From a virus (taxonomy: Duplodnaviria; Caudoviricetes), in IMG/VR virus record IMGVR_UViG_3300044580_000222, positions 1-55,458 of that record: DNA of 55,458 nucleotides, one strand, 5' to 3'. The notes beneath the pieces are model-generated. The model made no database searches and was not told the origin of the DNA. It worked only from the letters and a program-made list of their open reading frames with translations. Both the position numbers and the translations under genes were made by a program. Below are positions 1 through 55,458 of this stretch, in pieces; positions within the stretch are counted from its first letter, which is position 1, and each line of letters opens with the position of its first letter.

Positions 1-55
1 GCGAAGGCAGAATAACCGATTGCGAAGGCAGAATAACCGATTGCGAAGGCAGAAT
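1..55 (+). repeat. 21-bp tandem repeat ATAACCGATTGCGAAGGCAGA (encodes ITDCEGR), left contig end
   Basis: Nt 1-45 are identical to nt 55414-55458. Exactly 55 nt of pure repeat sit at each contig end. Confidence 0.97.
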
Positions 56-89
56 GGACCCGATAGTAGCATCGTTAATTTTTGGATGA
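1..89 (+). CDS. 3' end of tail protein that starts at 55071 and spans the contig ends (...CEGRITDCEGRMDPIVASLIFG*)
   Basis: Frame with codons starting at nt 3 continues the ITDCEGR repeat to TGA at 87-89. Confidence 0.8.
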   Translation, partial: EGRITDCEGRITDCEGRMDPIVASLIFG

Positions 90-93
90 AATC

Positions 94-420
94 ATGACAG
101 CATCAATCATTGACCCGGCAATCGTTCAGATTGCAACAGCAGACATAGAGCAGGATCTGATAAACAACTCCGGCGAAACCAGAGAGTTGAGTTTACTTAT
201 CCATGTTGCGAATAATGGTACATCATCGGCGAATGTGCAATTATGGATTACTAATTCGAGTAATACTAAACTGTTCCCGGTCCTTCCTGAAACAAGTGTT
301 GGAGCAAAAGCAGGACTGTCAAACTCAACCAAATTGGTATTGAAGGCAGGAAACAAGATCCGGATAACCGCATCATCCACAGACGTATATGCGATGATCT
401 GTCCTGTGTCGGGGTTATAA
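94..420 (+). CDS. small beta-rich tail/virion protein
   Basis: ATG at 94 just after the previous stop; beta-strand-rich sequence; tail-gene context. Confidence 0.6.
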   Translation: MTASIIDPAIVQIATADIEQDLINNSGETRELSLLIHVANNGTSSANVQLWITNSSNTKLFPVLPETSVGAKAGLSNSTKLVLKAGNKIRITASSTDVYAMICPVSGL

Positions 421-422
421 TC

Positions 423-1697
423 ATGTTTCGCGACCCGTGGGAACCTCTGATAGAGAATGAGTCTGATTCTCCTGTGTATGGAGTACTATGGAACCGTGCA
501 TCAAGTTCACCGACACTGTCACGAATAGATGAGAACGGCGACACTATCAGCCCTACGTCTCTGTCATTCAACAATCACCCGCTATGGGGAAACATGCGGC
601 GGTGCACATTAGATGCATCCGGAAATCCTACATACGGTAGTGATGCAAAGGGAACCGGACTCACTCTGACCAGTGACTACTGTATGGTCGAAATCCCCGG
701 TTGTTATGCTGGTTCATTCCGCGAAGGCGATTATCAGGGACTCTTGCTGGGAACTAGGCCGTTTGAATCAAAATATGTGACATCAGTATGGCATCCGGCG
801 TTTTACAGGCGGGATAGGACCGGAGTAAAATCACCAAAATTGTATCTTGGAGCATATGAGGCGTCAGACAACGGCGGTACAGTATCCGCAGATGCAACAA
901 CAGCGACCAGGTATGCGACCTCCTGGACTGGTCTGAAATTAACGAGCAAATCCGGTGTTGCACCGTTAACCGGGAATGGGACATCTGGAACACTGGCACA
1001 ATTTGAGACGGCAGGAAACCTCGTTGGATCGAATTGGGGCATTCAGTCGTTTTGGACACAATGTCTGTTACAAAGCCTGTTTTATATCGAGTATGCATCA
1101 TTCAATTCTCAATCAGCACTCGCGCCAGGAAGAACGAATGCAAGCAACACACGGGCACTTGCAACCGGTCAGGGCAATGCACTTATGGGAACGAATGGAA
1201 CAGGAGGCGGAACAGATACGCAGGCCGTTGTGTATCGCGGAATAGAAAACCCGTGGGGGAACATCTGGAAATTCATTATCGGGTTCAATTCCATAGACTC
1301 GGCATATAATGTCATGAAACGGGATGGAACCGGAGCACTTGCAGACATTATGACAGAGGGTAATTATGAACAGACAACCGGAATCACTCCCCTGAACGGC
1401 ACCAGCAACATTTCCGGAACCGATGGAGGAGAATACTGTCATGGATATGCATCTGACCTCGTGTTTTCTGATCCGCTCAAACTGGCTTTTGTTCCATCTG
1501 CTCTATCCGGGTCTGAAACTTCCTACACATCCGATTATTTTTACTCGCACAAAGCAGGAATTTCTCAAACGGGTATCCTGCTTGCGGGGGGCTATTGGAT
1601 TGATGCCGGTAAGGCGGGGGTCGGGTTTCTGGCTGCGAATAACGCCGCTTCGAATGTCAATTTGACTCTTGGCGGCCGTCTTGAAGCAATTTTCTAA
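423..1697 (+). CDS. tail fibre/adhesin with C-terminal CLec (Mtd/FGE-like) fold, DGR-target type
   Basis: Motifs YLGAYEA, YRGIENPWGNIWKFI and terminal GGYW...AG...L...N..S......GGRL are typical of DGR-diversified CLec receptor-binding proteins. Confidence 0.8.
   Translation: MFRDPWEPLIENESDSPVYGVLWNRASSSPTLSRIDENGDTISPTSLSFNNHPLWGNMRRCTLDASGNPTYGSDAKGTGLTLTSDYCMVEIPGCYAGSFREGDYQGLLLGTRPFESKYVTSVWHPAFYRRDRTGVKSPKLYLGAYEASDNGGTVSADATTATRYATSWTGLKLTSKSGVAPLTGNGTSGTLAQFETAGNLVGSNWGIQSFWTQCLLQSLFYIEYASFNSQSALAPGRTNASNTRALATGQGNALMGTNGTGGGTDTQAVVYRGIENPWGNIWKFIIGFNSIDSAYNVMKRDGTGALADIMTEGNYEQTTGITPLNGTSNISGTDGGEYCHGYASDLVFSDPLKLAFVPSALSGSETSYTSDYFYSHKAGISQTGILLAGGYWIDAGKAGVGFLAANNAASNVNLTLGGRLEAIF
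1569..1682 (+). other. DGR variable-region (VR)-like segment
   Basis: 38 consecutive codons with no third-position A; 8 Gly and 7 Ala codons with no GGA/GCA; NNY codons interleaved at typical variable positions. Confidence 0.7.
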
Positions 1698-1710
1698 AAT
1701 GAGGTGCAAA

Positions 1711-2037
1711 ATGGTAACAAAAAACACACAACCGGAACAGGTAGAACTGGATTGGGGATCTTTCCGGGAAGGTTCAGTTGATGTTTTAGTCCACTGGAAT
1801 ATCGCAGAAACAACCGGAACAACTGAAGACGGGCAGACATACGCACAATGGCAGTATGATGAGGCACGTATCCGGATATCCCTTCCTGCATCAGCACGGA
1901 GTCAGGAAACCGCACAAACATACGCAAATTCCAGATATCAGGCTTTACTCATGTTGGCAGGGGCAGACGTAATCCCTACGAAAATTACTGATCTAGAGGC
2001 AGCAGTCCTTGACCTGGCAGGAGCACTGATGATATGA
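1711..2037 (+). CDS. putative tail-fibre-associated protein/chaperone
   Basis: GAGGTG RBS before ATG 1711; C-terminal coiled coil ITDLEAAVLDLA; directly follows the adhesin. Confidence 0.55.
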   Translation: MVTKNTQPEQVELDWGSFREGSVDVLVHWNIAETTGTTEDGQTYAQWQYDEARIRISLPASARSQETAQTYANSRYQALLMLAGADVIPTKITDLEAAVLDLAGALMI

Positions 2038-2165
2038 CGGTATATTGGAAACGGATCATAAAATCCCAGTATGATGCAGGGAACAAAACCGCCGAAGAGG
2101 TTCAGGCATATGTGCCGAGACTCATCACACAAGCGGAATGCGATGAAATTCTTGGGATATCATGA
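2034..2165 (+). CDS. XkdX-like small tail-associated protein (43 aa, MTVYWKRIIKSQYDAG...LITQAECDEILG)
   Basis: Not in the ORF track (under 60 aa); ATGA overlaps at both ends; ITxxExxEI motif typical of XkdX-like proteins. Confidence 0.6.
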   Translation: MTVYWKRIIKSQYDAGNKTAEEVQAYVPRLITQAECDEILGIS

Positions 2166-2671
2166 GATGTGATGTTGATTCCTGCGATACGTCACCATCT
2201 GACATTCCCGTTTTTGCAGAGTTTACCGGTCTGAAATGGTATCAATGTGAAAATTGGGATTTCGGCCCATCTCACGGCGGGGGGCCATCAGCAGTTGCTA
2301 TCAATGGCGGTAAAGATAGCATATTCCCTCGTGTCACTCGTGCAGAAAATACTGATGGAGTTAAGCGGTACCGGAAGGTATTCGGGAAAAATGTAGGGGT
2401 TTCTGACTGGAACGAGTTCTATGTGAATGTGATTCAGAACGCAAATAACTCATTTTCACGTGACCATACGGCGGTTGTAAAAGGAACCTTGACTGATGAT
2501 ATGTTCGATAAACCGAACGACGCAGCATTTTCATCAAGCCAGGCCGGAATATTTACCTGTGCGGTTGGGGATTATTTCGCGTTGTGGATACGTCAGGAAC
2601 TGTATGCAGGTGGAACGGACCCGCAGCGGGGCCAGGACATTGTAATTCAGATTGAACTTATGGAGGATTAA
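2162..2671 (+). CDS. putative tail/baseplate protein
   Basis: Translationally coupled within the tail operon. Confidence 0.55.
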   Translation: MRCDVDSCDTSPSDIPVFAEFTGLKWYQCENWDFGPSHGGGPSAVAINGGKDSIFPRVTRAENTDGVKRYRKVFGKNVGVSDWNEFYVNVIQNANNSFSRDHTAVVKGTLTDDMFDKPNDAAFSSSQAGIFTCAVGDYFALWIRQELYAGGTDPQRGQDIVIQIELMED

Positions 2672-3369
2672 TGATTAATCTGGAATTTTCGTATGATATC
2701 GCAGGACATGATGACATTGAACTGAATCTGATTTCAGGCACGCATTTAACTGAACAAGTGCTTTCCTACATATATACGAAGAATTCCGGCCCGCTTGCGT
2801 TCTCTTATGATATTGCAGGGAATCACACCGAAATAACGAATCTGTATTGTAATACTCATGTAGATCTGACCTCTCACCGAAACATTGTTGCAGTTGGTGA
2901 AATTTTCAACCAGACATTACTGAACATTTCTCGTGTCTGGAATATTTCGGAGATAACAAATCTCACATCATCGACCCTGATGGATGCTCTGCATCTCCTG
3001 AATATCGGGTATACTGATGATGTGATGTTCGGGAGCGTTATTCTTCGCCATGCCCGGTATGATGCAATTGATGAAGTTGATTTTCCATTCCGGGAAAAGA
3101 GATTGTATGGGGGGTATCGTTCCATCCGGTCAACAAACATCAGAGGGTATTCGGGTGCATTTGTAGCTGTAACAGATGACTGGAACGATATTCAGTCACT
3201 CATAGATCTGATAGGCCAGGCTAAAACATTGAGAATTTGGGGGAAGCCATATAGAAACTGTTACATTAAACCACCAATTAAGATAAAAACTGTGAAAAAG
3301 GGCGTGAACCGGTGGGAATACTGGGTTTCGATTTATCAGGATAGTGCTATCGTCGAGGTATCAGCATGA
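2671..3369 (+). CDS. putative distal-tail-region protein with N-terminal repeat (FSYDIAG x2)
   Basis: Coupled ORF; internal repeat LEFSYDIAGH / LAFSYDIAGN. Confidence 0.5.
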   Translation: MINLEFSYDIAGHDDIELNLISGTHLTEQVLSYIYTKNSGPLAFSYDIAGNHTEITNLYCNTHVDLTSHRNIVAVGEIFNQTLLNISRVWNISEITNLTSSTLMDALHLLNIGYTDDVMFGSVILRHARYDAIDEVDFPFREKRLYGGYRSIRSTNIRGYSGAFVAVTDDWNDIQSLIDLIGQAKTLRIWGKPYRNCYIKPPIKIKTVKKGVNRWEYWVSIYQDSAIVEVSA

Positions 3370-4655
3370 GCAGAACTAATATTCTGTCTCTGATGTTTGA
3401 TACCTGTAAAATATCCCGGTCTATCACCGATTCGATGTGGCGGTTTGACATCGATATTGACAAAGATTATCCCTGTCCTAAACTCTGGGAACCTGTTGAA
3501 GCCACATTAGTAGAGAATAATAAAAAGCACTGTGTATTTATTGGGTTCCCGATATCCAAACAGAAAGTATTCAGAGACGGAGATGAATATACTCATCTGA
3601 CCGGGGTATCGTATGGCTGGTATATCGCAAACCGGCCATTACGCCCGTCAGAACGGACATTACAATCAACACAGTCAGGTAGTAATATCATCATTGAAGA
3701 TCCGATTACATACCTGAATAGACTCTTTTTCACCGGAGGGAACCGGTTAGGGTTATCAAAGGGGTATTGGGATAGTGCTACAACCGGGTGGGGGACAAAC
3801 GATCTCCCCTACCATCAGTTTGAATCAAACGAGAATACTACGATTCAGAGCGTATTAGATGATATTTGTGCATATACCGGACTTATCCATATGGATTACT
3901 GGAAATCTACGGGTACAAGTTGGAACCCCGTGTCATATCTGGTGAATTCTGCAAACCTGGATACAAAGATGAATCTTCCAGCCCCGTTAGTCCTGAACTC
4001 TTCCGATGATCAGATTGATGTCAGAACCCATAAAATGATAGATGAGATTCAGAGCACGGAAGAGGGAGACAAATGGAAAAACCGCGTATATGTTGATGCA
4101 AAGATTCAGGATACTGATAATTGGTATACAGCCGTAAAACCCGCAACATGGGACATCAATTCAAACGGGTTGGAACGGATTTATCAGTATTGCGAGGAAT
4201 TGCCCCCTGGAACCGATGCACAGTCATGGGCAACGAAACGATGTAACCAGATTTATTCATTGCTCTGCACGCCAACAACGACATTTGAAGTGCCATTCTG
4301 GTATAAATTTGACCTGCAACTCTATCAAAAGATTCAGTTCAACGGCTTTCCGTCAATTCCACAAGATATGATGAGGATAACCGAACTTTCATACGATTTC
4401 GACCCTGATGGGGGGGCGGTATGTTCTGCACGATGCACCCTTGATAGGGACTGGTCAGCAGCACGGGCACTCGCGTTAATTCTGAAACAGGATTCAATAT
4501 CATTAGCCGATGCAATCAGAAAAGTCGTGAATAAATCAACGACAACGAATTATTCAGGAACCGTCACCGGGTTCTCAGGGGGTTCTGCTATTGTATCATA
4601 TGGGAATAATGTTGAAACGAAATTAGGGTATGCACGGGCATTGAATAACGGGTGA
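3366..4655 (+). CDS. putative baseplate hub/tail-tip protein
   Basis: 429 aa, beta-rich; C-terminal DLQLYQKIQF...MRITELSYDF pattern resembles phage hub proteins; tail-operon context. Confidence 0.55.
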   Translation: MSRTNILSLMFDTCKISRSITDSMWRFDIDIDKDYPCPKLWEPVEATLVENNKKHCVFIGFPISKQKVFRDGDEYTHLTGVSYGWYIANRPLRPSERTLQSTQSGSNIIIEDPITYLNRLFFTGGNRLGLSKGYWDSATTGWGTNDLPYHQFESNENTTIQSVLDDICAYTGLIHMDYWKSTGTSWNPVSYLVNSANLDTKMNLPAPLVLNSSDDQIDVRTHKMIDEIQSTEEGDKWKNRVYVDAKIQDTDNWYTAVKPATWDINSNGLERIYQYCEELPPGTDAQSWATKRCNQIYSLLCTPTTTFEVPFWYKFDLQLYQKIQFNGFPSIPQDMMRITELSYDFDPDGGAVCSARCTLDRDWSAARALALILKQDSISLADAIRKVVNKSTTTNYSGTVTGFSGGSAIVSYGNNVETKLGYARALNNG

Positions 4656-5623
4656 TTTTAATGGTTCGGGTAGGAGAACGGGTTTTAGTTTCAGATATCG
4701 AAAGAGGGGGGAAAGTGGCGGTTGATACAAAATCCCCGGTTATAGGAAAGAAAGTTTTGGTGATGGATACCGGCGAAAGCGGGAAGGTAGCAGTCAGGGC
4801 ACTCAATGTATATGAGAGGGATGAAGGTCTCGTTGTTACCCTGCCCTGTGGATCTAAAGCGTTCCTGCCGTCAGAACCGCCTGACTACTTTTCAAACACC
4901 CCCTTAAACGAATCCGGCGGGGGAATGGGGTGCGGGTGTTCACAGGGAGCACCTGAAACAAATGGATGGGTATGTGCGCCAACGTGCGGATTCAGAGCAG
5001 AATTGGGTGTCTGTAAGATATCCCTCGGATATGCTCAAAACATCTATGACCCTAATTTCTGTTCTCATGCAACTGGCAGGAATTACTGGTATGGGAACGA
5101 GTATATCAAAGAGATAATCACCGAATATCGTTGTGGACGTAGCAACCAGTATTGCAGCAATTATCAGAAGAAAGATCAGTATGGTAGAACTGTCACATGT
5201 TCAAGATACCTGTATGCATATGGCGTTGTTCATTTGGATGAACGAGGGGCAATCGTTTCAGACACACGACCCGGGCAATGTCCATTTCCTCAAAATCTTG
5301 TTGTTGTAGGAGAAACCAGACGGAAAGCATATGCATGTGTCCGACGGCAGGCGTGCCCGTATTATAACGGGGGGAGAGGTACAAAGATGTGCACATATGG
5401 TCCATCATCCCCTCCTCCATTTCAGCCCGGCGGGAAACCTCCTTCAAACATCTGTCAGAATCCCGGCGGGTTATCATTCTCGGGATGGGAAGTTCCGGGC
5501 GGTGAAAACTCGAATGAAATCAGGTGTGCATTCAGTAAAGCGACTGAAGGGCACGCAGGAACCGTGCAAACGTCATCCGGGTTCGGAGATGACCAGATAC
5601 GATGTCAGTTCAGTGTATTTTGA
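4652..5623 (+). CDS. cysteine-rich putative tail-tip protein
   Basis: 17 Cys in 323 aa; N-terminal tandem repeats VGERVLV..GKVAV / IGKKVLV..GKVAV. Confidence 0.6.
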   Translation: MILMVRVGERVLVSDIERGGKVAVDTKSPVIGKKVLVMDTGESGKVAVRALNVYERDEGLVVTLPCGSKAFLPSEPPDYFSNTPLNESGGGMGCGCSQGAPETNGWVCAPTCGFRAELGVCKISLGYAQNIYDPNFCSHATGRNYWYGNEYIKEIITEYRCGRSNQYCSNYQKKDQYGRTVTCSRYLYAYGVVHLDERGAIVSDTRPGQCPFPQNLVVVGETRRKAYACVRRQACPYYNGGRGTKMCTYGPSSPPPFQPGGKPPSNICQNPGGLSFSGWEVPGGENSNEIRCAFSKATEGHAGTVQTSSGFGDDQIRCQFSVF

Positions 5624-5630
5624 GGTAATC

Positions 5631-5825
5631 ATGGCAACATACTATTTCAACAATCGACATGCAGTAAGCCCGCAGAATCCGAATGGGTTCGGGAAAGCCG
5701 GGACATCAGCACGGGCACGGATAACGGTATCAATTCCGGGGTATTATTCGATGGATTATACCCGGATACCGACATCCTATACAGCACAGGGAACCGCATG
5801 GGCACGAACTATAGGGAGATACTGA
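5631..5825 (+). CDS. hypothetical small protein (64 aa)
   Basis: GAGGT RBS before ATG 5631; 3' part of track ORF 5331..5825. Confidence 0.55.
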   Translation: MATYYFNNRHAVSPQNPNGFGKAGTSARARITVSIPGYYSMDYTRIPTSYTAQGTAWARTIGRY

Positions 5826-5986
5826 TGGTTTGTGCAATAGAGTTTGATGGATGTTTAGGTGATGGTTCCGGGCCGGTTTGTCCGTATGTCTGGAAGTATT
5901 CACCAACCGGGAAATACAATTGTGCATTTTTGAGGAAAGAACTCACTGAAATGCCAGATCCGGACTGCCCGTTCAAGAGGGGATAA
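5825..5986 (+). CDS. small Cys-rich protein (53 aa)
   Basis: Stop/start overlaps at both ends; 5 Cys. Confidence 0.5.
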   Translation: MVCAIEFDGCLGDGSGPVCPYVWKYSPTGKYNCAFLRKELTEMPDPDCPFKRG

Positions 5987-6522
5987 TGGAGTCAGGCGGA
6001 TTCGTTCTCAAAACAATTCTGAACGAAGGGTCTCCATCAAAGCCACGCGGAGAGATAGTTTTTGATAGGCAGATGGCTAAAAACGACTTTGTTGTCATTG
6101 ATTCATCGAATTGGAATACCTATACAGCCACAAAGGGAATGCCAGTCGGCCAGCGGATTACGTCTCTGACCGGTCAGCAGGTCGTAGGTAAAATCCTGAC
6201 CGTGCCAGAATTTGAGGCACTGGATTATGATCCGTATATCGTGGCATGGGATGAACAATTGGAGACTGAACATTACCGGACGGCTGAAGTCATCTGGTAT
6301 GGTATCAATTCCATTGTCGTTGCACATCTCCAGGCAGGGTCAATCACTCCTGGCAACACATCCCTGGTGGCAGATACCATTGAGACTGATAAGCGGGTGG
6401 ATGGGAAACTTGCATTGCGGCCAGGTGAAGATGGAGATATCATATCGTTCCATGCAGGCGCAGCCGGGGATGATGTCAGGATAGGTATCATGGGCCGGGT
6501 CAATATTCAGATGTTCACATAG
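5986..6522 (+). CDS. hypothetical protein, last gene of the tail operon
   Basis: Coupled ORF of 178 aa. Confidence 0.6.
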   Translation: MESGGFVLKTILNEGSPSKPRGEIVFDRQMAKNDFVVIDSSNWNTYTATKGMPVGQRITSLTGQQVVGKILTVPEFEALDYDPYIVAWDEQLETEHYRTAEVIWYGINSIVVAHLQAGSITPGNTSLVADTIETDKRVDGKLALRPGEDGDIISFHAGAAGDDVRIGIMGRVNIQMFT

Positions 6523-6617
6523 ACTGTCGGTATTGGAGGATCTCTATCAACCCTGTATAAATACACCTCTTTTTGAAAATTTAATAGCGAGATAATACAA
6601 ACCCTGTCGAAAATAAT

Positions 6618-6647
6618 GTAATATTTATATAATAGTATAAATAATAC
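6618..6647. promoter_or_regulatory. 12-6-12 imperfect palindrome overlapping a TATA box; candidate attP core or integrase operator
   Basis: GTAATATTTATA-TAATAG-TATAAATAATAC, 11 of 12 arm positions complementary; directly upstream of the integrase. Confidence 0.35.
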
Positions 6648-6680
6648 TGTGGTAGGTCTCAAGGAGATGGGAAATAGGTA

Positions 6681-6740
6681 GATACATATGCGTCAGTGCG
6701 GATGTATTTGCGTATACACCAGTGTTGACGCAGATGTATC
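6681..6740. repeat. 15-bp inverted repeat with 30-bp spacer immediately upstream of the integrase ATG
   Basis: GATACATATGCGTCA (6681-6695) and TGACGCAGATGTATC (6726-6740), 14 of 15 complementary. Confidence 0.7.
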
Positions 6741-6743
6741 ATT

Positions 6744-7949
6744 ATGATGTCCTTGTTAGAGTTTGCAGAAATGAGCCAGACGAAGCAGACAAAGGCTCAA
6801 ATTAAGACGGCTGTTGCCTGTTTCCTTGAGTATGTCTATGCCGGAAAGGCAGACCCCCGGCTAAAAGCAAAAATGCGTTCGGAAGAGGAGTATGCTCGAT
6901 TGGATGCTTTGAGCATAGAATACATTCAGTCGGGCCGGGATTATCCTGCCGATCTCCTCCGGTTCACCATGTCATATAAGGACATATGGAGTCCGAACAC
7001 CATCCGGAGCCGGGTGAACTTCTCACGACAATGGCTGGAACTTAACGACATCCCGTTCAAAGCCGCTCACATCAAGATGCTCAAGACCAGGATACCCAGG
7101 CAGAAAACTCTGACCGAGGATGAAGCCCTGACCCATGAGATGATACGTCAGTGGACTGACCATCTGAAACTGCACGGGAAGGTCATCGTCCTCTGCCTGA
7201 TGTCATCAGGGATGCGGATAGGTGAACTCCTGGCACTCCGGATGGAAGATGTGGGGTGGGAGAATGACCCGGTTGATGTGACCATCAGGGAAGAGACAGC
7301 AAAGAACAAACGGGAACGGTACACCTTCCTGTCACCTGAAGCGGTTGATGGTCTGAAGGAATGGCTCAAGGTTCGTGACCGGTGGATGCTTTCGGCAACA
7401 AACCGGGGCAAAGGAATAGGTCAGACAAAGCGACTGGATGATGACCGGATATTTCCGTTCTCTCAGATGACCATCAACCGCATGTTCAAGAACGCTCTGA
7501 TATCTGCCGGGATGTATAAAGCGGACCCAAAGACTGGACATTCAACCATTCACGCTCATGGTCTTCGGAAATTTTTTTATACGCAGATGTCCGGGGCGGT
7601 GGATGACCCGAAGATAGTGGACCTGTTGGTAGGTCATATACGGTATTTGGAACCAGTATACTTCAGAAAACCCCGGAAAGAGGTAGGTGAAATCTACCGT
7701 AAAGCGTATTATGCTATATCTCTCTATGCCAGTGAAAACATCCCAGAAATCAAAGCGGAACTTGAATCAGCGAAAACGGGTCAGCAGTACCTATTAAGCA
7801 AAATGGTAGATAACGCTTCCGAATTTGAACAGATGAAGCAGCGGATGAAAGACCTGGAAGAGAAACTTGAACGTTCACAGGCCGTTGGCAGGTTGATTCA
7901 GGAAAATAAAGAGTTAATAGAGAAAGAGAAAAATAAGAGAAAACAATAA
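6744..7949 (+). CDS. int: tyrosine recombinase/integrase
   Basis: Catalytic motifs SSGMRIGEL (R), AKNK (K), HGLR (HxxR), VGH and Y in EPVYF; C-terminal coiled coil. Confidence 0.95.
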   Translation: MMSLLEFAEMSQTKQTKAQIKTAVACFLEYVYAGKADPRLKAKMRSEEEYARLDALSIEYIQSGRDYPADLLRFTMSYKDIWSPNTIRSRVNFSRQWLELNDIPFKAAHIKMLKTRIPRQKTLTEDEALTHEMIRQWTDHLKLHGKVIVLCLMSSGMRIGELLALRMEDVGWENDPVDVTIREETAKNKRERYTFLSPEAVDGLKEWLKVRDRWMLSATNRGKGIGQTKRLDDDRIFPFSQMTINRMFKNALISAGMYKADPKTGHSTIHAHGLRKFFYTQMSGAVDDPKIVDLLVGHIRYLEPVYFRKPRKEVGEIYRKAYYAISLYASENIPEIKAELESAKTGQQYLLSKMVDNASEFEQMKQRMKDLEEKLERSQAVGRLIQENKELIEKEKNKRKQ

Positions 7950-7983
7950 AAAAATATATTTTCTATGAGATGAAAAGAACTGC

Positions 7984-8595
7984 ATGGACTTTTCCCGTAT
8001 CATACCCTCTTTCGTGGCAGTTCTCCTGATAGGAATTACTGGATGTGCATTTGTACTGAGTTATACATCGTTAACCACTCTGGCAGTCAAAGCTGGTATC
8101 CCCGCACACCGGGCATTTCTCTGGCCGTTATGCCTTGACCTGTTCCAGATAGTGGCATCCCTGGTGGTGGTTCAAAAATACCTGACCGGCCAGAAAACAT
8201 ATGTGGCGTGGTCGGTGGTCATGGTGGTCACAGGGCTGTCCATCCTGTTCAACATTCTTGAGAGCCCGTCCAATATCATATCACAGGCCGTATATGCCCT
8301 GCCACCGGTCACGATATTTATTGCATTTGAATCACTGATGGGGATGCTCCGGTCAGAACTGACCAGGACCGGACAGGTGCAGGTGAATATTAACCATCCA
8401 CCGGTCAGAGCTGACCAGGATACCTGTCCATCAGTGGACACCCCTATCCACCATGACCCGATAGCACAGTTTTTCTCTGACCATCCGGGTATCAGCCTGT
8501 CCAAAGCTGCCCGTTCATTAGGCATACCGAGAACGACCCTGAAAAGAAGATATGATGTGTTGGTATCAGCCGGGCTTGTTCAGGTGATACCGTGA
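7984..8595 (+). CDS. DUF2637-like membrane protein with C-terminal HTH
   Basis: AFVLSY..L..LA..AGI....FLWPL..D motif, about 4 TM helices, C-terminal SLSKAARSLGIPRTTL HTH. Confidence 0.75.
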   Translation: MDFSRIIPSFVAVLLIGITGCAFVLSYTSLTTLAVKAGIPAHRAFLWPLCLDLFQIVASLVVVQKYLTGQKTYVAWSVVMVVTGLSILFNILESPSNIISQAVYALPPVTIFIAFESLMGMLRSELTRTGQVQVNINHPPVRADQDTCPSVDTPIHHDPIAQFFSDHPGISLSKAARSLGIPRTTLKRRYDVLVSAGLVQVIP

Positions 8596-9123
8596 CTTGG
8601 TTGCCCCGGTCTGGTTCATATACTTACTTCCTTTTCTGTTACCATACGGAGAATGGCACATATACGTTCGATGGAATACCAATTGACCGATAGCCATACC
8701 AGGAGTTAATACAAACGGTCTTGGAAGGTTGTTCACAATCTCAAGCGTAATCGACCCCTCAAACCCTGCATCTATCCACCCACCGGTCATATGTATCTCC
8801 TGAAACATCCGGGCAAGAGACGACTTCCCTTCAATTGCAGCCACTATTCCCCGGTTCAGTTTGATTGTTTCAACTGTTTCAGCGAGAATGCATTCTCCCG
8901 GTGCTATTGTGATTGGAACCTGTGAATTGAATGCATCACCATATGATTCAACATCGGTTTTATCGAACGGGTTAAGAGGCTCATGACATTCTGGGAACCT
9001 GACAAATGATGTACCAAGTCTCACATCATAGGAGTTAGGGTTTATCTGAGAAGAACAGAACGGGGATATGGATATCTCACCATTATAAAAAGCATGAGAT
9101 ATCTGCCAGTCAACGAGAATCAT
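8566..9123 (-). CDS. dcd: dCTP deaminase
   Basis: INPNSYDVRLG, EGKSSLAR, GWIDAGFEGSITLEI, IGQL, SKYMNQ motifs. Confidence 0.93.
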   Translation of the reverse strand: MILVDWQISHAFYNGEISISPFCSSQINPNSYDVRLGTSFVRFPECHEPLNPFDKTDVESYGDAFNSQVPITIAPGECILAETVETIKLNRGIVAAIEGKSSLARMFQEIHMTGGWIDAGFEGSITLEIVNNLPRPFVLTPGMAIGQLVFHRTYMCHSPYGNRKGSKYMNQTGATKSRYHLNKPG

Positions 9124-9275
9124 TTCTGCATGTATACCTTATTCGGGCACCCTTCAGCATCTTCGTCCCATGCCGGTTCTATCCATTCCTGCCGACTCTC
9201 CATATTGATTGGAGCATGGAACCGGAAACAGGATTCACGTATCGGGCATTCATGACCTGAACACTTTGTAATCAT
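9120..9275 (-). CDS. small Cys-containing protein (MITKCSGHECPIRESCFRF...)
   Basis: 51 aa; overlaps both neighbours; C-x4-CP-x4-C motif. Confidence 0.55.
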   Translation of the reverse strand: MITKCSGHECPIRESCFRFHAPINMESRQEWIEPAWDEDAEGCPNKVYMQK

Positions 9276-9496
9276 CATATCCTCCCGGTAATCAGGAATT
9301 TTAGTCGGTTAAAGAACCCTGCATACCGGTATCGGTTCAGGTTATGGCACAATTCAAGATTTATGCGGTTCAATATTTCGATACTTCCTTGTAATCGTTT
9401 CAGAGTTTCAACCCGGTTGTCATGTTCTGCCGGGGTGATATGATATCCAGATTCATTCTCAATCCACTTGCCTTTATCAAAATATCCGTTACTCAT
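9275..9496 (-). CDS. hypothetical protein
   Basis: Coupled ORF with GGAG RBS. Confidence 0.55.
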   Translation of the reverse strand: MSNGYFDKGKWIENESGYHITPAEHDNRVETLKRLQGSIEILNRINLELCHNLNRYRYAGFFNRLKFLITGRI

Positions 9497-9672
9497 GTAT
9501 TATTCTCCTGTTCCTGCATCATCAGTTCAATCCTGGCAGGGTCAGCCAGATATAACCGTAACAACCGGGCATAAAAAAGACTCATTTTATAACCCTTTGT
9601 CTTACAAATCTCCTTGAATTGTGTTTTCAATTCATGTTCCAACGGAACGCCGAGGCACACTGACGGACTCAT
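9493..9672 (-). CDS. small ribbon-helix-helix (CopG-like) protein (MSPSVCLGVPLEHELKTQFKEICKTKGYKMSLFYARLLRLYL...)
   Basis: 59 aa, below the track cut-off; strand-helix-G-helix RHH pattern; ATGA overlap with the next gene. Confidence 0.55.
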   Translation of the reverse strand: MSPSVCLGVPLEHELKTQFKEICKTKGYKMSLFYARLLRLYLADPARIELMMQEQENNT

Positions 9673-9754
9673 GTCAGCACTAGAATTGTTTTACAAAAAA
9701 TATAAAAGAACCGGATAACACAATAAAACAGAATGAAATTATGGAAAAATAGAA

Positions 9755-10099
9755 TTATTCCGATGTTTCGCGCACGGTGGATTCGCTCAATTTCTTAATT
9801 AAATGCTTAGCTGATGGGTTTTTCTTCAGAAACTCATCTATCCGCTGAAACTCTTCCACCCCTTCAGGAGTAAGAGGAGATGCACACTCAATACAATATC
9901 GGGCGTTCGGGGGGTTTACGGTTGAACAGACCCGGCAATATTTCTCTTCCTGCCGTTCTACCCATTCAGATAATGCCTGAATTACAGTTGATGAAATATC
10001 CAATCCCCGTTTATCCCCAATCCTGACCGCGGCGTCAAACAGGTCACACGGAACCCGTGCCCCTAACTGCCTGGTCGGAACCCCCGCTGGTCTTGCCAT
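9755..10099 (-). CDS. RHH + zinc-ribbon regulator (putative lysogeny repressor)
   Basis: N-terminal RHH (LGARVP..LF....G..ISS.V..AL..W) plus CxxC...CxxC; divergent from the early operon. Confidence 0.75.
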   Translation of the reverse strand: MARPAGVPTRQLGARVPCDLFDAAVRIGDKRGLDISSTVIQALSEWVERQEEKYCRVCSTVNPPNARYCIECASPLTPEGVEEFQRIDEFLKKNPSAKHLIKKLSESTVRETSE

Positions 10100-10230
10100 G
10101 TTATTTATGAACGTTATATATGGTTATATATTTTTTGTTTATTTTTGCGTATATTTGTTGTCGAATAACATTTAACAAAATTTATATACTATTCTGTATA
10201 ACATATGTATAACACCTGTTAAACAAGGTG
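10100..10230. promoter_or_regulatory. divergent promoter/genetic switch with operator-like repeats
   Basis: AT-rich with TATA boxes on both strands; TGTATAACA (10195), TGTATAACA (10206), TGTTAAACA (10217) at 11-bp period; GTTATATAT x2 near 10113 and 10123. Confidence 0.65.
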
Positions 10231-10243
10231 GTGAGAAACCTGA

Positions 10244-10414
10244 ATGACCGACACGAAATTGATAGGATTCCGGGCAACGCCGGAGATGGAATTGATGTTA
10301 GAACAATTACGGAAGAGGACTGGTTGCAAGGATACCAGCGAAACAATCAGAACAGTCATAAGGGCTTATGCCTTGCAAGCCCCTGTGAAGGTGTCAGCCC
10401 GATTTCGGTTGTAA
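10244..10414 (+). CDS. small RHH protein (Cro analogue; MTDTKLIGFRATPEMELMLEQLRKRTGCKDTSETIRTVIRAYA...)
   Basis: 56 aa, not in the track; classic RHH pattern (IGFR strand, helix, G..D.SE.IR helix); GGTGGTGA RBS. Confidence 0.7.
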   Translation: MTDTKLIGFRATPEMELMLEQLRKRTGCKDTSETIRTVIRAYALQAPVKVSARFRL

Positions 10415-10729
10415 AGTATTTGGAACATCAAAAATGGAAACAATGGAGAATGATAAGATGAAGAATGAGAGAGAAACCCGGTCAGGAACCGCCAAGAACC
10501 AGAACCGGGAACAGAACACTATTATATCTGCACAGAATGGGATAAGCGTTTCGGAGACTGCAAAAGCAATGCTCCGAGAGATGGACAAGAACACCCCAAG
10601 CAACGAACTGATTTTACGGGGATGGTCCTGATGCAGGTTCCATCGAACGAACTGCCAGACCTTTCAGCTCAGTACGGGGCTGAAACGATGGAGATTCTTA
10701 TCTCTGTTGGATTAATTGAGGTGGTCTGA

Positions 10730-11107
10730 ATGTCCACGATCGAAGAGTTCGTCCGGCAGGCATTTATCCGGGCGAAAGAGCAGGGATGCGAAGGGTATGC
10801 ATACGTCACCGGGGCTTTACAGTACCGATATGACGAACTGGAAAAGGAAAACCAGAAACTTCGGGATGAACTGAACAAAGGCACCGGGAACAAAATTCTC
10901 GATGCCATCATCAGAGATACCAAGTTCACAGACCTGGAAGAAAAATCTGACCGGGACTCTCTGGTTGATGCACTCCGTGAATACATCAGGCAACTCGAAA
11001 AACTTGAGTATGAACCGGAGATGACCGAGGATGATTATTATGAATCCTACTGCGATGAAGCATATCACCAGTGGAGAGACGACCAGTTAATTCAGGAGGA
11101 GGCATAA
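10730..11107 (+). CDS. hypothetical coiled-coil protein with acidic tail
   Basis: GAGGTGG RBS; coupled to the next gene. Confidence 0.6.
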   Translation: MSTIEEFVRQAFIRAKEQGCEGYAYVTGALQYRYDELEKENQKLRDELNKGTGNKILDAIIRDTKFTDLEEKSDRDSLVDALREYIRQLEKLEYEPEMTEDDYYESYCDEAYHQWRDDQLIQEEA

Positions 11108-11676
11108 TGGCTTCCTCTGTATTATCTGATTTCAGACCGGCACTCGATATGCTCCGGTCAGGTCAATACAAAGCCCTTGCAGACAACCATCTTCAGGAAA
11201 TCTTTCTCTCATTTGAACAGGATAAGCGGTTCATCCATCTGTTTGACGATGCAAAGTCAGAACTCAATGAGATGGATAATTCCCTTTTGGATGCAGAAAA
11301 ACAACTGGAAGCCGTTCAGACACTTCAGGGAATCATTGACCAGTTATCTGCATTGAAACGGGACATCATGGTCAGACACGACACAACCATAGAAGACCAT
11401 GTTTCCCGGGGAATAACAGAAAAGGATGGATTCAGAATTGAACCAACCTTCGGAAACCGGGAGATTGATGTTCTCAAGGTCAAACGGCAGAAGGAATGGA
11501 ACTCGTTTCTGGAGATGCGAAAAGAGAACCTTGAAAACGAAATCCGATTGAACCAGTCTGACCTGAAAACCATGTTCCGGAAACAGTTTGAGGAATTCCT
11601 GAAACCCGGAAAAATCAATGGGTATAAACTGGTCCCGGCAATAATGCCAGAGAAAGGGGGTGATGTGGAATGCTAG
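11107..11676 (+). CDS. hypothetical coiled-coil early protein
   Basis: GGAGG RBS; TAATG overlap. Confidence 0.6.
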   Translation: MASSVLSDFRPALDMLRSGQYKALADNHLQEIFLSFEQDKRFIHLFDDAKSELNEMDNSLLDAEKQLEAVQTLQGIIDQLSALKRDIMVRHDTTIEDHVSRGITEKDGFRIEPTFGNREIDVLKVKRQKEWNSFLEMRKENLENEIRLNQSDLKTMFRKQFEEFLKPGKINGYKLVPAIMPEKGGDVEC

Positions 11677-11942
11677 TTCCAATCACGTATCAGGACTCCC
11701 TGGTTATAGACGACATATACAGGATTGAATCTGTTGATGTCATCACCCTGGGAATGAGTAAAAGACCAGTCCCAGTTTTTGCAATGGGAAAAGAGATTGG
11801 AACCGCCACAAACAAAGGTCGATTAATTCATTTCTCTGTTGCCGGGTTCAACATCGTGGCACCATCAAAATATCTCATCCCGCTCATCACAAACGAAATC
11901 GGAAGCATTAATGCACAAATCATACCGGAAGGGGTGAACTAA
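11670..11942 (+). CDS. hypothetical protein
   Basis: GGGGTGA RBS; coupled. Confidence 0.6.
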   Translation: MLVPITYQDSLVIDDIYRIESVDVITLGMSKRPVPVFAMGKEIGTATNKGRLIHFSVAGFNIVAPSKYLIPLITNEIGSINAQIIPEGVN

Positions 11943-12320
11943 ATGGAACTTGAAACCTTCGGAGAGTTCAGGAAGGGAACCAGGGGATACTATTTTCATA
12001 TGTATGGTATGGGGATGTATTACCTGGATGACGCCGACCTCTGCCAGCTCCGAAACTCCCTGAAACAGAACCACGTCTGCCGGGAACCATATTCAGTATA
12101 CGATGAAAAGACTGAATCCTGTGTTGGAACATTATACCCGGCAAACGACCCGGATATTGCCCGATATAACATCAGCATTGATGGAACCACCTATTCTATC
12201 CGGTCAATACATCTCCTGAATGTTATCACCGGAAACCAGAATGCAGGAGAGATAAAGGGATACAAACCACCTGAACTTGAACCCGGCCAGATGACCTTGT
12301 TCAGTGGGGTGACAGCATGA
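11943..12320 (+). CDS. hypothetical protein with C-terminal QMTLF motif (possible PCNA-interacting motif)
   Basis: GGGGTGA RBS; ends GQMTLFSGVTA. Confidence 0.55.
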   Translation: MELETFGEFRKGTRGYYFHMYGMGMYYLDDADLCQLRNSLKQNHVCREPYSVYDEKTESCVGTLYPANDPDIARYNISIDGTTYSIRSIHLLNVITGNQNAGEIKGYKPPELEPGQMTLFSGVTA

Positions 12321-13105
12321 CCGAAATACTGAACCAGACAACCGGGTCACAGGGAAAACCGGAAGCCGTGACCATCTCATCAGTCCTGAAAGAGACGAAT
12401 GAGATTGTTTTAAAGTGGGCTGATGGGTTCATGGCAAAATATCCCCTGAACTTTGAACTGAAATTCCAACCCGCCCACGGTCAGTTATGTACCGGTCATT
12501 TTATCGGGTCCAGACTTATCGGGCTTGAGCTTGAGAAAGAACCTGCACCAGCAAAACCTGTTACACCAGTCCAGAACCCTATCAAACAACCTGAACAAGT
12601 AAAAGAACCGGTGAAGCAGGAACCCGTAAAACCAACCGGGAAAGACTGGCAGAGGTCAGGGAAGATAATTAAGATTGGTTGTGTTGGGGATGAAACCACC
12701 GTCAAACTGTCTTGGAAGGATTACAAGACAAAAGAACTGAAAGAGACCGGTATCATCCTGCCACCGAACTTGAAACAGAAAGCATCAGAATTCCGTGATG
12801 GGGATTGGGTAACAATTCACATCACCGGAAATACTCCGGTTGATATCGTTCGGAAGACCTTTGACAATACCAAGGGACCCGGACAGGTTGTTATTCCGCC
12901 CCAGAAACCCACGATAACTATCGGAGGCACAATCAACCTTCAGAACTATGAGAATATCAGGATAGAGATATCTGGAACATTCGAGAACCAGGATGATATC
13001 ACCCGGTATGTTCAAACCCTGAAAGAGACTGCCTTATCATTTGGAAAGGATGAAATCACACAGGGATATGTGAAAAACTATATAAAAAGAGTTTTTGGAG
13101 AGTGA
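12317..13105 (+). CDS. hypothetical multi-domain early protein with Pro/Lys/Glu linker
   Basis: Coupled ORF of 262 aa; EPVKQEPVKP linker. Confidence 0.6.
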   Translation: MTEILNQTTGSQGKPEAVTISSVLKETNEIVLKWADGFMAKYPLNFELKFQPAHGQLCTGHFIGSRLIGLELEKEPAPAKPVTPVQNPIKQPEQVKEPVKQEPVKPTGKDWQRSGKIIKIGCVGDETTVKLSWKDYKTKELKETGIILPPNLKQKASEFRDGDWVTIHITGNTPVDIVRKTFDNTKGPGQVVIPPQKPTITIGGTINLQNYENIRIEISGTFENQDDITRYVQTLKETALSFGKDEITQGYVKNYIKRVFGE

Positions 13106-13593
13106 AAATGATGTATCATTCATTTTTTTATGATGATTTGAAATTATTCCGGGTTCTAAACCACATTCTTACAAAAGATGAATTTGGAAGATTAAGGAAA
13201 GCACAATACAATTCATTCCACGAAACTCTGAAATTGGATAAAGAAACGTCGGTCAAGTTAAGCCATGCAGGAGAACCATTAATCTGTATTGCTGAAATGA
13301 TGTATCCAGACCGATTTAAAATTAAATCTGAAGATACATCACCAATAGGAAAGAACTCTTATCAATACATCCAATGGGTCGGAATAGTAAAATACAGAGA
13401 TGGAAACGCTTGTAAAAAATGCAAATCTACAAAAAACTTACAAGCACATCACATAAAACCAGTATCAAAATATCCAGACCTTATAATTGATATTGATAAT
13501 GGAATAACATTATGTGAATCCTGTCATAAAGAATTCCATTCGAGATATGGCGATGCCGATGGAATTGTATTAAAAGATTTTTTGAAGGAGTGA
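13102..13593 (+). CDS. HNH endonuclease
   Basis: RDGNACKKC...LQAHHI...NGITLCESCHKEFH; AT-richer than its neighbours. Confidence 0.9.
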   Translation: MKMMYHSFFYDDLKLFRVLNHILTKDEFGRLRKAQYNSFHETLKLDKETSVKLSHAGEPLICIAEMMYPDRFKIKSEDTSPIGKNSYQYIQWVGIVKYRDGNACKKCKSTKNLQAHHIKPVSKYPDLIIDIDNGITLCESCHKEFHSRYGDADGIVLKDFLKE

Positions 13594-13618
13594 ATTTGAT
13601 GATGAATCAATTCATTCT

Positions 13619-13740
13619 TTCAAGCATATGTACGCTTCAAAAAATATCTGATTTTATTGTAAGATATTCAAGCATATGTACATATGTATGTACTGTACAT
13701 ACGCTTGAACGTTTAGCTAATAATAATAATAATAATAATA
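13619..13740. promoter_or_regulatory. candidate replication origin: TTCAAGCATATGTAC repeats, 16-11-16 palindrome and (TAA)n tract
   Basis: 13667-13709 TTCAAGCATATGTACA-TATGTATGTAC-TGTACATACGCTTGAA (15 of 16 arm match); extra half-site at 13619; (TAA)7 at 13718-13740; directly upstream of the gene pair ending in MCM. Confidence 0.55.
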
Positions 13741-13765
13741 GAGTCTTCTTCAGGGGGTATCAATA

Positions 13766-14299
13766 ATGGCATATCCCCGGAAATATGTCAATCGGTTTAC
13801 AACCGCTATCAATATCGAACGGAAAAAGAAAGACCTTCTTGATTTATTGAATATCGAATTGACCCATGCAGCAAACATTGGAGCCGATTCACTCATAAAT
13901 CATGCTATTAAAACCCGGTCTTACGTATCCACCGAGGCATTACAACTTTTTAAAGACCTTCAGGATATGGAATGCTCTGATACTAAAGAATACATCCGGC
14001 AACAAAAAGAACTGGAAGATTATCTTTCAAAGGTTCAGATTGAGGTTGAAAATGAAGTGCCATCAGAACCAGATACACTATTCAAGTTTTTCAACGTAAA
14101 CATCCGCCAGGTTCTTGGAGAACAGACGTTCCAGACCCTGTTCAAAGCAATTTTTGCAGACCCGTCACGGGAACGGGATTATATCACACAAATGCTTGTA
14201 GCCGCAGGGAAACGGAACGGAGGAAAGACCGATGCAAATTCTCATGACCTAAACCTGGTATACAACTGGCTTATAGAAATTCAGCGGGGGAATGAATGA
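13766..14299 (+). CDS. putative DNA-binding replication protein/helicase partner
   Basis: Lies between the origin-like repeats and MCM; RHH-like N-terminus (FTTAINIERKKKDLL). Confidence 0.45.
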   Translation: MAYPRKYVNRFTTAINIERKKKDLLDLLNIELTHAANIGADSLINHAIKTRSYVSTEALQLFKDLQDMECSDTKEYIRQQKELEDYLSKVQIEVENEVPSEPDTLFKFFNVNIRQVLGEQTFQTLFKAIFADPSRERDYITQMLVAAGKRNGGKTDANSHDLNLVYNWLIEIQRGNE

Positions 14300-16446
14300 A
14301 CCTTGCAGAAGCCTGTAATGTTCCCCTGGATTCAGATGTCAAAATAGTTGACCGGATGGATGACTGGAAACAGGTTCTTTCCCGTGACCCGTTCAAATCC
14401 CTCATATCAACACTGAAACGGAAATACCCGAAAGAGATATCCCTGACTTTGGATTATCGGGATATCCAGTCAGCAGGGAAACTCGGAACTGAACTGGCAG
14501 ATGAAATACTGGAAAAACCTCTGAAAGTTGTTCAGGATATTCAGGATACGCTCTGGCATAACCGGATGATTATCATTGAAGGGAATTTCCATGTTAATGT
14601 CCGGTTCACACACCTGCCAAGGAAAACCCCGGTCAGGGATATCAGAGCAGACGACATCGGGAAACTGATATCAGTGGAAGGTATCATCAGGAAAGCCTCT
14701 GAAGTCAGACCACGGTTGACCCTGGCAGTATTCAGATGTAAAGCCGGACATAGGAACGTCAAGGCACAGGGGTTCGGTCCGATGGTGGAACCTGATGGAT
14801 GTCAGGCTGATGGATGTAACAACAAGAAATTTGAACTCCTGCCACCACCACATTCAAAATTCATTGACTCACAGCGGTTGAAACTTCAGGAACTGCCGGA
14901 AGGGTTACGGGGAGGAGAACAACCGGAGTCTATTGATATTGATGTTCTGGATGATATCTGTGCAACCGCAACACCGGGAACCAGGGTGGTCCTGAATGGT
15001 ATCGTCAAACAATTCCAGAGACGTTCACAGGGTCAGTTATCCACCACTTTTGATATTTACATAGAATGCAATTCCATAGAGTTTGCGGAAACTGACTTCG
15101 ATGATATTGAAATCAGGGAAGAGGATGAAGAGGATATCAAAACCCTTGCAGCACTACCCTGGCAATTGAACCCTGATACCAACATACCCGAACCCGGAGT
15201 ATTCAGCAAGATAGCACAGTCAATAGCCCCGTCAATTTTTGGAATTACGAACGTGAAACGGGCAATAGCACTTCAGATGTTTTCAGGTATTCCGAAAGAA
15301 CTTCCAGATGGAACCCGGATTCGTGGGGATGTTCATATCCTGATGATTGGTGACCCTGGAATTGCGAAATCCCAGCTCATCAGATACGTCACAAAACTGG
15401 TGCCCCGGAGTATGTATGCATCAGGGAAGTCAGCAAGTGCAGCCGGGTTAACAGCATCAGCCGTGAAGGATGAATTTGATGGACGGTGGACCCTTGAAGC
15501 CGGTGCCTTTGTCATGGCAGACAAGGGGATTATGGGACTTGATGAAATTGAAAAATGCGATAAAGCCGCACAATCATCAATCCACGAGGCTATGGAACAG
15601 CAGTCAATCTCGGTTGCAAAAGCCGGGATAACTGCTTCTCTTCAATGCCGATGTTCTGTTCTTGCAGCCGGGAACCCGGCACAGGGCCGGTTTGACGATT
15701 ATACCGGACTTGCAGAACAGTTCAACATGCCACCATCACTCCTATCCCGGTTTGATATCATCTTTCTCATGAGCGATAAACCGGAGACGACCAGAGATGA
15801 GATGCTTGCATGGCATATCCTGAACACTCATCAATACGGGGAAGAGCTGGTCCTTGCCCGGAAGGAAAAGCGGGTTGCGAATGATACCTATGAAGGCATT
15901 ATTCCGGGTATTCCCCCGGTCTTACTTCGTAAATACATCGCATATGCAAAAGCGAACGTATACCCGAAAATGACCAGGGAAGCCATGCAGAAACTGAACA
16001 ACTATTTTACCAGTATCAGAAGTCTGGCAGACACATCAGATAAACCGGTACCGGTCACAGCACGGGCAATAGAAGCATTAATCAGACTGGCAGAAGCAGC
16101 AGCCCGGATGGAACTGTCTCCGGTGGTCACAGAGGACCATGCATCCGTGGTCATTCAGATAGTGGATGAATCCTTGAAACAGGTTGCATATGACCCGAAA
16201 ACCGGAACGTTCGACATTGACCGGGTAGTCTCGGATAAACCGAAATCACAACGGGATATGATACGGGCAATAGAAAAGCGGTTCGATGACCTGAAAAATG
16301 ATAATGGACTGGTATCAGAGCACGACCTGATAACGTCCCTTGCAGATGACGGTCATTCAAGACTTGATATCATAAACCAGGTGGATAAAATGAAACGGGA
16401 ATGCGTATACACGGAGAAAAAAGGCGGATATCTGAAGAGGTTATAA
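14296..16446 (+). CDS. mcm: MCM replicative helicase
   Basis: Walker A GDPGIAKSQL, Walker B GLDEIEK, HEAMEQQ, SRFD arginine finger, Zn finger, C-terminal wHTH; no intein. Confidence 0.97.
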   Translation: MNLAEACNVPLDSDVKIVDRMDDWKQVLSRDPFKSLISTLKRKYPKEISLTLDYRDIQSAGKLGTELADEILEKPLKVVQDIQDTLWHNRMIIIEGNFHVNVRFTHLPRKTPVRDIRADDIGKLISVEGIIRKASEVRPRLTLAVFRCKAGHRNVKAQGFGPMVEPDGCQADGCNNKKFELLPPPHSKFIDSQRLKLQELPEGLRGGEQPESIDIDVLDDICATATPGTRVVLNGIVKQFQRRSQGQLSTTFDIYIECNSIEFAETDFDDIEIREEDEEDIKTLAALPWQLNPDTNIPEPGVFSKIAQSIAPSIFGITNVKRAIALQMFSGIPKELPDGTRIRGDVHILMIGDPGIAKSQLIRYVTKLVPRSMYASGKSASAAGLTASAVKDEFDGRWTLEAGAFVMADKGIMGLDEIEKCDKAAQSSIHEAMEQQSISVAKAGITASLQCRCSVLAAGNPAQGRFDDYTGLAEQFNMPPSLLSRFDIIFLMSDKPETTRDEMLAWHILNTHQYGEELVLARKEKRVANDTYEGIIPGIPPVLLRKYIAYAKANVYPKMTREAMQKLNNYFTSIRSLADTSDKPVPVTARAIEALIRLAEAAARMELSPVVTEDHASVVIQIVDESLKQVAYDPKTGTFDIDRVVSDKPKSQRDMIRAIEKRFDDLKNDNGLVSEHDLITSLADDGHSRLDIINQVDKMKRECVYTEKKGGYLKRL

Positions 16447-16447
16447 A

Positions 16448-16840
16448 ATGGCACGGAAAGAAAAAATTTACCCAATAAATTTTCACATGGTTGGATTGCG
16501 GGTTCGGGAAACCGAAATCCTGATAGATATATACCGGAATTGCGGCGGTGAAATATTTATATCGGATTTTGTGAAAACATTCGCCCCGGACTTCAAACCG
16601 CAGAAATACAAAATAACCAAGTATATTGAACTGGTTGATTCCCGATACATCCACGGCAGACGGATATCCAAATGGAAACTTTCGGATAAAGCATACAAAC
16701 GGCTATTACAGCATATCGGAGACCCCGACGCGGAAATGGTTCGACAGTCAGTCGAATATGCAGAAAACATCACTGAAAAACAGAGAATCCATAAAAACGA
16801 GTATCTGAAGGAATACAGGAAAAGAGAGGTTGCAGCATGA
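16448..16840 (+). CDS. hypothetical protein (possible winged helix)
   Basis: Coupled, basic ORF. Confidence 0.55.
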   Translation: MARKEKIYPINFHMVGLRVRETEILIDIYRNCGGEIFISDFVKTFAPDFKPQKYKITKYIELVDSRYIHGRRISKWKLSDKAYKRLLQHIGDPDAEMVRQSVEYAENITEKQRIHKNEYLKEYRKREVAA

Positions 16841-17133
16841 GCGAATCTTCTGGATGCAAATTTAATATTTCGTGGGTTGGGGTCTGTAATTCAAACCCTG
16901 TTGATAATACCGAATATTGTGAAAAACACCTTGGGATGAAGTGCTGCTCATGTGGAGAACAGGCCCCCCATGACTGTTATGAAACAATGAACGGGTTTGT
17001 ATGTGGTGCTCCGTTGTGTGATAACTGCGAACACGAAATTAATGAAAATGGCACTAACGGGGGAAATTTTAAACATTGTAGGAAAGATGCACAAAAATTC
17101 AAGCCTTGGTATGAGAGGGAGGAAAAGCAATGA
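16837..17133 (+). CDS. Cys/His-rich zinc-finger protein
   Basis: Multiple Cys pairs (CCSC, CGAPLCDNCEH). Confidence 0.65.
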   Translation: MSESSGCKFNISWVGVCNSNPVDNTEYCEKHLGMKCCSCGEQAPHDCYETMNGFVCGAPLCDNCEHEINENGTNGGNFKHCRKDAQKFKPWYEREEKQ

Positions 17134-17351
17134 GCGAAATAATGAGAGAAACCAACACTGAACCGTCAACGAAGATAGGAATCTATGACTCCCGATATGT
17201 CAGGGAGATAATCGCCAGCATCCCAGACGGGGAACGAATCGAACTTGGAATGGAACGGCACCCGGAAGGTGGAGGAATCCTGTTCATCAGGTCATATGAA
17301 CACGATAAAGAGACGTGGACACAACTTGCCCCGCTGGTGGTCGTAGAATGA
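17130..17351 (+). CDS. hypothetical protein
   Basis: ATGA-coupled ORF. Confidence 0.5.
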   Translation: MSEIMRETNTEPSTKIGIYDSRYVREIIASIPDGERIELGMERHPEGGGILFIRSYEHDKETWTQLAPLVVVE

Positions 17352-17535
17352 ACCCGGAACAGGAATGCAGAGAGATATTGACCAAATATCTTTCTCAGAT
17401 AGATGTCAATTCCATCAGCACGAAAACAGATGTGAAAATGGTTGTGAACAACCTTCGGAACCTGCAATACGCTCTGATAGCAGTATCATGGAAAGAAGAG
17501 AGTAATAAAATCCTTCAGAAACTTGGGGGGAGAAC

Positions 17536-17760
17536 ATGAGCATTCCGGTTCTCATCACCACGCCCAATTTTTCAAAAACCGTGGAACTGACACCAAAAGC
17601 AATGACAGCGGTGATGAATATCCTGCATTCAGGAGCAGAACGGAGAAGCGGGTATTCCCTGAAATATTCCATCGGGATATCAGAATTCCAGATAAACAAT
17701 GCACCACCAAAAGCCGTGGATTACATAGTAAAAGTCTATCAGGAGGGGTTTTTCAATTGA
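17536..17760 (+). CDS. hypothetical protein
   Basis: GGGGGAG RBS; coupled. Confidence 0.5.
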   Translation: MSIPVLITTPNFSKTVELTPKAMTAVMNILHSGAERRSGYSLKYSIGISEFQINNAPPKAVDYIVKVYQEGFFN

Positions 17761-18253
17761 ACCAGGTCAACCGGGAAATCCTTGTTGATATCCTGCATAA
17801 CCGGGGAACCACACCGCATCAGGTGAAATACAGACTCAAAAACCACCCGGCACCCGTGGTTAAAACCCATATCGGAATACTGTTGAAATCTGGTCATATT
17901 CGGATAAGAGGAGATTCGTTTCTGGATATCACAGCAACAGGAATGAAATACCTGTTACCAAGGAACCGATGACCTGTGAAAACTGTGAACACCTTGGAAA
18001 ATATCAGAACCTTCCGGTCAGATGGTGCGAATATTTCCAACCGGGGGTTCTGAACCTGAATTATCCGAACACGATACCAGGATGTCCGAAACACGGAGAG
18101 AAGCGGGAAGAAACCGCCTGGGATATTGCATGGTAGTTGTTCAGTGCATGTATCAGAAACGGTTCAGGGGAAAGCCGGTCTGTTCAGAGATGATACATCA
18201 CCGCGATTGTGCGTATCCTGGGTATGAATGCGACGTGAAAAAGGAGATGGAGA

Positions 18254-18772
18254 ATGGCGAGAAAAAAATATCATAATATTAAAACTGAAGTGAACGGGAA
18301 GATATTTGATTCAAGGGCTGAATCAAGACGGTATGAACAGTTGCTGGCAATGGAGCGGGCACACCTTATATCAAACCTCATATGTCAGCCGAAATTCCCA
18401 CTCGAAAAAGCGTTTAAGAAATGCCCAAAATGTAGAATTGAAATTCAGAAAACGAAACGAGGGCAGGCGAAAATATGCCCGGTATGTGGTTCTCAATTAC
18501 TGGTATTCCAAGCCCGGCACTATATAGCAGATTTTCAATATCTGGATAAAGACGGGAATCTGGTAATCGAAGATGTGAAGGGATTTAACCTTGGGAAAAC
18601 CCATTCTCATGGCACAATGACGCCTTTTTTTAGGTATAAGTGGCAGAGATTTGAAGAATTGTATCCAGAACTCACCCTGACCATTGTAGCAATGCCACCT
18701 GAACCAAAGAAACCGAAGAAGAAGGCAGCATACATAGTTCAGTCTGAAGCAATACGGAGAGTAAAGGCATGA
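18254..18772 (+). CDS. DUF1064-like PD-(D/E)XK endonuclease (putative resolvase) with inserted Zn ribbon
   Basis: KYHN.KTEVNG..FDS..E..RY, YIADFQY, VIEDVKG; CxxC...CxxC insert. Confidence 0.85.
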   Translation: MARKKYHNIKTEVNGKIFDSRAESRRYEQLLAMERAHLISNLICQPKFPLEKAFKKCPKCRIEIQKTKRGQAKICPVCGSQLLVFQARHYIADFQYLDKDGNLVIEDVKGFNLGKTHSHGTMTPFFRYKWQRFEELYPELTLTIVAMPPEPKKPKKKAAYIVQSEAIRRVKA

Positions 18773-19404
18773 TAACGTTCCGATGCAAAAGCATTGCAGC
18801 AGCTCATCACCACCTGATGTCTGCATTGATATGGGAACATCAGATAATCAGAACAGAGGATGGAGAAACAACCTGGGAATACCCGGAACCCATAACCGTG
18901 ACGATGATACGGCCACATGAACCGGATATGATTCATCCCAATTCCTCTTTTCAGAAACAGCGATGTGATGAATATGCAGACCAGTTGCTCCGGGGAACAT
19001 ACAGCGAATTTGATTATACGTATTACCAGCGGTTATTCTCATATCCGGTTGATGGTGTCTGTGTGAACCAGATAATTCATTCCATCAGGAAACTGAAAGA
19101 GCAGAAAAATACCCGGAGAGCTGTATCAGTCACCTGGCACCCCTATTTGGATAACAAGGATGCAAGCGTTCCATGCCTTCAGTTCATACAATTCCTGATA
19201 CGGAAAGATTATCTGAATATGATTTGTTTATTCAGGTCAGAAGACATTTTGCAAGCGTTCGGGCCCAATGCATACGGATTGACCCGTTTAATGGAATATG
19301 TCGCCAACGAATTGCAGGTGGGTATCGGGACTTATACGCATGTTGTGACAGTTCCCCACTTCTATCCTATCAGGGACAAATCAGACCTTCAGAGGTGGTT
19401 ATAA
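18769..19404 (+). CDS. thyA: thymidylate synthase (archaeal ThyA type)
   Basis: YTYYQRL, TRRAV..TW, catalytic PCL, FRS.D, N in GPNAYG, H.Y. Confidence 0.88.
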   Translation: MITFRCKSIAAAHHHLMSALIWEHQIIRTEDGETTWEYPEPITVTMIRPHEPDMIHPNSSFQKQRCDEYADQLLRGTYSEFDYTYYQRLFSYPVDGVCVNQIIHSIRKLKEQKNTRRAVSVTWHPYLDNKDASVPCLQFIQFLIRKDYLNMICLFRSEDILQAFGPNAYGLTRLMEYVANELQVGIGTYTHVVTVPHFYPIRDKSDLQRWL

Positions 19405-19577
19405 TGGAAGAATTGCCTGTATGGTTTGTTGAAAAGATAACCCAGATGATTTCACAAATTAAAACTGATATAAACGAAAATTTCCAGGCGATGTTTATTT
19501 CAGGCGCATCTGATGATGCATTACGCGAAATCGAATTACTGGAATATATTCTGACCCTGAAACCGGATGGTGAATGA

Positions 19578-20318
19578 TTGTTCAAACACAAAGGAACCAC
19601 CCTTTACACCATCAAAGAAGCATCAAATCTGGTGGATGTATCTGAAGGGACCATCAAGGGATTAATCGTATCAAAGAAACTCGAAAGCCTGGCATTATTC
19701 GGTACAACCTTTGTGACAGAGCAGGGGATATCAGAACTTCTGGCAAAATATGGTGTCAATTATGATAACCAGGTTGCACAGCAAATTCTGCACAAATCCC
19801 CGAAACCGTCCAGACCAGTTGATGATACCATCGAATACGAGGGAGAAACCCTTCATTCAGTGGCACATGCATCCAGAAAAACCGGGTATGCAAGGAAATC
19901 CATCCGGCAGTATCTTACATCAGGAATCATTGAAGGGAGAAAGATTCTTGGATTCTGGTATCTGACCGACACAGGTATGGAAACCCTGTTAAAACGAAAA
20001 GCAGAGTTTCGACCTGAACCTGTTATCAAACCAAAACGGAAAAAAGCCGCCAAAGGGATGAAGGTTGAATTCAACACACCCGCCGGGCGTGCTGTGATGA
20101 AATATGTCAGACAGTTATCCGAGAAACTTGGTATGACCTACAAGGATACCGCTATCACCCTGATGGAAATGGCCCTTTCAGATACTGACAAAATATCCCA
20201 TATGATACGAGTAGCAGAATACAACAAAATGCTGAAGGAAGACAAGATGCAGGCATTTAATATCATGTTATCAGGAACCAGTTATGAGTCACCCGTATTA
20301 CTTTGCAGCAACGATTAA
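19578..20318 (+). CDS. DNA-binding protein with two excisionase/MerR-like HTH repeats (candidate late activator or Xis)
   Basis: LYTIKEASNLVDVSEGTIK and LHSVAHASRKTGYARKSIRQY...G.WY repeats. Confidence 0.7.
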   Translation: MFKHKGTTLYTIKEASNLVDVSEGTIKGLIVSKKLESLALFGTTFVTEQGISELLAKYGVNYDNQVAQQILHKSPKPSRPVDDTIEYEGETLHSVAHASRKTGYARKSIRQYLTSGIIEGRKILGFWYLTDTGMETLLKRKAEFRPEPVIKPKRKKAAKGMKVEFNTPAGRAVMKYVRQLSEKLGMTYKDTAITLMEMALSDTDKISHMIRVAEYNKMLKEDKMQAFNIMLSGTSYESPVLLCSND

Positions 20319-20808
20319 AATCGAAGGAAAAATGATGGGAACTCCGGAACAGATAAAACAGTATGTGGATATAAAAGTCAAGAATCTGATATCTGATATG
20401 AAGATCCCGGAACCATCAGAAACAATGAAAATGCATGTGGAACCAGGAACCAGCACAGTATACCGGAAGATAACGAGTGACGGATATGTCATGTGAAAAC
20501 TGTAACCGAACCCTGATAGGAGGTATCCAATTAACAAACAAGGCAGGAATAATCTGGTGTTTCATGGAAAACGAATGGAAACCCCTGAATTCATCCTGCA
20601 ATAATTTTCAGGCTAAATAATATTCTTTTTTTGTTAAACAGTTATTTATATTCTGTATAACCATATTGCTTATGGTTCATGGCTCTTTACTTGATGCTGA
20701 TTATTCCGATAAGGAATTACAGGCAGCACAAGAAGCCGCAAAACGCAGTTCTGATAAATTACATCAGAAAGCGTGGAAATTCTTCAAAAAAGTATGCCCG
20801 TTTGGAAA

Positions 20809-21555
20809 ATGAAATATATAGCCGTAATATTCGCGCCCCTTCTTTTTTGCCTGATAATATGCTCGTTACCCGGTCAGGCCGTGATATCTTCATCCGTATA
20901 TGCGAATGGCGGTTCGATAATTGTTAATACAGACGAATCATGGGAAACATCAGATAATTTGATGAGATTCGGGACGGTCAATGATTCATACGAATATGGT
21001 GGAAAAAGTCAGACCATCGTATCGTTAGGCCGGACGGGTATCATAAAGGAAGATTCCACGAAGATTGAAACTCTGGGAATGCTCAATGCATTTGATTCAG
21101 CCGGTATGTTCAGCACACAAACCAATATACCGGAATCCATGTGCGACCAGTCTAATTTCATAGCAGGATACGGAAACCAGTCATCCAGCAGATACCCGGA
21201 GACCCAGACCGTAGAGGGGTTATGGGGAATAATGGGGTCAGGTCCCGGCACAACCTATGAATCCCAGGTTGAGGTGCAGGGAAAGGCCGTGGGAGTATCA
21301 GCCAAAGGCACAACTCCATCAGGATATCTGTATGAAGATGTGAAAGGGGCACTCAAGAGTGGATTAGATACCAATTCCAGTGCTTTGCAGTATTCATATT
21401 CCCGACACGACCACGGATTACTTTCATCAGATACGAACAAGACCCTGGATGGAGGGTTTGATTGGCTCTGGGATACTGAAATTGACGAAATAGTCAACGA
21501 AACAGTCATCGAGGCCAGTGAAGAGGCCAACGTCTCGGAGGACGACAATGATTGA
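20809..21555 (+). CDS. secreted/surface protein with signal peptide
   Basis: MKYIAVIFAPLLFCLIICSLPGQA signal peptide; Ser/Gly/Thr-rich beta body; acidic tail. Confidence 0.7.
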   Translation: MKYIAVIFAPLLFCLIICSLPGQAVISSSVYANGGSIIVNTDESWETSDNLMRFGTVNDSYEYGGKSQTIVSLGRTGIIKEDSTKIETLGMLNAFDSAGMFSTQTNIPESMCDQSNFIAGYGNQSSSRYPETQTVEGLWGIMGSGPGTTYESQVEVQGKAVGVSAKGTTPSGYLYEDVKGALKSGLDTNSSALQYSYSRHDHGLLSSDTNKTLDGGFDWLWDTEIDEIVNETVIEASEEANVSEDDND

Positions 21556-21838
21556 AACTATTCAACCAATTCTTATCGCAGTCGGCGGATCTCTCATCTA
21601 TTCTCTGCTCTGGTATTCCCGTCAGGTTATTGACCCGACCAAGGAAACTCCGGAATTCAAACCGTGGAAACTTGTATCCACCCTTCTTGTCGGTGCAGCC
21701 ATCGGTCTTGTATCCGTTCTTGGTGGTATTCCGATTACACAGGTGGGAATCGAAGCACAGCTCGCATCATACGGCTTCCTTGTCGCAGCCGTTGAACAGG
21801 TCGGCAAAGCCCTGTATCGAAACTTCACAAAGGAATAA
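21548..21838 (+). CDS. holin-like small membrane protein
   Basis: 96 aa, 2-3 hydrophobic helices, basic C-terminus. Confidence 0.55.
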   Translation: MIETIQPILIAVGGSLIYSLLWYSRQVIDPTKETPEFKPWKLVSTLLVGAAIGLVSVLGGIPITQVGIEAQLASYGFLVAAVEQVGKALYRNFTKE

Positions 21839-21841
21839 ACA

Positions 21842-22204
21842 ATGTCAGTATCAATTGAAGGTATCTGGTCAACCCGTGCGGGAGATTATTCCCCGGCAAA
21901 ACACATTCTGACCAGAACAAACGATTATCGGTATTTTTTCAGACTGAACCAGGATTCCAAAGACATTGGAGTCAAAAAGGTTATCAAGATTCTCATTGAC
22001 GGGAAACCTGAGATCACCATCCACGACTGGATGAGTGTTGACGGACGGGAAGACAACTATTTCGATATTCCACTCGAATTCAGAACTCCCGGCAGACATT
22101 CCGTTCAGTTTGAAGTCTATAAGCCGTCAACCAAGGCCGCAGACAGTAAAGAAGGAGAACTTGAGTATTCATCCGACAAATTCACGGTTGAATACCAGGT
22201 ATAA
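21842..22204 (+). CDS. hypothetical Ig-like beta-sandwich protein
   Basis: Alternating beta strands; PG.HSVQFEVY motif. Confidence 0.5.
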   Translation: MSVSIEGIWSTRAGDYSPAKHILTRTNDYRYFFRLNQDSKDIGVKKVIKILIDGKPEITIHDWMSVDGREDNYFDIPLEFRTPGRHSVQFEVYKPSTKAADSKEGELEYSSDKFTVEYQV

Positions 22205-22213
22205 GAACAAACC

Positions 22214-22388
22214 ATCTCATACCAGGGTCATACCTGGATGAGATATTCCCTGCATAAGACCCCGCACACGTCCTACTCTCATCAGGAAGCACCTTTGACC
22301 TTGTAACACCAGCCGATCCAATACATACAAACTTATGCAGGCTCTTGGAACGGGAACGGAAATGGGGGTTCGATTCCCTCACCAGGAG
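22214..22388 (+). ncRNA. structured intergenic RNA with 3' tRNA-like (acceptor + T-arm) domain
   Basis: Hairpin 22214-22244; perfect 10-bp helix CCTGCATAAG/CTTATGCAGG; CTCTTGG/CCAGGAG 7-bp stem enclosing GGGGG-TTCGATT-CCCTC. Confidence 0.45.
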
Positions 22389-22396
22389 TTATCAAC

Positions 22397-22849
22397 ATGA
22401 CTGAAGACGCGAAATCAGTAGTAATTCAGAACCTCGGAGATATCACGGCTATCAACAAACTGCACATATCAATTGCAGAGTTATCCCGTGATATGATTCA
22501 TATGTCATCCTGTTTTCAGGAGATGAACGCCAGACTCGAAGAATTCATGAAGAATTCCGAAGAACGGGTCCGGGCACTGGAACAGGGATGTAAACGGGAT
22601 GACCATGAGTTGATATGGAACGAGATGAGAGAACTGGATATCCGCATGACTGCCATTGAACGGGCCAAATGTCCGAAAACCCCGGTCCTGAACGACCTGG
22701 ATGAACGGCTGACCGCACAGGAACAGATACATCATCAGGATACCGGAGCAAACAAATCCAGGGAAACAGAGATGAACCGGATACTATTCGGGGTTGCGAT
22801 TGTTGAAGGGATAATCATAGCAGCTCAGGCATTCCATATCATATCATGA
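22397..22849 (+). CDS. coiled-coil protein with C-terminal TM anchor
   Basis: Long heptads followed by a single hydrophobic helix ILFGVAIVEGIIIAA. Confidence 0.65.
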   Translation: MTEDAKSVVIQNLGDITAINKLHISIAELSRDMIHMSSCFQEMNARLEEFMKNSEERVRALEQGCKRDDHELIWNEMRELDIRMTAIERAKCPKTPVLNDLDERLTAQEQIHHQDTGANKSRETEMNRILFGVAIVEGIIIAAQAFHIIS

Positions 22850-23032
22850 AACTCCGGTATTGTCCTGACCAATCATCTGAATGTCATGCATTTAGCGGAG
22901 AACTCTGTGAAGTGGTTGACCGGTACAACAACCGGGTTATGATTCGTATCCAACCGGACGGGTTCACCCATTCCATCTTTATCCTTACTTCTTCTGACAA
23001 AATATTCCCGGTTTAAGTTGTTTTGATATCAA

Positions 23033-23075
23033 ATAGTAAGTATTATATACTTATAGGTACAACTATAGTATGTAA
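23033..23075 (+). promoter_or_regulatory. conserved 43-bp cassette promoter, copy 1
   Basis: ATAGTAAGTATTATATACTTATA-GGTACA-ACTATAGT-ATGTAA. Confidence 0.85.
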
Positions 23076-23097
23076 CAAGCACATAGGGGACACAAAA

Positions 23098-23331
23098 ATG
23101 GAAAATATAAACATTCAAGAAATTGGAAAGAAAGTTGAAACGGCATTCATGGAAGTAGAAAGGTCAAAAAAACAGGGGAAAGGCGGGAATGAAATGTTTC
23201 ATTCCAGGGTTGCTCTGGGAATTCTTGAGATGGTTGAAATGATGTATGGAGTTGAACAGCGGGATCACATGGAAAAACTTGCAAAAAGCAAAGTTCAGGA
23301 AGCAAAGGTCCGGGGATATTTATACAAATAA
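23098..23331 (+). CDS. small helical hypothetical protein (cassette gene)
   Basis: AGGGGA RBS after promoter copy 1. Confidence 0.7.
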   Translation: MENINIQEIGKKVETAFMEVERSKKQGKGGNEMFHSRVALGILEMVEMMYGVEQRDHMEKLAKSKVQEAKVRGYLYK

Positions 23332-23349
23332 TTTTTTTAGGTGGAAAAA

Positions 23350-23523
23350 ATGATAAAGGCAATGGAAGAACCGCTTGAATTTCGTGGAGCATGGTTTCAA
23401 TACTGTTTTGACTATGATATCAGGAACTCAGCTTACCTGTGTATGTCCTGTGATGTAATGACCGATATCAAGACCGGGATATGCCCGCTGTGTGGAAAAC
23501 GGTCACCATGTGCAATGGAGTGA
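23350..23523 (+). CDS. small zinc-ribbon protein
   Basis: AGGTGG RBS; CMSC...CPLC. Confidence 0.6.
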   Translation: MIKAMEEPLEFRGAWFQYCFDYDIRNSAYLCMSCDVMTDIKTGICPLCGKRSPCAME

Positions 23524-23528
23524 GTCAA

Positions 23529-23978
23529 ATGACAAACTCCCTTCCTATGATGGTATATGATGAGATGAGAACCAAATACAGTATACCAAAAAATCCATCC
23601 ATCAGACAACCCGAAGACTTGTTACAAGTGAAGAAAATAGCAACACTAGCATCCAAAGAGGTTGAATACTTCTGTGTGCTGACCCTGAACGGAGCGTCCG
23701 AAGTCATCAGGTGCCACATCGTTACAAAAGGAGTTTTGAACTTCTCTGTGGTTCATCCGAGGGAAATATACCGGGCAGCCATAAAAGATAATGCAGCATC
23801 AATTATCTGTGTTCATAACCATCCATCAGGCAACCTGGAACCATCATCAGCGGATATCAAAATAACCAACCAACTAAAACAGGCCGGAGACATACTCGAA
23901 ATAAAATTGCTTGACCATGTAATTATCACAAAGTCAGGAATTGCCAGTATGCGGTCACTCGGATACGCATCCTTCTAA
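23529..23978 (+). CDS. radC: RadC-family JAB/MPN domain protein
   Basis: E.F.VL.L, VHPREI, HNHPSG...PS.AD, LLDHVII motifs. Confidence 0.92.
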   Translation: MTNSLPMMVYDEMRTKYSIPKNPSIRQPEDLLQVKKIATLASKEVEYFCVLTLNGASEVIRCHIVTKGVLNFSVVHPREIYRAAIKDNAASIICVHNHPSGNLEPSSADIKITNQLKQAGDILEIKLLDHVIITKSGIASMRSLGYASF

Positions 23979-23986
23979 TTTTTCAT

Positions 23987-24029
23987 ATAGTAAGTATTAT
24001 ATACTTATAGATACAACTATAGTGTGTAG
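23987..24029 (+). promoter_or_regulatory. conserved 43-bp cassette promoter, copy 2
   Basis: ATAGTAAGTATTATATACTTATA-GATACA-ACTATAGT-GTGTAG. Confidence 0.85.
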
Positions 24030-24051
24030 TAAACACATAGGAGAAATGAAA

Positions 24052-24243
24052 ATGGAACACATAAATTTTTCAACAATGGATGGAAAGAAAGCCGGAAACA
24101 TCGCTGTAGTATTCACTGGAGAAGGATGGAAAGCGACCTGTTATTTTGATGGTGATGCAGTCGTGAATATCGGCGGAATCATCGAAGAGTGCGAGACCTG
24201 GACACAGGCAGAAGAGTTCTTAAATGACTGGTATGATGTGTGA
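24052..24243 (+). CDS. small acidic protein (cassette gene)
   Basis: AGGAG RBS; 63 aa. Confidence 0.65.
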   Translation: MEHINFSTMDGKKAGNIAVVFTGEGWKATCYFDGDAVVNIGGIIEECETWTQAEEFLNDWYDV

Positions 24244-24246
24244 ACA

Positions 24247-24561
24247 ATGAGAGAAAAACTCCAATCAATTTTAAACCAGCACGGGGAGGGACTTGTATTC
24301 CTCGGAGCAGGGGGGCCGAAAGAGGATTGGATGAACGGGGTTCATTCCCTGTTATTAGAAGAGGGTATTGTATCAAAAACAGATGAGGAGATATGGACTT
24401 CTGATAACTCGTTCCAGGTTCAGGGAAGAACAGACCTTGTATTGACGTTCACTTATCTGGATGTTGCCAGACTCGCAATATGGCGTATCAGGTTCGAAAA
24501 TTGCATGTGGTTATCTGATTACATAGACAATACACATCTCTGGTCAGACAAGGAGGAATAA
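24247..24561 (+). CDS. acidic hypothetical protein
   Basis: 104-aa ORF; the EGLV..G.GG...W..G....L.EEGI...WLSDY pattern looks like a mobile-element hypothetical family (from memory, not searched). Confidence 0.65.
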   Translation: MREKLQSILNQHGEGLVFLGAGGPKEDWMNGVHSLLLEEGIVSKTDEEIWTSDNSFQVQGRTDLVLTFTYLDVARLAIWRIRFENCMWLSDYIDNTHLWSDKEE

Positions 24562-24732
24562 ATGACCACCAGAGACACCAGACGGAAAGAGAACATGGTC
24601 AGAGCGTTATACCTGCCCCTTGGAAAAGACCGGGTTGAAGAGTTCAGAAAGAAATGTATTCAAGAGAACCCGGAGTGGGAACAGTTCTTTCAGGAGTTTG
24701 ACCGGAGAAATCCGGGCATCTTCCAACAATAG
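24562..24732 (+). CDS. small hypothetical protein (56 aa)
   Basis: AGGAGG RBS; not in the track. Confidence 0.55.
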   Translation: MTTRDTRRKENMVRALYLPLGKDRVEEFRKKCIQENPEWEQFFQEFDRRNPGIFQQ

Positions 24733-24767
24733 GTATATGTATGCGCTCTTACATACTATATTCTGAT

Positions 24768-25169
24768 ATGAACTGTCCAGACTGTCTATCAGATAATATT
24801 AAAAAATCCGGGTTTGTCCAACTGAAGTCAGGAGCACAGCAACGGTATGAATGCCTTGAATGTGGAAGAACCTGGGTGGGAATGGGAAGGCCGAAAATAC
24901 CGGTGGTTGGTATCCCGTGCCCGGATTGCAAGGGTCAGGATATTGCACGGAAAGGATGGAGGATAACCAGGCAGGGAAAAATACAGCAGTATGTCTGCCG
25001 GTCATGTGGTCACATCTTCACCCTGAAACCACTTATCCAGAGAGCCGAATCGGCACCATGTCCGAAATGTCATTCTGACAAGACCCGGAAGGGTGGAAAG
25101 TATATCAGGAACGGGAAAGAACTTCAGCGGTACGTCTGCAATTCCTGTCATTCCTCTTGGATTGACTGA
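24768..25169 (+). CDS. triple IS1-InsA-like zinc-ribbon protein
   Basis: Three CPxC...K.G....G..QRY.CxxC repeats; no DDE or HTH domain. Confidence 0.75.
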   Translation: MNCPDCLSDNIKKSGFVQLKSGAQQRYECLECGRTWVGMGRPKIPVVGIPCPDCKGQDIARKGWRITRQGKIQQYVCRSCGHIFTLKPLIQRAESAPCPKCHSDKTRKGGKYIRNGKELQRYVCNSCHSSWID

Positions 25170-25189
25170 TTCTTTTTTTGTAAAACGGA

Positions 25190-25232
25190 ATAGTAAGTAT
25201 TATATACTTATAAAATAAACTATAGTATGTAG
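25190..25232 (+). promoter_or_regulatory. conserved 43-bp cassette promoter, copy 3
   Basis: ATAGTAAGTATTATATACTTATA-AAATAA-ACTATAGT-ATGTAG; preceded by a T7 terminator-like tract. Confidence 0.85.
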
Positions 25233-25255
25233 TAAACGCATAGGAAAGATGAAAA

Positions 25256-25531
25256 ATGAATTACAATGAGAAGAACCGGTTTGCAAACCTGCTAGTAGAG
25301 TTTGGAGAAAAGTTGAATGATTGCCCTGTATCAGAATATGGAGTTCTGGATGAGGTGATTGCAAAAATCCATAATAATTTATACCACATGAAAGATGCAG
25401 AAGAGGTTGCAATCCTGATTAAACAGATAATAGAAAACAAGGCAGAACGGGAAGACGGGTGGGCGGAACAATACGAGAAGGAATTATCTGACTACTTTGA
25501 AACCTTTGGTGAAAACCTTTGGGAATTCTAA
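25256..25531 (+). CDS. small acidic helical protein (cassette gene)
   Basis: Follows promoter copy 3; Glu-rich. Confidence 0.7.
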   Translation: MNYNEKNRFANLLVEFGEKLNDCPVSEYGVLDEVIAKIHNNLYHMKDAEEVAILIKQIIENKAEREDGWAEQYEKELSDYFETFGENLWEF

Positions 25532-25549
25532 TTTTTTTGGGCGATTATA

Positions 25550-25891
25550 ATGAAAAACGCAGTGGATATTAAAAAATTAAATGAAGAACACGAAATAGAA
25601 GAGATTCCATTCCTGTTTATAGATTTCATAGAGAACGAAATTACAGTTGACTATTATTATGAAGATGCAACACCACGAAAGGTTCAAGATGGAAATATGC
25701 TTATGATCCCATTACCAGAAGGGGTTTTGGTGAATCACATATCCCCGGTAGTCGATGAATTGATACCAATCATTGAAGATACCATTCAGCCAGGACACTT
25801 GCCTGGCAAGGGTCTGAACGAGTATGCAGATGGAAACTTTGTGGAACTGGTTAGTGATATTGAAGAAGGAACTGTGTTCCCAATATTATAA
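25550..25891 (+). CDS. highly acidic protein (possible DNA mimic)
   Basis: Very D/E-rich 113-aa ORF followed by a T-tract. Confidence 0.65.
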   Translation: MKNAVDIKKLNEEHEIEEIPFLFIDFIENEITVDYYYEDATPRKVQDGNMLMIPLPEGVLVNHISPVVDELIPIIEDTIQPGHLPGKGLNEYADGNFVELVSDIEEGTVFPIL

Positions 25892-25954
25892 TTTTCTCTT
25901 TTTTTTGTTAAACACCTTTAAATATTTTGTAAAGCATAACTGTCTTTCATTCTT

Positions 25955-26488
25955 ATGTCAGAATTGCGACTCGAATACATACCCGTCAACGAACTTGTTC
26001 CATACGATAAAAATCCCCGAAAGAATGATGCAGCCGCAGAAAAGGTTGCCGAACTCATTAAGGAATATGGATTCAAAAAACCCATTCTCGTAGATGTCAA
26101 AAATAATAAAAACGAGATTATTGCAGGCCATACCCGATTAAAAGCAGCTCTTCTTTTAGGTCTTGAAAAAGTCCCGGTTATTTTTGCTGATGATTTGTCA
26201 CCAGAACAGGTTAAGGCGTTCAGGATTGCTGATAATAAATCCGGGGAATGGGCAGAATGGGATAATGAACTTTTAATCCCAGAATTAACCGACTTACGAG
26301 AAAGTGGGTTCGACATTTCTCTTACCGGGTTTTCTGAAATGTCCTTGGATGGGTTTGATACTGGTTCCGAACCATCCGGTTTTGATGTGGACTCTTTCCT
26401 GACAGATGAGGAAAAACCAGATAAAAAGCCCAAATTGATAACCTGTCCCAGATGCGGGGAGTCGTTTGCTCAATATGAAGTTCTATGA
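25955..26488 (+). CDS. ParB/Srx-like domain protein with C-terminal CxxC
   Basis: L.PY.KNPRKN, IKEYGF..PILVD, IIAGHTRLKAA, RIADNK. Confidence 0.9.
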   Translation: MSELRLEYIPVNELVPYDKNPRKNDAAAEKVAELIKEYGFKKPILVDVKNNKNEIIAGHTRLKAALLLGLEKVPVIFADDLSPEQVKAFRIADNKSGEWAEWDNELLIPELTDLRESGFDISLTGFSEMSLDGFDTGSEPSGFDVDSFLTDEEKPDKKPKLITCPRCGESFAQYEVL

Positions 26489-27444
26489 CCAGGAACTATA
26501 TCGCCGGGTCCAGAGCAGAGGATATGATTCTTGATGGTTCAACAATTCCTGGCAGCAGTAAACATAAAATCAGATTCCCTGAAGGGGGGGGGAGAATTAC
26601 GAAACACCCTTCTAATTTAGCCGGAACGTATGGTGTGGGTGTATGTTTGGCAGGAACAACGGGCGGACAAACCATCCATTTAGCCGGAACGTGTGGTGAA
26701 ATAAGAGATCCGGATACTGCAAACCTTCTCTTTGAATTGGACTGGAACATGCTCGAATCATTCTATTACATTAAACCATGGCAGATTGATTGGATAAAGA
26801 GCAGACCACACCGGAAATTCCTATTAGATTCTGGGACATTTACGTTCATGAATTCAAAGCATAAAACCGTTTCAAACCTGGATGAATATGTTAAAAATTA
26901 TACAGATTTCATCAAAACTCATGGAATAAAACAGTTTTTTGAGATGGATGTCGATGCTGTAAGACCCTTATCCCAAGTAGAGAAATATCGTGATTACATT
27001 GAACAATCAACGAGACAGCAATCAATTCCGGTCTGGCACAAATCACGTGGAATAAAATATTTTGAAGATATGTGCAAAGACTATTCATATGTAGCAGTCG
27101 GGGGAATTGTCACCAAAGAGATTCCAAAATCGAAATTTGAAGTGTTCCACAAACTCATTCAGATAGCACATCACCACGGAGCCAGGATACACGGGCTGGG
27201 GATAGGATCTCCCTCTACAATCAAGAAGTATGCTTTTGATTCAGTTGATTCGTCATCATGGAATTCTTGTGCGTTTGGTGGGGGGCACGTGTATCAGTTT
27301 AAAGACGGGAATATTGTAAAAATCCCGTTCAATTCATCAAAAAAGTATGACCGTCATAAAGTGGTCAGACATAATTTTTCGGAATGGGTAAAATTCTCAC
27401 AGTATTTGGAGCATCAATATGTACACAGTAAAAAAACGATTTGA
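26485..27444 (+). CDS. dpdA: DpdA-like DNA 7-deazaguanine transglycosylase (TGT fold)
   Basis: LLDSGTFTF, EMD, IPVWH, YVAVGG, IHGLG, SVDSSSW motifs; adjacent to que genes. Confidence 0.8.
   Translation: MTRNYIAGSRAEDMILDGSTIPGSSKHKIRFPEGGGRITKHPSNLAGTYGVGVCLAGTTGGQTIHLAGTCGEIRDPDTANLLFELDWNMLESFYYIKPWQIDWIKSRPHRKFLLDSGTFTFMNSKHKTVSNLDEYVKNYTDFIKTHGIKQFFEMDVDAVRPLSQVEKYRDYIEQSTRQQSIPVWHKSRGIKYFEDMCKDYSYVAVGGIVTKEIPKSKFEVFHKLIQIAHHHGARIHGLGIGSPSTIKKYAFDSVDSSSWNSCAFGGGHVYQFKDGNIVKIPFNSSKKYDRHKVVRHNFSEWVKFSQYLEHQYVHSKKTI
26584..26592 (+). repeat. G9 homopolymer in the 5' region of dpdA
   Basis: GAA GGG GGG GGG AGA; the longest G/C run I noticed in the window. Confidence 0.9.
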
Positions 27445-27751
27445 AATTGCAGGTAGCCATAAACTGAATTTATCGTATCAGTCAAAATGCCAAAACATAC
27501 ACGGTCATAATTGGATTATCACCGTTATATGTAAGTCTAATTCGTTGAATGGCGACGGTATGGTAACAGATTTCTCAATAATAAAAAAAGAGATTTCGGA
27601 TAGACTAGACCATAAACATCTGAACGACATTCTCCCATTCAACCCAACGGCAGAGAATATGGCAGAATGGATTTGTCATAAGATTCCGAATGCGGTTTCT
27701 GTAATTGTGCAGGAATCAGAAGGAAACGAGGCTCGGTATGATAATTTCTGA
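27419..27751 (+). CDS. queD: 6-carboxytetrahydropterin synthase
   Basis: H.L...SKC.NIHGHNW, LDH..LN, NPTAEN, V.ES. Confidence 0.93.
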   Translation: MYTVKKRFEIAGSHKLNLSYQSKCQNIHGHNWIITVICKSNSLNGDGMVTDFSIIKKEISDRLDHKHLNDILPFNPTAENMAEWICHKIPNAVSVIVQESEGNEARYDNF

Positions 27752-28322
27752 AATCTTCCAATCACACCAGGGAGAGGGATTAAACACCGGGCAGTTCTGC
27801 ACGTTTATCAGGTTTTCAGGATGTAACCTTTCATGTTCTTTTTGTGATACCAAATATGCAAAAGTCGGGATTGAAACTAACATCGAAGAAATTCTCCCGA
27901 AACTATCATCTCATATTGTATTCACAGGAGGAGAACCATTTCTCCACGAAAAGGCGATGTATGAAATAATTAACACAAAAAATCCGGTGTATGTAGAGGT
28001 TGAAACAAACGGAACAATCATTCCAACAAATCCGGGAGTATTTGATTTAATCACCATCAGTCCGAAAACTGATATCAGATATCAGGAATGGTTAAAATAC
28101 CCGAATACAGTTTTTAAATTCCCTGCAATATACATCGACCCGGTTCTAAACATTGTAGAAAAAGAGAGAATTCCAAAGGAACGGGTGTATATCATGCCTA
28201 TAACCTCAAGGAATTTTAATAATTTGGAAATCCATCGGGACTTATCCAAACAATGCAGAGAATATGGATTTAACTTCTCTCCACGTCTTCAAGTGTTGCT
28301 CGATTGGGGGAAGGGGCTATGA
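27738..28322 (+). CDS. queE: 7-carboxy-7-deazaguanine synthase (radical SAM)
   Basis: EIF.S.QGEG, CNLSCSFCDT, TGGEP, ETNG, SPK, PRLQ. Confidence 0.93.
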   Translation: MIISEIFQSHQGEGLNTGQFCTFIRFSGCNLSCSFCDTKYAKVGIETNIEEILPKLSSHIVFTGGEPFLHEKAMYEIINTKNPVYVEVETNGTIIPTNPGVFDLITISPKTDIRYQEWLKYPNTVFKFPAIYIDPVLNIVEKERIPKERVYIMPITSRNFNNLEIHRDLSKQCREYGFNFSPRLQVLLDWGKGL

Positions 28323-28969
28323 AATCGGTTATCATCGTATCAGGAGGGATGGATAGTATAACTCTGCTCCACGATATTCATTCCCAGGGAGAAGAACTTC
28401 ATGCAATATCCTTTGATTACAACCAGAGACACCAGAAAGAAATTCGGTTTGCAAAATTAAATTGCGAGAAACTCAACATTCCGCATAAGATAATTTCACT
28501 ATCTATACTGAATGATATCGCTCCCTCTTCATTGACCCGGATAGAACCCCAAATCCCCGAAGGTCAGTATGATGGAGAGAATATGAAGCAGACCGTTGTT
28601 CCAAATCGGAATATGGTGATGCTATCGCTTGCGGCTTCTTATGCAATTGGTATTGGAGCCACAAAATTGTATTATGGTGCCCATTCAGGTGACCATACAA
28701 TATATCCCGATTGCAGACCGGAATTTGTTGAAGCAATATCAAAAACACTGTTTCTTTGTGACTGGCACCCAATCGAATTAAAAGTCCCATACCTTCACGG
28801 AAATAAAACAACCATTCTGAAAAGAGGGCTTGAATTAGGTGTTGATTATTCACAAACCTGGACATGCTATAATGGAAGAGAAATGGCATGTGGAAAGTGT
28901 GGGTCATGCGATGAGCGATTAGCAGCATTTAGAGAACTTGGAATAAAAGATCCATTGGAGTATGAATAA
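28319..28969 (+). CDS. queC: 7-cyano-7-deazaguanine synthase
   Basis: SGGMDS, VPNRN, YPDCR, TWTCY, CGKCGSC. Confidence 0.95.
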   Translation: MKSVIIVSGGMDSITLLHDIHSQGEELHAISFDYNQRHQKEIRFAKLNCEKLNIPHKIISLSILNDIAPSSLTRIEPQIPEGQYDGENMKQTVVPNRNMVMLSLAASYAIGIGATKLYYGAHSGDHTIYPDCRPEFVEAISKTLFLCDWHPIELKVPYLHGNKTTILKRGLELGVDYSQTWTCYNGREMACGKCGSCDERLAAFRELGIKDPLEYE

Positions 28970-29476
28970 ATGAAACTCGAAATTCCAGACGAACTATTCA
29001 ACGAAGAAGAGATTCAAAACACCCCCGGAAGATACCAAGGATTCCTGAACGAATGGGAAAAGAACGATGACCTGAAGTTCACAACATTCGAGAACCCTGG
29101 TTATGACCAGCTTATCATTCTCAAAGATATTGATTTTTCATCCCTTTGTTCTCATCATGTTCTTCCCTTCCACGGCAAGGCTCATGTCGGATATCTCCCA
29201 GGGGAGCGGATATGTGGGATATCTAAACTAGCAAGAGTGGTGGATAAGTTTGCATCCCGCCCACAGATTCAGGAAAAGATGACCAATGAGATAGCAGACT
29301 TCATTGAAGACAACCTTCATCCAAAGGGATGTATGGTGGTTGTAGAAGCAGGTCATGACTGTATGAGAATACGAGGAGTAAAGAAACCGGCATCTAGTAT
29401 GGTAACATCTGCAGTTCGCGGTGAATTTCTTCATACCCCATCACTGAAAGATGAGTTCATGCGACTCATTGCGTAA
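28970..29476 (+). CDS. folE: GTP cyclohydrolase I
   Basis: SLCSHH.LPF, GISKLAR, RPQIQE, H.CM..RG. Confidence 0.95.
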   Translation: MKLEIPDELFNEEEIQNTPGRYQGFLNEWEKNDDLKFTTFENPGYDQLIILKDIDFSSLCSHHVLPFHGKAHVGYLPGERICGISKLARVVDKFASRPQIQEKMTNEIADFIEDNLHPKGCMVVVEAGHDCMRIRGVKKPASSMVTSAVRGEFLHTPSLKDEFMRLIA

Positions 29477-29496
29477 AATGTCAAAACTGTCATAAG

Positions 29497-30051
29497 ATGT
29501 CAACAAAAATTCGGAACCCATTTGAGCGAAGAACGGATGAAAAAGCAGACCAATGGGAAGCGTTCAAAATATACCGGGACATGGGTTCGTCAAGGTCAAT
29601 GACAGAATTGTCACGACTGACAGAAACGAACATCAGAACCCTATACCGATGGTCAGAGAAGCATCAGTGGGATAGACGAATAGAAACATACCACGAATGG
29701 CAGAAGAACGAGCAGGTGAAGGATAAGGCTGTTGTAATCGCTCATGATATGCTTCAGGGAGCGGAAAAGACCGTTTCCGGGTTGTTATTCGTAATTGCTT
29801 CGGATATCAAGTATAAGCAGCAACAATGGAAAGAATGGTGGGATATCAAGAATCAGGGACGAGAACCATCATTCAAACCTCCTTCCGTATCAACAAAATC
29901 CCTGACCGATTCACTGAATAACTTATTGGAAAGTGCAGAACGGTTAAAATCCCTCCGTGGAGCAGATGAACACGGGACCGCAGCAATAGATGAATTAATA
30001 GATATGTTAAGAAATGAGCCTGAAATTACAGAAACCCAAAGGGAAGAGTAA
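29497..30051 (+). CDS. terS: terminase small subunit
   Basis: AF..Y..MG..RS HTH...WS..H.W..R; overlaps terL. Confidence 0.8.
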   Translation: MSTKIRNPFERRTDEKADQWEAFKIYRDMGSSRSMTELSRLTETNIRTLYRWSEKHQWDRRIETYHEWQKNEQVKDKAVVIAHDMLQGAEKTVSGLLFVIASDIKYKQQQWKEWWDIKNQGREPSFKPPSVSTKSLTDSLNNLLESAERLKSLRGADEHGTAAIDELIDMLRNEPEITETQREE

Positions 30052-31300
30052 ACAGTTTATCCTGGCTGAACCTTCCCGCATCAATATTTTGCACGGGTCT
30101 GTCCGGTCTGGAAAAACCATTGCATCAATCATCAAATGGATTCATCTGGTCAAAAACCAGGCAACTGCCGAATGCCTGATGGTTGGAAAGACCGAACGAA
30201 CCCTGATAAGAAACATCATCAACCCGATGCAGGAGATGTTACCGGAATCAGTCATCCATGTGAACAAAGGGTCAGGAGAACTCATTCTGTATGGAAAGAG
30301 GGTTTATCTGGTTGGAGCAAATGATGAACGGTCCGAATCAAAAATAAGAGGCCAGACCCTTCAGTATGCATACATAGATGAAGGAACCATTATTCCAGAA
30401 TCGTTTTTTAAGATGCTTCAGACCCGTTTATCAGAACCCAATGCACAATTATACGTCACCACCAACCCGGATTCACCGTATCACTGGATGAAGAAAGAGA
30501 TTATTGATGCAGCGGATATTCTCAAAGCAAACATCTGGCATTTTACTCTGGACGATAACCCATACCTGGATAAAGAATACATTGAATCCTTGAAACTATC
30601 CTTCTCCGGGTTATGGTATCAGAGATACATAGAAGGGTTATGGGTTTTAGCTGAGGGGGTTGTATATCCGATGTGGGATGAATCACAGCACGTCAGGGAT
30701 ACACCGGCAGGGGGTATGGAGAACCTTATTGTATCAGTGGATTATGGTGTTTCAAATCCTTCTGTATTTCTTTTAGGCGGAATCCATCATCCAACCGGAA
30801 ACGTCCATGTCATGAAAGAGATGTATCATAATTCAGCTGAATCCGGGCAACTGACCGATAAACAACTTGGAGACCTGATGGATGATTTCACCAGGGGAGT
30901 AAGAACCCTTCGATATATCACCGTAGACCCGTCAGCAACCTCATTTATCGCAGAACTCCGGTCCCGTGGATATGTGGTCCGGGAAGCTGTGAATGATGTG
31001 ATACCAGGCATTCAGGAAGTGAGCAGAAGATTGTCCCTCCATACTCTATTTATTGACCCGTCGTGCCATAACATGATACAAGAATTCGGGGCGTATGTGT
31101 GGGATGAGAACGCACAGAAACGGGGCGAAGACAAGCCCAAAAAGACAAACGACCATTGCAGCGATACCCTTCGTTATTTGATAATGGAATATGCACAGAT
31201 GAACCGTGTAGAGATATCCAGACCGTCACCCGGCATGTCAACTGTTCCCAGGGGTATAAGGTCAGGCAGGTCACGCAAGACATCACCACTAGGGTTTTGA
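30014..31300 (+). CDS. terL: terminase large subunit (PBSX-like)
   Basis: GSVRSGKT Walker A, YIDE Walker B, TTNP, VDYG nuclease, DH..D.LRY. Confidence 0.96.
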   Translation: MSLKLQKPKGKSKQFILAEPSRINILHGSVRSGKTIASIIKWIHLVKNQATAECLMVGKTERTLIRNIINPMQEMLPESVIHVNKGSGELILYGKRVYLVGANDERSESKIRGQTLQYAYIDEGTIIPESFFKMLQTRLSEPNAQLYVTTNPDSPYHWMKKEIIDAADILKANIWHFTLDDNPYLDKEYIESLKLSFSGLWYQRYIEGLWVLAEGVVYPMWDESQHVRDTPAGGMENLIVSVDYGVSNPSVFLLGGIHHPTGNVHVMKEMYHNSAESGQLTDKQLGDLMDDFTRGVRTLRYITVDPSATSFIAELRSRGYVVREAVNDVIPGIQEVSRRLSLHTLFIDPSCHNMIQEFGAYVWDENAQKRGEDKPKKTNDHCSDTLRYLIMEYAQMNRVEISRPSPGMSTVPRGIRSGRSRKTSPLGF

Positions 31301-31374
31301 ATTTATACTTATAACTCCCTTATTTTATCCGTATAAAATACTTTCAAAATTCGTATGATATACTTACACTCGGA

Positions 31375-31417
31375 ATAGTAAGTATTATATACTTATAAAA
31401 TAAACTATAGTATGTAA
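31375..31417 (+). promoter_or_regulatory. conserved 43-bp cassette promoter, copy 4
   Basis: Identical to copy 3 including upstream CGGA, but ends ATGTAA. Confidence 0.85.
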
Positions 31418-31435
31418 CAAATGGAGAGATGAAAG

Positions 31436-31813
31436 ATGAGCCAGTATGTAGAGGATGAGAAAACCGGGAACTGGATGTTAGTTGACGACGGAGAGGGACA
31501 GGAATATGATGCAGAAAAGCATCTTGAGAACCTTGTGAACCGGGTAAACACCTGGGACCATGCAGACATCAGGGAATTGAAAGATGTCCTTGAACAGATA
31601 CCAGAAGTTCTTCGGGAAGCAGGCAAAGCGCCAAGAACCGCTGATGTGATAGACTTTTCAGACCTTCCAACAGAACCCATACCGGCAGGGTTAGAAACCT
31701 ATCCAATCTGGGCAATGGATAAGAAACACCAGTGCCTTGTTGGTGACGATGCAACCAGTATTGAGAACCTGGATGATATCAAGGCATGGTATGAGGAGAA
31801 ATCCCAGAACTAA
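31436..31813 (+). CDS. acidic hypothetical protein (cassette gene)
   Basis: GGAG RBS; D/E-rich; DLPT...WAMD...LVG motif. Confidence 0.7.
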   Translation: MSQYVEDEKTGNWMLVDDGEGQEYDAEKHLENLVNRVNTWDHADIRELKDVLEQIPEVLREAGKAPRTADVIDFSDLPTEPIPAGLETYPIWAMDKKHQCLVGDDATSIENLDDIKAWYEEKSQN

Positions 31814-31830
31814 TTTTTGAGGTGGAATAA

Positions 31831-32130
31831 ATGGATGAATTAATTATATCAAAAGAAGCATTCAAGCAAGCACAGGAATACAACAAAAAGGCAGCATACA
31901 ACCGGGAAAAGGCAGAAAAGAAATTACGAAATGGCGAGTTTCTCGGAAACGGAACCTGGATGGTGGCAGTCATTGGAAAGAAATCAATCTGGTTTGAATC
32001 CCAGGATGGGAGGACACAATTCCAAAACCAGACTGTGGCACTCCGTGACCTCGTTGATACGAATGGAACTCCCTGTGATACCTGGGAAAACCCTGAAACC
32101 CATGAAACCCATCAACTGGTGTGGGAATAA
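31831..32130 (+). CDS. hypothetical protein (cassette gene)
   Basis: GAGGTGG RBS. Confidence 0.65.
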   Translation: MDELIISKEAFKQAQEYNKKAAYNREKAEKKLRNGEFLGNGTWMVAVIGKKSIWFESQDGRTQFQNQTVALRDLVDTNGTPCDTWENPETHETHQLVWE

Positions 32131-32153
32131 ACTAATTTTTTGAGGTGGGATAA

Positions 32154-32489
32154 ATGAACAACACCTGCATATTTTGCGGGGAACCGGTCATCCTTGGCAG
32201 TTTTCAGAAATATACGGGTGGGTTCTATCGTCAAACCTATATCTGCCGGTCATGCGGAAGGCAGTATGTAGATGGTCCTGCATTCCAAGAGAAACCCAGT
32301 GACCGGAGGTTTAACCCATTGGAGAAACCACCGTGTCCGAGATGTGGAAGCGATAACACCATGTTCAACGAATGGCTAGAAACCAAAGAGCGAATAAAAC
32401 CCAGGTTCAAATGCCTGAATTGTAACAGGTCGTTTACATTGGGCGGAAAATTGAATTCACATAAGAAATATGATGAGGAAAAACAATGA
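32154..32489 (+). CDS. double IS1-InsA-like zinc-ribbon protein
   Basis: CxxC...Y.CRSCG and CPRCGS...RFKCLNC. Confidence 0.7.
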   Translation: MNNTCIFCGEPVILGSFQKYTGGFYRQTYICRSCGRQYVDGPAFQEKPSDRRFNPLEKPPCPRCGSDNTMFNEWLETKERIKPRFKCLNCNRSFTLGGKLNSHKKYDEEKQ

Positions 32490-32659
32490 TAACAATCACA
32501 ATCGAAAGCGAAGATGGTAATAGAACCGTCAAAAAATATGAATCGAACTCGTTTGAATTCGTACCGGAAAAAATAGCATCACGCCAAGGCACCGCAGCAG
32601 GCATTTACCTGCCAAAAGATGCGGTGGGAAAAGGCGTAATTGCAATTATTCTCGAATAA
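32486..32659 (+). CDS. DUF2080-like small protein (...AGIYLPKDAVGKGVIAIILE)
   Basis: 57 aa, not in the track; IYLPK..VGK.V motif; ATGA overlap. Confidence 0.65.
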   Translation: MITITIESEDGNRTVKKYESNSFEFVPEKIASRQGTAAGIYLPKDAVGKGVIAIILE

Positions 32660-32888
32660 TACTTTTTTGTTCTGTTCCCTGTTCAATGCACGCGGATGTA
32701 AAAACCCGGTCATCCTGGTATCCTACTATTAGTTCGCGTATCTCGGTTGCGGGTTTTATCTGGATGGAATAATCACAATACGGTTCAACACCACCCGCAA
32801 ACCTTGTAGCACACAGTTCAGATGAAAACCGGTCCAGAACGATATCGAACTGCCCGGCGTCAACACATACACAATAATCGTAATTCAT
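32646..32888 (-). CDS. hypothetical protein
   Basis: 80-aa ORF convergent with the cassette. Confidence 0.4.
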   Translation of the reverse strand: MNYDYCVCVDAGQFDIVLDRFSSELCATRFAGGVEPYCDYSIQIKPATEIRELIVGYQDDRVFTSACIEQGTEQKSIIRE

Positions 32889-33208
32889 CGTCTATATTTT
32901 GTTTTTTTTGGTTGGTGATATACCCTGTGAAGCGCTTAATCCTCATTTGAGCAATTATTCAACGTGATATTTGCAATGCAAACATAATATGAATGCATGG
33001 CATTTATTTATATAATCAGCAATGCAGCATTATCTTATGATGACATCCCAAAAGCGTGCGCAAAACCAGATAAAATCCAGGCACGCGGACGAATAACCTC
33101 TTCTTTTATGCGTATGTTCCAACAAGAATATACCAAAAATTTAACAGAATACTTAAAGTCGTTTAATGGAATGAAGCATCTTTAAATATAACGTGCGAAT
33201 ATTACGGT

Positions 33209-34603
33209 ATGGCGTCTTTAACGGTTCCGTCCCGGTCAGGAACCAGATATATCAGCAATATCAAGAATTTTGCGAAAAACGCGGTCACGGTGGATACGCT
33301 TTACAAGTTCTCCCGCACCGCATACGGGAAAGGTCTGTTTATTAAGTTCTCTGCAATGGTATTCAACAAATACCCAACCCTTGCAGTCTATGACCCAAAC
33401 AACGATGTGGATGAAAAGACCCAATTGTTACTATCTAACCTTCTCAAGTCTCCGAAGTTCTCGTTGTTATCTGCCGGGCAGTTCCGGTTATACGACAAAT
33501 TTTTTTACGGTCCCACGATATTTAACCCGATATGGGAAAAGAACAAGGAAGGGATAATTGCACCAAAAGAACTTATCAGACTCCCGCCACACTCATTCGC
33601 AAAACAACCGTCAGGCCGGGAAAAATATACTGATTACCTTCTTGGAATCACCCTGGCACCGGACGGGGAAACAATAGAATGCTGGCAGACAGTTGGAACA
33701 AACAAAGCCGAACTCCTGAATATGGATGACCTGGTTATCTGTCAGTCTCCGATTGTGGACGGGTTAGTAGAGACGCCACTCATTGAACCTATCATCCCGT
33801 TCATTGATATGTTGATTTACGGATGGGAAACCAATGTCCAGGTTATGAAACGGGGTGCGGCCCCTATCCTGTTCATTAAGATAAGCAACCCTGCTCCCGC
33901 GTGTGAAGCGAATGACTTTGTCTCGGATGAGGATTATGCAAACATGATTCTTGAGAATTGGGATAAAGACACAGCGTTCAGTCTCCGGTCAAACATGGAG
34001 ATTATCGAATACAAATATGAAAATACCATAAACCTTGAAATCATCGAAGCATTGTATCAGCATATCATTTACACCCTGAACCCTGCATCGTTCTTTGATG
34101 ATGATTCAACACGGCTCGGAGGGTCAGATAACGGGAAACTTGAACTGATGGCGGCATTCATCGGAGGTATCCAGGCTGAGATAGAACAACAACTGAACGA
34201 CCTGATAAACCCGTTCTTCCAGTATAACTCATTCGCACCAGGATACCGGGCTGAAGTCACCCTTCCCCGGATGAATACCGGAAGCCGTGACCTTGACCTG
34301 AAAGAAGCTGAGATGGGCGCCAAATACCGGACTCTTACCATCAATGAGGTCAGGCAGAGACAGGGAGCGGAAGGGCTGGATGAGGATTCCCTCAAACAGA
34401 TGATAGATGAGTGGTCCCTGATAACTCCTGTGGCTGATGAGGCTCCAAAGAGTGCTGAAAAAACATCCCTTCCTGATGTAGTCCTGAGACAGGATGTTCC
34501 AACCGTGGATGAGCTGGAAGATGAACTGGAAACAGACCTGCACAAGATGATTGACCATGCCACCAGGGATATCATTGAGACCATGAGGAAAGGCCGGGCA
34601 TGA
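33209..34603 (+). CDS. portal protein
   Basis: 464 aa, first large gene after terL; C-terminal LTINEVR...G motif. Confidence 0.8.
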   Translation: MASLTVPSRSGTRYISNIKNFAKNAVTVDTLYKFSRTAYGKGLFIKFSAMVFNKYPTLAVYDPNNDVDEKTQLLLSNLLKSPKFSLLSAGQFRLYDKFFYGPTIFNPIWEKNKEGIIAPKELIRLPPHSFAKQPSGREKYTDYLLGITLAPDGETIECWQTVGTNKAELLNMDDLVICQSPIVDGLVETPLIEPIIPFIDMLIYGWETNVQVMKRGAAPILFIKISNPAPACEANDFVSDEDYANMILENWDKDTAFSLRSNMEIIEYKYENTINLEIIEALYQHIIYTLNPASFFDDDSTRLGGSDNGKLELMAAFIGGIQAEIEQQLNDLINPFFQYNSFAPGYRAEVTLPRMNTGSRDLDLKEAEMGAKYRTLTINEVRQRQGAEGLDEDSLKQMIDEWSLITPVADEAPKSAEKTSLPDVVLRQDVPTVDELEDELETDLHKMIDHATRDIIETMRKGRA

Positions 34604-35301
34604 GTGAACTTGACCTGGCAACTGAACTGGCTATTACAGCCACGATGACCGAACTTGTTAACCAGATAAAGGACCGGATATCAGAACACATTGCCAAGAC
34701 CGCGTTTTTTGGGTATATCAACGCCCAGAAAGAATTAAAGGTTCCAATCAACCCACGAGCAGCAAAACAACCTGCTCTTACCTATGCAGAACGATATCGG
34801 GATGAACTGAACCGGGGCGGGACCACCATAAACAAAGAATGGATACCGTGGTTTGAAAAATACGATGCGAAAACCAATGCAGACGCATTATCTGAAATCA
34901 TCACCAGAGGTATCAGGGAAGGAAAACCCCTGGGAAGATGGGAATTAAGAAGTGTTCCGGGCCAGTATCCATCCCATACGGTTGCAGATGATATCATGAA
35001 CCACATGGGACAGATGTATAAATCCGGGGCGTCTCGGATTGCGAGAACCGAAACCATACGGTGTTTAAATGAAAACTCCCTGGACCGGTACAAACAGTCA
35101 GACATCAACCGGGTTATGGTGCGGGATGGGTGCGGGTGTGCTGTTTGTGCAGCCTTGAATGGGGAGATATGGACTGTTGATGAAGCGTATGGAAGAACCA
35201 TCGAACATCCACATTGCAGACGCAGTTTTGTTCCAATTGTGCCAGGGTTCCCAATGCCCGAAGCAATGAACCCGTCACCAATGCCCGAAGATGATTATTG
35301 A
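34600..35301 (+). CDS. MuF/SPP1 gp7-like minor head protein
   Basis: RIARTE, C..C..LNG, HPHCR motifs. Confidence 0.88.
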   Translation: MSELDLATELAITATMTELVNQIKDRISEHIAKTAFFGYINAQKELKVPINPRAAKQPALTYAERYRDELNRGGTTINKEWIPWFEKYDAKTNADALSEIITRGIREGKPLGRWELRSVPGQYPSHTVADDIMNHMGQMYKSGASRIARTETIRCLNENSLDRYKQSDINRVMVRDGCGCAVCAALNGEIWTVDEAYGRTIEHPHCRRSFVPIVPGFPMPEAMNPSPMPEDDY

Positions 35302-35309
35302 GGTAATCA

Positions 35310-35453
35310 ATGCCGACAGGAAAACCAATTGACAACACTACGAAACAGACCATCCGAGAAATGTATCAGACCTGTTCCAAAAACAGGATAGCAAAAACCC
35401 TGGGAATTAACCGGAGAACGGTTATCAGAATTCTTTCTGACCGGGAAAACTAA
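35310..35453 (+). CDS. small HTH protein (47 aa, ...SKNRIAKTLGINRRTVIRIL)
   Basis: GAGGT RBS; clear HTH motif; not in the track. Confidence 0.65.
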   Translation: MPTGKPIDNTTKQTIREMYQTCSKNRIAKTLGINRRTVIRILSDREN

Positions 35454-35474
35454 TTTTACATATTTTAGTATAGA

Positions 35475-35517
35475 ATAATAAGTATTATATACTTATAGGT
35501 ATAACTATAGTATGTAG
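35475..35517 (+). promoter_or_regulatory. conserved 43-bp cassette promoter, copy 5
   Basis: ATAATAAGTATTATATACTTATA-GGTATA-ACTATAGT-ATGTAG. Confidence 0.85.
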
Positions 35518-35540
35518 TAAACACATAGGAGAAAACAAAA

Positions 35541-35795
35541 ATGAACTACAATGAAAATTCACACAGAATCATAACTGAATCAGATGAAATTCAGGTTGGA
35601 ATGAAAATTGGAACCCTAATAAACGGAAGAGTTATGTTTGCAGGAGAAGTCTGCGAAATTACCTATCGGGATGTATCCCCGGTATTTGGATACAAATACG
35701 TGGGGGGATATGTTTTCTGGAGAGATAACAAAACCAGCAAAATGTCTTTTTCGATGCATGATGGAGAACAGAGCATTGTGGAGATATTAAACTAA
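35541..35795 (+). CDS. small beta-rich hypothetical protein (cassette gene)
   Basis: AGGAG RBS after promoter copy 5. Confidence 0.65.
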   Translation: MNYNENSHRIITESDEIQVGMKIGTLINGRVMFAGEVCEITYRDVSPVFGYKYVGGYVFWRDNKTSKMSFSMHDGEQSIVEILN

Positions 35796-35812
35796 TTTTT
35801 CAGGTGGATAAA

Positions 35813-36037
35813 ATGAAGAAAAACGCACTTCACAAAATAATGGATGAACACTTTGAACAGATTGAACGGGAGCACCCGGAACAGTGTTTCAACTGTCTTC
35901 CTGAACTGGATTATGAAGATGATTTATTCGTTTATCATTGCCTTCGGGATTACGGCTGTTCCCAGGAAGAGATAGACCGGTTATGCAGACCGGAGAACCG
36001 GGAAGAGTGTGACCGGATAATGAGGGGAAAAGAATAA
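35813..36037 (+). CDS. small acidic Cys-containing protein (cassette gene)
   Basis: AGGTGG RBS; followed by a T-tract. Confidence 0.6.
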   Translation: MKKNALHKIMDEHFEQIEREHPEQCFNCLPELDYEDDLFVYHCLRDYGCSQEEIDRLCRPENREECDRIMRGKE

Positions 36038-36267
36038 CCTATCACTTTTTGTTATGTTCCCCGAATGCAGATATCTCTTTGCAGATATCATTCAGGCATT
36101 CGATTATCTCATTGTGATAATATCCATCCCACACTCCTATCTTATACTGGATGTATTCAGCGATAGGGCCCGTGTCATCCGGTATCCTGATGATGGTGTC
36201 AGGGACATCTTTTTTCATTCTACAAAAACATCTGTGATGCTCATCGTCAGGGTCTTCTGGATGAATT

Positions 36268-36582
36268 TCAACACTCCGGTATATTTACCCGATGCCGGTC
36301 TTTTAATTCCTGGGCTTTTGCTGCATTGAAACCGGAAACGGACTGCATATACCCGGTTATTCTACTAACACCGTCTACGTCATGGCACCCACAAACGGGA
36401 CACATCAACTCACCGCAATCCGGGCAATATGCTAATCCGTCAACGATATCATGATTGCAGGTTAAATTGTCCTTTTCACACATCTCCTTCAGCCCGATGT
36501 TGGATAGACATTTCGGGCAGTTTCCATCAATCAAATCAGATTCTTCGATTACAATCTTACATGAGTGGCATTTGTATTTCAT
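36268..36582 (-). CDS. stand-alone NrdD C-terminal (Zn-ribbon + glycyl-radical loop) protein
   Basis: CPVCG.HDVDGVSRITGY...FN.AK.QE..DR; extra CxxC pairs; AGGAG RBS. Confidence 0.8.
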   Translation of the reverse strand: MKYKCHSCKIVIEESDLIDGNCPKCLSNIGLKEMCEKDNLTCNHDIVDGLAYCPDCGELMCPVCGCHDVDGVSRITGYMQSVSGFNAAKAQELKDRHRVNIPEC

Positions 36583-36599
36583 TTTATTATCTCCTAAAC

Positions 36600-38352
36600 T
36601 TCCTTTATGGATAATCGACATTCGAGTTTGGATAATAATTTGTATTTCAGGTCACATTTCATAGACGAACCATGTACAATCCGATACATTTCAGAGAGTT
36701 CTTCATTTTGTATAAATATATCCAACCCATCTTCAAAATCAGTGATTTTCATTCTTCTTGCTCCCATTCATCGTGATATTCCAAAACTCTCCTCCAAACG
36801 TCCATGAATGATACGTTGTATTTTTGCGCAGCGTGCTCCATACGATGACAGACATCTATGCAAACCGCATCTAATCCGGTGCAGGTCATTTAATCCACCC
36901 CCCCATTTAATTCATTTAATTGTTGAGGAGTCAACAATCTAGATATTTCATCAATCAATTTACTAGCCATCTGGCTATAATGCGGTGAATTAACAATCCG
37001 ATATAATTCTGGCAATTCTTCATCGGGTATATAAATTTGTAGCCCATCTTCCATTACAGTTATATTCATCTAATCCACCACCACAAGGATTCGGGCCGGG
37101 CCGTTGATAAACCGGGCAGTATGAATATCAATACCAGAGCACCCATATTCAGATTCGGGTAAATTTTTCCAAACCCGCGTATATGCAGTATTATCCAAAG
37201 GTATATCTACGAAAGTGACTTCATCCCGCTTAATCAGTTCTTTAACGAGTGATTCAGTCGTGGAGACACACATACATACCGGTTCAGTCATCTCATTTAC
37301 AACCGGGCATAATTCGTGTCTGCTCTTCAGTTCTGCTATGAGTTCTTCAGTTGTAAAACCTCTGATTGAAGCCTTCCTTGTTTTCTGCGATATCCATGAC
37401 ACATCCTCATTTTTGGTCATGTTTTATCACCATGTCCAAACGGGCACCATTCCGGAGTTGGTTTTGTCATATCCAGTATAGCCCACTTCTCGACAACATA
37501 TCCAGGCTCGTTATCTTCAGCCCAATCTATACCCTCACAAACCCACACATGGTCTTTATACGCTTTATTTGGACACCCGTGTTTACATCTTGGTGTCATA
37601 ACAAACACTCCTTCTTCAGTTCATCCACTAGTTCCCGCCGGATAGGACAATACCTTGAATTCAACACGAAATTGATAAACCCGTCTATCTCATCCGGCCT
37701 TAACCGGATTTGTAGTTCAGTAGAATTATTCAGTATCCTCATGCAGCACCGATATTGAAAATTGCGGTCTTGAAACATCCACGGAACATGACCAGTTCCC
37801 TCGTTTTACCCGGATAGTAGTCAACATATCATTACCTGGAAAAAGTCTGTTTTCAGCGATCTTAGCAACTTTTGCAGTTTTATATTTCCTGGCACGTTGA
37901 ATTGAATCCGTAAAAATCTCTTTTTCCTGCAACCAGAACGAATCCTGGTTTATCATCACTTTTTATCAAACACCCATCTTTTACCAACGGGCACAATGCT
38001 TCAAACGTGCTGTATTCAAACACACATTCACCACACCCTGATTCGTGTTTGCATTTGTGATATGAACCAGTATGTTTAGTGACATGCAGTTTCTTCCCTC
38101 TGTATGGACACTCTTCCACATCAACAATAATTTTAAATTTCATTTCTGCACCCACCAATACCCTCGACAAATCCAACACACGTCACCAATCGGAACACCC
38201 CCGGTCTTATCCGGTTTCTTGTATCCCCGTGCCTGGGGCGAGTGACACCGACCGGAATCAAACGAATACCAATCTCCATTCTCCTTTTTTCGCCATACCT
38301 CATGAACCCGGTTATGGTCACAGGTATCGCAAAACCGGTTATCTTCGGGCAT
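36600..38352 (-). other. cluster of short, coupled, often Cys-rich minus-strand hypothetical genes (e.g. 37070-37420, 37417-37608, 37596-37778, 37726-37959, 38140-38352)
   Basis: Chain of overlapping ORFs with GGTG/GGAG RBSs, opposite in orientation to the head operon. Confidence 0.55.
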
Positions 38353-38455
38353 CTATTGAGTCCTTCAGCACGATAGCAACATTTTTCCCAACCCATTCTT
38401 TCGGGAGGTATATCAGACCAACGCCATTGCATTTTCCAACTGTTTTTAATTTCAT
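38339..38455 (-). CDS. DUF2080-like small protein (MKLKTVGKCNGVGLIYLPKEWVGKNVAIVL...)
   Basis: IYLPKEWVGK.V motif; first gene of the minus-strand cluster. Confidence 0.7.
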   Translation of the reverse strand: MKLKTVGKCNGVGLIYLPKEWVGKNVAIVLKDSIDARR

Positions 38456-38674
38456 TTCAAAACCCCATACAGAAAAAAATTGTACGTCCATTAAATCTCT
38501 TTCAATACGACGGCCACTTCTTTTCCTATCCATTCCTTCGGAAGATAAATTCTCCCGCTTGTGTCTCCTTTTGACACGGTTTTTTTAACTAAAAAATATC
38601 CTTGGATATTGAATTGATGTACATCCATGTTTAACATAATTATGTATTTTATATACATTTAATGTTTATCATGA

Positions 38675-38693
38675 GCAAAAGTCACTTTTATAA
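38675..38693 (+). promoter_or_regulatory. putative late promoter (GCAAAAGTCACTT + TATA)
   Basis: 13-bp motif shared with 49007-49019; TATA about 25 nt before the ATG. Confidence 0.5.
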
Positions 38694-38714
38694 CTCTCGT
38701 TAAATTAGCCGGAT

Positions 38715-39818
38715 ATGGCAGAAACGGGTGAACCGGAGTATACAGTTCTGTCAAACTGTACGCTCCTGATGCTCAACCGGTGGGTCAGTTGTCAGACCGG
38801 CACCTGGTATTATCCGGAAGATGTTTTCTCAAAATCCGTGGACATCTGGAATGGAACCCCTATTGTATTCGGGCAGGTTCACCCGGACCCGAAACTGTTC
38901 AAAGCCGACCCCGAAGCAGCTCTGAAGGAAGTCGGTGGCGAGATTATCGGGTATATTTCAGATTCGCGAGTTGTCGTCGAAGGACATCCGAGACACGTTT
39001 GTGCAATGAACATTGACCCGGTAAAGGGGAGACAGGCCATTGACCTGTATTATGCAGGGCGGTTTGGAATATCCGGTTCTGAATTTTTTAACCAGTCTGA
39101 AGGGATTGTCACTGAAATCACCGAAGCAAGTCACGTATTAGTCTTTGAAGAGGATGGGTGGACAATGCCCGCAGATTTGGGAGCTGTAGCAGCAAAAACA
39201 TCAGTTCAATACGGGTTTTCCAATTCCCCGGCAGCAAAACAGGCTGCGGTCAGGAATACCAAAACCGATGACCTTGAACCATTATTCAACCGGTTCTTTG
39301 AGAAATTCAAAGGGCTTTTCTCAGGTTCCAGCGAGGTTCAGGCAGCGATGAAAGAACAAAAGCAGGAAACCGTTGAAATGAGCGAAACATCAGAAACCCA
39401 GGTTGCTGCACTGAACCAACAGATAGCAACTCTGGGAAATGAGAAGGCCACTATCCAGAGTCAGTATGACCAGCTCAATGCTGAATATTCCGCACTCAAG
39501 GAACAGGCTGAGAGAACCACCGCAAAACTCGAAGAACTCACCGCACAGATAACCGCACAGGAGACCGCACAGAAGGAAGCCGCGTTTACGGCATTCCTCG
39601 ACAAGCACGTTCCAATCGGTGAAAAGACTTCAGATGAACAGATTGCAAGTCTGAAGACTGCGTTCATGGAGAAAGACCCGGCACTCTTTGACAGAGTGGC
39701 TGAATGGAAGGAGAATGCTCTGAAAGCATCCACCAAGACCGGAACCAAGTTTGCAACCAAGACCGGGGATGAAAAACCGGTAAGACGGTATTCTGACCTG
39801 TTCCACAAGGGGGCTTGA
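38715..39818 (+). CDS. capsid maturation protease/scaffold fusion
   Basis: N-terminal globular domain (WNGTPIV..QVHP) plus C-terminal coiled coil; precedes the decoration protein and MCP. Confidence 0.7.
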   Translation: MAETGEPEYTVLSNCTLLMLNRWVSCQTGTWYYPEDVFSKSVDIWNGTPIVFGQVHPDPKLFKADPEAALKEVGGEIIGYISDSRVVVEGHPRHVCAMNIDPVKGRQAIDLYYAGRFGISGSEFFNQSEGIVTEITEASHVLVFEEDGWTMPADLGAVAAKTSVQYGFSNSPAAKQAAVRNTKTDDLEPLFNRFFEKFKGLFSGSSEVQAAMKEQKQETVEMSETSETQVAALNQQIATLGNEKATIQSQYDQLNAEYSALKEQAERTTAKLEELTAQITAQETAQKEAAFTAFLDKHVPIGEKTSDEQIASLKTAFMEKDPALFDRVAEWKENALKASTKTGTKFATKTGDEKPVRRYSDLFHKGA

Positions 39819-39823
39819 GATAA

Positions 39824-40345
39824 ATGGCAACTGTAAGCAATGCAATTGTGCAGGGCGGGAACGTTCCAATCACTGACCTGTCATGCCAGGTAGAGACTGC
39901 CACCGACATGTATCCTGGTCGTCTCTGCAAGAAGGGAACCGGAGACCGCGACCTGGTTGTAGCAACCGGAGGGAGTAACCCGGCCGGATGGCTCGGATAT
40001 GAACAGGCTGCACCGTCAGAACGTCCGGCAAACATGACCACGGCATATGCCGCTGATGATGTCCCTCCGGTTCTGAAGGGTGGAGGATTCATTATTCTGG
40101 CAACCCTGTCCACATCACAGACCGTCGCAAAGGATGATGCTCTTGTAGCCGACGCAGCAGGTCGGGTTAAGAAGGCAAGTTCCCTCGGAATTGTATCGGG
40201 TTCGACCAATGTGACATCCGCCGCAGCAAACGGAACCACAACCATCAGCGGTTCGGCTGGAACTGAACGTATTGTCGGGTATGCAGAGGAGTCCGTCACA
40301 ACCACCACCGCAACCGCAACTATCAGAGTAAGGAGTGTCATCTAA
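39824..40345 (+). CDS. head decoration/cement protein
   Basis: Ala/Gly/Thr-rich; between scaffold and MCP. Confidence 0.65.
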   Translation: MATVSNAIVQGGNVPITDLSCQVETATDMYPGRLCKKGTGDRDLVVATGGSNPAGWLGYEQAAPSERPANMTTAYAADDVPPVLKGGGFIILATLSTSQTVAKDDALVADAAGRVKKASSLGIVSGSTNVTSAAANGTTTISGSAGTERIVGYAEESVTTTTATATIRVRSVI

Positions 40346-40346
40346 A

Positions 40347-41252
40347 ATGGCTGACTCACAGTATACCACCGCAGAACTTGACCGGGCAATGGAATATCTG
40401 GATGCAAAACTGCACGAGACCCTTGCTCCAAAGATGCTCGGACGGCAGATTGTAGCTCAGGACCCGGATTGTGTCGGGGATGGAATATTCCGGGCACGTG
40501 TGCAGAAACTCATTGAAATGGGCGATGCTCTTGTTTCGTACAACTTCCCACGGGAAGGAGCAGCACGGGACAGAGTAGAGGTGCGAAGCCGTGAAGTTGA
40601 CCTTCCGGTTCTTTCAAAGCCATATATCATCGAGAAACAGGAGATGGAGGCGTTTCTGCGTCAGGGAACCAACCTTGAAGCAGCATCCGCCCGGTCTGCC
40701 GGTAAGGCAATCACCCGTCTTGAGAACCAGATGATTCTTCAGGGATGGAAGCCGGATGGAACCAACTACGAGGTAAAGGGTCTGTATCAGGCCGCTGCAC
40801 AGTCAGTCACTGATTCACTCGATTTCGGAACCTATGGCAATGCAGACAAGGCTGTCAATGCAGCTATCGCAAAACTCGAAAACAACTCTGTAGAGAGTTC
40901 TGCATACCATCTCATCTGCAATCCAACCCAGATGGCTGAACTTCGTATCTCTCGGAATTCCACCAGTGGAAACAAGGAGATTCCTGAAGTCATCGAGTCA
41001 CTGAACAACGGAAAGGAAAGTGGTCCGGGTTCAATCTTCAAGACCGACCTTCTGACTGCCGGAACTGCTATGGTCGTTCCGTATGACCCGACGATGGAGT
41101 ATTTCAGACTCCTGAACCCGCTGGAACTGACCACTGAACTCGGACAGGATTCAAAGGCTCCAAAGAGTTCTCCCGTATACGGAAACGTGTATGAGGTTCT
41201 CTATGTGGATGTCATTGATGAGAACGCCATCTGCAAACTGACCGGAGTATGA
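40347..41252 (+). CDS. major capsid protein (HK97 fold, encapsulin/linocin-like)
   Basis: About 300 aa; LP.LSK.Y.I, A....I...EN.MIL.G, GL; canonical position. Confidence 0.85.
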   Translation: MADSQYTTAELDRAMEYLDAKLHETLAPKMLGRQIVAQDPDCVGDGIFRARVQKLIEMGDALVSYNFPREGAARDRVEVRSREVDLPVLSKPYIIEKQEMEAFLRQGTNLEAASARSAGKAITRLENQMILQGWKPDGTNYEVKGLYQAAAQSVTDSLDFGTYGNADKAVNAAIAKLENNSVESSAYHLICNPTQMAELRISRNSTSGNKEIPEVIESLNNGKESGPGSIFKTDLLTAGTAMVVPYDPTMEYFRLLNPLELTTELGQDSKAPKSSPVYGNVYEVLYVDVIDENAICKLTGV

Positions 41253-41256
41253 GCAT

Positions 41257-41469
41257 ATGAAAGTGGAAGTGCAGTTTGGTCAGATATACCAGGGTGAACA
41301 GACCTGGCAGAAGGGGGATATCATGGAGGTATCAGAGGACCTTGCATACAAGCTTGGGTCCCAGGTAAAACCCTATACCGAACCCATTCCTGAACCTGTC
41401 AAGGAAGAACCGGTTCAGACTCACGGGAAACCGCAGTCTGGAAAGAAACCGGCAGAAAAGGAGGAATAA
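41257..41469 (+). CDS. small head-associated protein
   Basis: KGDI.EV motif plus low-complexity tail; follows MCP. Confidence 0.55.
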   Translation: MKVEVQFGQIYQGEQTWQKGDIMEVSEDLAYKLGSQVKPYTEPIPEPVKEEPVQTHGKPQSGKKPAEKEE

Positions 41470-41473
41470 ATAA

Positions 41474-41911
41474 ATGGCGGTCACAGCAGATACGATTCGT
41501 CTGATATCCCAGGGTGAATACACCGTTGGGACTTCTGGAACTATCACAGAAGCAGACTTTTCCACGTTTTTGCTGTGGGCCACCGGACAGTTTGACCTGG
41601 ATAACCCAGGGAATTCAACCCCTTCCATCTCTGACATGGCCGTTGGACTTCTTGTCTGTCATTACATTGACCGGGCAAAGAATGACCAGCATATCACGTC
41701 AGAAGATGCAGGAGACGGTTCAACCAGGTTTGATACATCCGGGTCAAACTGGATGAAATCATACCAGGAGATTATCTCGTCCCTGAAAACGAAAGCCGCA
41801 GAACTCCGGGCTAATCCCGGTCTGACTGTAAAACAACCGTCAACAGGAGTGACCCGCAAAGATGCGGGAAGTTCAGGTATCGGTATGGCAGCATCTTCAT
41901 TATCTGGTTAA
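41474..41911 (+). CDS. head-tail adaptor
   Basis: Position; A..LLVCHY motif. Confidence 0.6.
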   Translation: MAVTADTIRLISQGEYTVGTSGTITEADFSTFLLWATGQFDLDNPGNSTPSISDMAVGLLVCHYIDRAKNDQHITSEDAGDGSTRFDTSGSNWMKSYQEIISSLKTKAAELRANPGLTVKQPSTGVTRKDAGSSGIGMAASSLSG

Positions 41912-41915
41912 AAAT

Positions 41916-42263
41916 ATGGCTCGAAGGGCATCATTCTGTCATCTCTGCGATATCTCCAACCCAGGGGCTATCACTGGATACATCAATGGAAGACCGCAGT
42001 ATGGAGCAGTCATTACGACAAACGTTCCATGCCGGTTCTATTCCCTGAAAAGCCCGGTTCAGGAGACAGCATCCGGGGCTCACATCATCTCTCAATTACG
42101 GCTCCGGGTATACCTGGATACCAGTATAAGCGAAGATTCGACAATTGTTGGAAAGTCTGGAAGTTTCACCGGAACCTATTCGGTTGATTCCCTGCCTGAA
42201 ATTGTATATTCAAACAAGCATCCCGCCTGGATAGAATGCTCGTTAAAGGCGGTTGAATCATGA
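41916..42263 (+). CDS. head-closure (stopper) protein
   Basis: Position; beta-rich; NVPCRF motif. Confidence 0.6.
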   Translation: MARRASFCHLCDISNPGAITGYINGRPQYGAVITTNVPCRFYSLKSPVQETASGAHIISQLRLRVYLDTSISEDSTIVGKSGSFTGTYSVDSLPEIVYSNKHPAWIECSLKAVES

Positions 42264-42628
42264 TTACGGGATTGGATTCACTTCTTGTGAAACTAGAGAA
42301 CCTGAAACAGTTGCCCGTAAAAATGCAGCCTGCCGTTGACCAATGCCTTATTCAGATGGAAGGGTCAGCAAAACAGTATGCATCCGGTCCCAGGCCCGAA
42401 CGGATTGATAAGGTAACCGGATACCTGGTTGCCCATATCGAAGCACAACCATCTGAAGTTCATGGAACCATCATATCAGGGTCTGTTGATTGTGGGGCGG
42501 AATACGGGATACATCATGAGTATGGAACGTCCCGTCTCCCTGCCCGTCCGTTCATGGGTCCGGCCATGATAGAGAACGAGGAAGGGTGTGTGGAAAAACT
42601 GAATGAAGTTGTCAGGGGGCTGGTATGA
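42260..42628 (+). CDS. HK97 gp10-like tail completion protein
   Basis: ITGLD.L, TG.L, EYGT..LPARPFMGPA. Confidence 0.85.
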   Translation: MITGLDSLLVKLENLKQLPVKMQPAVDQCLIQMEGSAKQYASGPRPERIDKVTGYLVAHIEAQPSEVHGTIISGSVDCGAEYGIHHEYGTSRLPARPFMGPAMIENEEGCVEKLNEVVRGLV

Positions 42629-43029
42629 GTTCAGACCTCATCCGCGAAATCCTTCTGAATAACTCATCAGTATTCTCCCGTATCGGGTTCACGTGGGGAA
42701 CAAATAACAAGGAAATCCGGTGTTTCAGGTCATCTGCTCCAATGGGAACCGCAGCCCCGTATATCGTTTATCATGATGTCGGCGGGGTTGATGGAAACCC
42801 TGTTGGAAAAAGCCTGAAATTCCGGGTATTGTCTTGGGCTTCTGATGAATTATCCAGTAAAGCCCTGGCAAACGATGTCGAGACCGCGTTAAAGAACTTC
42901 TCTGGCAAGTCCGGGGATACCTGGATTGATGGGTTTGTTCTTGATTTCTTCAGTGATTCACACGAGGAGAAGGAGACCGGTCTCTGGTATAGTATCAGAA
43001 CATTCACGATGATTTATGGAGTTAATTAA
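42625..43029 (+). CDS. tail terminator (DUF3168-like)
   Basis: AP.G.A.PYIVY motif; position. Confidence 0.7.
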   Translation: MSSDLIREILLNNSSVFSRIGFTWGTNNKEIRCFRSSAPMGTAAPYIVYHDVGGVDGNPVGKSLKFRVLSWASDELSSKALANDVETALKNFSGKSGDTWIDGFVLDFFSDSHEEKETGLWYSIRTFTMIYGVN

Positions 43030-43031
43030 AA

Positions 43032-43976
43032 ATGGCACTTATCCATAACGAACAGCAGGAATCAGGTTCCATTTATTTCGGGAACTGTCTTCTGTTTGCA
43101 GGAAGATATACCGGGGCTGCATCAGATTTCTCATCCACCAATCTGATGAACCTCGGTTTAAAGCGTTCTGTTGAATACGAACCGGTAACGGAGACTATTC
43201 AACCGGAATTTGACGATGGAGAGTTCAATGATATCATTGATTCCGAAACCGTCCGGTTATCTGTTGAACTGACTGAAGTGGTCGCTGAAAAGATGGCTTT
43301 ACTATCAGGTGGAACTCAGTTTGTCCGGTATGTTCTCGGAACCCCGGTTGTCATGTCAACCGCGTATGACACAATTACGATGTCATCCACAAAGCCGGTT
43401 AGACTGGCAAACCGAAGTTATACCACATCAGCACCAGCTCTTGTTACCAGTATCACGGTGAAAGAGGATACTGACACCACCCCAGAAACATATGTGGCAG
43501 ACACGGATTATGTCATCTCCGGTCCAGACCTGATGGGATATACCACTATTACCCGGAAGAGCACGTCCACCAGCATTGTAGAGGGACAGAAGGTCCGGGT
43601 TGCATATACCTATACCCCTGCAAAGATTATTTCTCTCCGGCGTGGTGGTGCAACCGAAATTCAGCCGATTGTCCTTCGGCTTATCCATGTGAAGAGACTG
43701 GATAGCAGTAATCTCATCTATGGTCTGAAGGTTGATATCGTCAAGGCATATTTCAACAAAATGAGTGCCCTGTCTCTCACTTCTGACAAGGATAAGAAGT
43801 CGTCTTGGGGTATTCCATACGAATTCCTCGGAAAAGTGGATTCGTCCCGTCTGCTTGAGAACGGCCAGCTCGACCTGATTGATACCCTGAAGGGTGTTAC
43901 CCTGACCGACCTGAACATGCAGGGAATGGTTGACCTCGATCTTGCTATCCTGAAGAATGCAGCAGTAACCGTATAA
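43032..43976 (+). CDS. major tail (tube) protein
   Basis: Between terminator and chaperone; beta-rich with an Ig-like insert (Y..DTDY). Confidence 0.75.
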   Translation: MALIHNEQQESGSIYFGNCLLFAGRYTGAASDFSSTNLMNLGLKRSVEYEPVTETIQPEFDDGEFNDIIDSETVRLSVELTEVVAEKMALLSGGTQFVRYVLGTPVVMSTAYDTITMSSTKPVRLANRSYTTSAPALVTSITVKEDTDTTPETYVADTDYVISGPDLMGYTTITRKSTSTSIVEGQKVRVAYTYTPAKIISLRRGGATEIQPIVLRLIHVKRLDSSNLIYGLKVDIVKAYFNKMSALSLTSDKDKKSSWGIPYEFLGKVDSSRLLENGQLDLIDTLKGVTLTDLNMQGMVDLDLAILKNAAVTV

Positions 43977-43978
43977 TC

Positions 43979-44488
43979 ATGGATGCTTTAGAAAATTACG
44001 GGGCTATCCGGGGTGACTCCCGGCAGTTCCGTATCAATGACGAAATTTTTACTATTCGGAGAATCCCTGCTCGTATCCAGATGGATTTCCTGGCATGGCG
44101 GGTTGAAACTACCAGACCGGAGAAACCGAAGAATACTGAACAGGTGGATGAAAATATCGAATACCGGAACGATACCCGGAACGAATTTGAATTTCTGCTC
44201 GACTGTTGTGTGAATACCCTCAATTCCGCACGGACACAGGAACAGAAATCGCGGTTTGAAGTCTCCGTAGACTGGCTTTTGGACAACGTATCAGCCGATA
44301 TGTTCGAGAAACTTATCTATGAGGTGATGGCCCCTTTCTTAAACCGCCTCGAAGAAATAAAAGCAGAGGCCCAGGCGAAACTGGTGAAGATGCAGAAGGC
44401 GGCACTGGAACCGACGATGAGGGAGATGATTCAGGAGGAGATTCAGAAACACCTGAAGAAACCCTCCAATTCCTCTGCAAAGTCATAA
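43979..44488 (+). CDS. tail assembly chaperone (gpG-like)
   Basis: Follows the tail tube gene; contains a slippery site. Confidence 0.75.
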   Translation: MDALENYGAIRGDSRQFRINDEIFTIRRIPARIQMDFLAWRVETTRPEKPKNTEQVDENIEYRNDTRNEFEFLLDCCVNTLNSARTQEQKSRFEVSVDWLLDNVSADMFEKLIYEVMAPFLNRLEEIKAEAQAKLVKMQKAALEPTMREMIQEEIQKHLKKPSNSSAKS

Positions 44489-44718
44489 GGGAATTATGCT
44501 ACTTCAACTCATGGACCCCTGAATACTGCCTGGATTTAGACGTTCATGACCTGATAGAATACTGGTCTGTCTCAACTCATCAGTCGATTAAATATTCCGT
44601 CCTGTGTATGGGCGTGAATATTGATGAGAACAAGGAAGAGAAGAAACAGAAGAAGCGTGGCAAGTTCCCTGATAAAATGGCTTTGGCCCGGTATGGCATA
44701 GATTACGACTCAATTTAA
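44332..44718 (+). CDS. -1 frameshift extension of the tail chaperone (gpGT-like)
   Basis: C CCT TTC heptamer at 44332-44338 in the correct phase; -1 frame open 44323-44718 encoding ...ELCYFNSWTPEYCLDLDVHDL... Confidence 0.75.
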   Translation, partial: PFLKPPRRNKSRGPGETGEDAEGGTGTDDEGDDSGGDSETPEETLQFLCKVIRELCYFNSWTPEYCLDLDVHDLIEYWSVSTHQSIKYSVLCMGVNIDENKEEKKQKKRGKFPDKMALARYGIDYDSI

Positions 44719-44740
44719 CCTTCTTTTTTCAGAATTTAAA

Positions 44741-44783
44741 ATAATAAGTATTATATACTTATAGGTATAACTATAGTGTGTAA
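44741..44783 (+). promoter_or_regulatory. conserved 43-bp cassette promoter, copy 6
   Basis: ATAATAAGTATTATATACTTATA-GGTATA-ACTATAGT-GTGTAA; preceded by a T-tract. Confidence 0.85.
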
Positions 44784-44807
44784 CAACACAAAGGAGTGAA
44801 AAGAAAC

Positions 44808-45068
44808 GTGGCAAAACAATTAAGATACACCGGAAATGAAAACCCTGACGGAACCCTTGAATTTACATTCGTTCGTGGGAAAACACCTGCGAAATTTGAA
44901 TATAATGGTTACAATTGTGAAAAACAATGTCTGAACTGCGATGGAACCGGAACTGTATATGAACAGGATGTTTCAGGAATGGATAGGAATACAACCTGTC
45001 CATACTGTAATGGCACCGGTCATGTGGATGAGTCCACATATGATAAGATGTGGTCAGGGGAATGGTGA
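44808..45068 (+). CDS. DnaJ-type zinc-finger small protein (cassette gene)
   Basis: CLNCDGTG...CPYCNGTG. Confidence 0.7.
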   Translation: MAKQLRYTGNENPDGTLEFTFVRGKTPAKFEYNGYNCEKQCLNCDGTGTVYEQDVSGMDRNTTCPYCNGTGHVDESTYDKMWSGEW

Positions 45069-45073
45069 TACAA

Positions 45074-45214
45074 ATGACCGAACTGTGTCCAGATGATGTT
45101 CCCGGTTGCTGTGAATGTCCTTTACAGGGAACCCAGAACTGCCCATATTTGACTGAAGAAGAAACCGATTACTGGAACGATGGTGGAGTATACTGGAAAC
45201 AGGTATACGGATAA
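45074..45214 (+). CDS. tiny acidic Cys-rich protein (46 aa)
   Basis: GGTGA RBS; MTELCPDDVPGCCECP...; not in the track. Confidence 0.55.
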   Translation: MTELCPDDVPGCCECPLQGTQNCPYLTEEETDYWNDGGVYWKQVYG

Positions 45215-45237
45215 CAATTTTTTAGGTGATTGAAATA

Positions 45238-45420
45238 ATGAACCTGGATGATGAATTCATTACATACGTGGAAGATAATATCTGTCCACGGTGCAGCCTT
45301 GACCCTGACGAAACTTGTCCATACCGGAACTATCAGGAATGCCCGGATGTGATATCTTACCTGGAAGAGACTGAACGAGAGATGGAACGGCAGGATGAAG
45401 TGATGGGAGAGTGGTTCTGA
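45238..45420 (+). CDS. small acidic Cys-rich protein
   Basis: AGGTGA RBS; CPRC...CP...CP. Confidence 0.6.
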   Translation: MNLDDEFITYVEDNICPRCSLDPDETCPYRNYQECPDVISYLEETEREMERQDEVMGEWF

Positions 45421-45534
45421 TAATTGTTGAATGAATAATTCCAATATACTCGTACACACCCCTTTTACATCCCGGTCAGATAAAAGACCGGGAAATATTG
45501 GATATATTGTTATTCTGACTGAAAATACATCATA

Positions 45535-45634
45535 TTGTTGACGTCAACAAATTGATTATTATTATTATTATTATGTACGTACTAAGCAAGCGTATGTACA
45601 GTACATACATATGTACATATGCTTGAATTCTTAC
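45535..45634. repeat. inverted second copy of the 13.7-kb palindromic element, with (ATT)n tract and a 16-bp palindrome
   Basis: 45587-45628 is the exact reverse complement of 13666-13707; (ATT)n at 45555-45574; TTGTTGACGTCAACAA at 45535-45550. Confidence 0.92.
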
Positions 45635-45710
45635 TAGATATCTTTCTCATCTTTTTTGTTTTACAGTGATAAACACAATTATATAGTATTCGGTATAACT
45701 ATACTAGATA

Positions 45711-45863
45711 ATGGTGGAGAAAGATGTATTCACAACCATTAATGTAAGAACATCCACCAGAGATGTCTTATATCATCTGAAAGGCCCTGCCCGGACCTAT
45801 GACCAGATGATACTCGACCTGGTGGAATGCTATGAAAAAGGAGTAACAAATGAAAAGAATTGA
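45711..45863 (+). CDS. small RHH protein (MVEKDVFTTINVRTSTRDVL..LK....TYDQMI..L)
   Basis: 50 aa; TTI.V...T...L..LK...TYD..I archaeal RHH pattern; not in the track. Confidence 0.65.
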   Translation: MVEKDVFTTINVRTSTRDVLYHLKGPARTYDQMILDLVECYEKGVTNEKN

Positions 45864-46827
45864 CCATGATATATCTGAATTAAAATTAGATATAATTGAT
45901 TCAACTGGTATTAATACTGGAAGAAAAATTATCATCAAAGATGGAGTCCCGCATGTATATTGGTTGGATTTATACAGAGAACTTGGTTTATCACAACAAC
46001 ATGCTGCAAAGGTTATTAAAAAATTAACCGAAGGGAAACATTACATCCACTTAACCCGTTTACAAATCAGAGACATTATTGATAGTAACAACGGCACGGT
46101 GTTACCCTCTGTAGTGGCATATTATTTCATTAACCCGGATGGATGGAACCGGGCATTAATGGAAATTGAAACAGACTCCATGCTTAATAGGGCGGTTGCC
46201 AACTATATTGAGGTTGTAAAAGACCAGATGGCAAGCCTGTTTACCCGGTATGAGCAGGGAGAAGTTCTTTCAAAAGAACTAGATACAACAGGTTCAGAAA
46301 TTAAACTGGATTCACCGGAAGCATCAATTACTAACAAACATCTGGCAATTGCGAATTCGTTTATCCGGTATGCTTGTCCATACCTGAAGATTGACCCCGG
46401 AATGGTAATATCCGCTTCAATAAGTCACTCGGAACAGGAGATTCAAAGGAAAGGTGGAGAAGCCGACCTATCATATCTGAAAGGGATGATACCCAGAATG
46501 ATTGGAGATGCACCTGCAACCCTTAATCCAACACAGATAGGGCAATCTCTCGGAGGAATGTCTGCACCAACAGTAAATAACATCCTTGAACAGAATGGGT
46601 ATCAGACCTTTGATATGGTGACTAGCAAAACATCTGGACGGACCCGGAAGGACTGGAAGCCAACTGAAAAAGGAGAACCATACGGGGAATGGAAACCAGT
46701 CACGAAAGGTCATCGGAACGGGAGCGTTCACCACGAATACCGGTGGTATTGGAAATCTGATATCATCCGGGTTCTTCGTGAGACATTGTTTCCCGATTCA
46801 CAAACGACCATAACAGGGATGGTATAA
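45850..46827 (+). CDS. antirepressor-like DNA-binding protein
   Basis: Bro/AntA-like N-terminus; C-terminal L.PTQIG....SA..VN..L...GYQ...W.PTEKG motif. Confidence 0.7.
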   Translation: MKRIDHDISELKLDIIDSTGINTGRKIIIKDGVPHVYWLDLYRELGLSQQHAAKVIKKLTEGKHYIHLTRLQIRDIIDSNNGTVLPSVVAYYFINPDGWNRALMEIETDSMLNRAVANYIEVVKDQMASLFTRYEQGEVLSKELDTTGSEIKLDSPEASITNKHLAIANSFIRYACPYLKIDPGMVISASISHSEQEIQRKGGEADLSYLKGMIPRMIGDAPATLNPTQIGQSLGGMSAPTVNNILEQNGYQTFDMVTSKTSGRTRKDWKPTEKGEPYGEWKPVTKGHRNGSVHHEYRWYWKSDIIRVLRETLFPDSQTTITGMV

Positions 46828-47400
46828 ATGGCAAAATGCCCGGAATTATTTCATAAATTTAAAAACTATTCAGAATCGTGTGGATTGGGAAATCCAAAAG
46901 ACATGGAACGGCATATATTAATATCCGAAGACATCTCAAAGGAATTTGATATTCATGTTGATAAAGTGTATTTATTATTCCCGATGACTGCATCAAAGAA
47001 ACTTGCGAAGTATCCACCTGAATCAGATATTCGTAAAAACGTGACAAAGAAAATCGTGGATGCGATAAATAACAACGTGAGAGTAACCAGCAAAGCCGTT
47101 GAAATATGGCTCCATGAAGAAGGTGTCCCATTAAAGTTTACAACGGTTTCACCTGCAAAGATAGCAAAGAAGGTTGACTTATCACCTGAAATGTTTACCG
47201 GAACACCATCATTAAAACAAGTTGTTTCAAACGGAGATATCAATAAGAAAATACTTGCTCTGAAGTCTGCTTTAACACCCGGTCAGATAACAATCCTGAA
47301 TGAAATTATGGCGAAATACAACCATGATGATGAACTCGGAGCATTATCATTAGCACTCATCTGGGCAAAGGAAAAGATGGAGAATGAGCAGCGAAGTTAA
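46828..47400 (+). CDS. hypothetical protein
   Basis: Coupled ORF of 190 aa. Confidence 0.6.
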   Translation: MAKCPELFHKFKNYSESCGLGNPKDMERHILISEDISKEFDIHVDKVYLLFPMTASKKLAKYPPESDIRKNVTKKIVDAINNNVRVTSKAVEIWLHEEGVPLKFTTVSPAKIAKKVDLSPEMFTGTPSLKQVVSNGDINKKILALKSALTPGQITILNEIMAKYNHDDELGALSLALIWAKEKMENEQRS

Positions 47401-47914
47401 AGTGTGCCGGGTTTGTGGGGATGTTCTTGTAGTTGGTGAGAATTGTCCCCCGTCTGCTATAACCAGATGTAATTATATTTGTAAGTTGTGTAGATTGACT
47501 CGCGATAGAAAATATAGGGAATATAATCGCGACGAAATCGCCCGCAAACGCAAGATCTATCGTGAGAATAATAGGGAAAAAATAGCAATTCGAGTGAATG
47601 AATATAATAAGAAATATCATGAAAAGAATCGAGAAAAAGAAGCAATCCGACATAAGGTATATCGTGAGAATAATAGGGAAAAAATAGCAATTCGAGAGAA
47701 AAACTACAAAGAAAAAAGTCGTGATAAAATTGCAATATATATGAAGAAATATCGTGAATCCCACAAGGAGGATATTAGAGAAAAATCACATCGATATAAG
47801 ATGCGTTGGCAACGTATCAACCGAGAATACAAACGCGATGTAACAATAGAACAATATATCAAATACCGCAAAGAACGTGAAGCAATTCATAAATTATTGG
47901 AGATAACAACATGA
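47384..47914 (+). CDS. CxxC + K/R/E-rich repeat protein (homing-endonuclease-type N-terminus, no nuclease domain)
   Basis: YRENNREKIA repeats; 37-bp direct repeat at 47558-47594 and 47660-47696. Confidence 0.6.
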   Translation: MSSEVKVCRVCGDVLVVGENCPPSAITRCNYICKLCRLTRDRKYREYNRDEIARKRKIYRENNREKIAIRVNEYNKKYHEKNREKEAIRHKVYRENNREKIAIREKNYKEKSRDKIAIYMKKYRESHKEDIREKSHRYKMRWQRINREYKRDVTIEQYIKYRKEREAIHKLLEITT

Positions 47915-48034
47915 AGATTATACAAAAGATATCTGAACCATCACACAGGTCGATGATAGAGCAATCTTGAGTCCAATGGTATAAAACATTAAACCAAAAT
48001 GTTTTTCGATATCTACATCACAGGAGAAATGGCT

Positions 48035-48403
48035 ATGAGAAAACTATTCGTATTACTCATTCTGGCAGTATTCGTTCTGACAATGCCAGTATCAGCAGCG
48101 ACCTATGACAACCCGACAATGGGAGAACAGAACGCGGTAAAGAAGGCAATCACCTATCTGAAATACTCTGCATTCTCGAAAACCGGACTTATTCATCAGT
48201 TGGAATATGAAGGCTTTTCAAACCAGGAAGCAACATACGGAGTGAACCATATTGAAGTTAATTGGAATGCACAGGCAGAAAAACGTGCAAACAGTTATCT
48301 GAAGTTCATGTCATTCTCAAGAAAGGGATTAATTGACCAACTGGAATTCGATGGATTCACGAACGAACAGGCTGTGTATGGAGTCACAGCAGTAGGATAC
48401 TAA
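48035..48403 (+). CDS. Ltp-family surface protein (superinfection exclusion)
   Basis: Signal peptide plus two Ltp repeats (A...A..YL..S.FS..GLI.QLE..GF..E.A.YGV). Confidence 0.85.
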   Translation: MRKLFVLLILAVFVLTMPVSAATYDNPTMGEQNAVKKAITYLKYSAFSKTGLIHQLEYEGFSNQEATYGVNHIEVNWNAQAEKRANSYLKFMSFSRKGLIDQLEFDGFTNEQAVYGVTAVGY

Positions 48404-48419
48404 AAACAAAGGTGGAAAA

Positions 48420-48800
48420 ATGAGAAACGAACTGTTTATAACAATTGGACTGATAGTATTAATAGCCTTCCTGATTCTCGCAGGTCAGTTGATTGGTGTG
48501 GGAGTCATCCCGTTACTGGCACTCATCGGGTATTCAGCGTATTGCGGGTATCATTACAAAGGAACCAAGAACATCATCATGGCAGCACTTCCCACGGTTA
48601 TTCTTGTAGCCTGGTTATCTATGACGGCAGACAAGACCCTGGCAAACATCCTGATGTTCGCATGGTTCGGCTCTTTGATATTTGTTTCAATGAACGCAGA
48701 CCCGGACAAGTCCAAGAAGATTGAACCGAAGAAATGTTCACAATGTGGCGCAATCGTTACCAGTGCATTCTGCGCAGAATGCGGAACGAAAATAGAATAA
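48420..48800 (+). CDS. membrane protein with C-terminal zinc ribbon
   Basis: About 4 TM segments; CSQCG...CAECG. Confidence 0.7.
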   Translation: MRNELFITIGLIVLIAFLILAGQLIGVGVIPLLALIGYSAYCGYHYKGTKNIIMAALPTVILVAWLSMTADKTLANILMFAWFGSLIFVSMNADPDKSKKIEPKKCSQCGAIVTSAFCAECGTKIE

Positions 48801-48817
48801 AAACTTTTTTTGGATGT

Positions 48818-48943
48818 TTACATCCCGTGAACCATTTTCCAGACTGAAATGAAAACGTCTGGGTTTATCACCGTGGAATAAAGAATCACGGCTAATACAA
48901 CGATACAAATTCCACCGATGGCATACATCTCTTTTTCTTCCAT
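48818..48943 (-). CDS. possible single-TM peptide (41 aa, MEEKEMYAIGGICIVVLAVILYSTVI...)
   Basis: Short hydrophobic ORF converging on a T-tract. Confidence 0.35.
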   Translation of the reverse strand: MEEKEMYAIGGICIVVLAVILYSTVINPDVFISVWKMVHGM

Positions 48944-49006
48944 ACCCAACTATTACGCAGTAAAACAATATAAAACCTGATACAACCGCAAAAATACAAT
49001 ATTCTG

Positions 49007-49023
49007 GCAAAAGTCACTTATAA
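49007..49023 (+). promoter_or_regulatory. putative late promoter of the tape-measure operon
   Basis: GCAAAAGTCACTT-ATAA, same motif as 38675. Confidence 0.5.
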
Positions 49024-49047
49024 TGTTTAACACCATATAACAGACTC

Positions 49048-52000
49048 ATGAGTGAGAACCGGCTCCAGATTCTGTTTGAAGTTAATTTGGGTAATGCCAT
49101 TGCAGATATCGGCCGGATGGAATCATCACTCAAAAACCTTGACCAGTATTCAGGGTCAGCTCAGAAGTCCCTGGACGGGTTCGCGAAAACCAATCTGTCC
49201 GGGTTATCCGGTTCACTGGATACAATTTCAACCTCGTTCGGAAAAGTAGCAGATGGAATGCAGAAGATGGGTGCTGCAATGACCATCGTGTCTGCCGGTG
49301 CCGGGTTATTCGCGAAATCATCCCTGGATGCATATGCACAGCTGGAAAAACAGATTCAGTATGATACGTCACTTCTCGGCGGTGGAAAAGCGGAATATGA
49401 AGAACTTCTCGCGTTATCCAAAGAACTCGGTTCCACAACTCCGTTTAATTCAACCGATATAGCCGCTGGTATCGAGTCCCTTGCAGCAGCCGGGTATAAG
49501 ATGGATGAGATTAAGGCTGCAATGGGAACCGTCACGGAGATGTCCATTGCAACCGGGGAACCGCTTCAGAACAATGCAGACATTATTGTCAATACGTTAT
49601 CGCAGTTCAATAAATCCGCAGATCAGGCCGAACGGTTTGCTGATGTATTAGCAACCGGAGCAAACGAATCAACCGCTTCAGTGAAAGATTTCGGGGAATC
49701 ATTCAAATACACGGGTTCAATCCTTAACCTTACCAACCATTCAATAGAAGAAGGGTCTGCCGCACTGGCGGTCATGGCAAATAATGGAATTAAAGGCACC
49801 ATGGCTGGAACAGGGTTAAATCAGATGTTAACCCGGTTAGCGAAACAGACCCCGAAAGGTGCAGCAGTTCTTGAAAAATATGGGTTGACCCCCGATGATA
49901 TCAATCCTGCAACCCATAGCCTTGAAGAGTTATTCAAAACACTGAACGAAACCGGGATTCAGGATAACCTTGCTGATTTAAAGACTTTGTTTGGAGATGA
50001 GGCCGCACCAAAAGTCGCGACCCTGATTAATGATGAATCGGTTGAAAAATACAAAACCATCCTGAATAAGATGGTCAATGAGTCGGCCGGTGCGAATAAG
50101 AAAATGGCCGATGACCAGAAACAAACCCTGGATTATGCCCTTCAGCAGATAGGAGAATCATATGAGCAGGTAAAACTCCGGGTCGGGGAAGGTCTGAAAC
50201 CGATTGTCATGGACCTGAGGGACTTCCTGGTACAGAACGGGGATATGATTCAGGACTTCTTCGGGAATGCTGTTGAAGGGCTTACTCCGTTGGTAAATAC
50301 ATTCCTCGATGCCGTGAAGGGAGCAATGGAATGGTTCAACGGGCTTCCCAAAGACATGCAGAGTAAGATAGCAGGTGCAGCAGGGATAGGAACTGCATTA
50401 ACTGCTATCGGTGGACCGTTACTTCTTCTTGGTTCTCTTCCGGTCAGAGCCATTCAGGATATCGCTGGTGGGGTAGCATCTCTCATCCGAAACATTACCG
50501 GGGCTTCCAAAGCAGCAACAGAGATTGAAGCGTTAACCAAAGCCATTCAGGGGTTATCCGGGGCTAATGTCATTGATGCAACCATCATTTCAGATGGCGG
50601 AGCAGGAGATAAGAAAGGGAAAAATACCCTCGGAAAACAAGCCCTTTCAATGGCAGATGAAACCCTTCTGGCAGCAGATGTTCTGTCAGATTCCGGTTCA
50701 TCATTCCTGTATGCCGGGGAAAAATATGAGAAAGACCTGAAGAAAACCAAAGAAAAGATAAAGACGGCTAGTTATTGGGACAAGATTAATGCAGAATCAT
50801 CCTATGTAGGCGTCGGGGATGATTTACTTGGAACGGACAAATCAACCGTAACCCTGCAAAAGAAGGCAAAAGCAATCGAAAGTTCGTTTGACATTGTTGA
50901 TGCTGCAATGGTCGGGTCAATGCTCGGAAGTGAGGTTTCAACCGTCAAATTCGAGCGGAATACTAATAAAATAAAAGAATCAGTTGGTGATGTGGCAGAT
51001 GTCCTTGATACAAAGAAATCCAAGATAGTTGATTCAATAGACCTTCTGGAAGATGCATTCTCGTTAGATGCATTAAGTAAAAAAGGAACAGTGAAACTCC
51101 CGATATCAGAGGTCATTGATGAACTGGATGAACTACCAGGAAAAGGTAATAAGATAACAAATGCGTTCAAGAACGTTGGTTCTTCAATAGGCTCATCCAT
51201 ATCAGGTATTGGTTCCCAAGCGAAAACCGCATTATCAGGCGTCAAAAGTGAAATGCTTCTGGTCGGTTCATCCGCAGCAACCGAACTAACTGCCATGTTA
51301 TCAACCCTGCCTGGCATCGGGTTAGCCATAGCAGCAGCAGCTGGTGTTGGAATTGCGGCATACATGACCAACTTCGGAGACTTCCGAACCAATGTCAACG
51401 ACATCATGTCTGACCTTGGGAACGCTGCATCCAATATCCAGACAGGGAATTATCGGGAAGCCGGAAGGAATTGTGCTCAGGCGTTTGCTGACGGCCTTGA
51501 ATCCGTTGTTGACCTTGCAGCAACCACCATAACCTCTATTCCAAGTTTCGTGGTTGCCGTGGATGAGATGTCACAGGGATTTGATGCTGCATTATCCGAA
51601 ATGGCACAGGGCTTTGGAGCAGGTATCAGAGGGATTGTAGATACCGCAGTTAGTGATTTTGGTACAGCATTGTCCGGGGCAACCGTTGATGCATCAAGGT
51701 TTATTGGAAACATCATTACCCAACTAAAATCGGGAGATTGGGTCGGTGCTGGAATAAGTATCGCGGATGCAGTCGGGTCTGCCATTAACGGGGCCAGTGT
51801 CTCAATAGACGGGTTCCTGAACGGAATAAAGTCCCAGATAGATAATTTTGACTGGCAGGGGGCTTTAACCAGTTCCCTGATGAATATGGTGCTTCCTGGT
51901 TCCGGGTTATATGGTGGCCTTGTAAAAGACATTGCTGCGGGGTATGTGAACCCTGACAAAACCGGAACATCCAATCAGAAATCATTTGAGTACGCTAATA

Positions 52001-54378
52001 AATCCGGGTGGGTAGATTCCCACCAGGCAAATCAGATAAACGAAGCCGCAGGGACATTTAATGAAGCCGTCCAGAAATATGCTGATGCAAATGACCTTAC
52101 ATACGCAAACGCTTTAAAACTTTACGAAGGGTCCGAGAAGACAGCAGCCAGTATAGATGCACAATTCGGTTCATCCGGCAAACCTGTTGAAGTCACCGGA
52201 GAAGTGGATATCAAGACAGGAGACGGGTCAAAGTCATCAGAAGAAAAGCCCTGGGAGAAAGCGACCAATTGGGATGATTGGAGCAACCTTGGCGGGTCTC
52301 TGGAAGACTGGAATAACCGGATGTCTGATGAAGCCGATGCGGTTGAATCATCATCATCATCCACAACAAAATCAGCAGGGAAAAAGAAAGCAGCAACAGA
52401 GAAAGTAATTGAATCATTTGATGCAGCAACCAGCAAAGAAGAAGCCCTGGCAGATGTCATTGACAAATACGGAAGCATCGATGCAGCTAAAAAGGCGGTT
52501 GAATCCATATCAATCGGAGATAAGGAATACAAACTCGGAACGAAAGACGGGTCTCCGGTTCTCAATGCTGCAAATGACTATACAAAGGCCTTTGAGAAGA
52601 AAGCAAACGATTTGCAGAAAGGCATCGGGGTCATTGAACAATACGTATCTGGAACCTCGTTTCAGGATGCTCTGAACAAAACACTGGATAGATATGGAAC
52701 AGAGTTTCAGGGTCAGATAAAGATAGGAAACGCTCTGTATGATGTCGCAAAGAAAGCAACCGGGGATTCATTCGATGAGAACGGAAACTTCAACGAATGG
52801 TCATTCTATCTGAAAGGTGCCAACGATTTAGCGAAAGAGCAGATAGAAAAACTGGATAATATAGCAACCGGGGAAACATACAAATCCGGGGATAAGAAAG
52901 GACAAGCAAAAACAAAGGAGATGTCCGCTGAAGAGTGGGCGAAACAATACGGTGTCGTCAGGAAAGCAACAGAAGGTCAGGAAGATTTAACCGGGTCTGT
53001 AAAGGATTCAACAACTGCATTAGATAAAGCCTCTGATGCTTACAAAAAACAACTTTACACCTTTGAAGATGGGTCACAGAAATGGATGACTTCAGCAGAA
53101 GCCGTCCAACAATGGGGATTTGACCCGTTAAAGGAATCGGGTTCAAAGTCGGCAGAGGAACTGGATAAACTGGCAAGTTCAGCCGCAGGCGTTGATATTA
53201 ACGCCATGTTCCGTGAAATCATCGGGAAGGCAGATTTAGGCGGAATAATCGCAGAAGCGTTAAAGGATAACGCAAACATGAGCATAGGCCGGAATGCGGA
53301 TGCAGATGAAAGAAAGTCATTCATCGACTCAAAAGAGAACACGTTTTATTCCGAAGCAGCATCCAAAGCCGCTGAAATGTTTGCATGGAGCCAGTATAAG
53401 GGGTCCAATGACCAGGATACATTAGACTCCATTAAAACAGAACTCGGTGCCTTATACGTCCAATATGTCAAAGGGCTCCCGATGCAGAACCAGTCATACG
53501 GATATGCACGAAACCAGGAAGTCCGAGACAGTCTGACCGGTTCAGAAGAACATGCAATGGATTTGCTGGCACAGGAATTCATTCAGAAAATAAATTCCGG
53601 TAAATACGAAGTCCAGCGGTATGATGAACTCGGAAACGAAAAGGAATTGAAAGGACCGTGGAGTCAGCAGGATAGGTATGCTCTGGTAGAGGTTGGAAAA
53701 TCCATTGAAACAACCGGAACCGAAGCCAAAACCACCACACCACAAATAAACACGCTCAATTCAGCGTTCGAGAAAATCGGATTAACCGGGTCAGGCTTAA
53801 CGAACGTTCTATCTAACGTCAATCAGTCGTTATCCGACCACCGGGCATCAATTCTTGAATCCCAGGATTACCTGTCAAAATACAATCAGGCGGCCGGTGA
53901 GAATACCAAATACACCCAGAAGCAGGAACAGCAGACGAATACCCTGATGAATTCACTCGGAATGCTTGGAACGGCACAGGATATGTATAACAATTACATG
54001 TCTGATGGAGTTCTTGATGCAACCGAGGCATCCCATGTGCAGCAGGCTCTGGCACAGGCAACAAAACTGATGGGAGATGCAGGGGTGACGGCACAGGGGG
54101 GGATATCCGGGTTGCCGGGGGCGTTACAGGCACTCGCATCAGCAGCACAGGCGGCCATGTCAGCAATTCAGGCCGCAATTAGTCAGGCACAATCCGCCGC
54201 ATCGGCAGCAGCTAACACATACACCCTTGCAACCGCACCAAAAGGTAAGTATCCGACAATGCAACCAGGAACTCCTACGAATTTCAACATAAACGTTTCT
54301 GGAAACACGTTCCCGTCAGGAACAAAGCCCGGAGATGTCATGAGAGATATTAACGGGATGTTGAGGATTACAGCATGA
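49048..54378 (+). CDS. tail tape measure protein (TP901-family core)
   Basis: 1776 aa, Ala/Gly/Ser-rich helical; LG..T.F...DIA.G...LA.AG and GIKG..AGT.L motifs; internal hydrophobic segments. Confidence 0.93.
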   Translation: MSENRLQILFEVNLGNAIADIGRMESSLKNLDQYSGSAQKSLDGFAKTNLSGLSGSLDTISTSFGKVADGMQKMGAAMTIVSAGAGLFAKSSLDAYAQLEKQIQYDTSLLGGGKAEYEELLALSKELGSTTPFNSTDIAAGIESLAAAGYKMDEIKAAMGTVTEMSIATGEPLQNNADIIVNTLSQFNKSADQAERFADVLATGANESTASVKDFGESFKYTGSILNLTNHSIEEGSAALAVMANNGIKGTMAGTGLNQMLTRLAKQTPKGAAVLEKYGLTPDDINPATHSLEELFKTLNETGIQDNLADLKTLFGDEAAPKVATLINDESVEKYKTILNKMVNESAGANKKMADDQKQTLDYALQQIGESYEQVKLRVGEGLKPIVMDLRDFLVQNGDMIQDFFGNAVEGLTPLVNTFLDAVKGAMEWFNGLPKDMQSKIAGAAGIGTALTAIGGPLLLLGSLPVRAIQDIAGGVASLIRNITGASKAATEIEALTKAIQGLSGANVIDATIISDGGAGDKKGKNTLGKQALSMADETLLAADVLSDSGSSFLYAGEKYEKDLKKTKEKIKTASYWDKINAESSYVGVGDDLLGTDKSTVTLQKKAKAIESSFDIVDAAMVGSMLGSEVSTVKFERNTNKIKESVGDVADVLDTKKSKIVDSIDLLEDAFSLDALSKKGTVKLPISEVIDELDELPGKGNKITNAFKNVGSSIGSSISGIGSQAKTALSGVKSEMLLVGSSAATELTAMLSTLPGIGLAIAAAAGVGIAAYMTNFGDFRTNVNDIMSDLGNAASNIQTGNYREAGRNCAQAFADGLESVVDLAATTITSIPSFVVAVDEMSQGFDAALSEMAQGFGAGIRGIVDTAVSDFGTALSGATVDASRFIGNIITQLKSGDWVGAGISIADAVGSAINGASVSIDGFLNGIKSQIDNFDWQGALTSSLMNMVLPGSGLYGGLVKDIAAGYVNPDKTGTSNQKSFEYANKSGWVDSHQANQINEAAGTFNEAVQKYADANDLTYANALKLYEGSEKTAASIDAQFGSSGKPVEVTGEVDIKTGDGSKSSEEKPWEKATNWDDWSNLGGSLEDWNNRMSDEADAVESSSSSTTKSAGKKKAATEKVIESFDAATSKEEALADVIDKYGSIDAAKKAVESISIGDKEYKLGTKDGSPVLNAANDYTKAFEKKANDLQKGIGVIEQYVSGTSFQDALNKTLDRYGTEFQGQIKIGNALYDVAKKATGDSFDENGNFNEWSFYLKGANDLAKEQIEKLDNIATGETYKSGDKKGQAKTKEMSAEEWAKQYGVVRKATEGQEDLTGSVKDSTTALDKASDAYKKQLYTFEDGSQKWMTSAEAVQQWGFDPLKESGSKSAEELDKLASSAAGVDINAMFREIIGKADLGGIIAEALKDNANMSIGRNADADERKSFIDSKENTFYSEAASKAAEMFAWSQYKGSNDQDTLDSIKTELGALYVQYVKGLPMQNQSYGYARNQEVRDSLTGSEEHAMDLLAQEFIQKINSGKYEVQRYDELGNEKELKGPWSQQDRYALVEVGKSIETTGTEAKTTTPQINTLNSAFEKIGLTGSGLTNVLSNVNQSLSDHRASILESQDYLSKYNQAAGENTKYTQKQEQQTNTLMNSLGMLGTAQDMYNNYMSDGVLDATEASHVQQALAQATKLMGDAGVTAQGGISGLPGALQALASAAQAAMSAIQAAISQAQSAASAAANTYTLATAPKGKYPTMQPGTPTNFNINVSGNTFPSGTKPGDVMRDINGMLRITA

Positions 54379-54701
54379 ACAAATCAAAGATTTTAGGTGA
54401 AGCGATGGATATCGCGGATGAACTGTTCAAACCAGTCGGCCTGGATGAACAAACCAGAACCCACCTGGAAGAATGGTTATTCAGCCATATTCCAGTATCT
54501 ACCATTGAAGGACAGGAACCGGAACTGAACCGGGATATGTTCGTGGAGATGGTTCACGATGCTATCAAAACAGGTAGAGGTAACATCCACATCAAAACCG
54601 GGTCACGACAAACCGGAGAGGTTGAAATCCGTGATAAGGATGGCAACATCAAATTTACCGAAAAATCAGAATTGGAGATAGTCGATGGTAACAGCAACTA
54701 A
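54375..54701 (+). CDS. hypothetical tail-region protein
   Basis: ATGA overlap with the tape measure gene. Confidence 0.55.
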   Translation: MNKSKILGEAMDIADELFKPVGLDEQTRTHLEEWLFSHIPVSTIEGQEPELNRDMFVEMVHDAIKTGRGNIHIKTGSRQTGEVEIRDKDGNIKFTEKSELEIVDGNSN

Positions 54702-55071
54702 AATCGGGTTATTGCACAAACTAAAGCAGACATACGGTCTTACAACCATGCCTGCAAAATGGATAGGGCTGGATGGTGATGCATCAGCAGAATCAGCAGC
54801 ACAGCAGGCCCCAGCACAGGAACTCACAACCGGGGGATGTGGGAGAGTTGAAGCGGTTGTGACAGATGTTTCAACGGTTTCAGATATTGCTCTACAACTG
54901 GAAGCATCGTATGAATTCTCTGCGTATAATTCGATAAATGCGTATTTTGTCGCATGGAGTTCATCAGCCGGGAACAACATGACAGCACGGCACAAACTAT
55001 CATCCACGCAGAATGTGGGCCCAGAAGATACGATGACGATTAAATTCACAGATCATGAGGTTGCAGCCTAA
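54685..55071 (+). CDS. putative tail/baseplate protein
   Basis: Coupled, beta-rich ORF. Confidence 0.55.
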   Translation: MVTATKIGLLHKLKQTYGLTTMPAKWIGLDGDASAESAAQQAPAQELTTGGCGRVEAVVTDVSTVSDIALQLEASYEFSAYNSINAYFVAWSSSAGNNMTARHKLSSTQNVGPEDTMTIKFTDHEVAA

Positions 55072-55458
55072 TGACACTTGCATCAACGATGTATCCGCTT
55101 AAAGACGGATCTCCAAAGGCATTAACCACGGCAGACATTACCGACACAGATACGCAATTGTATATCTCTGAACTGTCTGTTCTCCCGGCTGCACCGAATT
55201 TATTGATAATTTATACTTCTCCGACAGTATGGGAGAGATGTAAATTCACGCTGAAACAGTCTGCATCAGGAGCAGGATACGTGAATATCGTCCGGTCAGG
55301 TGATGAATGGGCGAGTTCAACCGGTTCAGCACAATCGTTCGCAACGGGGGCGAAAGTCGCACGGAACGTATTCAAACCAGACTTTGACGCATTACAGGCA
55401 AACATAACCGATTGCGAAGGCAGAATAACCGATTGCGAAGGCAGAATAACCGATTGCG
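55071..55458 (+). CDS. tail protein (MTLASTMYPLKDGSP...FDALQANITDCEGR...), continues at nt 1
   Basis: TAATG overlap; open to the contig end; ends in ITDCEGR heptads. Confidence 0.75.
   Translation, partial: MTLASTMYPLKDGSPKALTTADITDTDTQLYISELSVLPAAPNLLIIYTSPTVWERCKFTLKQSASGAGYVNIVRSGDEWASSTGSAQSFATGAKVARNVFKPDFDALQANITDCEGRITDCEGRITDC
55404..55458 (+). repeat. 21-bp tandem repeat, right contig end
   Basis: 55 nt of ATAACCGATTGCGAAGGCAGA units. Confidence 0.97.

Follow-up and report, generated by a model that had tools for sequence, protein, structure and literature searches.

Organization of the repeated element

The window, the whole stretch of 55,458 nucleotides that was analysed, is the complete genome of a temperate tailed virus, its temperate character following from an encoded tyrosine integrase. 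The likely host is a methanogen, the signal being to Methanomicrobiales at order level, which supports the original prediction of a methanogen virus. A comparison of the MCP with INPHARED phages gave no match, and neither a tRNA nor an Rfam match was found in the window. The virus group has been sampled from digester and sludge metagenomes.

A 45-bp element, located by motif match and matrix score, is present in six plus-strand copies. Copies 1 to 3 occupy slots A1 (23033–23077), A2 (23987–24031) and A3 (25190–25234). Copy 4 lies in slot B between terL and portal (31375–31419), copy 5 in slot C (35475–35519), which follows MuF and a small HTH gene (35310–35453), and copy 6 in slot D between the tail chaperone and the tape measure (44741–44785). 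Exactly six matches to the 17-mer TAAGTATTATATACTTA lie on the plus strand (23037, 23991, 25194, 31379, 35479 and 44745), compared with a mean of 0.08 matches in shuffled sequence even when three mismatches are allowed, confirming the six copies first proposed. In a window scan with the 45-bp matrix, these copies score 66.6–75.7 bits, while the next-best sites reach 23.3 (at 45669), 8.0 and 7.0. The first of these, a degenerate look-alike (45669–45713, plus strand) preceding a 50-aa ORF and a 325-aa gene, is not counted as a member because its likeness is not kept in relatives (only 12 bits in L087, L034 and L047).

Copy 1 consists of a purine-rich BRE-like run, a TATA box at 23043, a variable 6-bp spacer and ACTATAGT, with a predicted transcription start at 23072–23074. 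At all six copies the TATA box stands 51–57 nt from the start of the first gene, which is itself preceded by an RBS-like run. This spacing fits the TATA, PPE and pyrimidine-purine start described for archaeal promoters (PMC5316973), and a natural variant of the element retains a TATA-type box, TTAAATAG. The TATA-type core has a T-rich run upstream and does not follow the layout of a sigma-70 promoter with a stem-loop terminator. The geometry is that of an archaeal promoter, predicted to be a strong one, and transcription very probably starts from the repeat. The available RNA runs consist of contigs from diverged strains and yield neither start sites nor timing. The 7-3-7 palindrome is perfect in 31 of 38 variants and broken at one pair in the other seven, most of the 38 having been found with a pattern that itself demands the palindrome; none shows compensatory changes that would back it. 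The exact element pattern has two matches in 185,579 GTDB species genomes, both of them virus-like 1.5-kb contigs with cargo genes in a bacterial bin, so that, within a genome set from which very close genomes may be missing, the element is restricted to this virus group and is not a common host promoter.

Cassette genes in the window

The six cassettes hold 3, 4, 2, 4, 2 and 3 genes, 18 in all, encoding proteins of 46–149 aa on the plus strand. Cassette 1 (23098–23978) comprises C1a (77 aa, 23098–23331) and the Cys-rich C1b (57 aa, 23350–23523), both without a family above cut-off, followed by a RadC/JAB protein (149 aa, 23529–23978; PF04002, 137.9 bits, cut-off 22.1). Cassette 2 (24052–25169) encodes C2a (63 aa), C2b (104 aa), C2c (56 aa) and C2d (142 aa). 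The domain of C2b is unnamed and widespread, with 375 representatives at E ≤ 0.001 and no usable ESM Atlas match. A link of C2b to polyvalent proteins is not supported, as ArdC, MPTase and LPD domains occur in none of the 30 longer homologues scanned among 150 listed; one of the 30 has a Pfam family above cut-off, DUF7417. Cassette 3 (25256–25891) encodes C3a (91 aa) and C3b (113 aa), both acidic and without a family. Cassette 4 (31436–32659) comprises the acidic C4a (125 aa), C4b (99 aa), C4c (111 aa), a double zinc ribbon with Lar matches below cut-off, and C4d (57 aa, 32486–32659), a DUF2080 protein (NF033496, 24.9 bits, cut-off 22). Cassette 5 (35541–36037) consists of C5a (84 aa) and C5b (74 aa), and cassette 6 (44808–45420) of C6a (86 aa), with a DnaJ-type zinc finger scoring below cut-off, C6b (46 aa) and C6c (60 aa).

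Structure prediction and fold search covered C4a and DUF2080, and neither gave a fold match. The C4a model (pLDDT 84) finds nothing at E ≤ 0.001 in PDB or BFVD and nothing usable in the ESM Atlas; the DUF2080 model (pTM 0.35) finds no fold, and the DUF2080 profile no PDB entry. These searches do not support a DNA-binding fold for DUF2080, the one indication being a weak MazE match in 1 of 11 members (E 0.026). The expected acidity of the cargo holds in part: 13 of 18 proteins have a pI below 5.5, compared with 20 of 43 other window proteins of up to 150 aa, a modest enrichment (rank test p = 0.013, Fisher p = 0.09).

C2d, with three stretches of IS1-type zinc ribbon (NF050000, 74.5 bits), is the constant last gene of slot A2, and DUF2080, which is transposase-associated, is the usual last gene of slot B. 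Such ends would suit cassettes that are decaying remnants of insertion-sequence-like elements. We find this explanation hardly credible, since no cargo gene carries a transposase catalytic domain and the ORFs are intact, equipped with an RBS and conserved across relatives.

Genomic setting of the slots

Only three of the six copies (slots B, C and D) sit among virion genes. The remaining three are arranged in tandem at 23.0–25.9 kb, ahead of a plus-strand cluster of ParB-N, DpdA-like transglycosylase, QueD, QueE, QueC and FolE genes (25955–29476) with a predicted function in 7-deazaguanine DNA modification. Relatives carry other modification modules in place of the Que cluster, and slots A1–A3 adjoin this swappable module. 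The cassettes had been described as wedged into the virion region, which is true of three copies and not of the three that precede the modification cluster. The gap between MuF and protease, supposedly interrupted by a cassette, is mostly filled by a minus-strand operon of 2.6 kb that lacks the motif and also exists, in other versions, in relatives. Nor were terL and portal seen as a contiguous pair in relatives: all nine relative loci spanning this gap carry the motif, and in none of the nine are the two genes adjacent.

A TATA-like run lies 25–40 nt upstream of each of the ParB-N, portal, protease and tape-measure genes, and the slots are predicted to coincide with transcription-unit borders. 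Insertion at such borders would leave the virion operons unbroken. An Ltp-type superinfection-exclusion gene, not headed by the element, lies in the same gap as copy 6. The copies had further been proposed to be scattered so as to secure early anti-defence expression whatever the permutation of the packaged DNA. They do span 22 kb, and their spread shows no significant departure from randomness (p = 0.06 with six sites and 0.24 with four). However, the cargo of each slot is unique, so that scattering provides no redundancy, 61% of the circle is free of copies, slot C is empty in all seven relative loci that reach the site, and the predicted borders explain the positions. The proposal is therefore unsupported, and we rate it as extremely improbable.

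Exchange of cargo among relatives

Relatives contributed 66 loci with 114 copies, a redundant set with many copies from the same contigs, from which 57 distinct copies were compared. Seven of 27 viral-contig matches (L014, L015, L019 and L022–L025) were dropped, since they lack the second motif half and none of their proteins matches the window. Among 117 copy pairs with upstream 115-nt flanks at least 80% identical, pairs that are not independent events, the first gene is unrelated in 77, while cargoes K35 and K19 are 99% and 95% identical behind unrelated flanks; these flank/cargo joins rest on metagenome assemblies, which can mis-join at a 45-bp repeat. The cargo falls into 49 families (median 78 aa) that are, like the 18 window genes, small and neither virion nor housekeeping in kind, and 13 of the 49 recur in at least two named slots. 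Moves between distant slots are seen for C5a and C5b, whose homologues in relatives occupy slots A1 and D, and for C6c, which relatives also carry in slot A2.

A second repeated junction, composed of a TAA stop, a T run, an RBS (GGTG) and a start, is found at 23329–23352 (plus strand; family D5), with further copies at 25529, 31811, 35793 and 45212 and a looser one at 32128. This linker accompanies 5 of 18 cargo genes but 1 of 80 other genes. The layout of L026 and L027 is the expected product of a deletion between copies 1 and 2, and L084 contains a tandem copy whose join lies at the linker. Contigs from three other runs diverge from the window at 23077–23078, one at 23032 and one at 35522. 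At the level of sequence, these comparisons establish that cargo changes at the element and at the second linker, and that whole cassettes are gained and lost; genes are thus gained, lost and replaced at the repeat between close relatives. The scan of relatives bears out variable, non-virion cargo behind the element. As read from these alignments, the element doubles as a cargo-exchange junction, a point missing from the earlier interpretation. Such variability extends beyond the element, to the modification module and to the minus-strand operon that lacks the motif.

Cargo would likely be swapped by recombination between the near-identical repeat copies, and we are fairly confident that homology or microhomology drives the exchange. 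No circular intermediate was observed among the assembled contigs. The element also has an imperfect inverted repeat around its variable 6-bp spacer (5–9 of 9 pairs), which, together with the tyrosine integrase of the virus, could indicate an integron- or att-like site for site-specific recombination with promoter activity as a secondary feature. This is very unlikely: junctions are found in both leader and linker, as well as some 87 nt upstream in L084 and within broken copies in L051 and L088, the spacers differ among copies within one genome, and the distance to the start codon is constant.

Candidate anti-defence genes and predicted control of the cassettes

In relatives, slot A2 holds ArdC cassettes. 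The 269-aa ArdC cargo (K3) carries both ArdC domains, ArdC-N and the zincin MPTase (PF08401, 94.7 bits; PF18818, 125.7 bits; both above cut-off), with HELTH in full-length copies, and matches PDB 6i89 at E 1e-50. Eleven distinct ArdC sequences stand behind five different first genes; the window itself contains no ArdC. None of the 18 window genes passes the cut-off for anti-CRISPR or anti-restriction models, and among the 49 cargo representatives no anti-CRISPR model matches and ArdC is the sole recognised anti-defence family. The anti-defence claim is partly supported, by ArdC in the pool of relatives and by RadC in the window, and lacks an anti-CRISPR or anti-restriction match among the window genes. 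Counter-defence genes are likely over-represented in the cargo pool; whether they form the majority of the cargo is a close question, on which we lean slightly towards no.

The preferred reading, which we consider likely, is that of a promoter repeat heading exchangeable cassettes of small genes that partly serve counter-defence. The repeat would be a strong archaeal promoter, likely repressible, that fires soon after infection or induction and heads variable cassettes of accessory genes in a temperate virus. Early timing of the cassettes is likewise likely. The cassettes could instead be morons, active in the lysogen or over the whole course of infection, for host modulation or competitor exclusion, with ArdC as an occasional passenger. 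The virus is indeed temperate with an integrase, an Ltp-type gene shares the gap of slot D, and most cargo has no known family. However, PADLOC matches none of the 49 cargo proteins, and the Ltp gene is not element-headed. The ArdC of plasmid R388, which counters HsdRMS, requires expression in the recipient (PMC7213743), pointing to a need for expression on entry, and the near-identical promoter at every slot suggests joint control. We regard morons as unlikely.

One shared repressor for all copies is slightly favoured. A candidate regulator is an Arc-like repressor with a C-terminal zinc ribbon (9755–10099; phrog_6506, E 9.7e-6), encoded on the minus strand with a divergent control region (9755–10225 in total). 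This region contains four TATAAC hexamers (10113, 10123, 10197 and 10208), which are kept in L090. TATAAC occurs exactly in 17 of 34 element variants, within their most variable part, and also precedes the portal, protease and tape-measure genes; it suggests at most a weak link between the Arc-like repressor and the element.

Relation to known systems

By analogy, the system resembles the PeSL shuffling of T4 combined with the anti-defence promoters of crenarchaeal viruses. In Sulfolobales viruses, anti-defence genes have been defined by a shared regulatory sequence (Bhoobalan-Chitty et al. 2024, PMC11065993). There, as here, a single conserved TATA/BRE sequence recurs within a viral genome in front of several small unrelated genes; further likenesses are inverted repeats, present in some of those viruses, and dispersal in circular bicaudavirus genomes. 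In contrast, the present virus is a temperate head-tail virus with a methanogen host signal and operons of 2–6 genes, and Sulfolobales AcrID1, AcrIIIB1 and Aca8 find no match here. The main text of PMC11065993 does not use the word "recombination", whereas the element here appears to be an exchange point. The small number of archaeal anti-defence proteins that the paper cites as characterised come from Sulfolobales viruses.

In T4-type phages, PeSLs are conserved promoter-terminator repeats at which ORFans come, go and are replaced (Arbiol et al. 2010, PMC2839356; Comeau et al. 2014, PMC4122927). Cargo likewise turns over at the present repeat without disturbing core genes, as known here from assembled contigs. 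Unlike the PeSL, which pairs a sigma-70 promoter with a stem-loop, the element is a predicted archaeal TATA promoter with oligo-T runs, and it belongs to a temperate 55-kb virus with slots among virion genes and an added inter-gene linker. Co-regulating promoters and exchange repeats are each in print separately and would be united here; our literature search found no paper on repeated-promoter gene cassettes as a recombination hotspot in methanogen viruses. The element suggests that a co-regulating promoter also lets anti-defence genes turn over, and it gives sequence-based access to 49 candidate families, anchored by ArdC.

More speculatively, methanogen viruses may possess a two-tier, recombinase-free gene-shuffling platform, in which, through a repressor-controlled promoter repeat and a standard linker, individual genes and domains as well as entire cassettes could move between seven or more slots. 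Most of the 49 families would then be as yet undescribed inhibitors of the immunity of methanogens, which the Arc-like repressor turns on together with the lysis decision. We hold this fuller version to be doubtful.

The ArdC of relatives and the stand-alone RadC/JAB of the window recall the polyvalent-protein domains ArdC-N, MPTase and RadC (PMC5512222), the function of RadC itself being disputed. ArdC-N, described there as rare in phage-type proteins, is found here, with putative activity, in a dsDNA archaeal virus.

Repeat element and its distribution

The core 17-mer of the 45-bp element occurs in six exact plus-strand copies in the window, far above chance expectation, and a matrix built from 34 variants leaves a clean gap between these six and every other window site, confirming the repeat set of the original prediction. 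Each copy is followed by an RBS-like run and a start codon, and the distance between TATA box and start codon is 51-57 nt. Applied to copy 1, the spacing given in the excerpted text of PMC5316973 places a predicted start site near 23072-23074. Three copies lie in tandem ahead of the DNA-modification cluster (slots A1-A3, 23.0-25.9 kb) and three among virion genes (slots B-D), so that the proposed wedging into the virion region holds for the latter three and not for the tandem ones. The 18 cargo genes behind the copies encode 46-149 aa, as small as anticipated, but the expected acidity is only modest when compared with 43 other small window proteins.

Pattern searches yielded 27 loci in viral contigs, 20 of them in related viruses, 46 stretches in metagenomes, and two matches among 185,579 species genomes, each a short contig with cargo genes; at exact match, the element is thus not a common host promoter. 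The retained set of 66 loci comprises 114 copies and is redundant. On sequence comparison, the repeat is genuine, virus-specific and promoter-like, and it also serves as an exchange point. We found no account of it in the literature, judged from titles and abstract openings. Gene shuffling at the PeSL of T4-type phages, as far as the excerpts of PMC2839356 and PMC4122927 describe it, works alike, but the element lacks the sigma-70/stem-loop feature and is therefore not classed as a PeSL. It does show the sequence features used to predict Sulfolobales-virus anti-defence genes, as excerpted from PMC11065993.

Cargo exchange and slots

Behind the element we counted 49 cargo families. A script flagged 18 as present in more than one slot, of which 13 were left after removing five reliant on unassigned flanks; five of the 13 shift slot merely through collapse of an upstream cassette. 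The cassette 5 and 6 genes C5a, C5b and C6c represent moves between distant slots. Cargo varies across relatives, whereas invariant cargo with virion or housekeeping roles would have counted against the original prediction: the next gene is unrelated in 77 of 117 pairs with near-identical, in some cases 100% identical, upstream flanks (57 distinct copies); the pairs are not independent events, and metagenome assemblies can join wrongly at repeats. Members of family K35 share 99% identity and those of K19 95%, although their upstream flanks are unrelated. Regions without the motif vary too among relatives. One is a minus-strand operon of ~13 small ORFs (36042-38658), encoding an NrdD C-terminal-like zinc protein and a second DUF2080.

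No cassette occupies slot C in any of the seven relatives reaching the site, slot B is filled in nine of nine, and an additional slot adjoining a DUF2637-HTH gene is occupied in loci L040 and L048 and unoccupied in the window. Near slot E of L048, an IS605/TnpB-like gene lies at 1056-1913. L026/L027 is arranged as if a deletion had removed the stretch between copies 1 and 2, the linker forms the join of a tandem copy in L084, and L051 and L088 hold broken copies. Among 24 of 266 matches listed, loose ends in four DNA runs at 23032, 23077-23078 and 35522 fall on element edges. The linker (stop, T run and RBS), a second junction besides the element, follows 5 of 18 cargo genes versus 1 of 80 others, and a T run 9 of 18 versus 2 of 80. 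Furthermore, C4a homologues occur as in-frame fusions with either DUF2080 or the domain at the C-terminus of cargo K18 (P0218, P0222, P0225). The DUF2080 fusion would resemble an effector-regulator fusion.

The slots are predicted to be borders of transcription units, because a separate TATA-like run lies 25-40 nt ahead of each of the ParB-N, portal, protease and tape-measure genes and most copies are preceded by T-rich runs. Scattering had been explained as insurance against circular permutation; this reading draws no support from the cargo, which is non-redundant and confined to 39% of the circle. A AAAAGTCACTT run common to 38677-38693 and 49009-49024, ahead of the protease and tape-measure genes, could act as a late promoter of leaderless transcripts.

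Candidate regulators

Of 38 variants, 31 have a flawless 7-3-7 palindrome and none shows a compensatory change; in a variant reached via the portal protein, the palindrome is broken and a 9-2-9 repeat around the spacer becomes perfect. Both are candidate operators. The gene of an Arc-like repressor, a candidate regulator, has a divergent control region with four conserved TATAAC hexamers, which hint faintly at a link to the element. Further candidates are the constant terminal genes of slots A2 and B, whose position is Aca-like.

Cargo function

The anti-defence nature of the cargo found partial support. In relatives, ArdC lies behind the element: both of its Pfam domains score above cut-off, PHROG gives an anti-restriction match, and it matches solved ArdC; its 11 distinct sequences follow five different first genes, with a very short ORF in between. 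R388 ArdC is needed in the recipient and counters HsdRMS, according to the excerpt of PMC7213743. The window cargo includes RadC/JAB, which the excerpt of PMC5512222 counts as a polyvalent-protein domain and for which a role as a nuclease is proposed there. On the other side, no other of the 49 families scored above cut-off with anti-defence models, PADLOC matched 0 of 49, and structure comparison gave no fold match for C4a. C2b (24247-24561) is an unnamed ~85-aa domain with 375 representatives; several proteins carrying it are 600-1400 aa long and lack Pfam domains.

The interchangeable DNA-modification module after A3 (25955-29476; relatives L007, L020, L027, L053, L070) is DpdA/Que, C5 methyltransferase, TAGT glycosyltransferase or PAPS-reductase/DUF3440, depending on the relative. 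From this we infer that the neighbourhood may serve counter-restriction. In L070, an N6/N4 methyltransferase comes after terL.

Virus and host

The window is a single record of 55,458 bases, assigned to the class with direct terminal repeats. The repeat (1-66 and 55393-55458) is built of 21-bp tandem units. Family matches identify a tyrosine integrase, MCM helicase, terminase, MuF, major capsid, tail and tape-measure proteins, and a DpdA-like/QueCDE/FolE cluster; portal, protease and chaperone are labelled from gene position, with no family match behind them. A Methanomicrobiales host is likely, though not proven, because the best matches of the MCM are archaeal viruses and the dCTP deaminase homologues bearing an organism name are from Methanomicrobiales, except one generic label, among 120 matches listed. 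An Ltp-type lipoprotein annotated as superinfection exclusion (47999-48403) precedes the tape-measure gene and is kept in relatives. A stretch at 22364-22384 resembles a tRNA T-arm with CCA at its end, without a match in ARAGORN or Rfam. In one RNA run, a related strain's deep contig covers 21070-22977.
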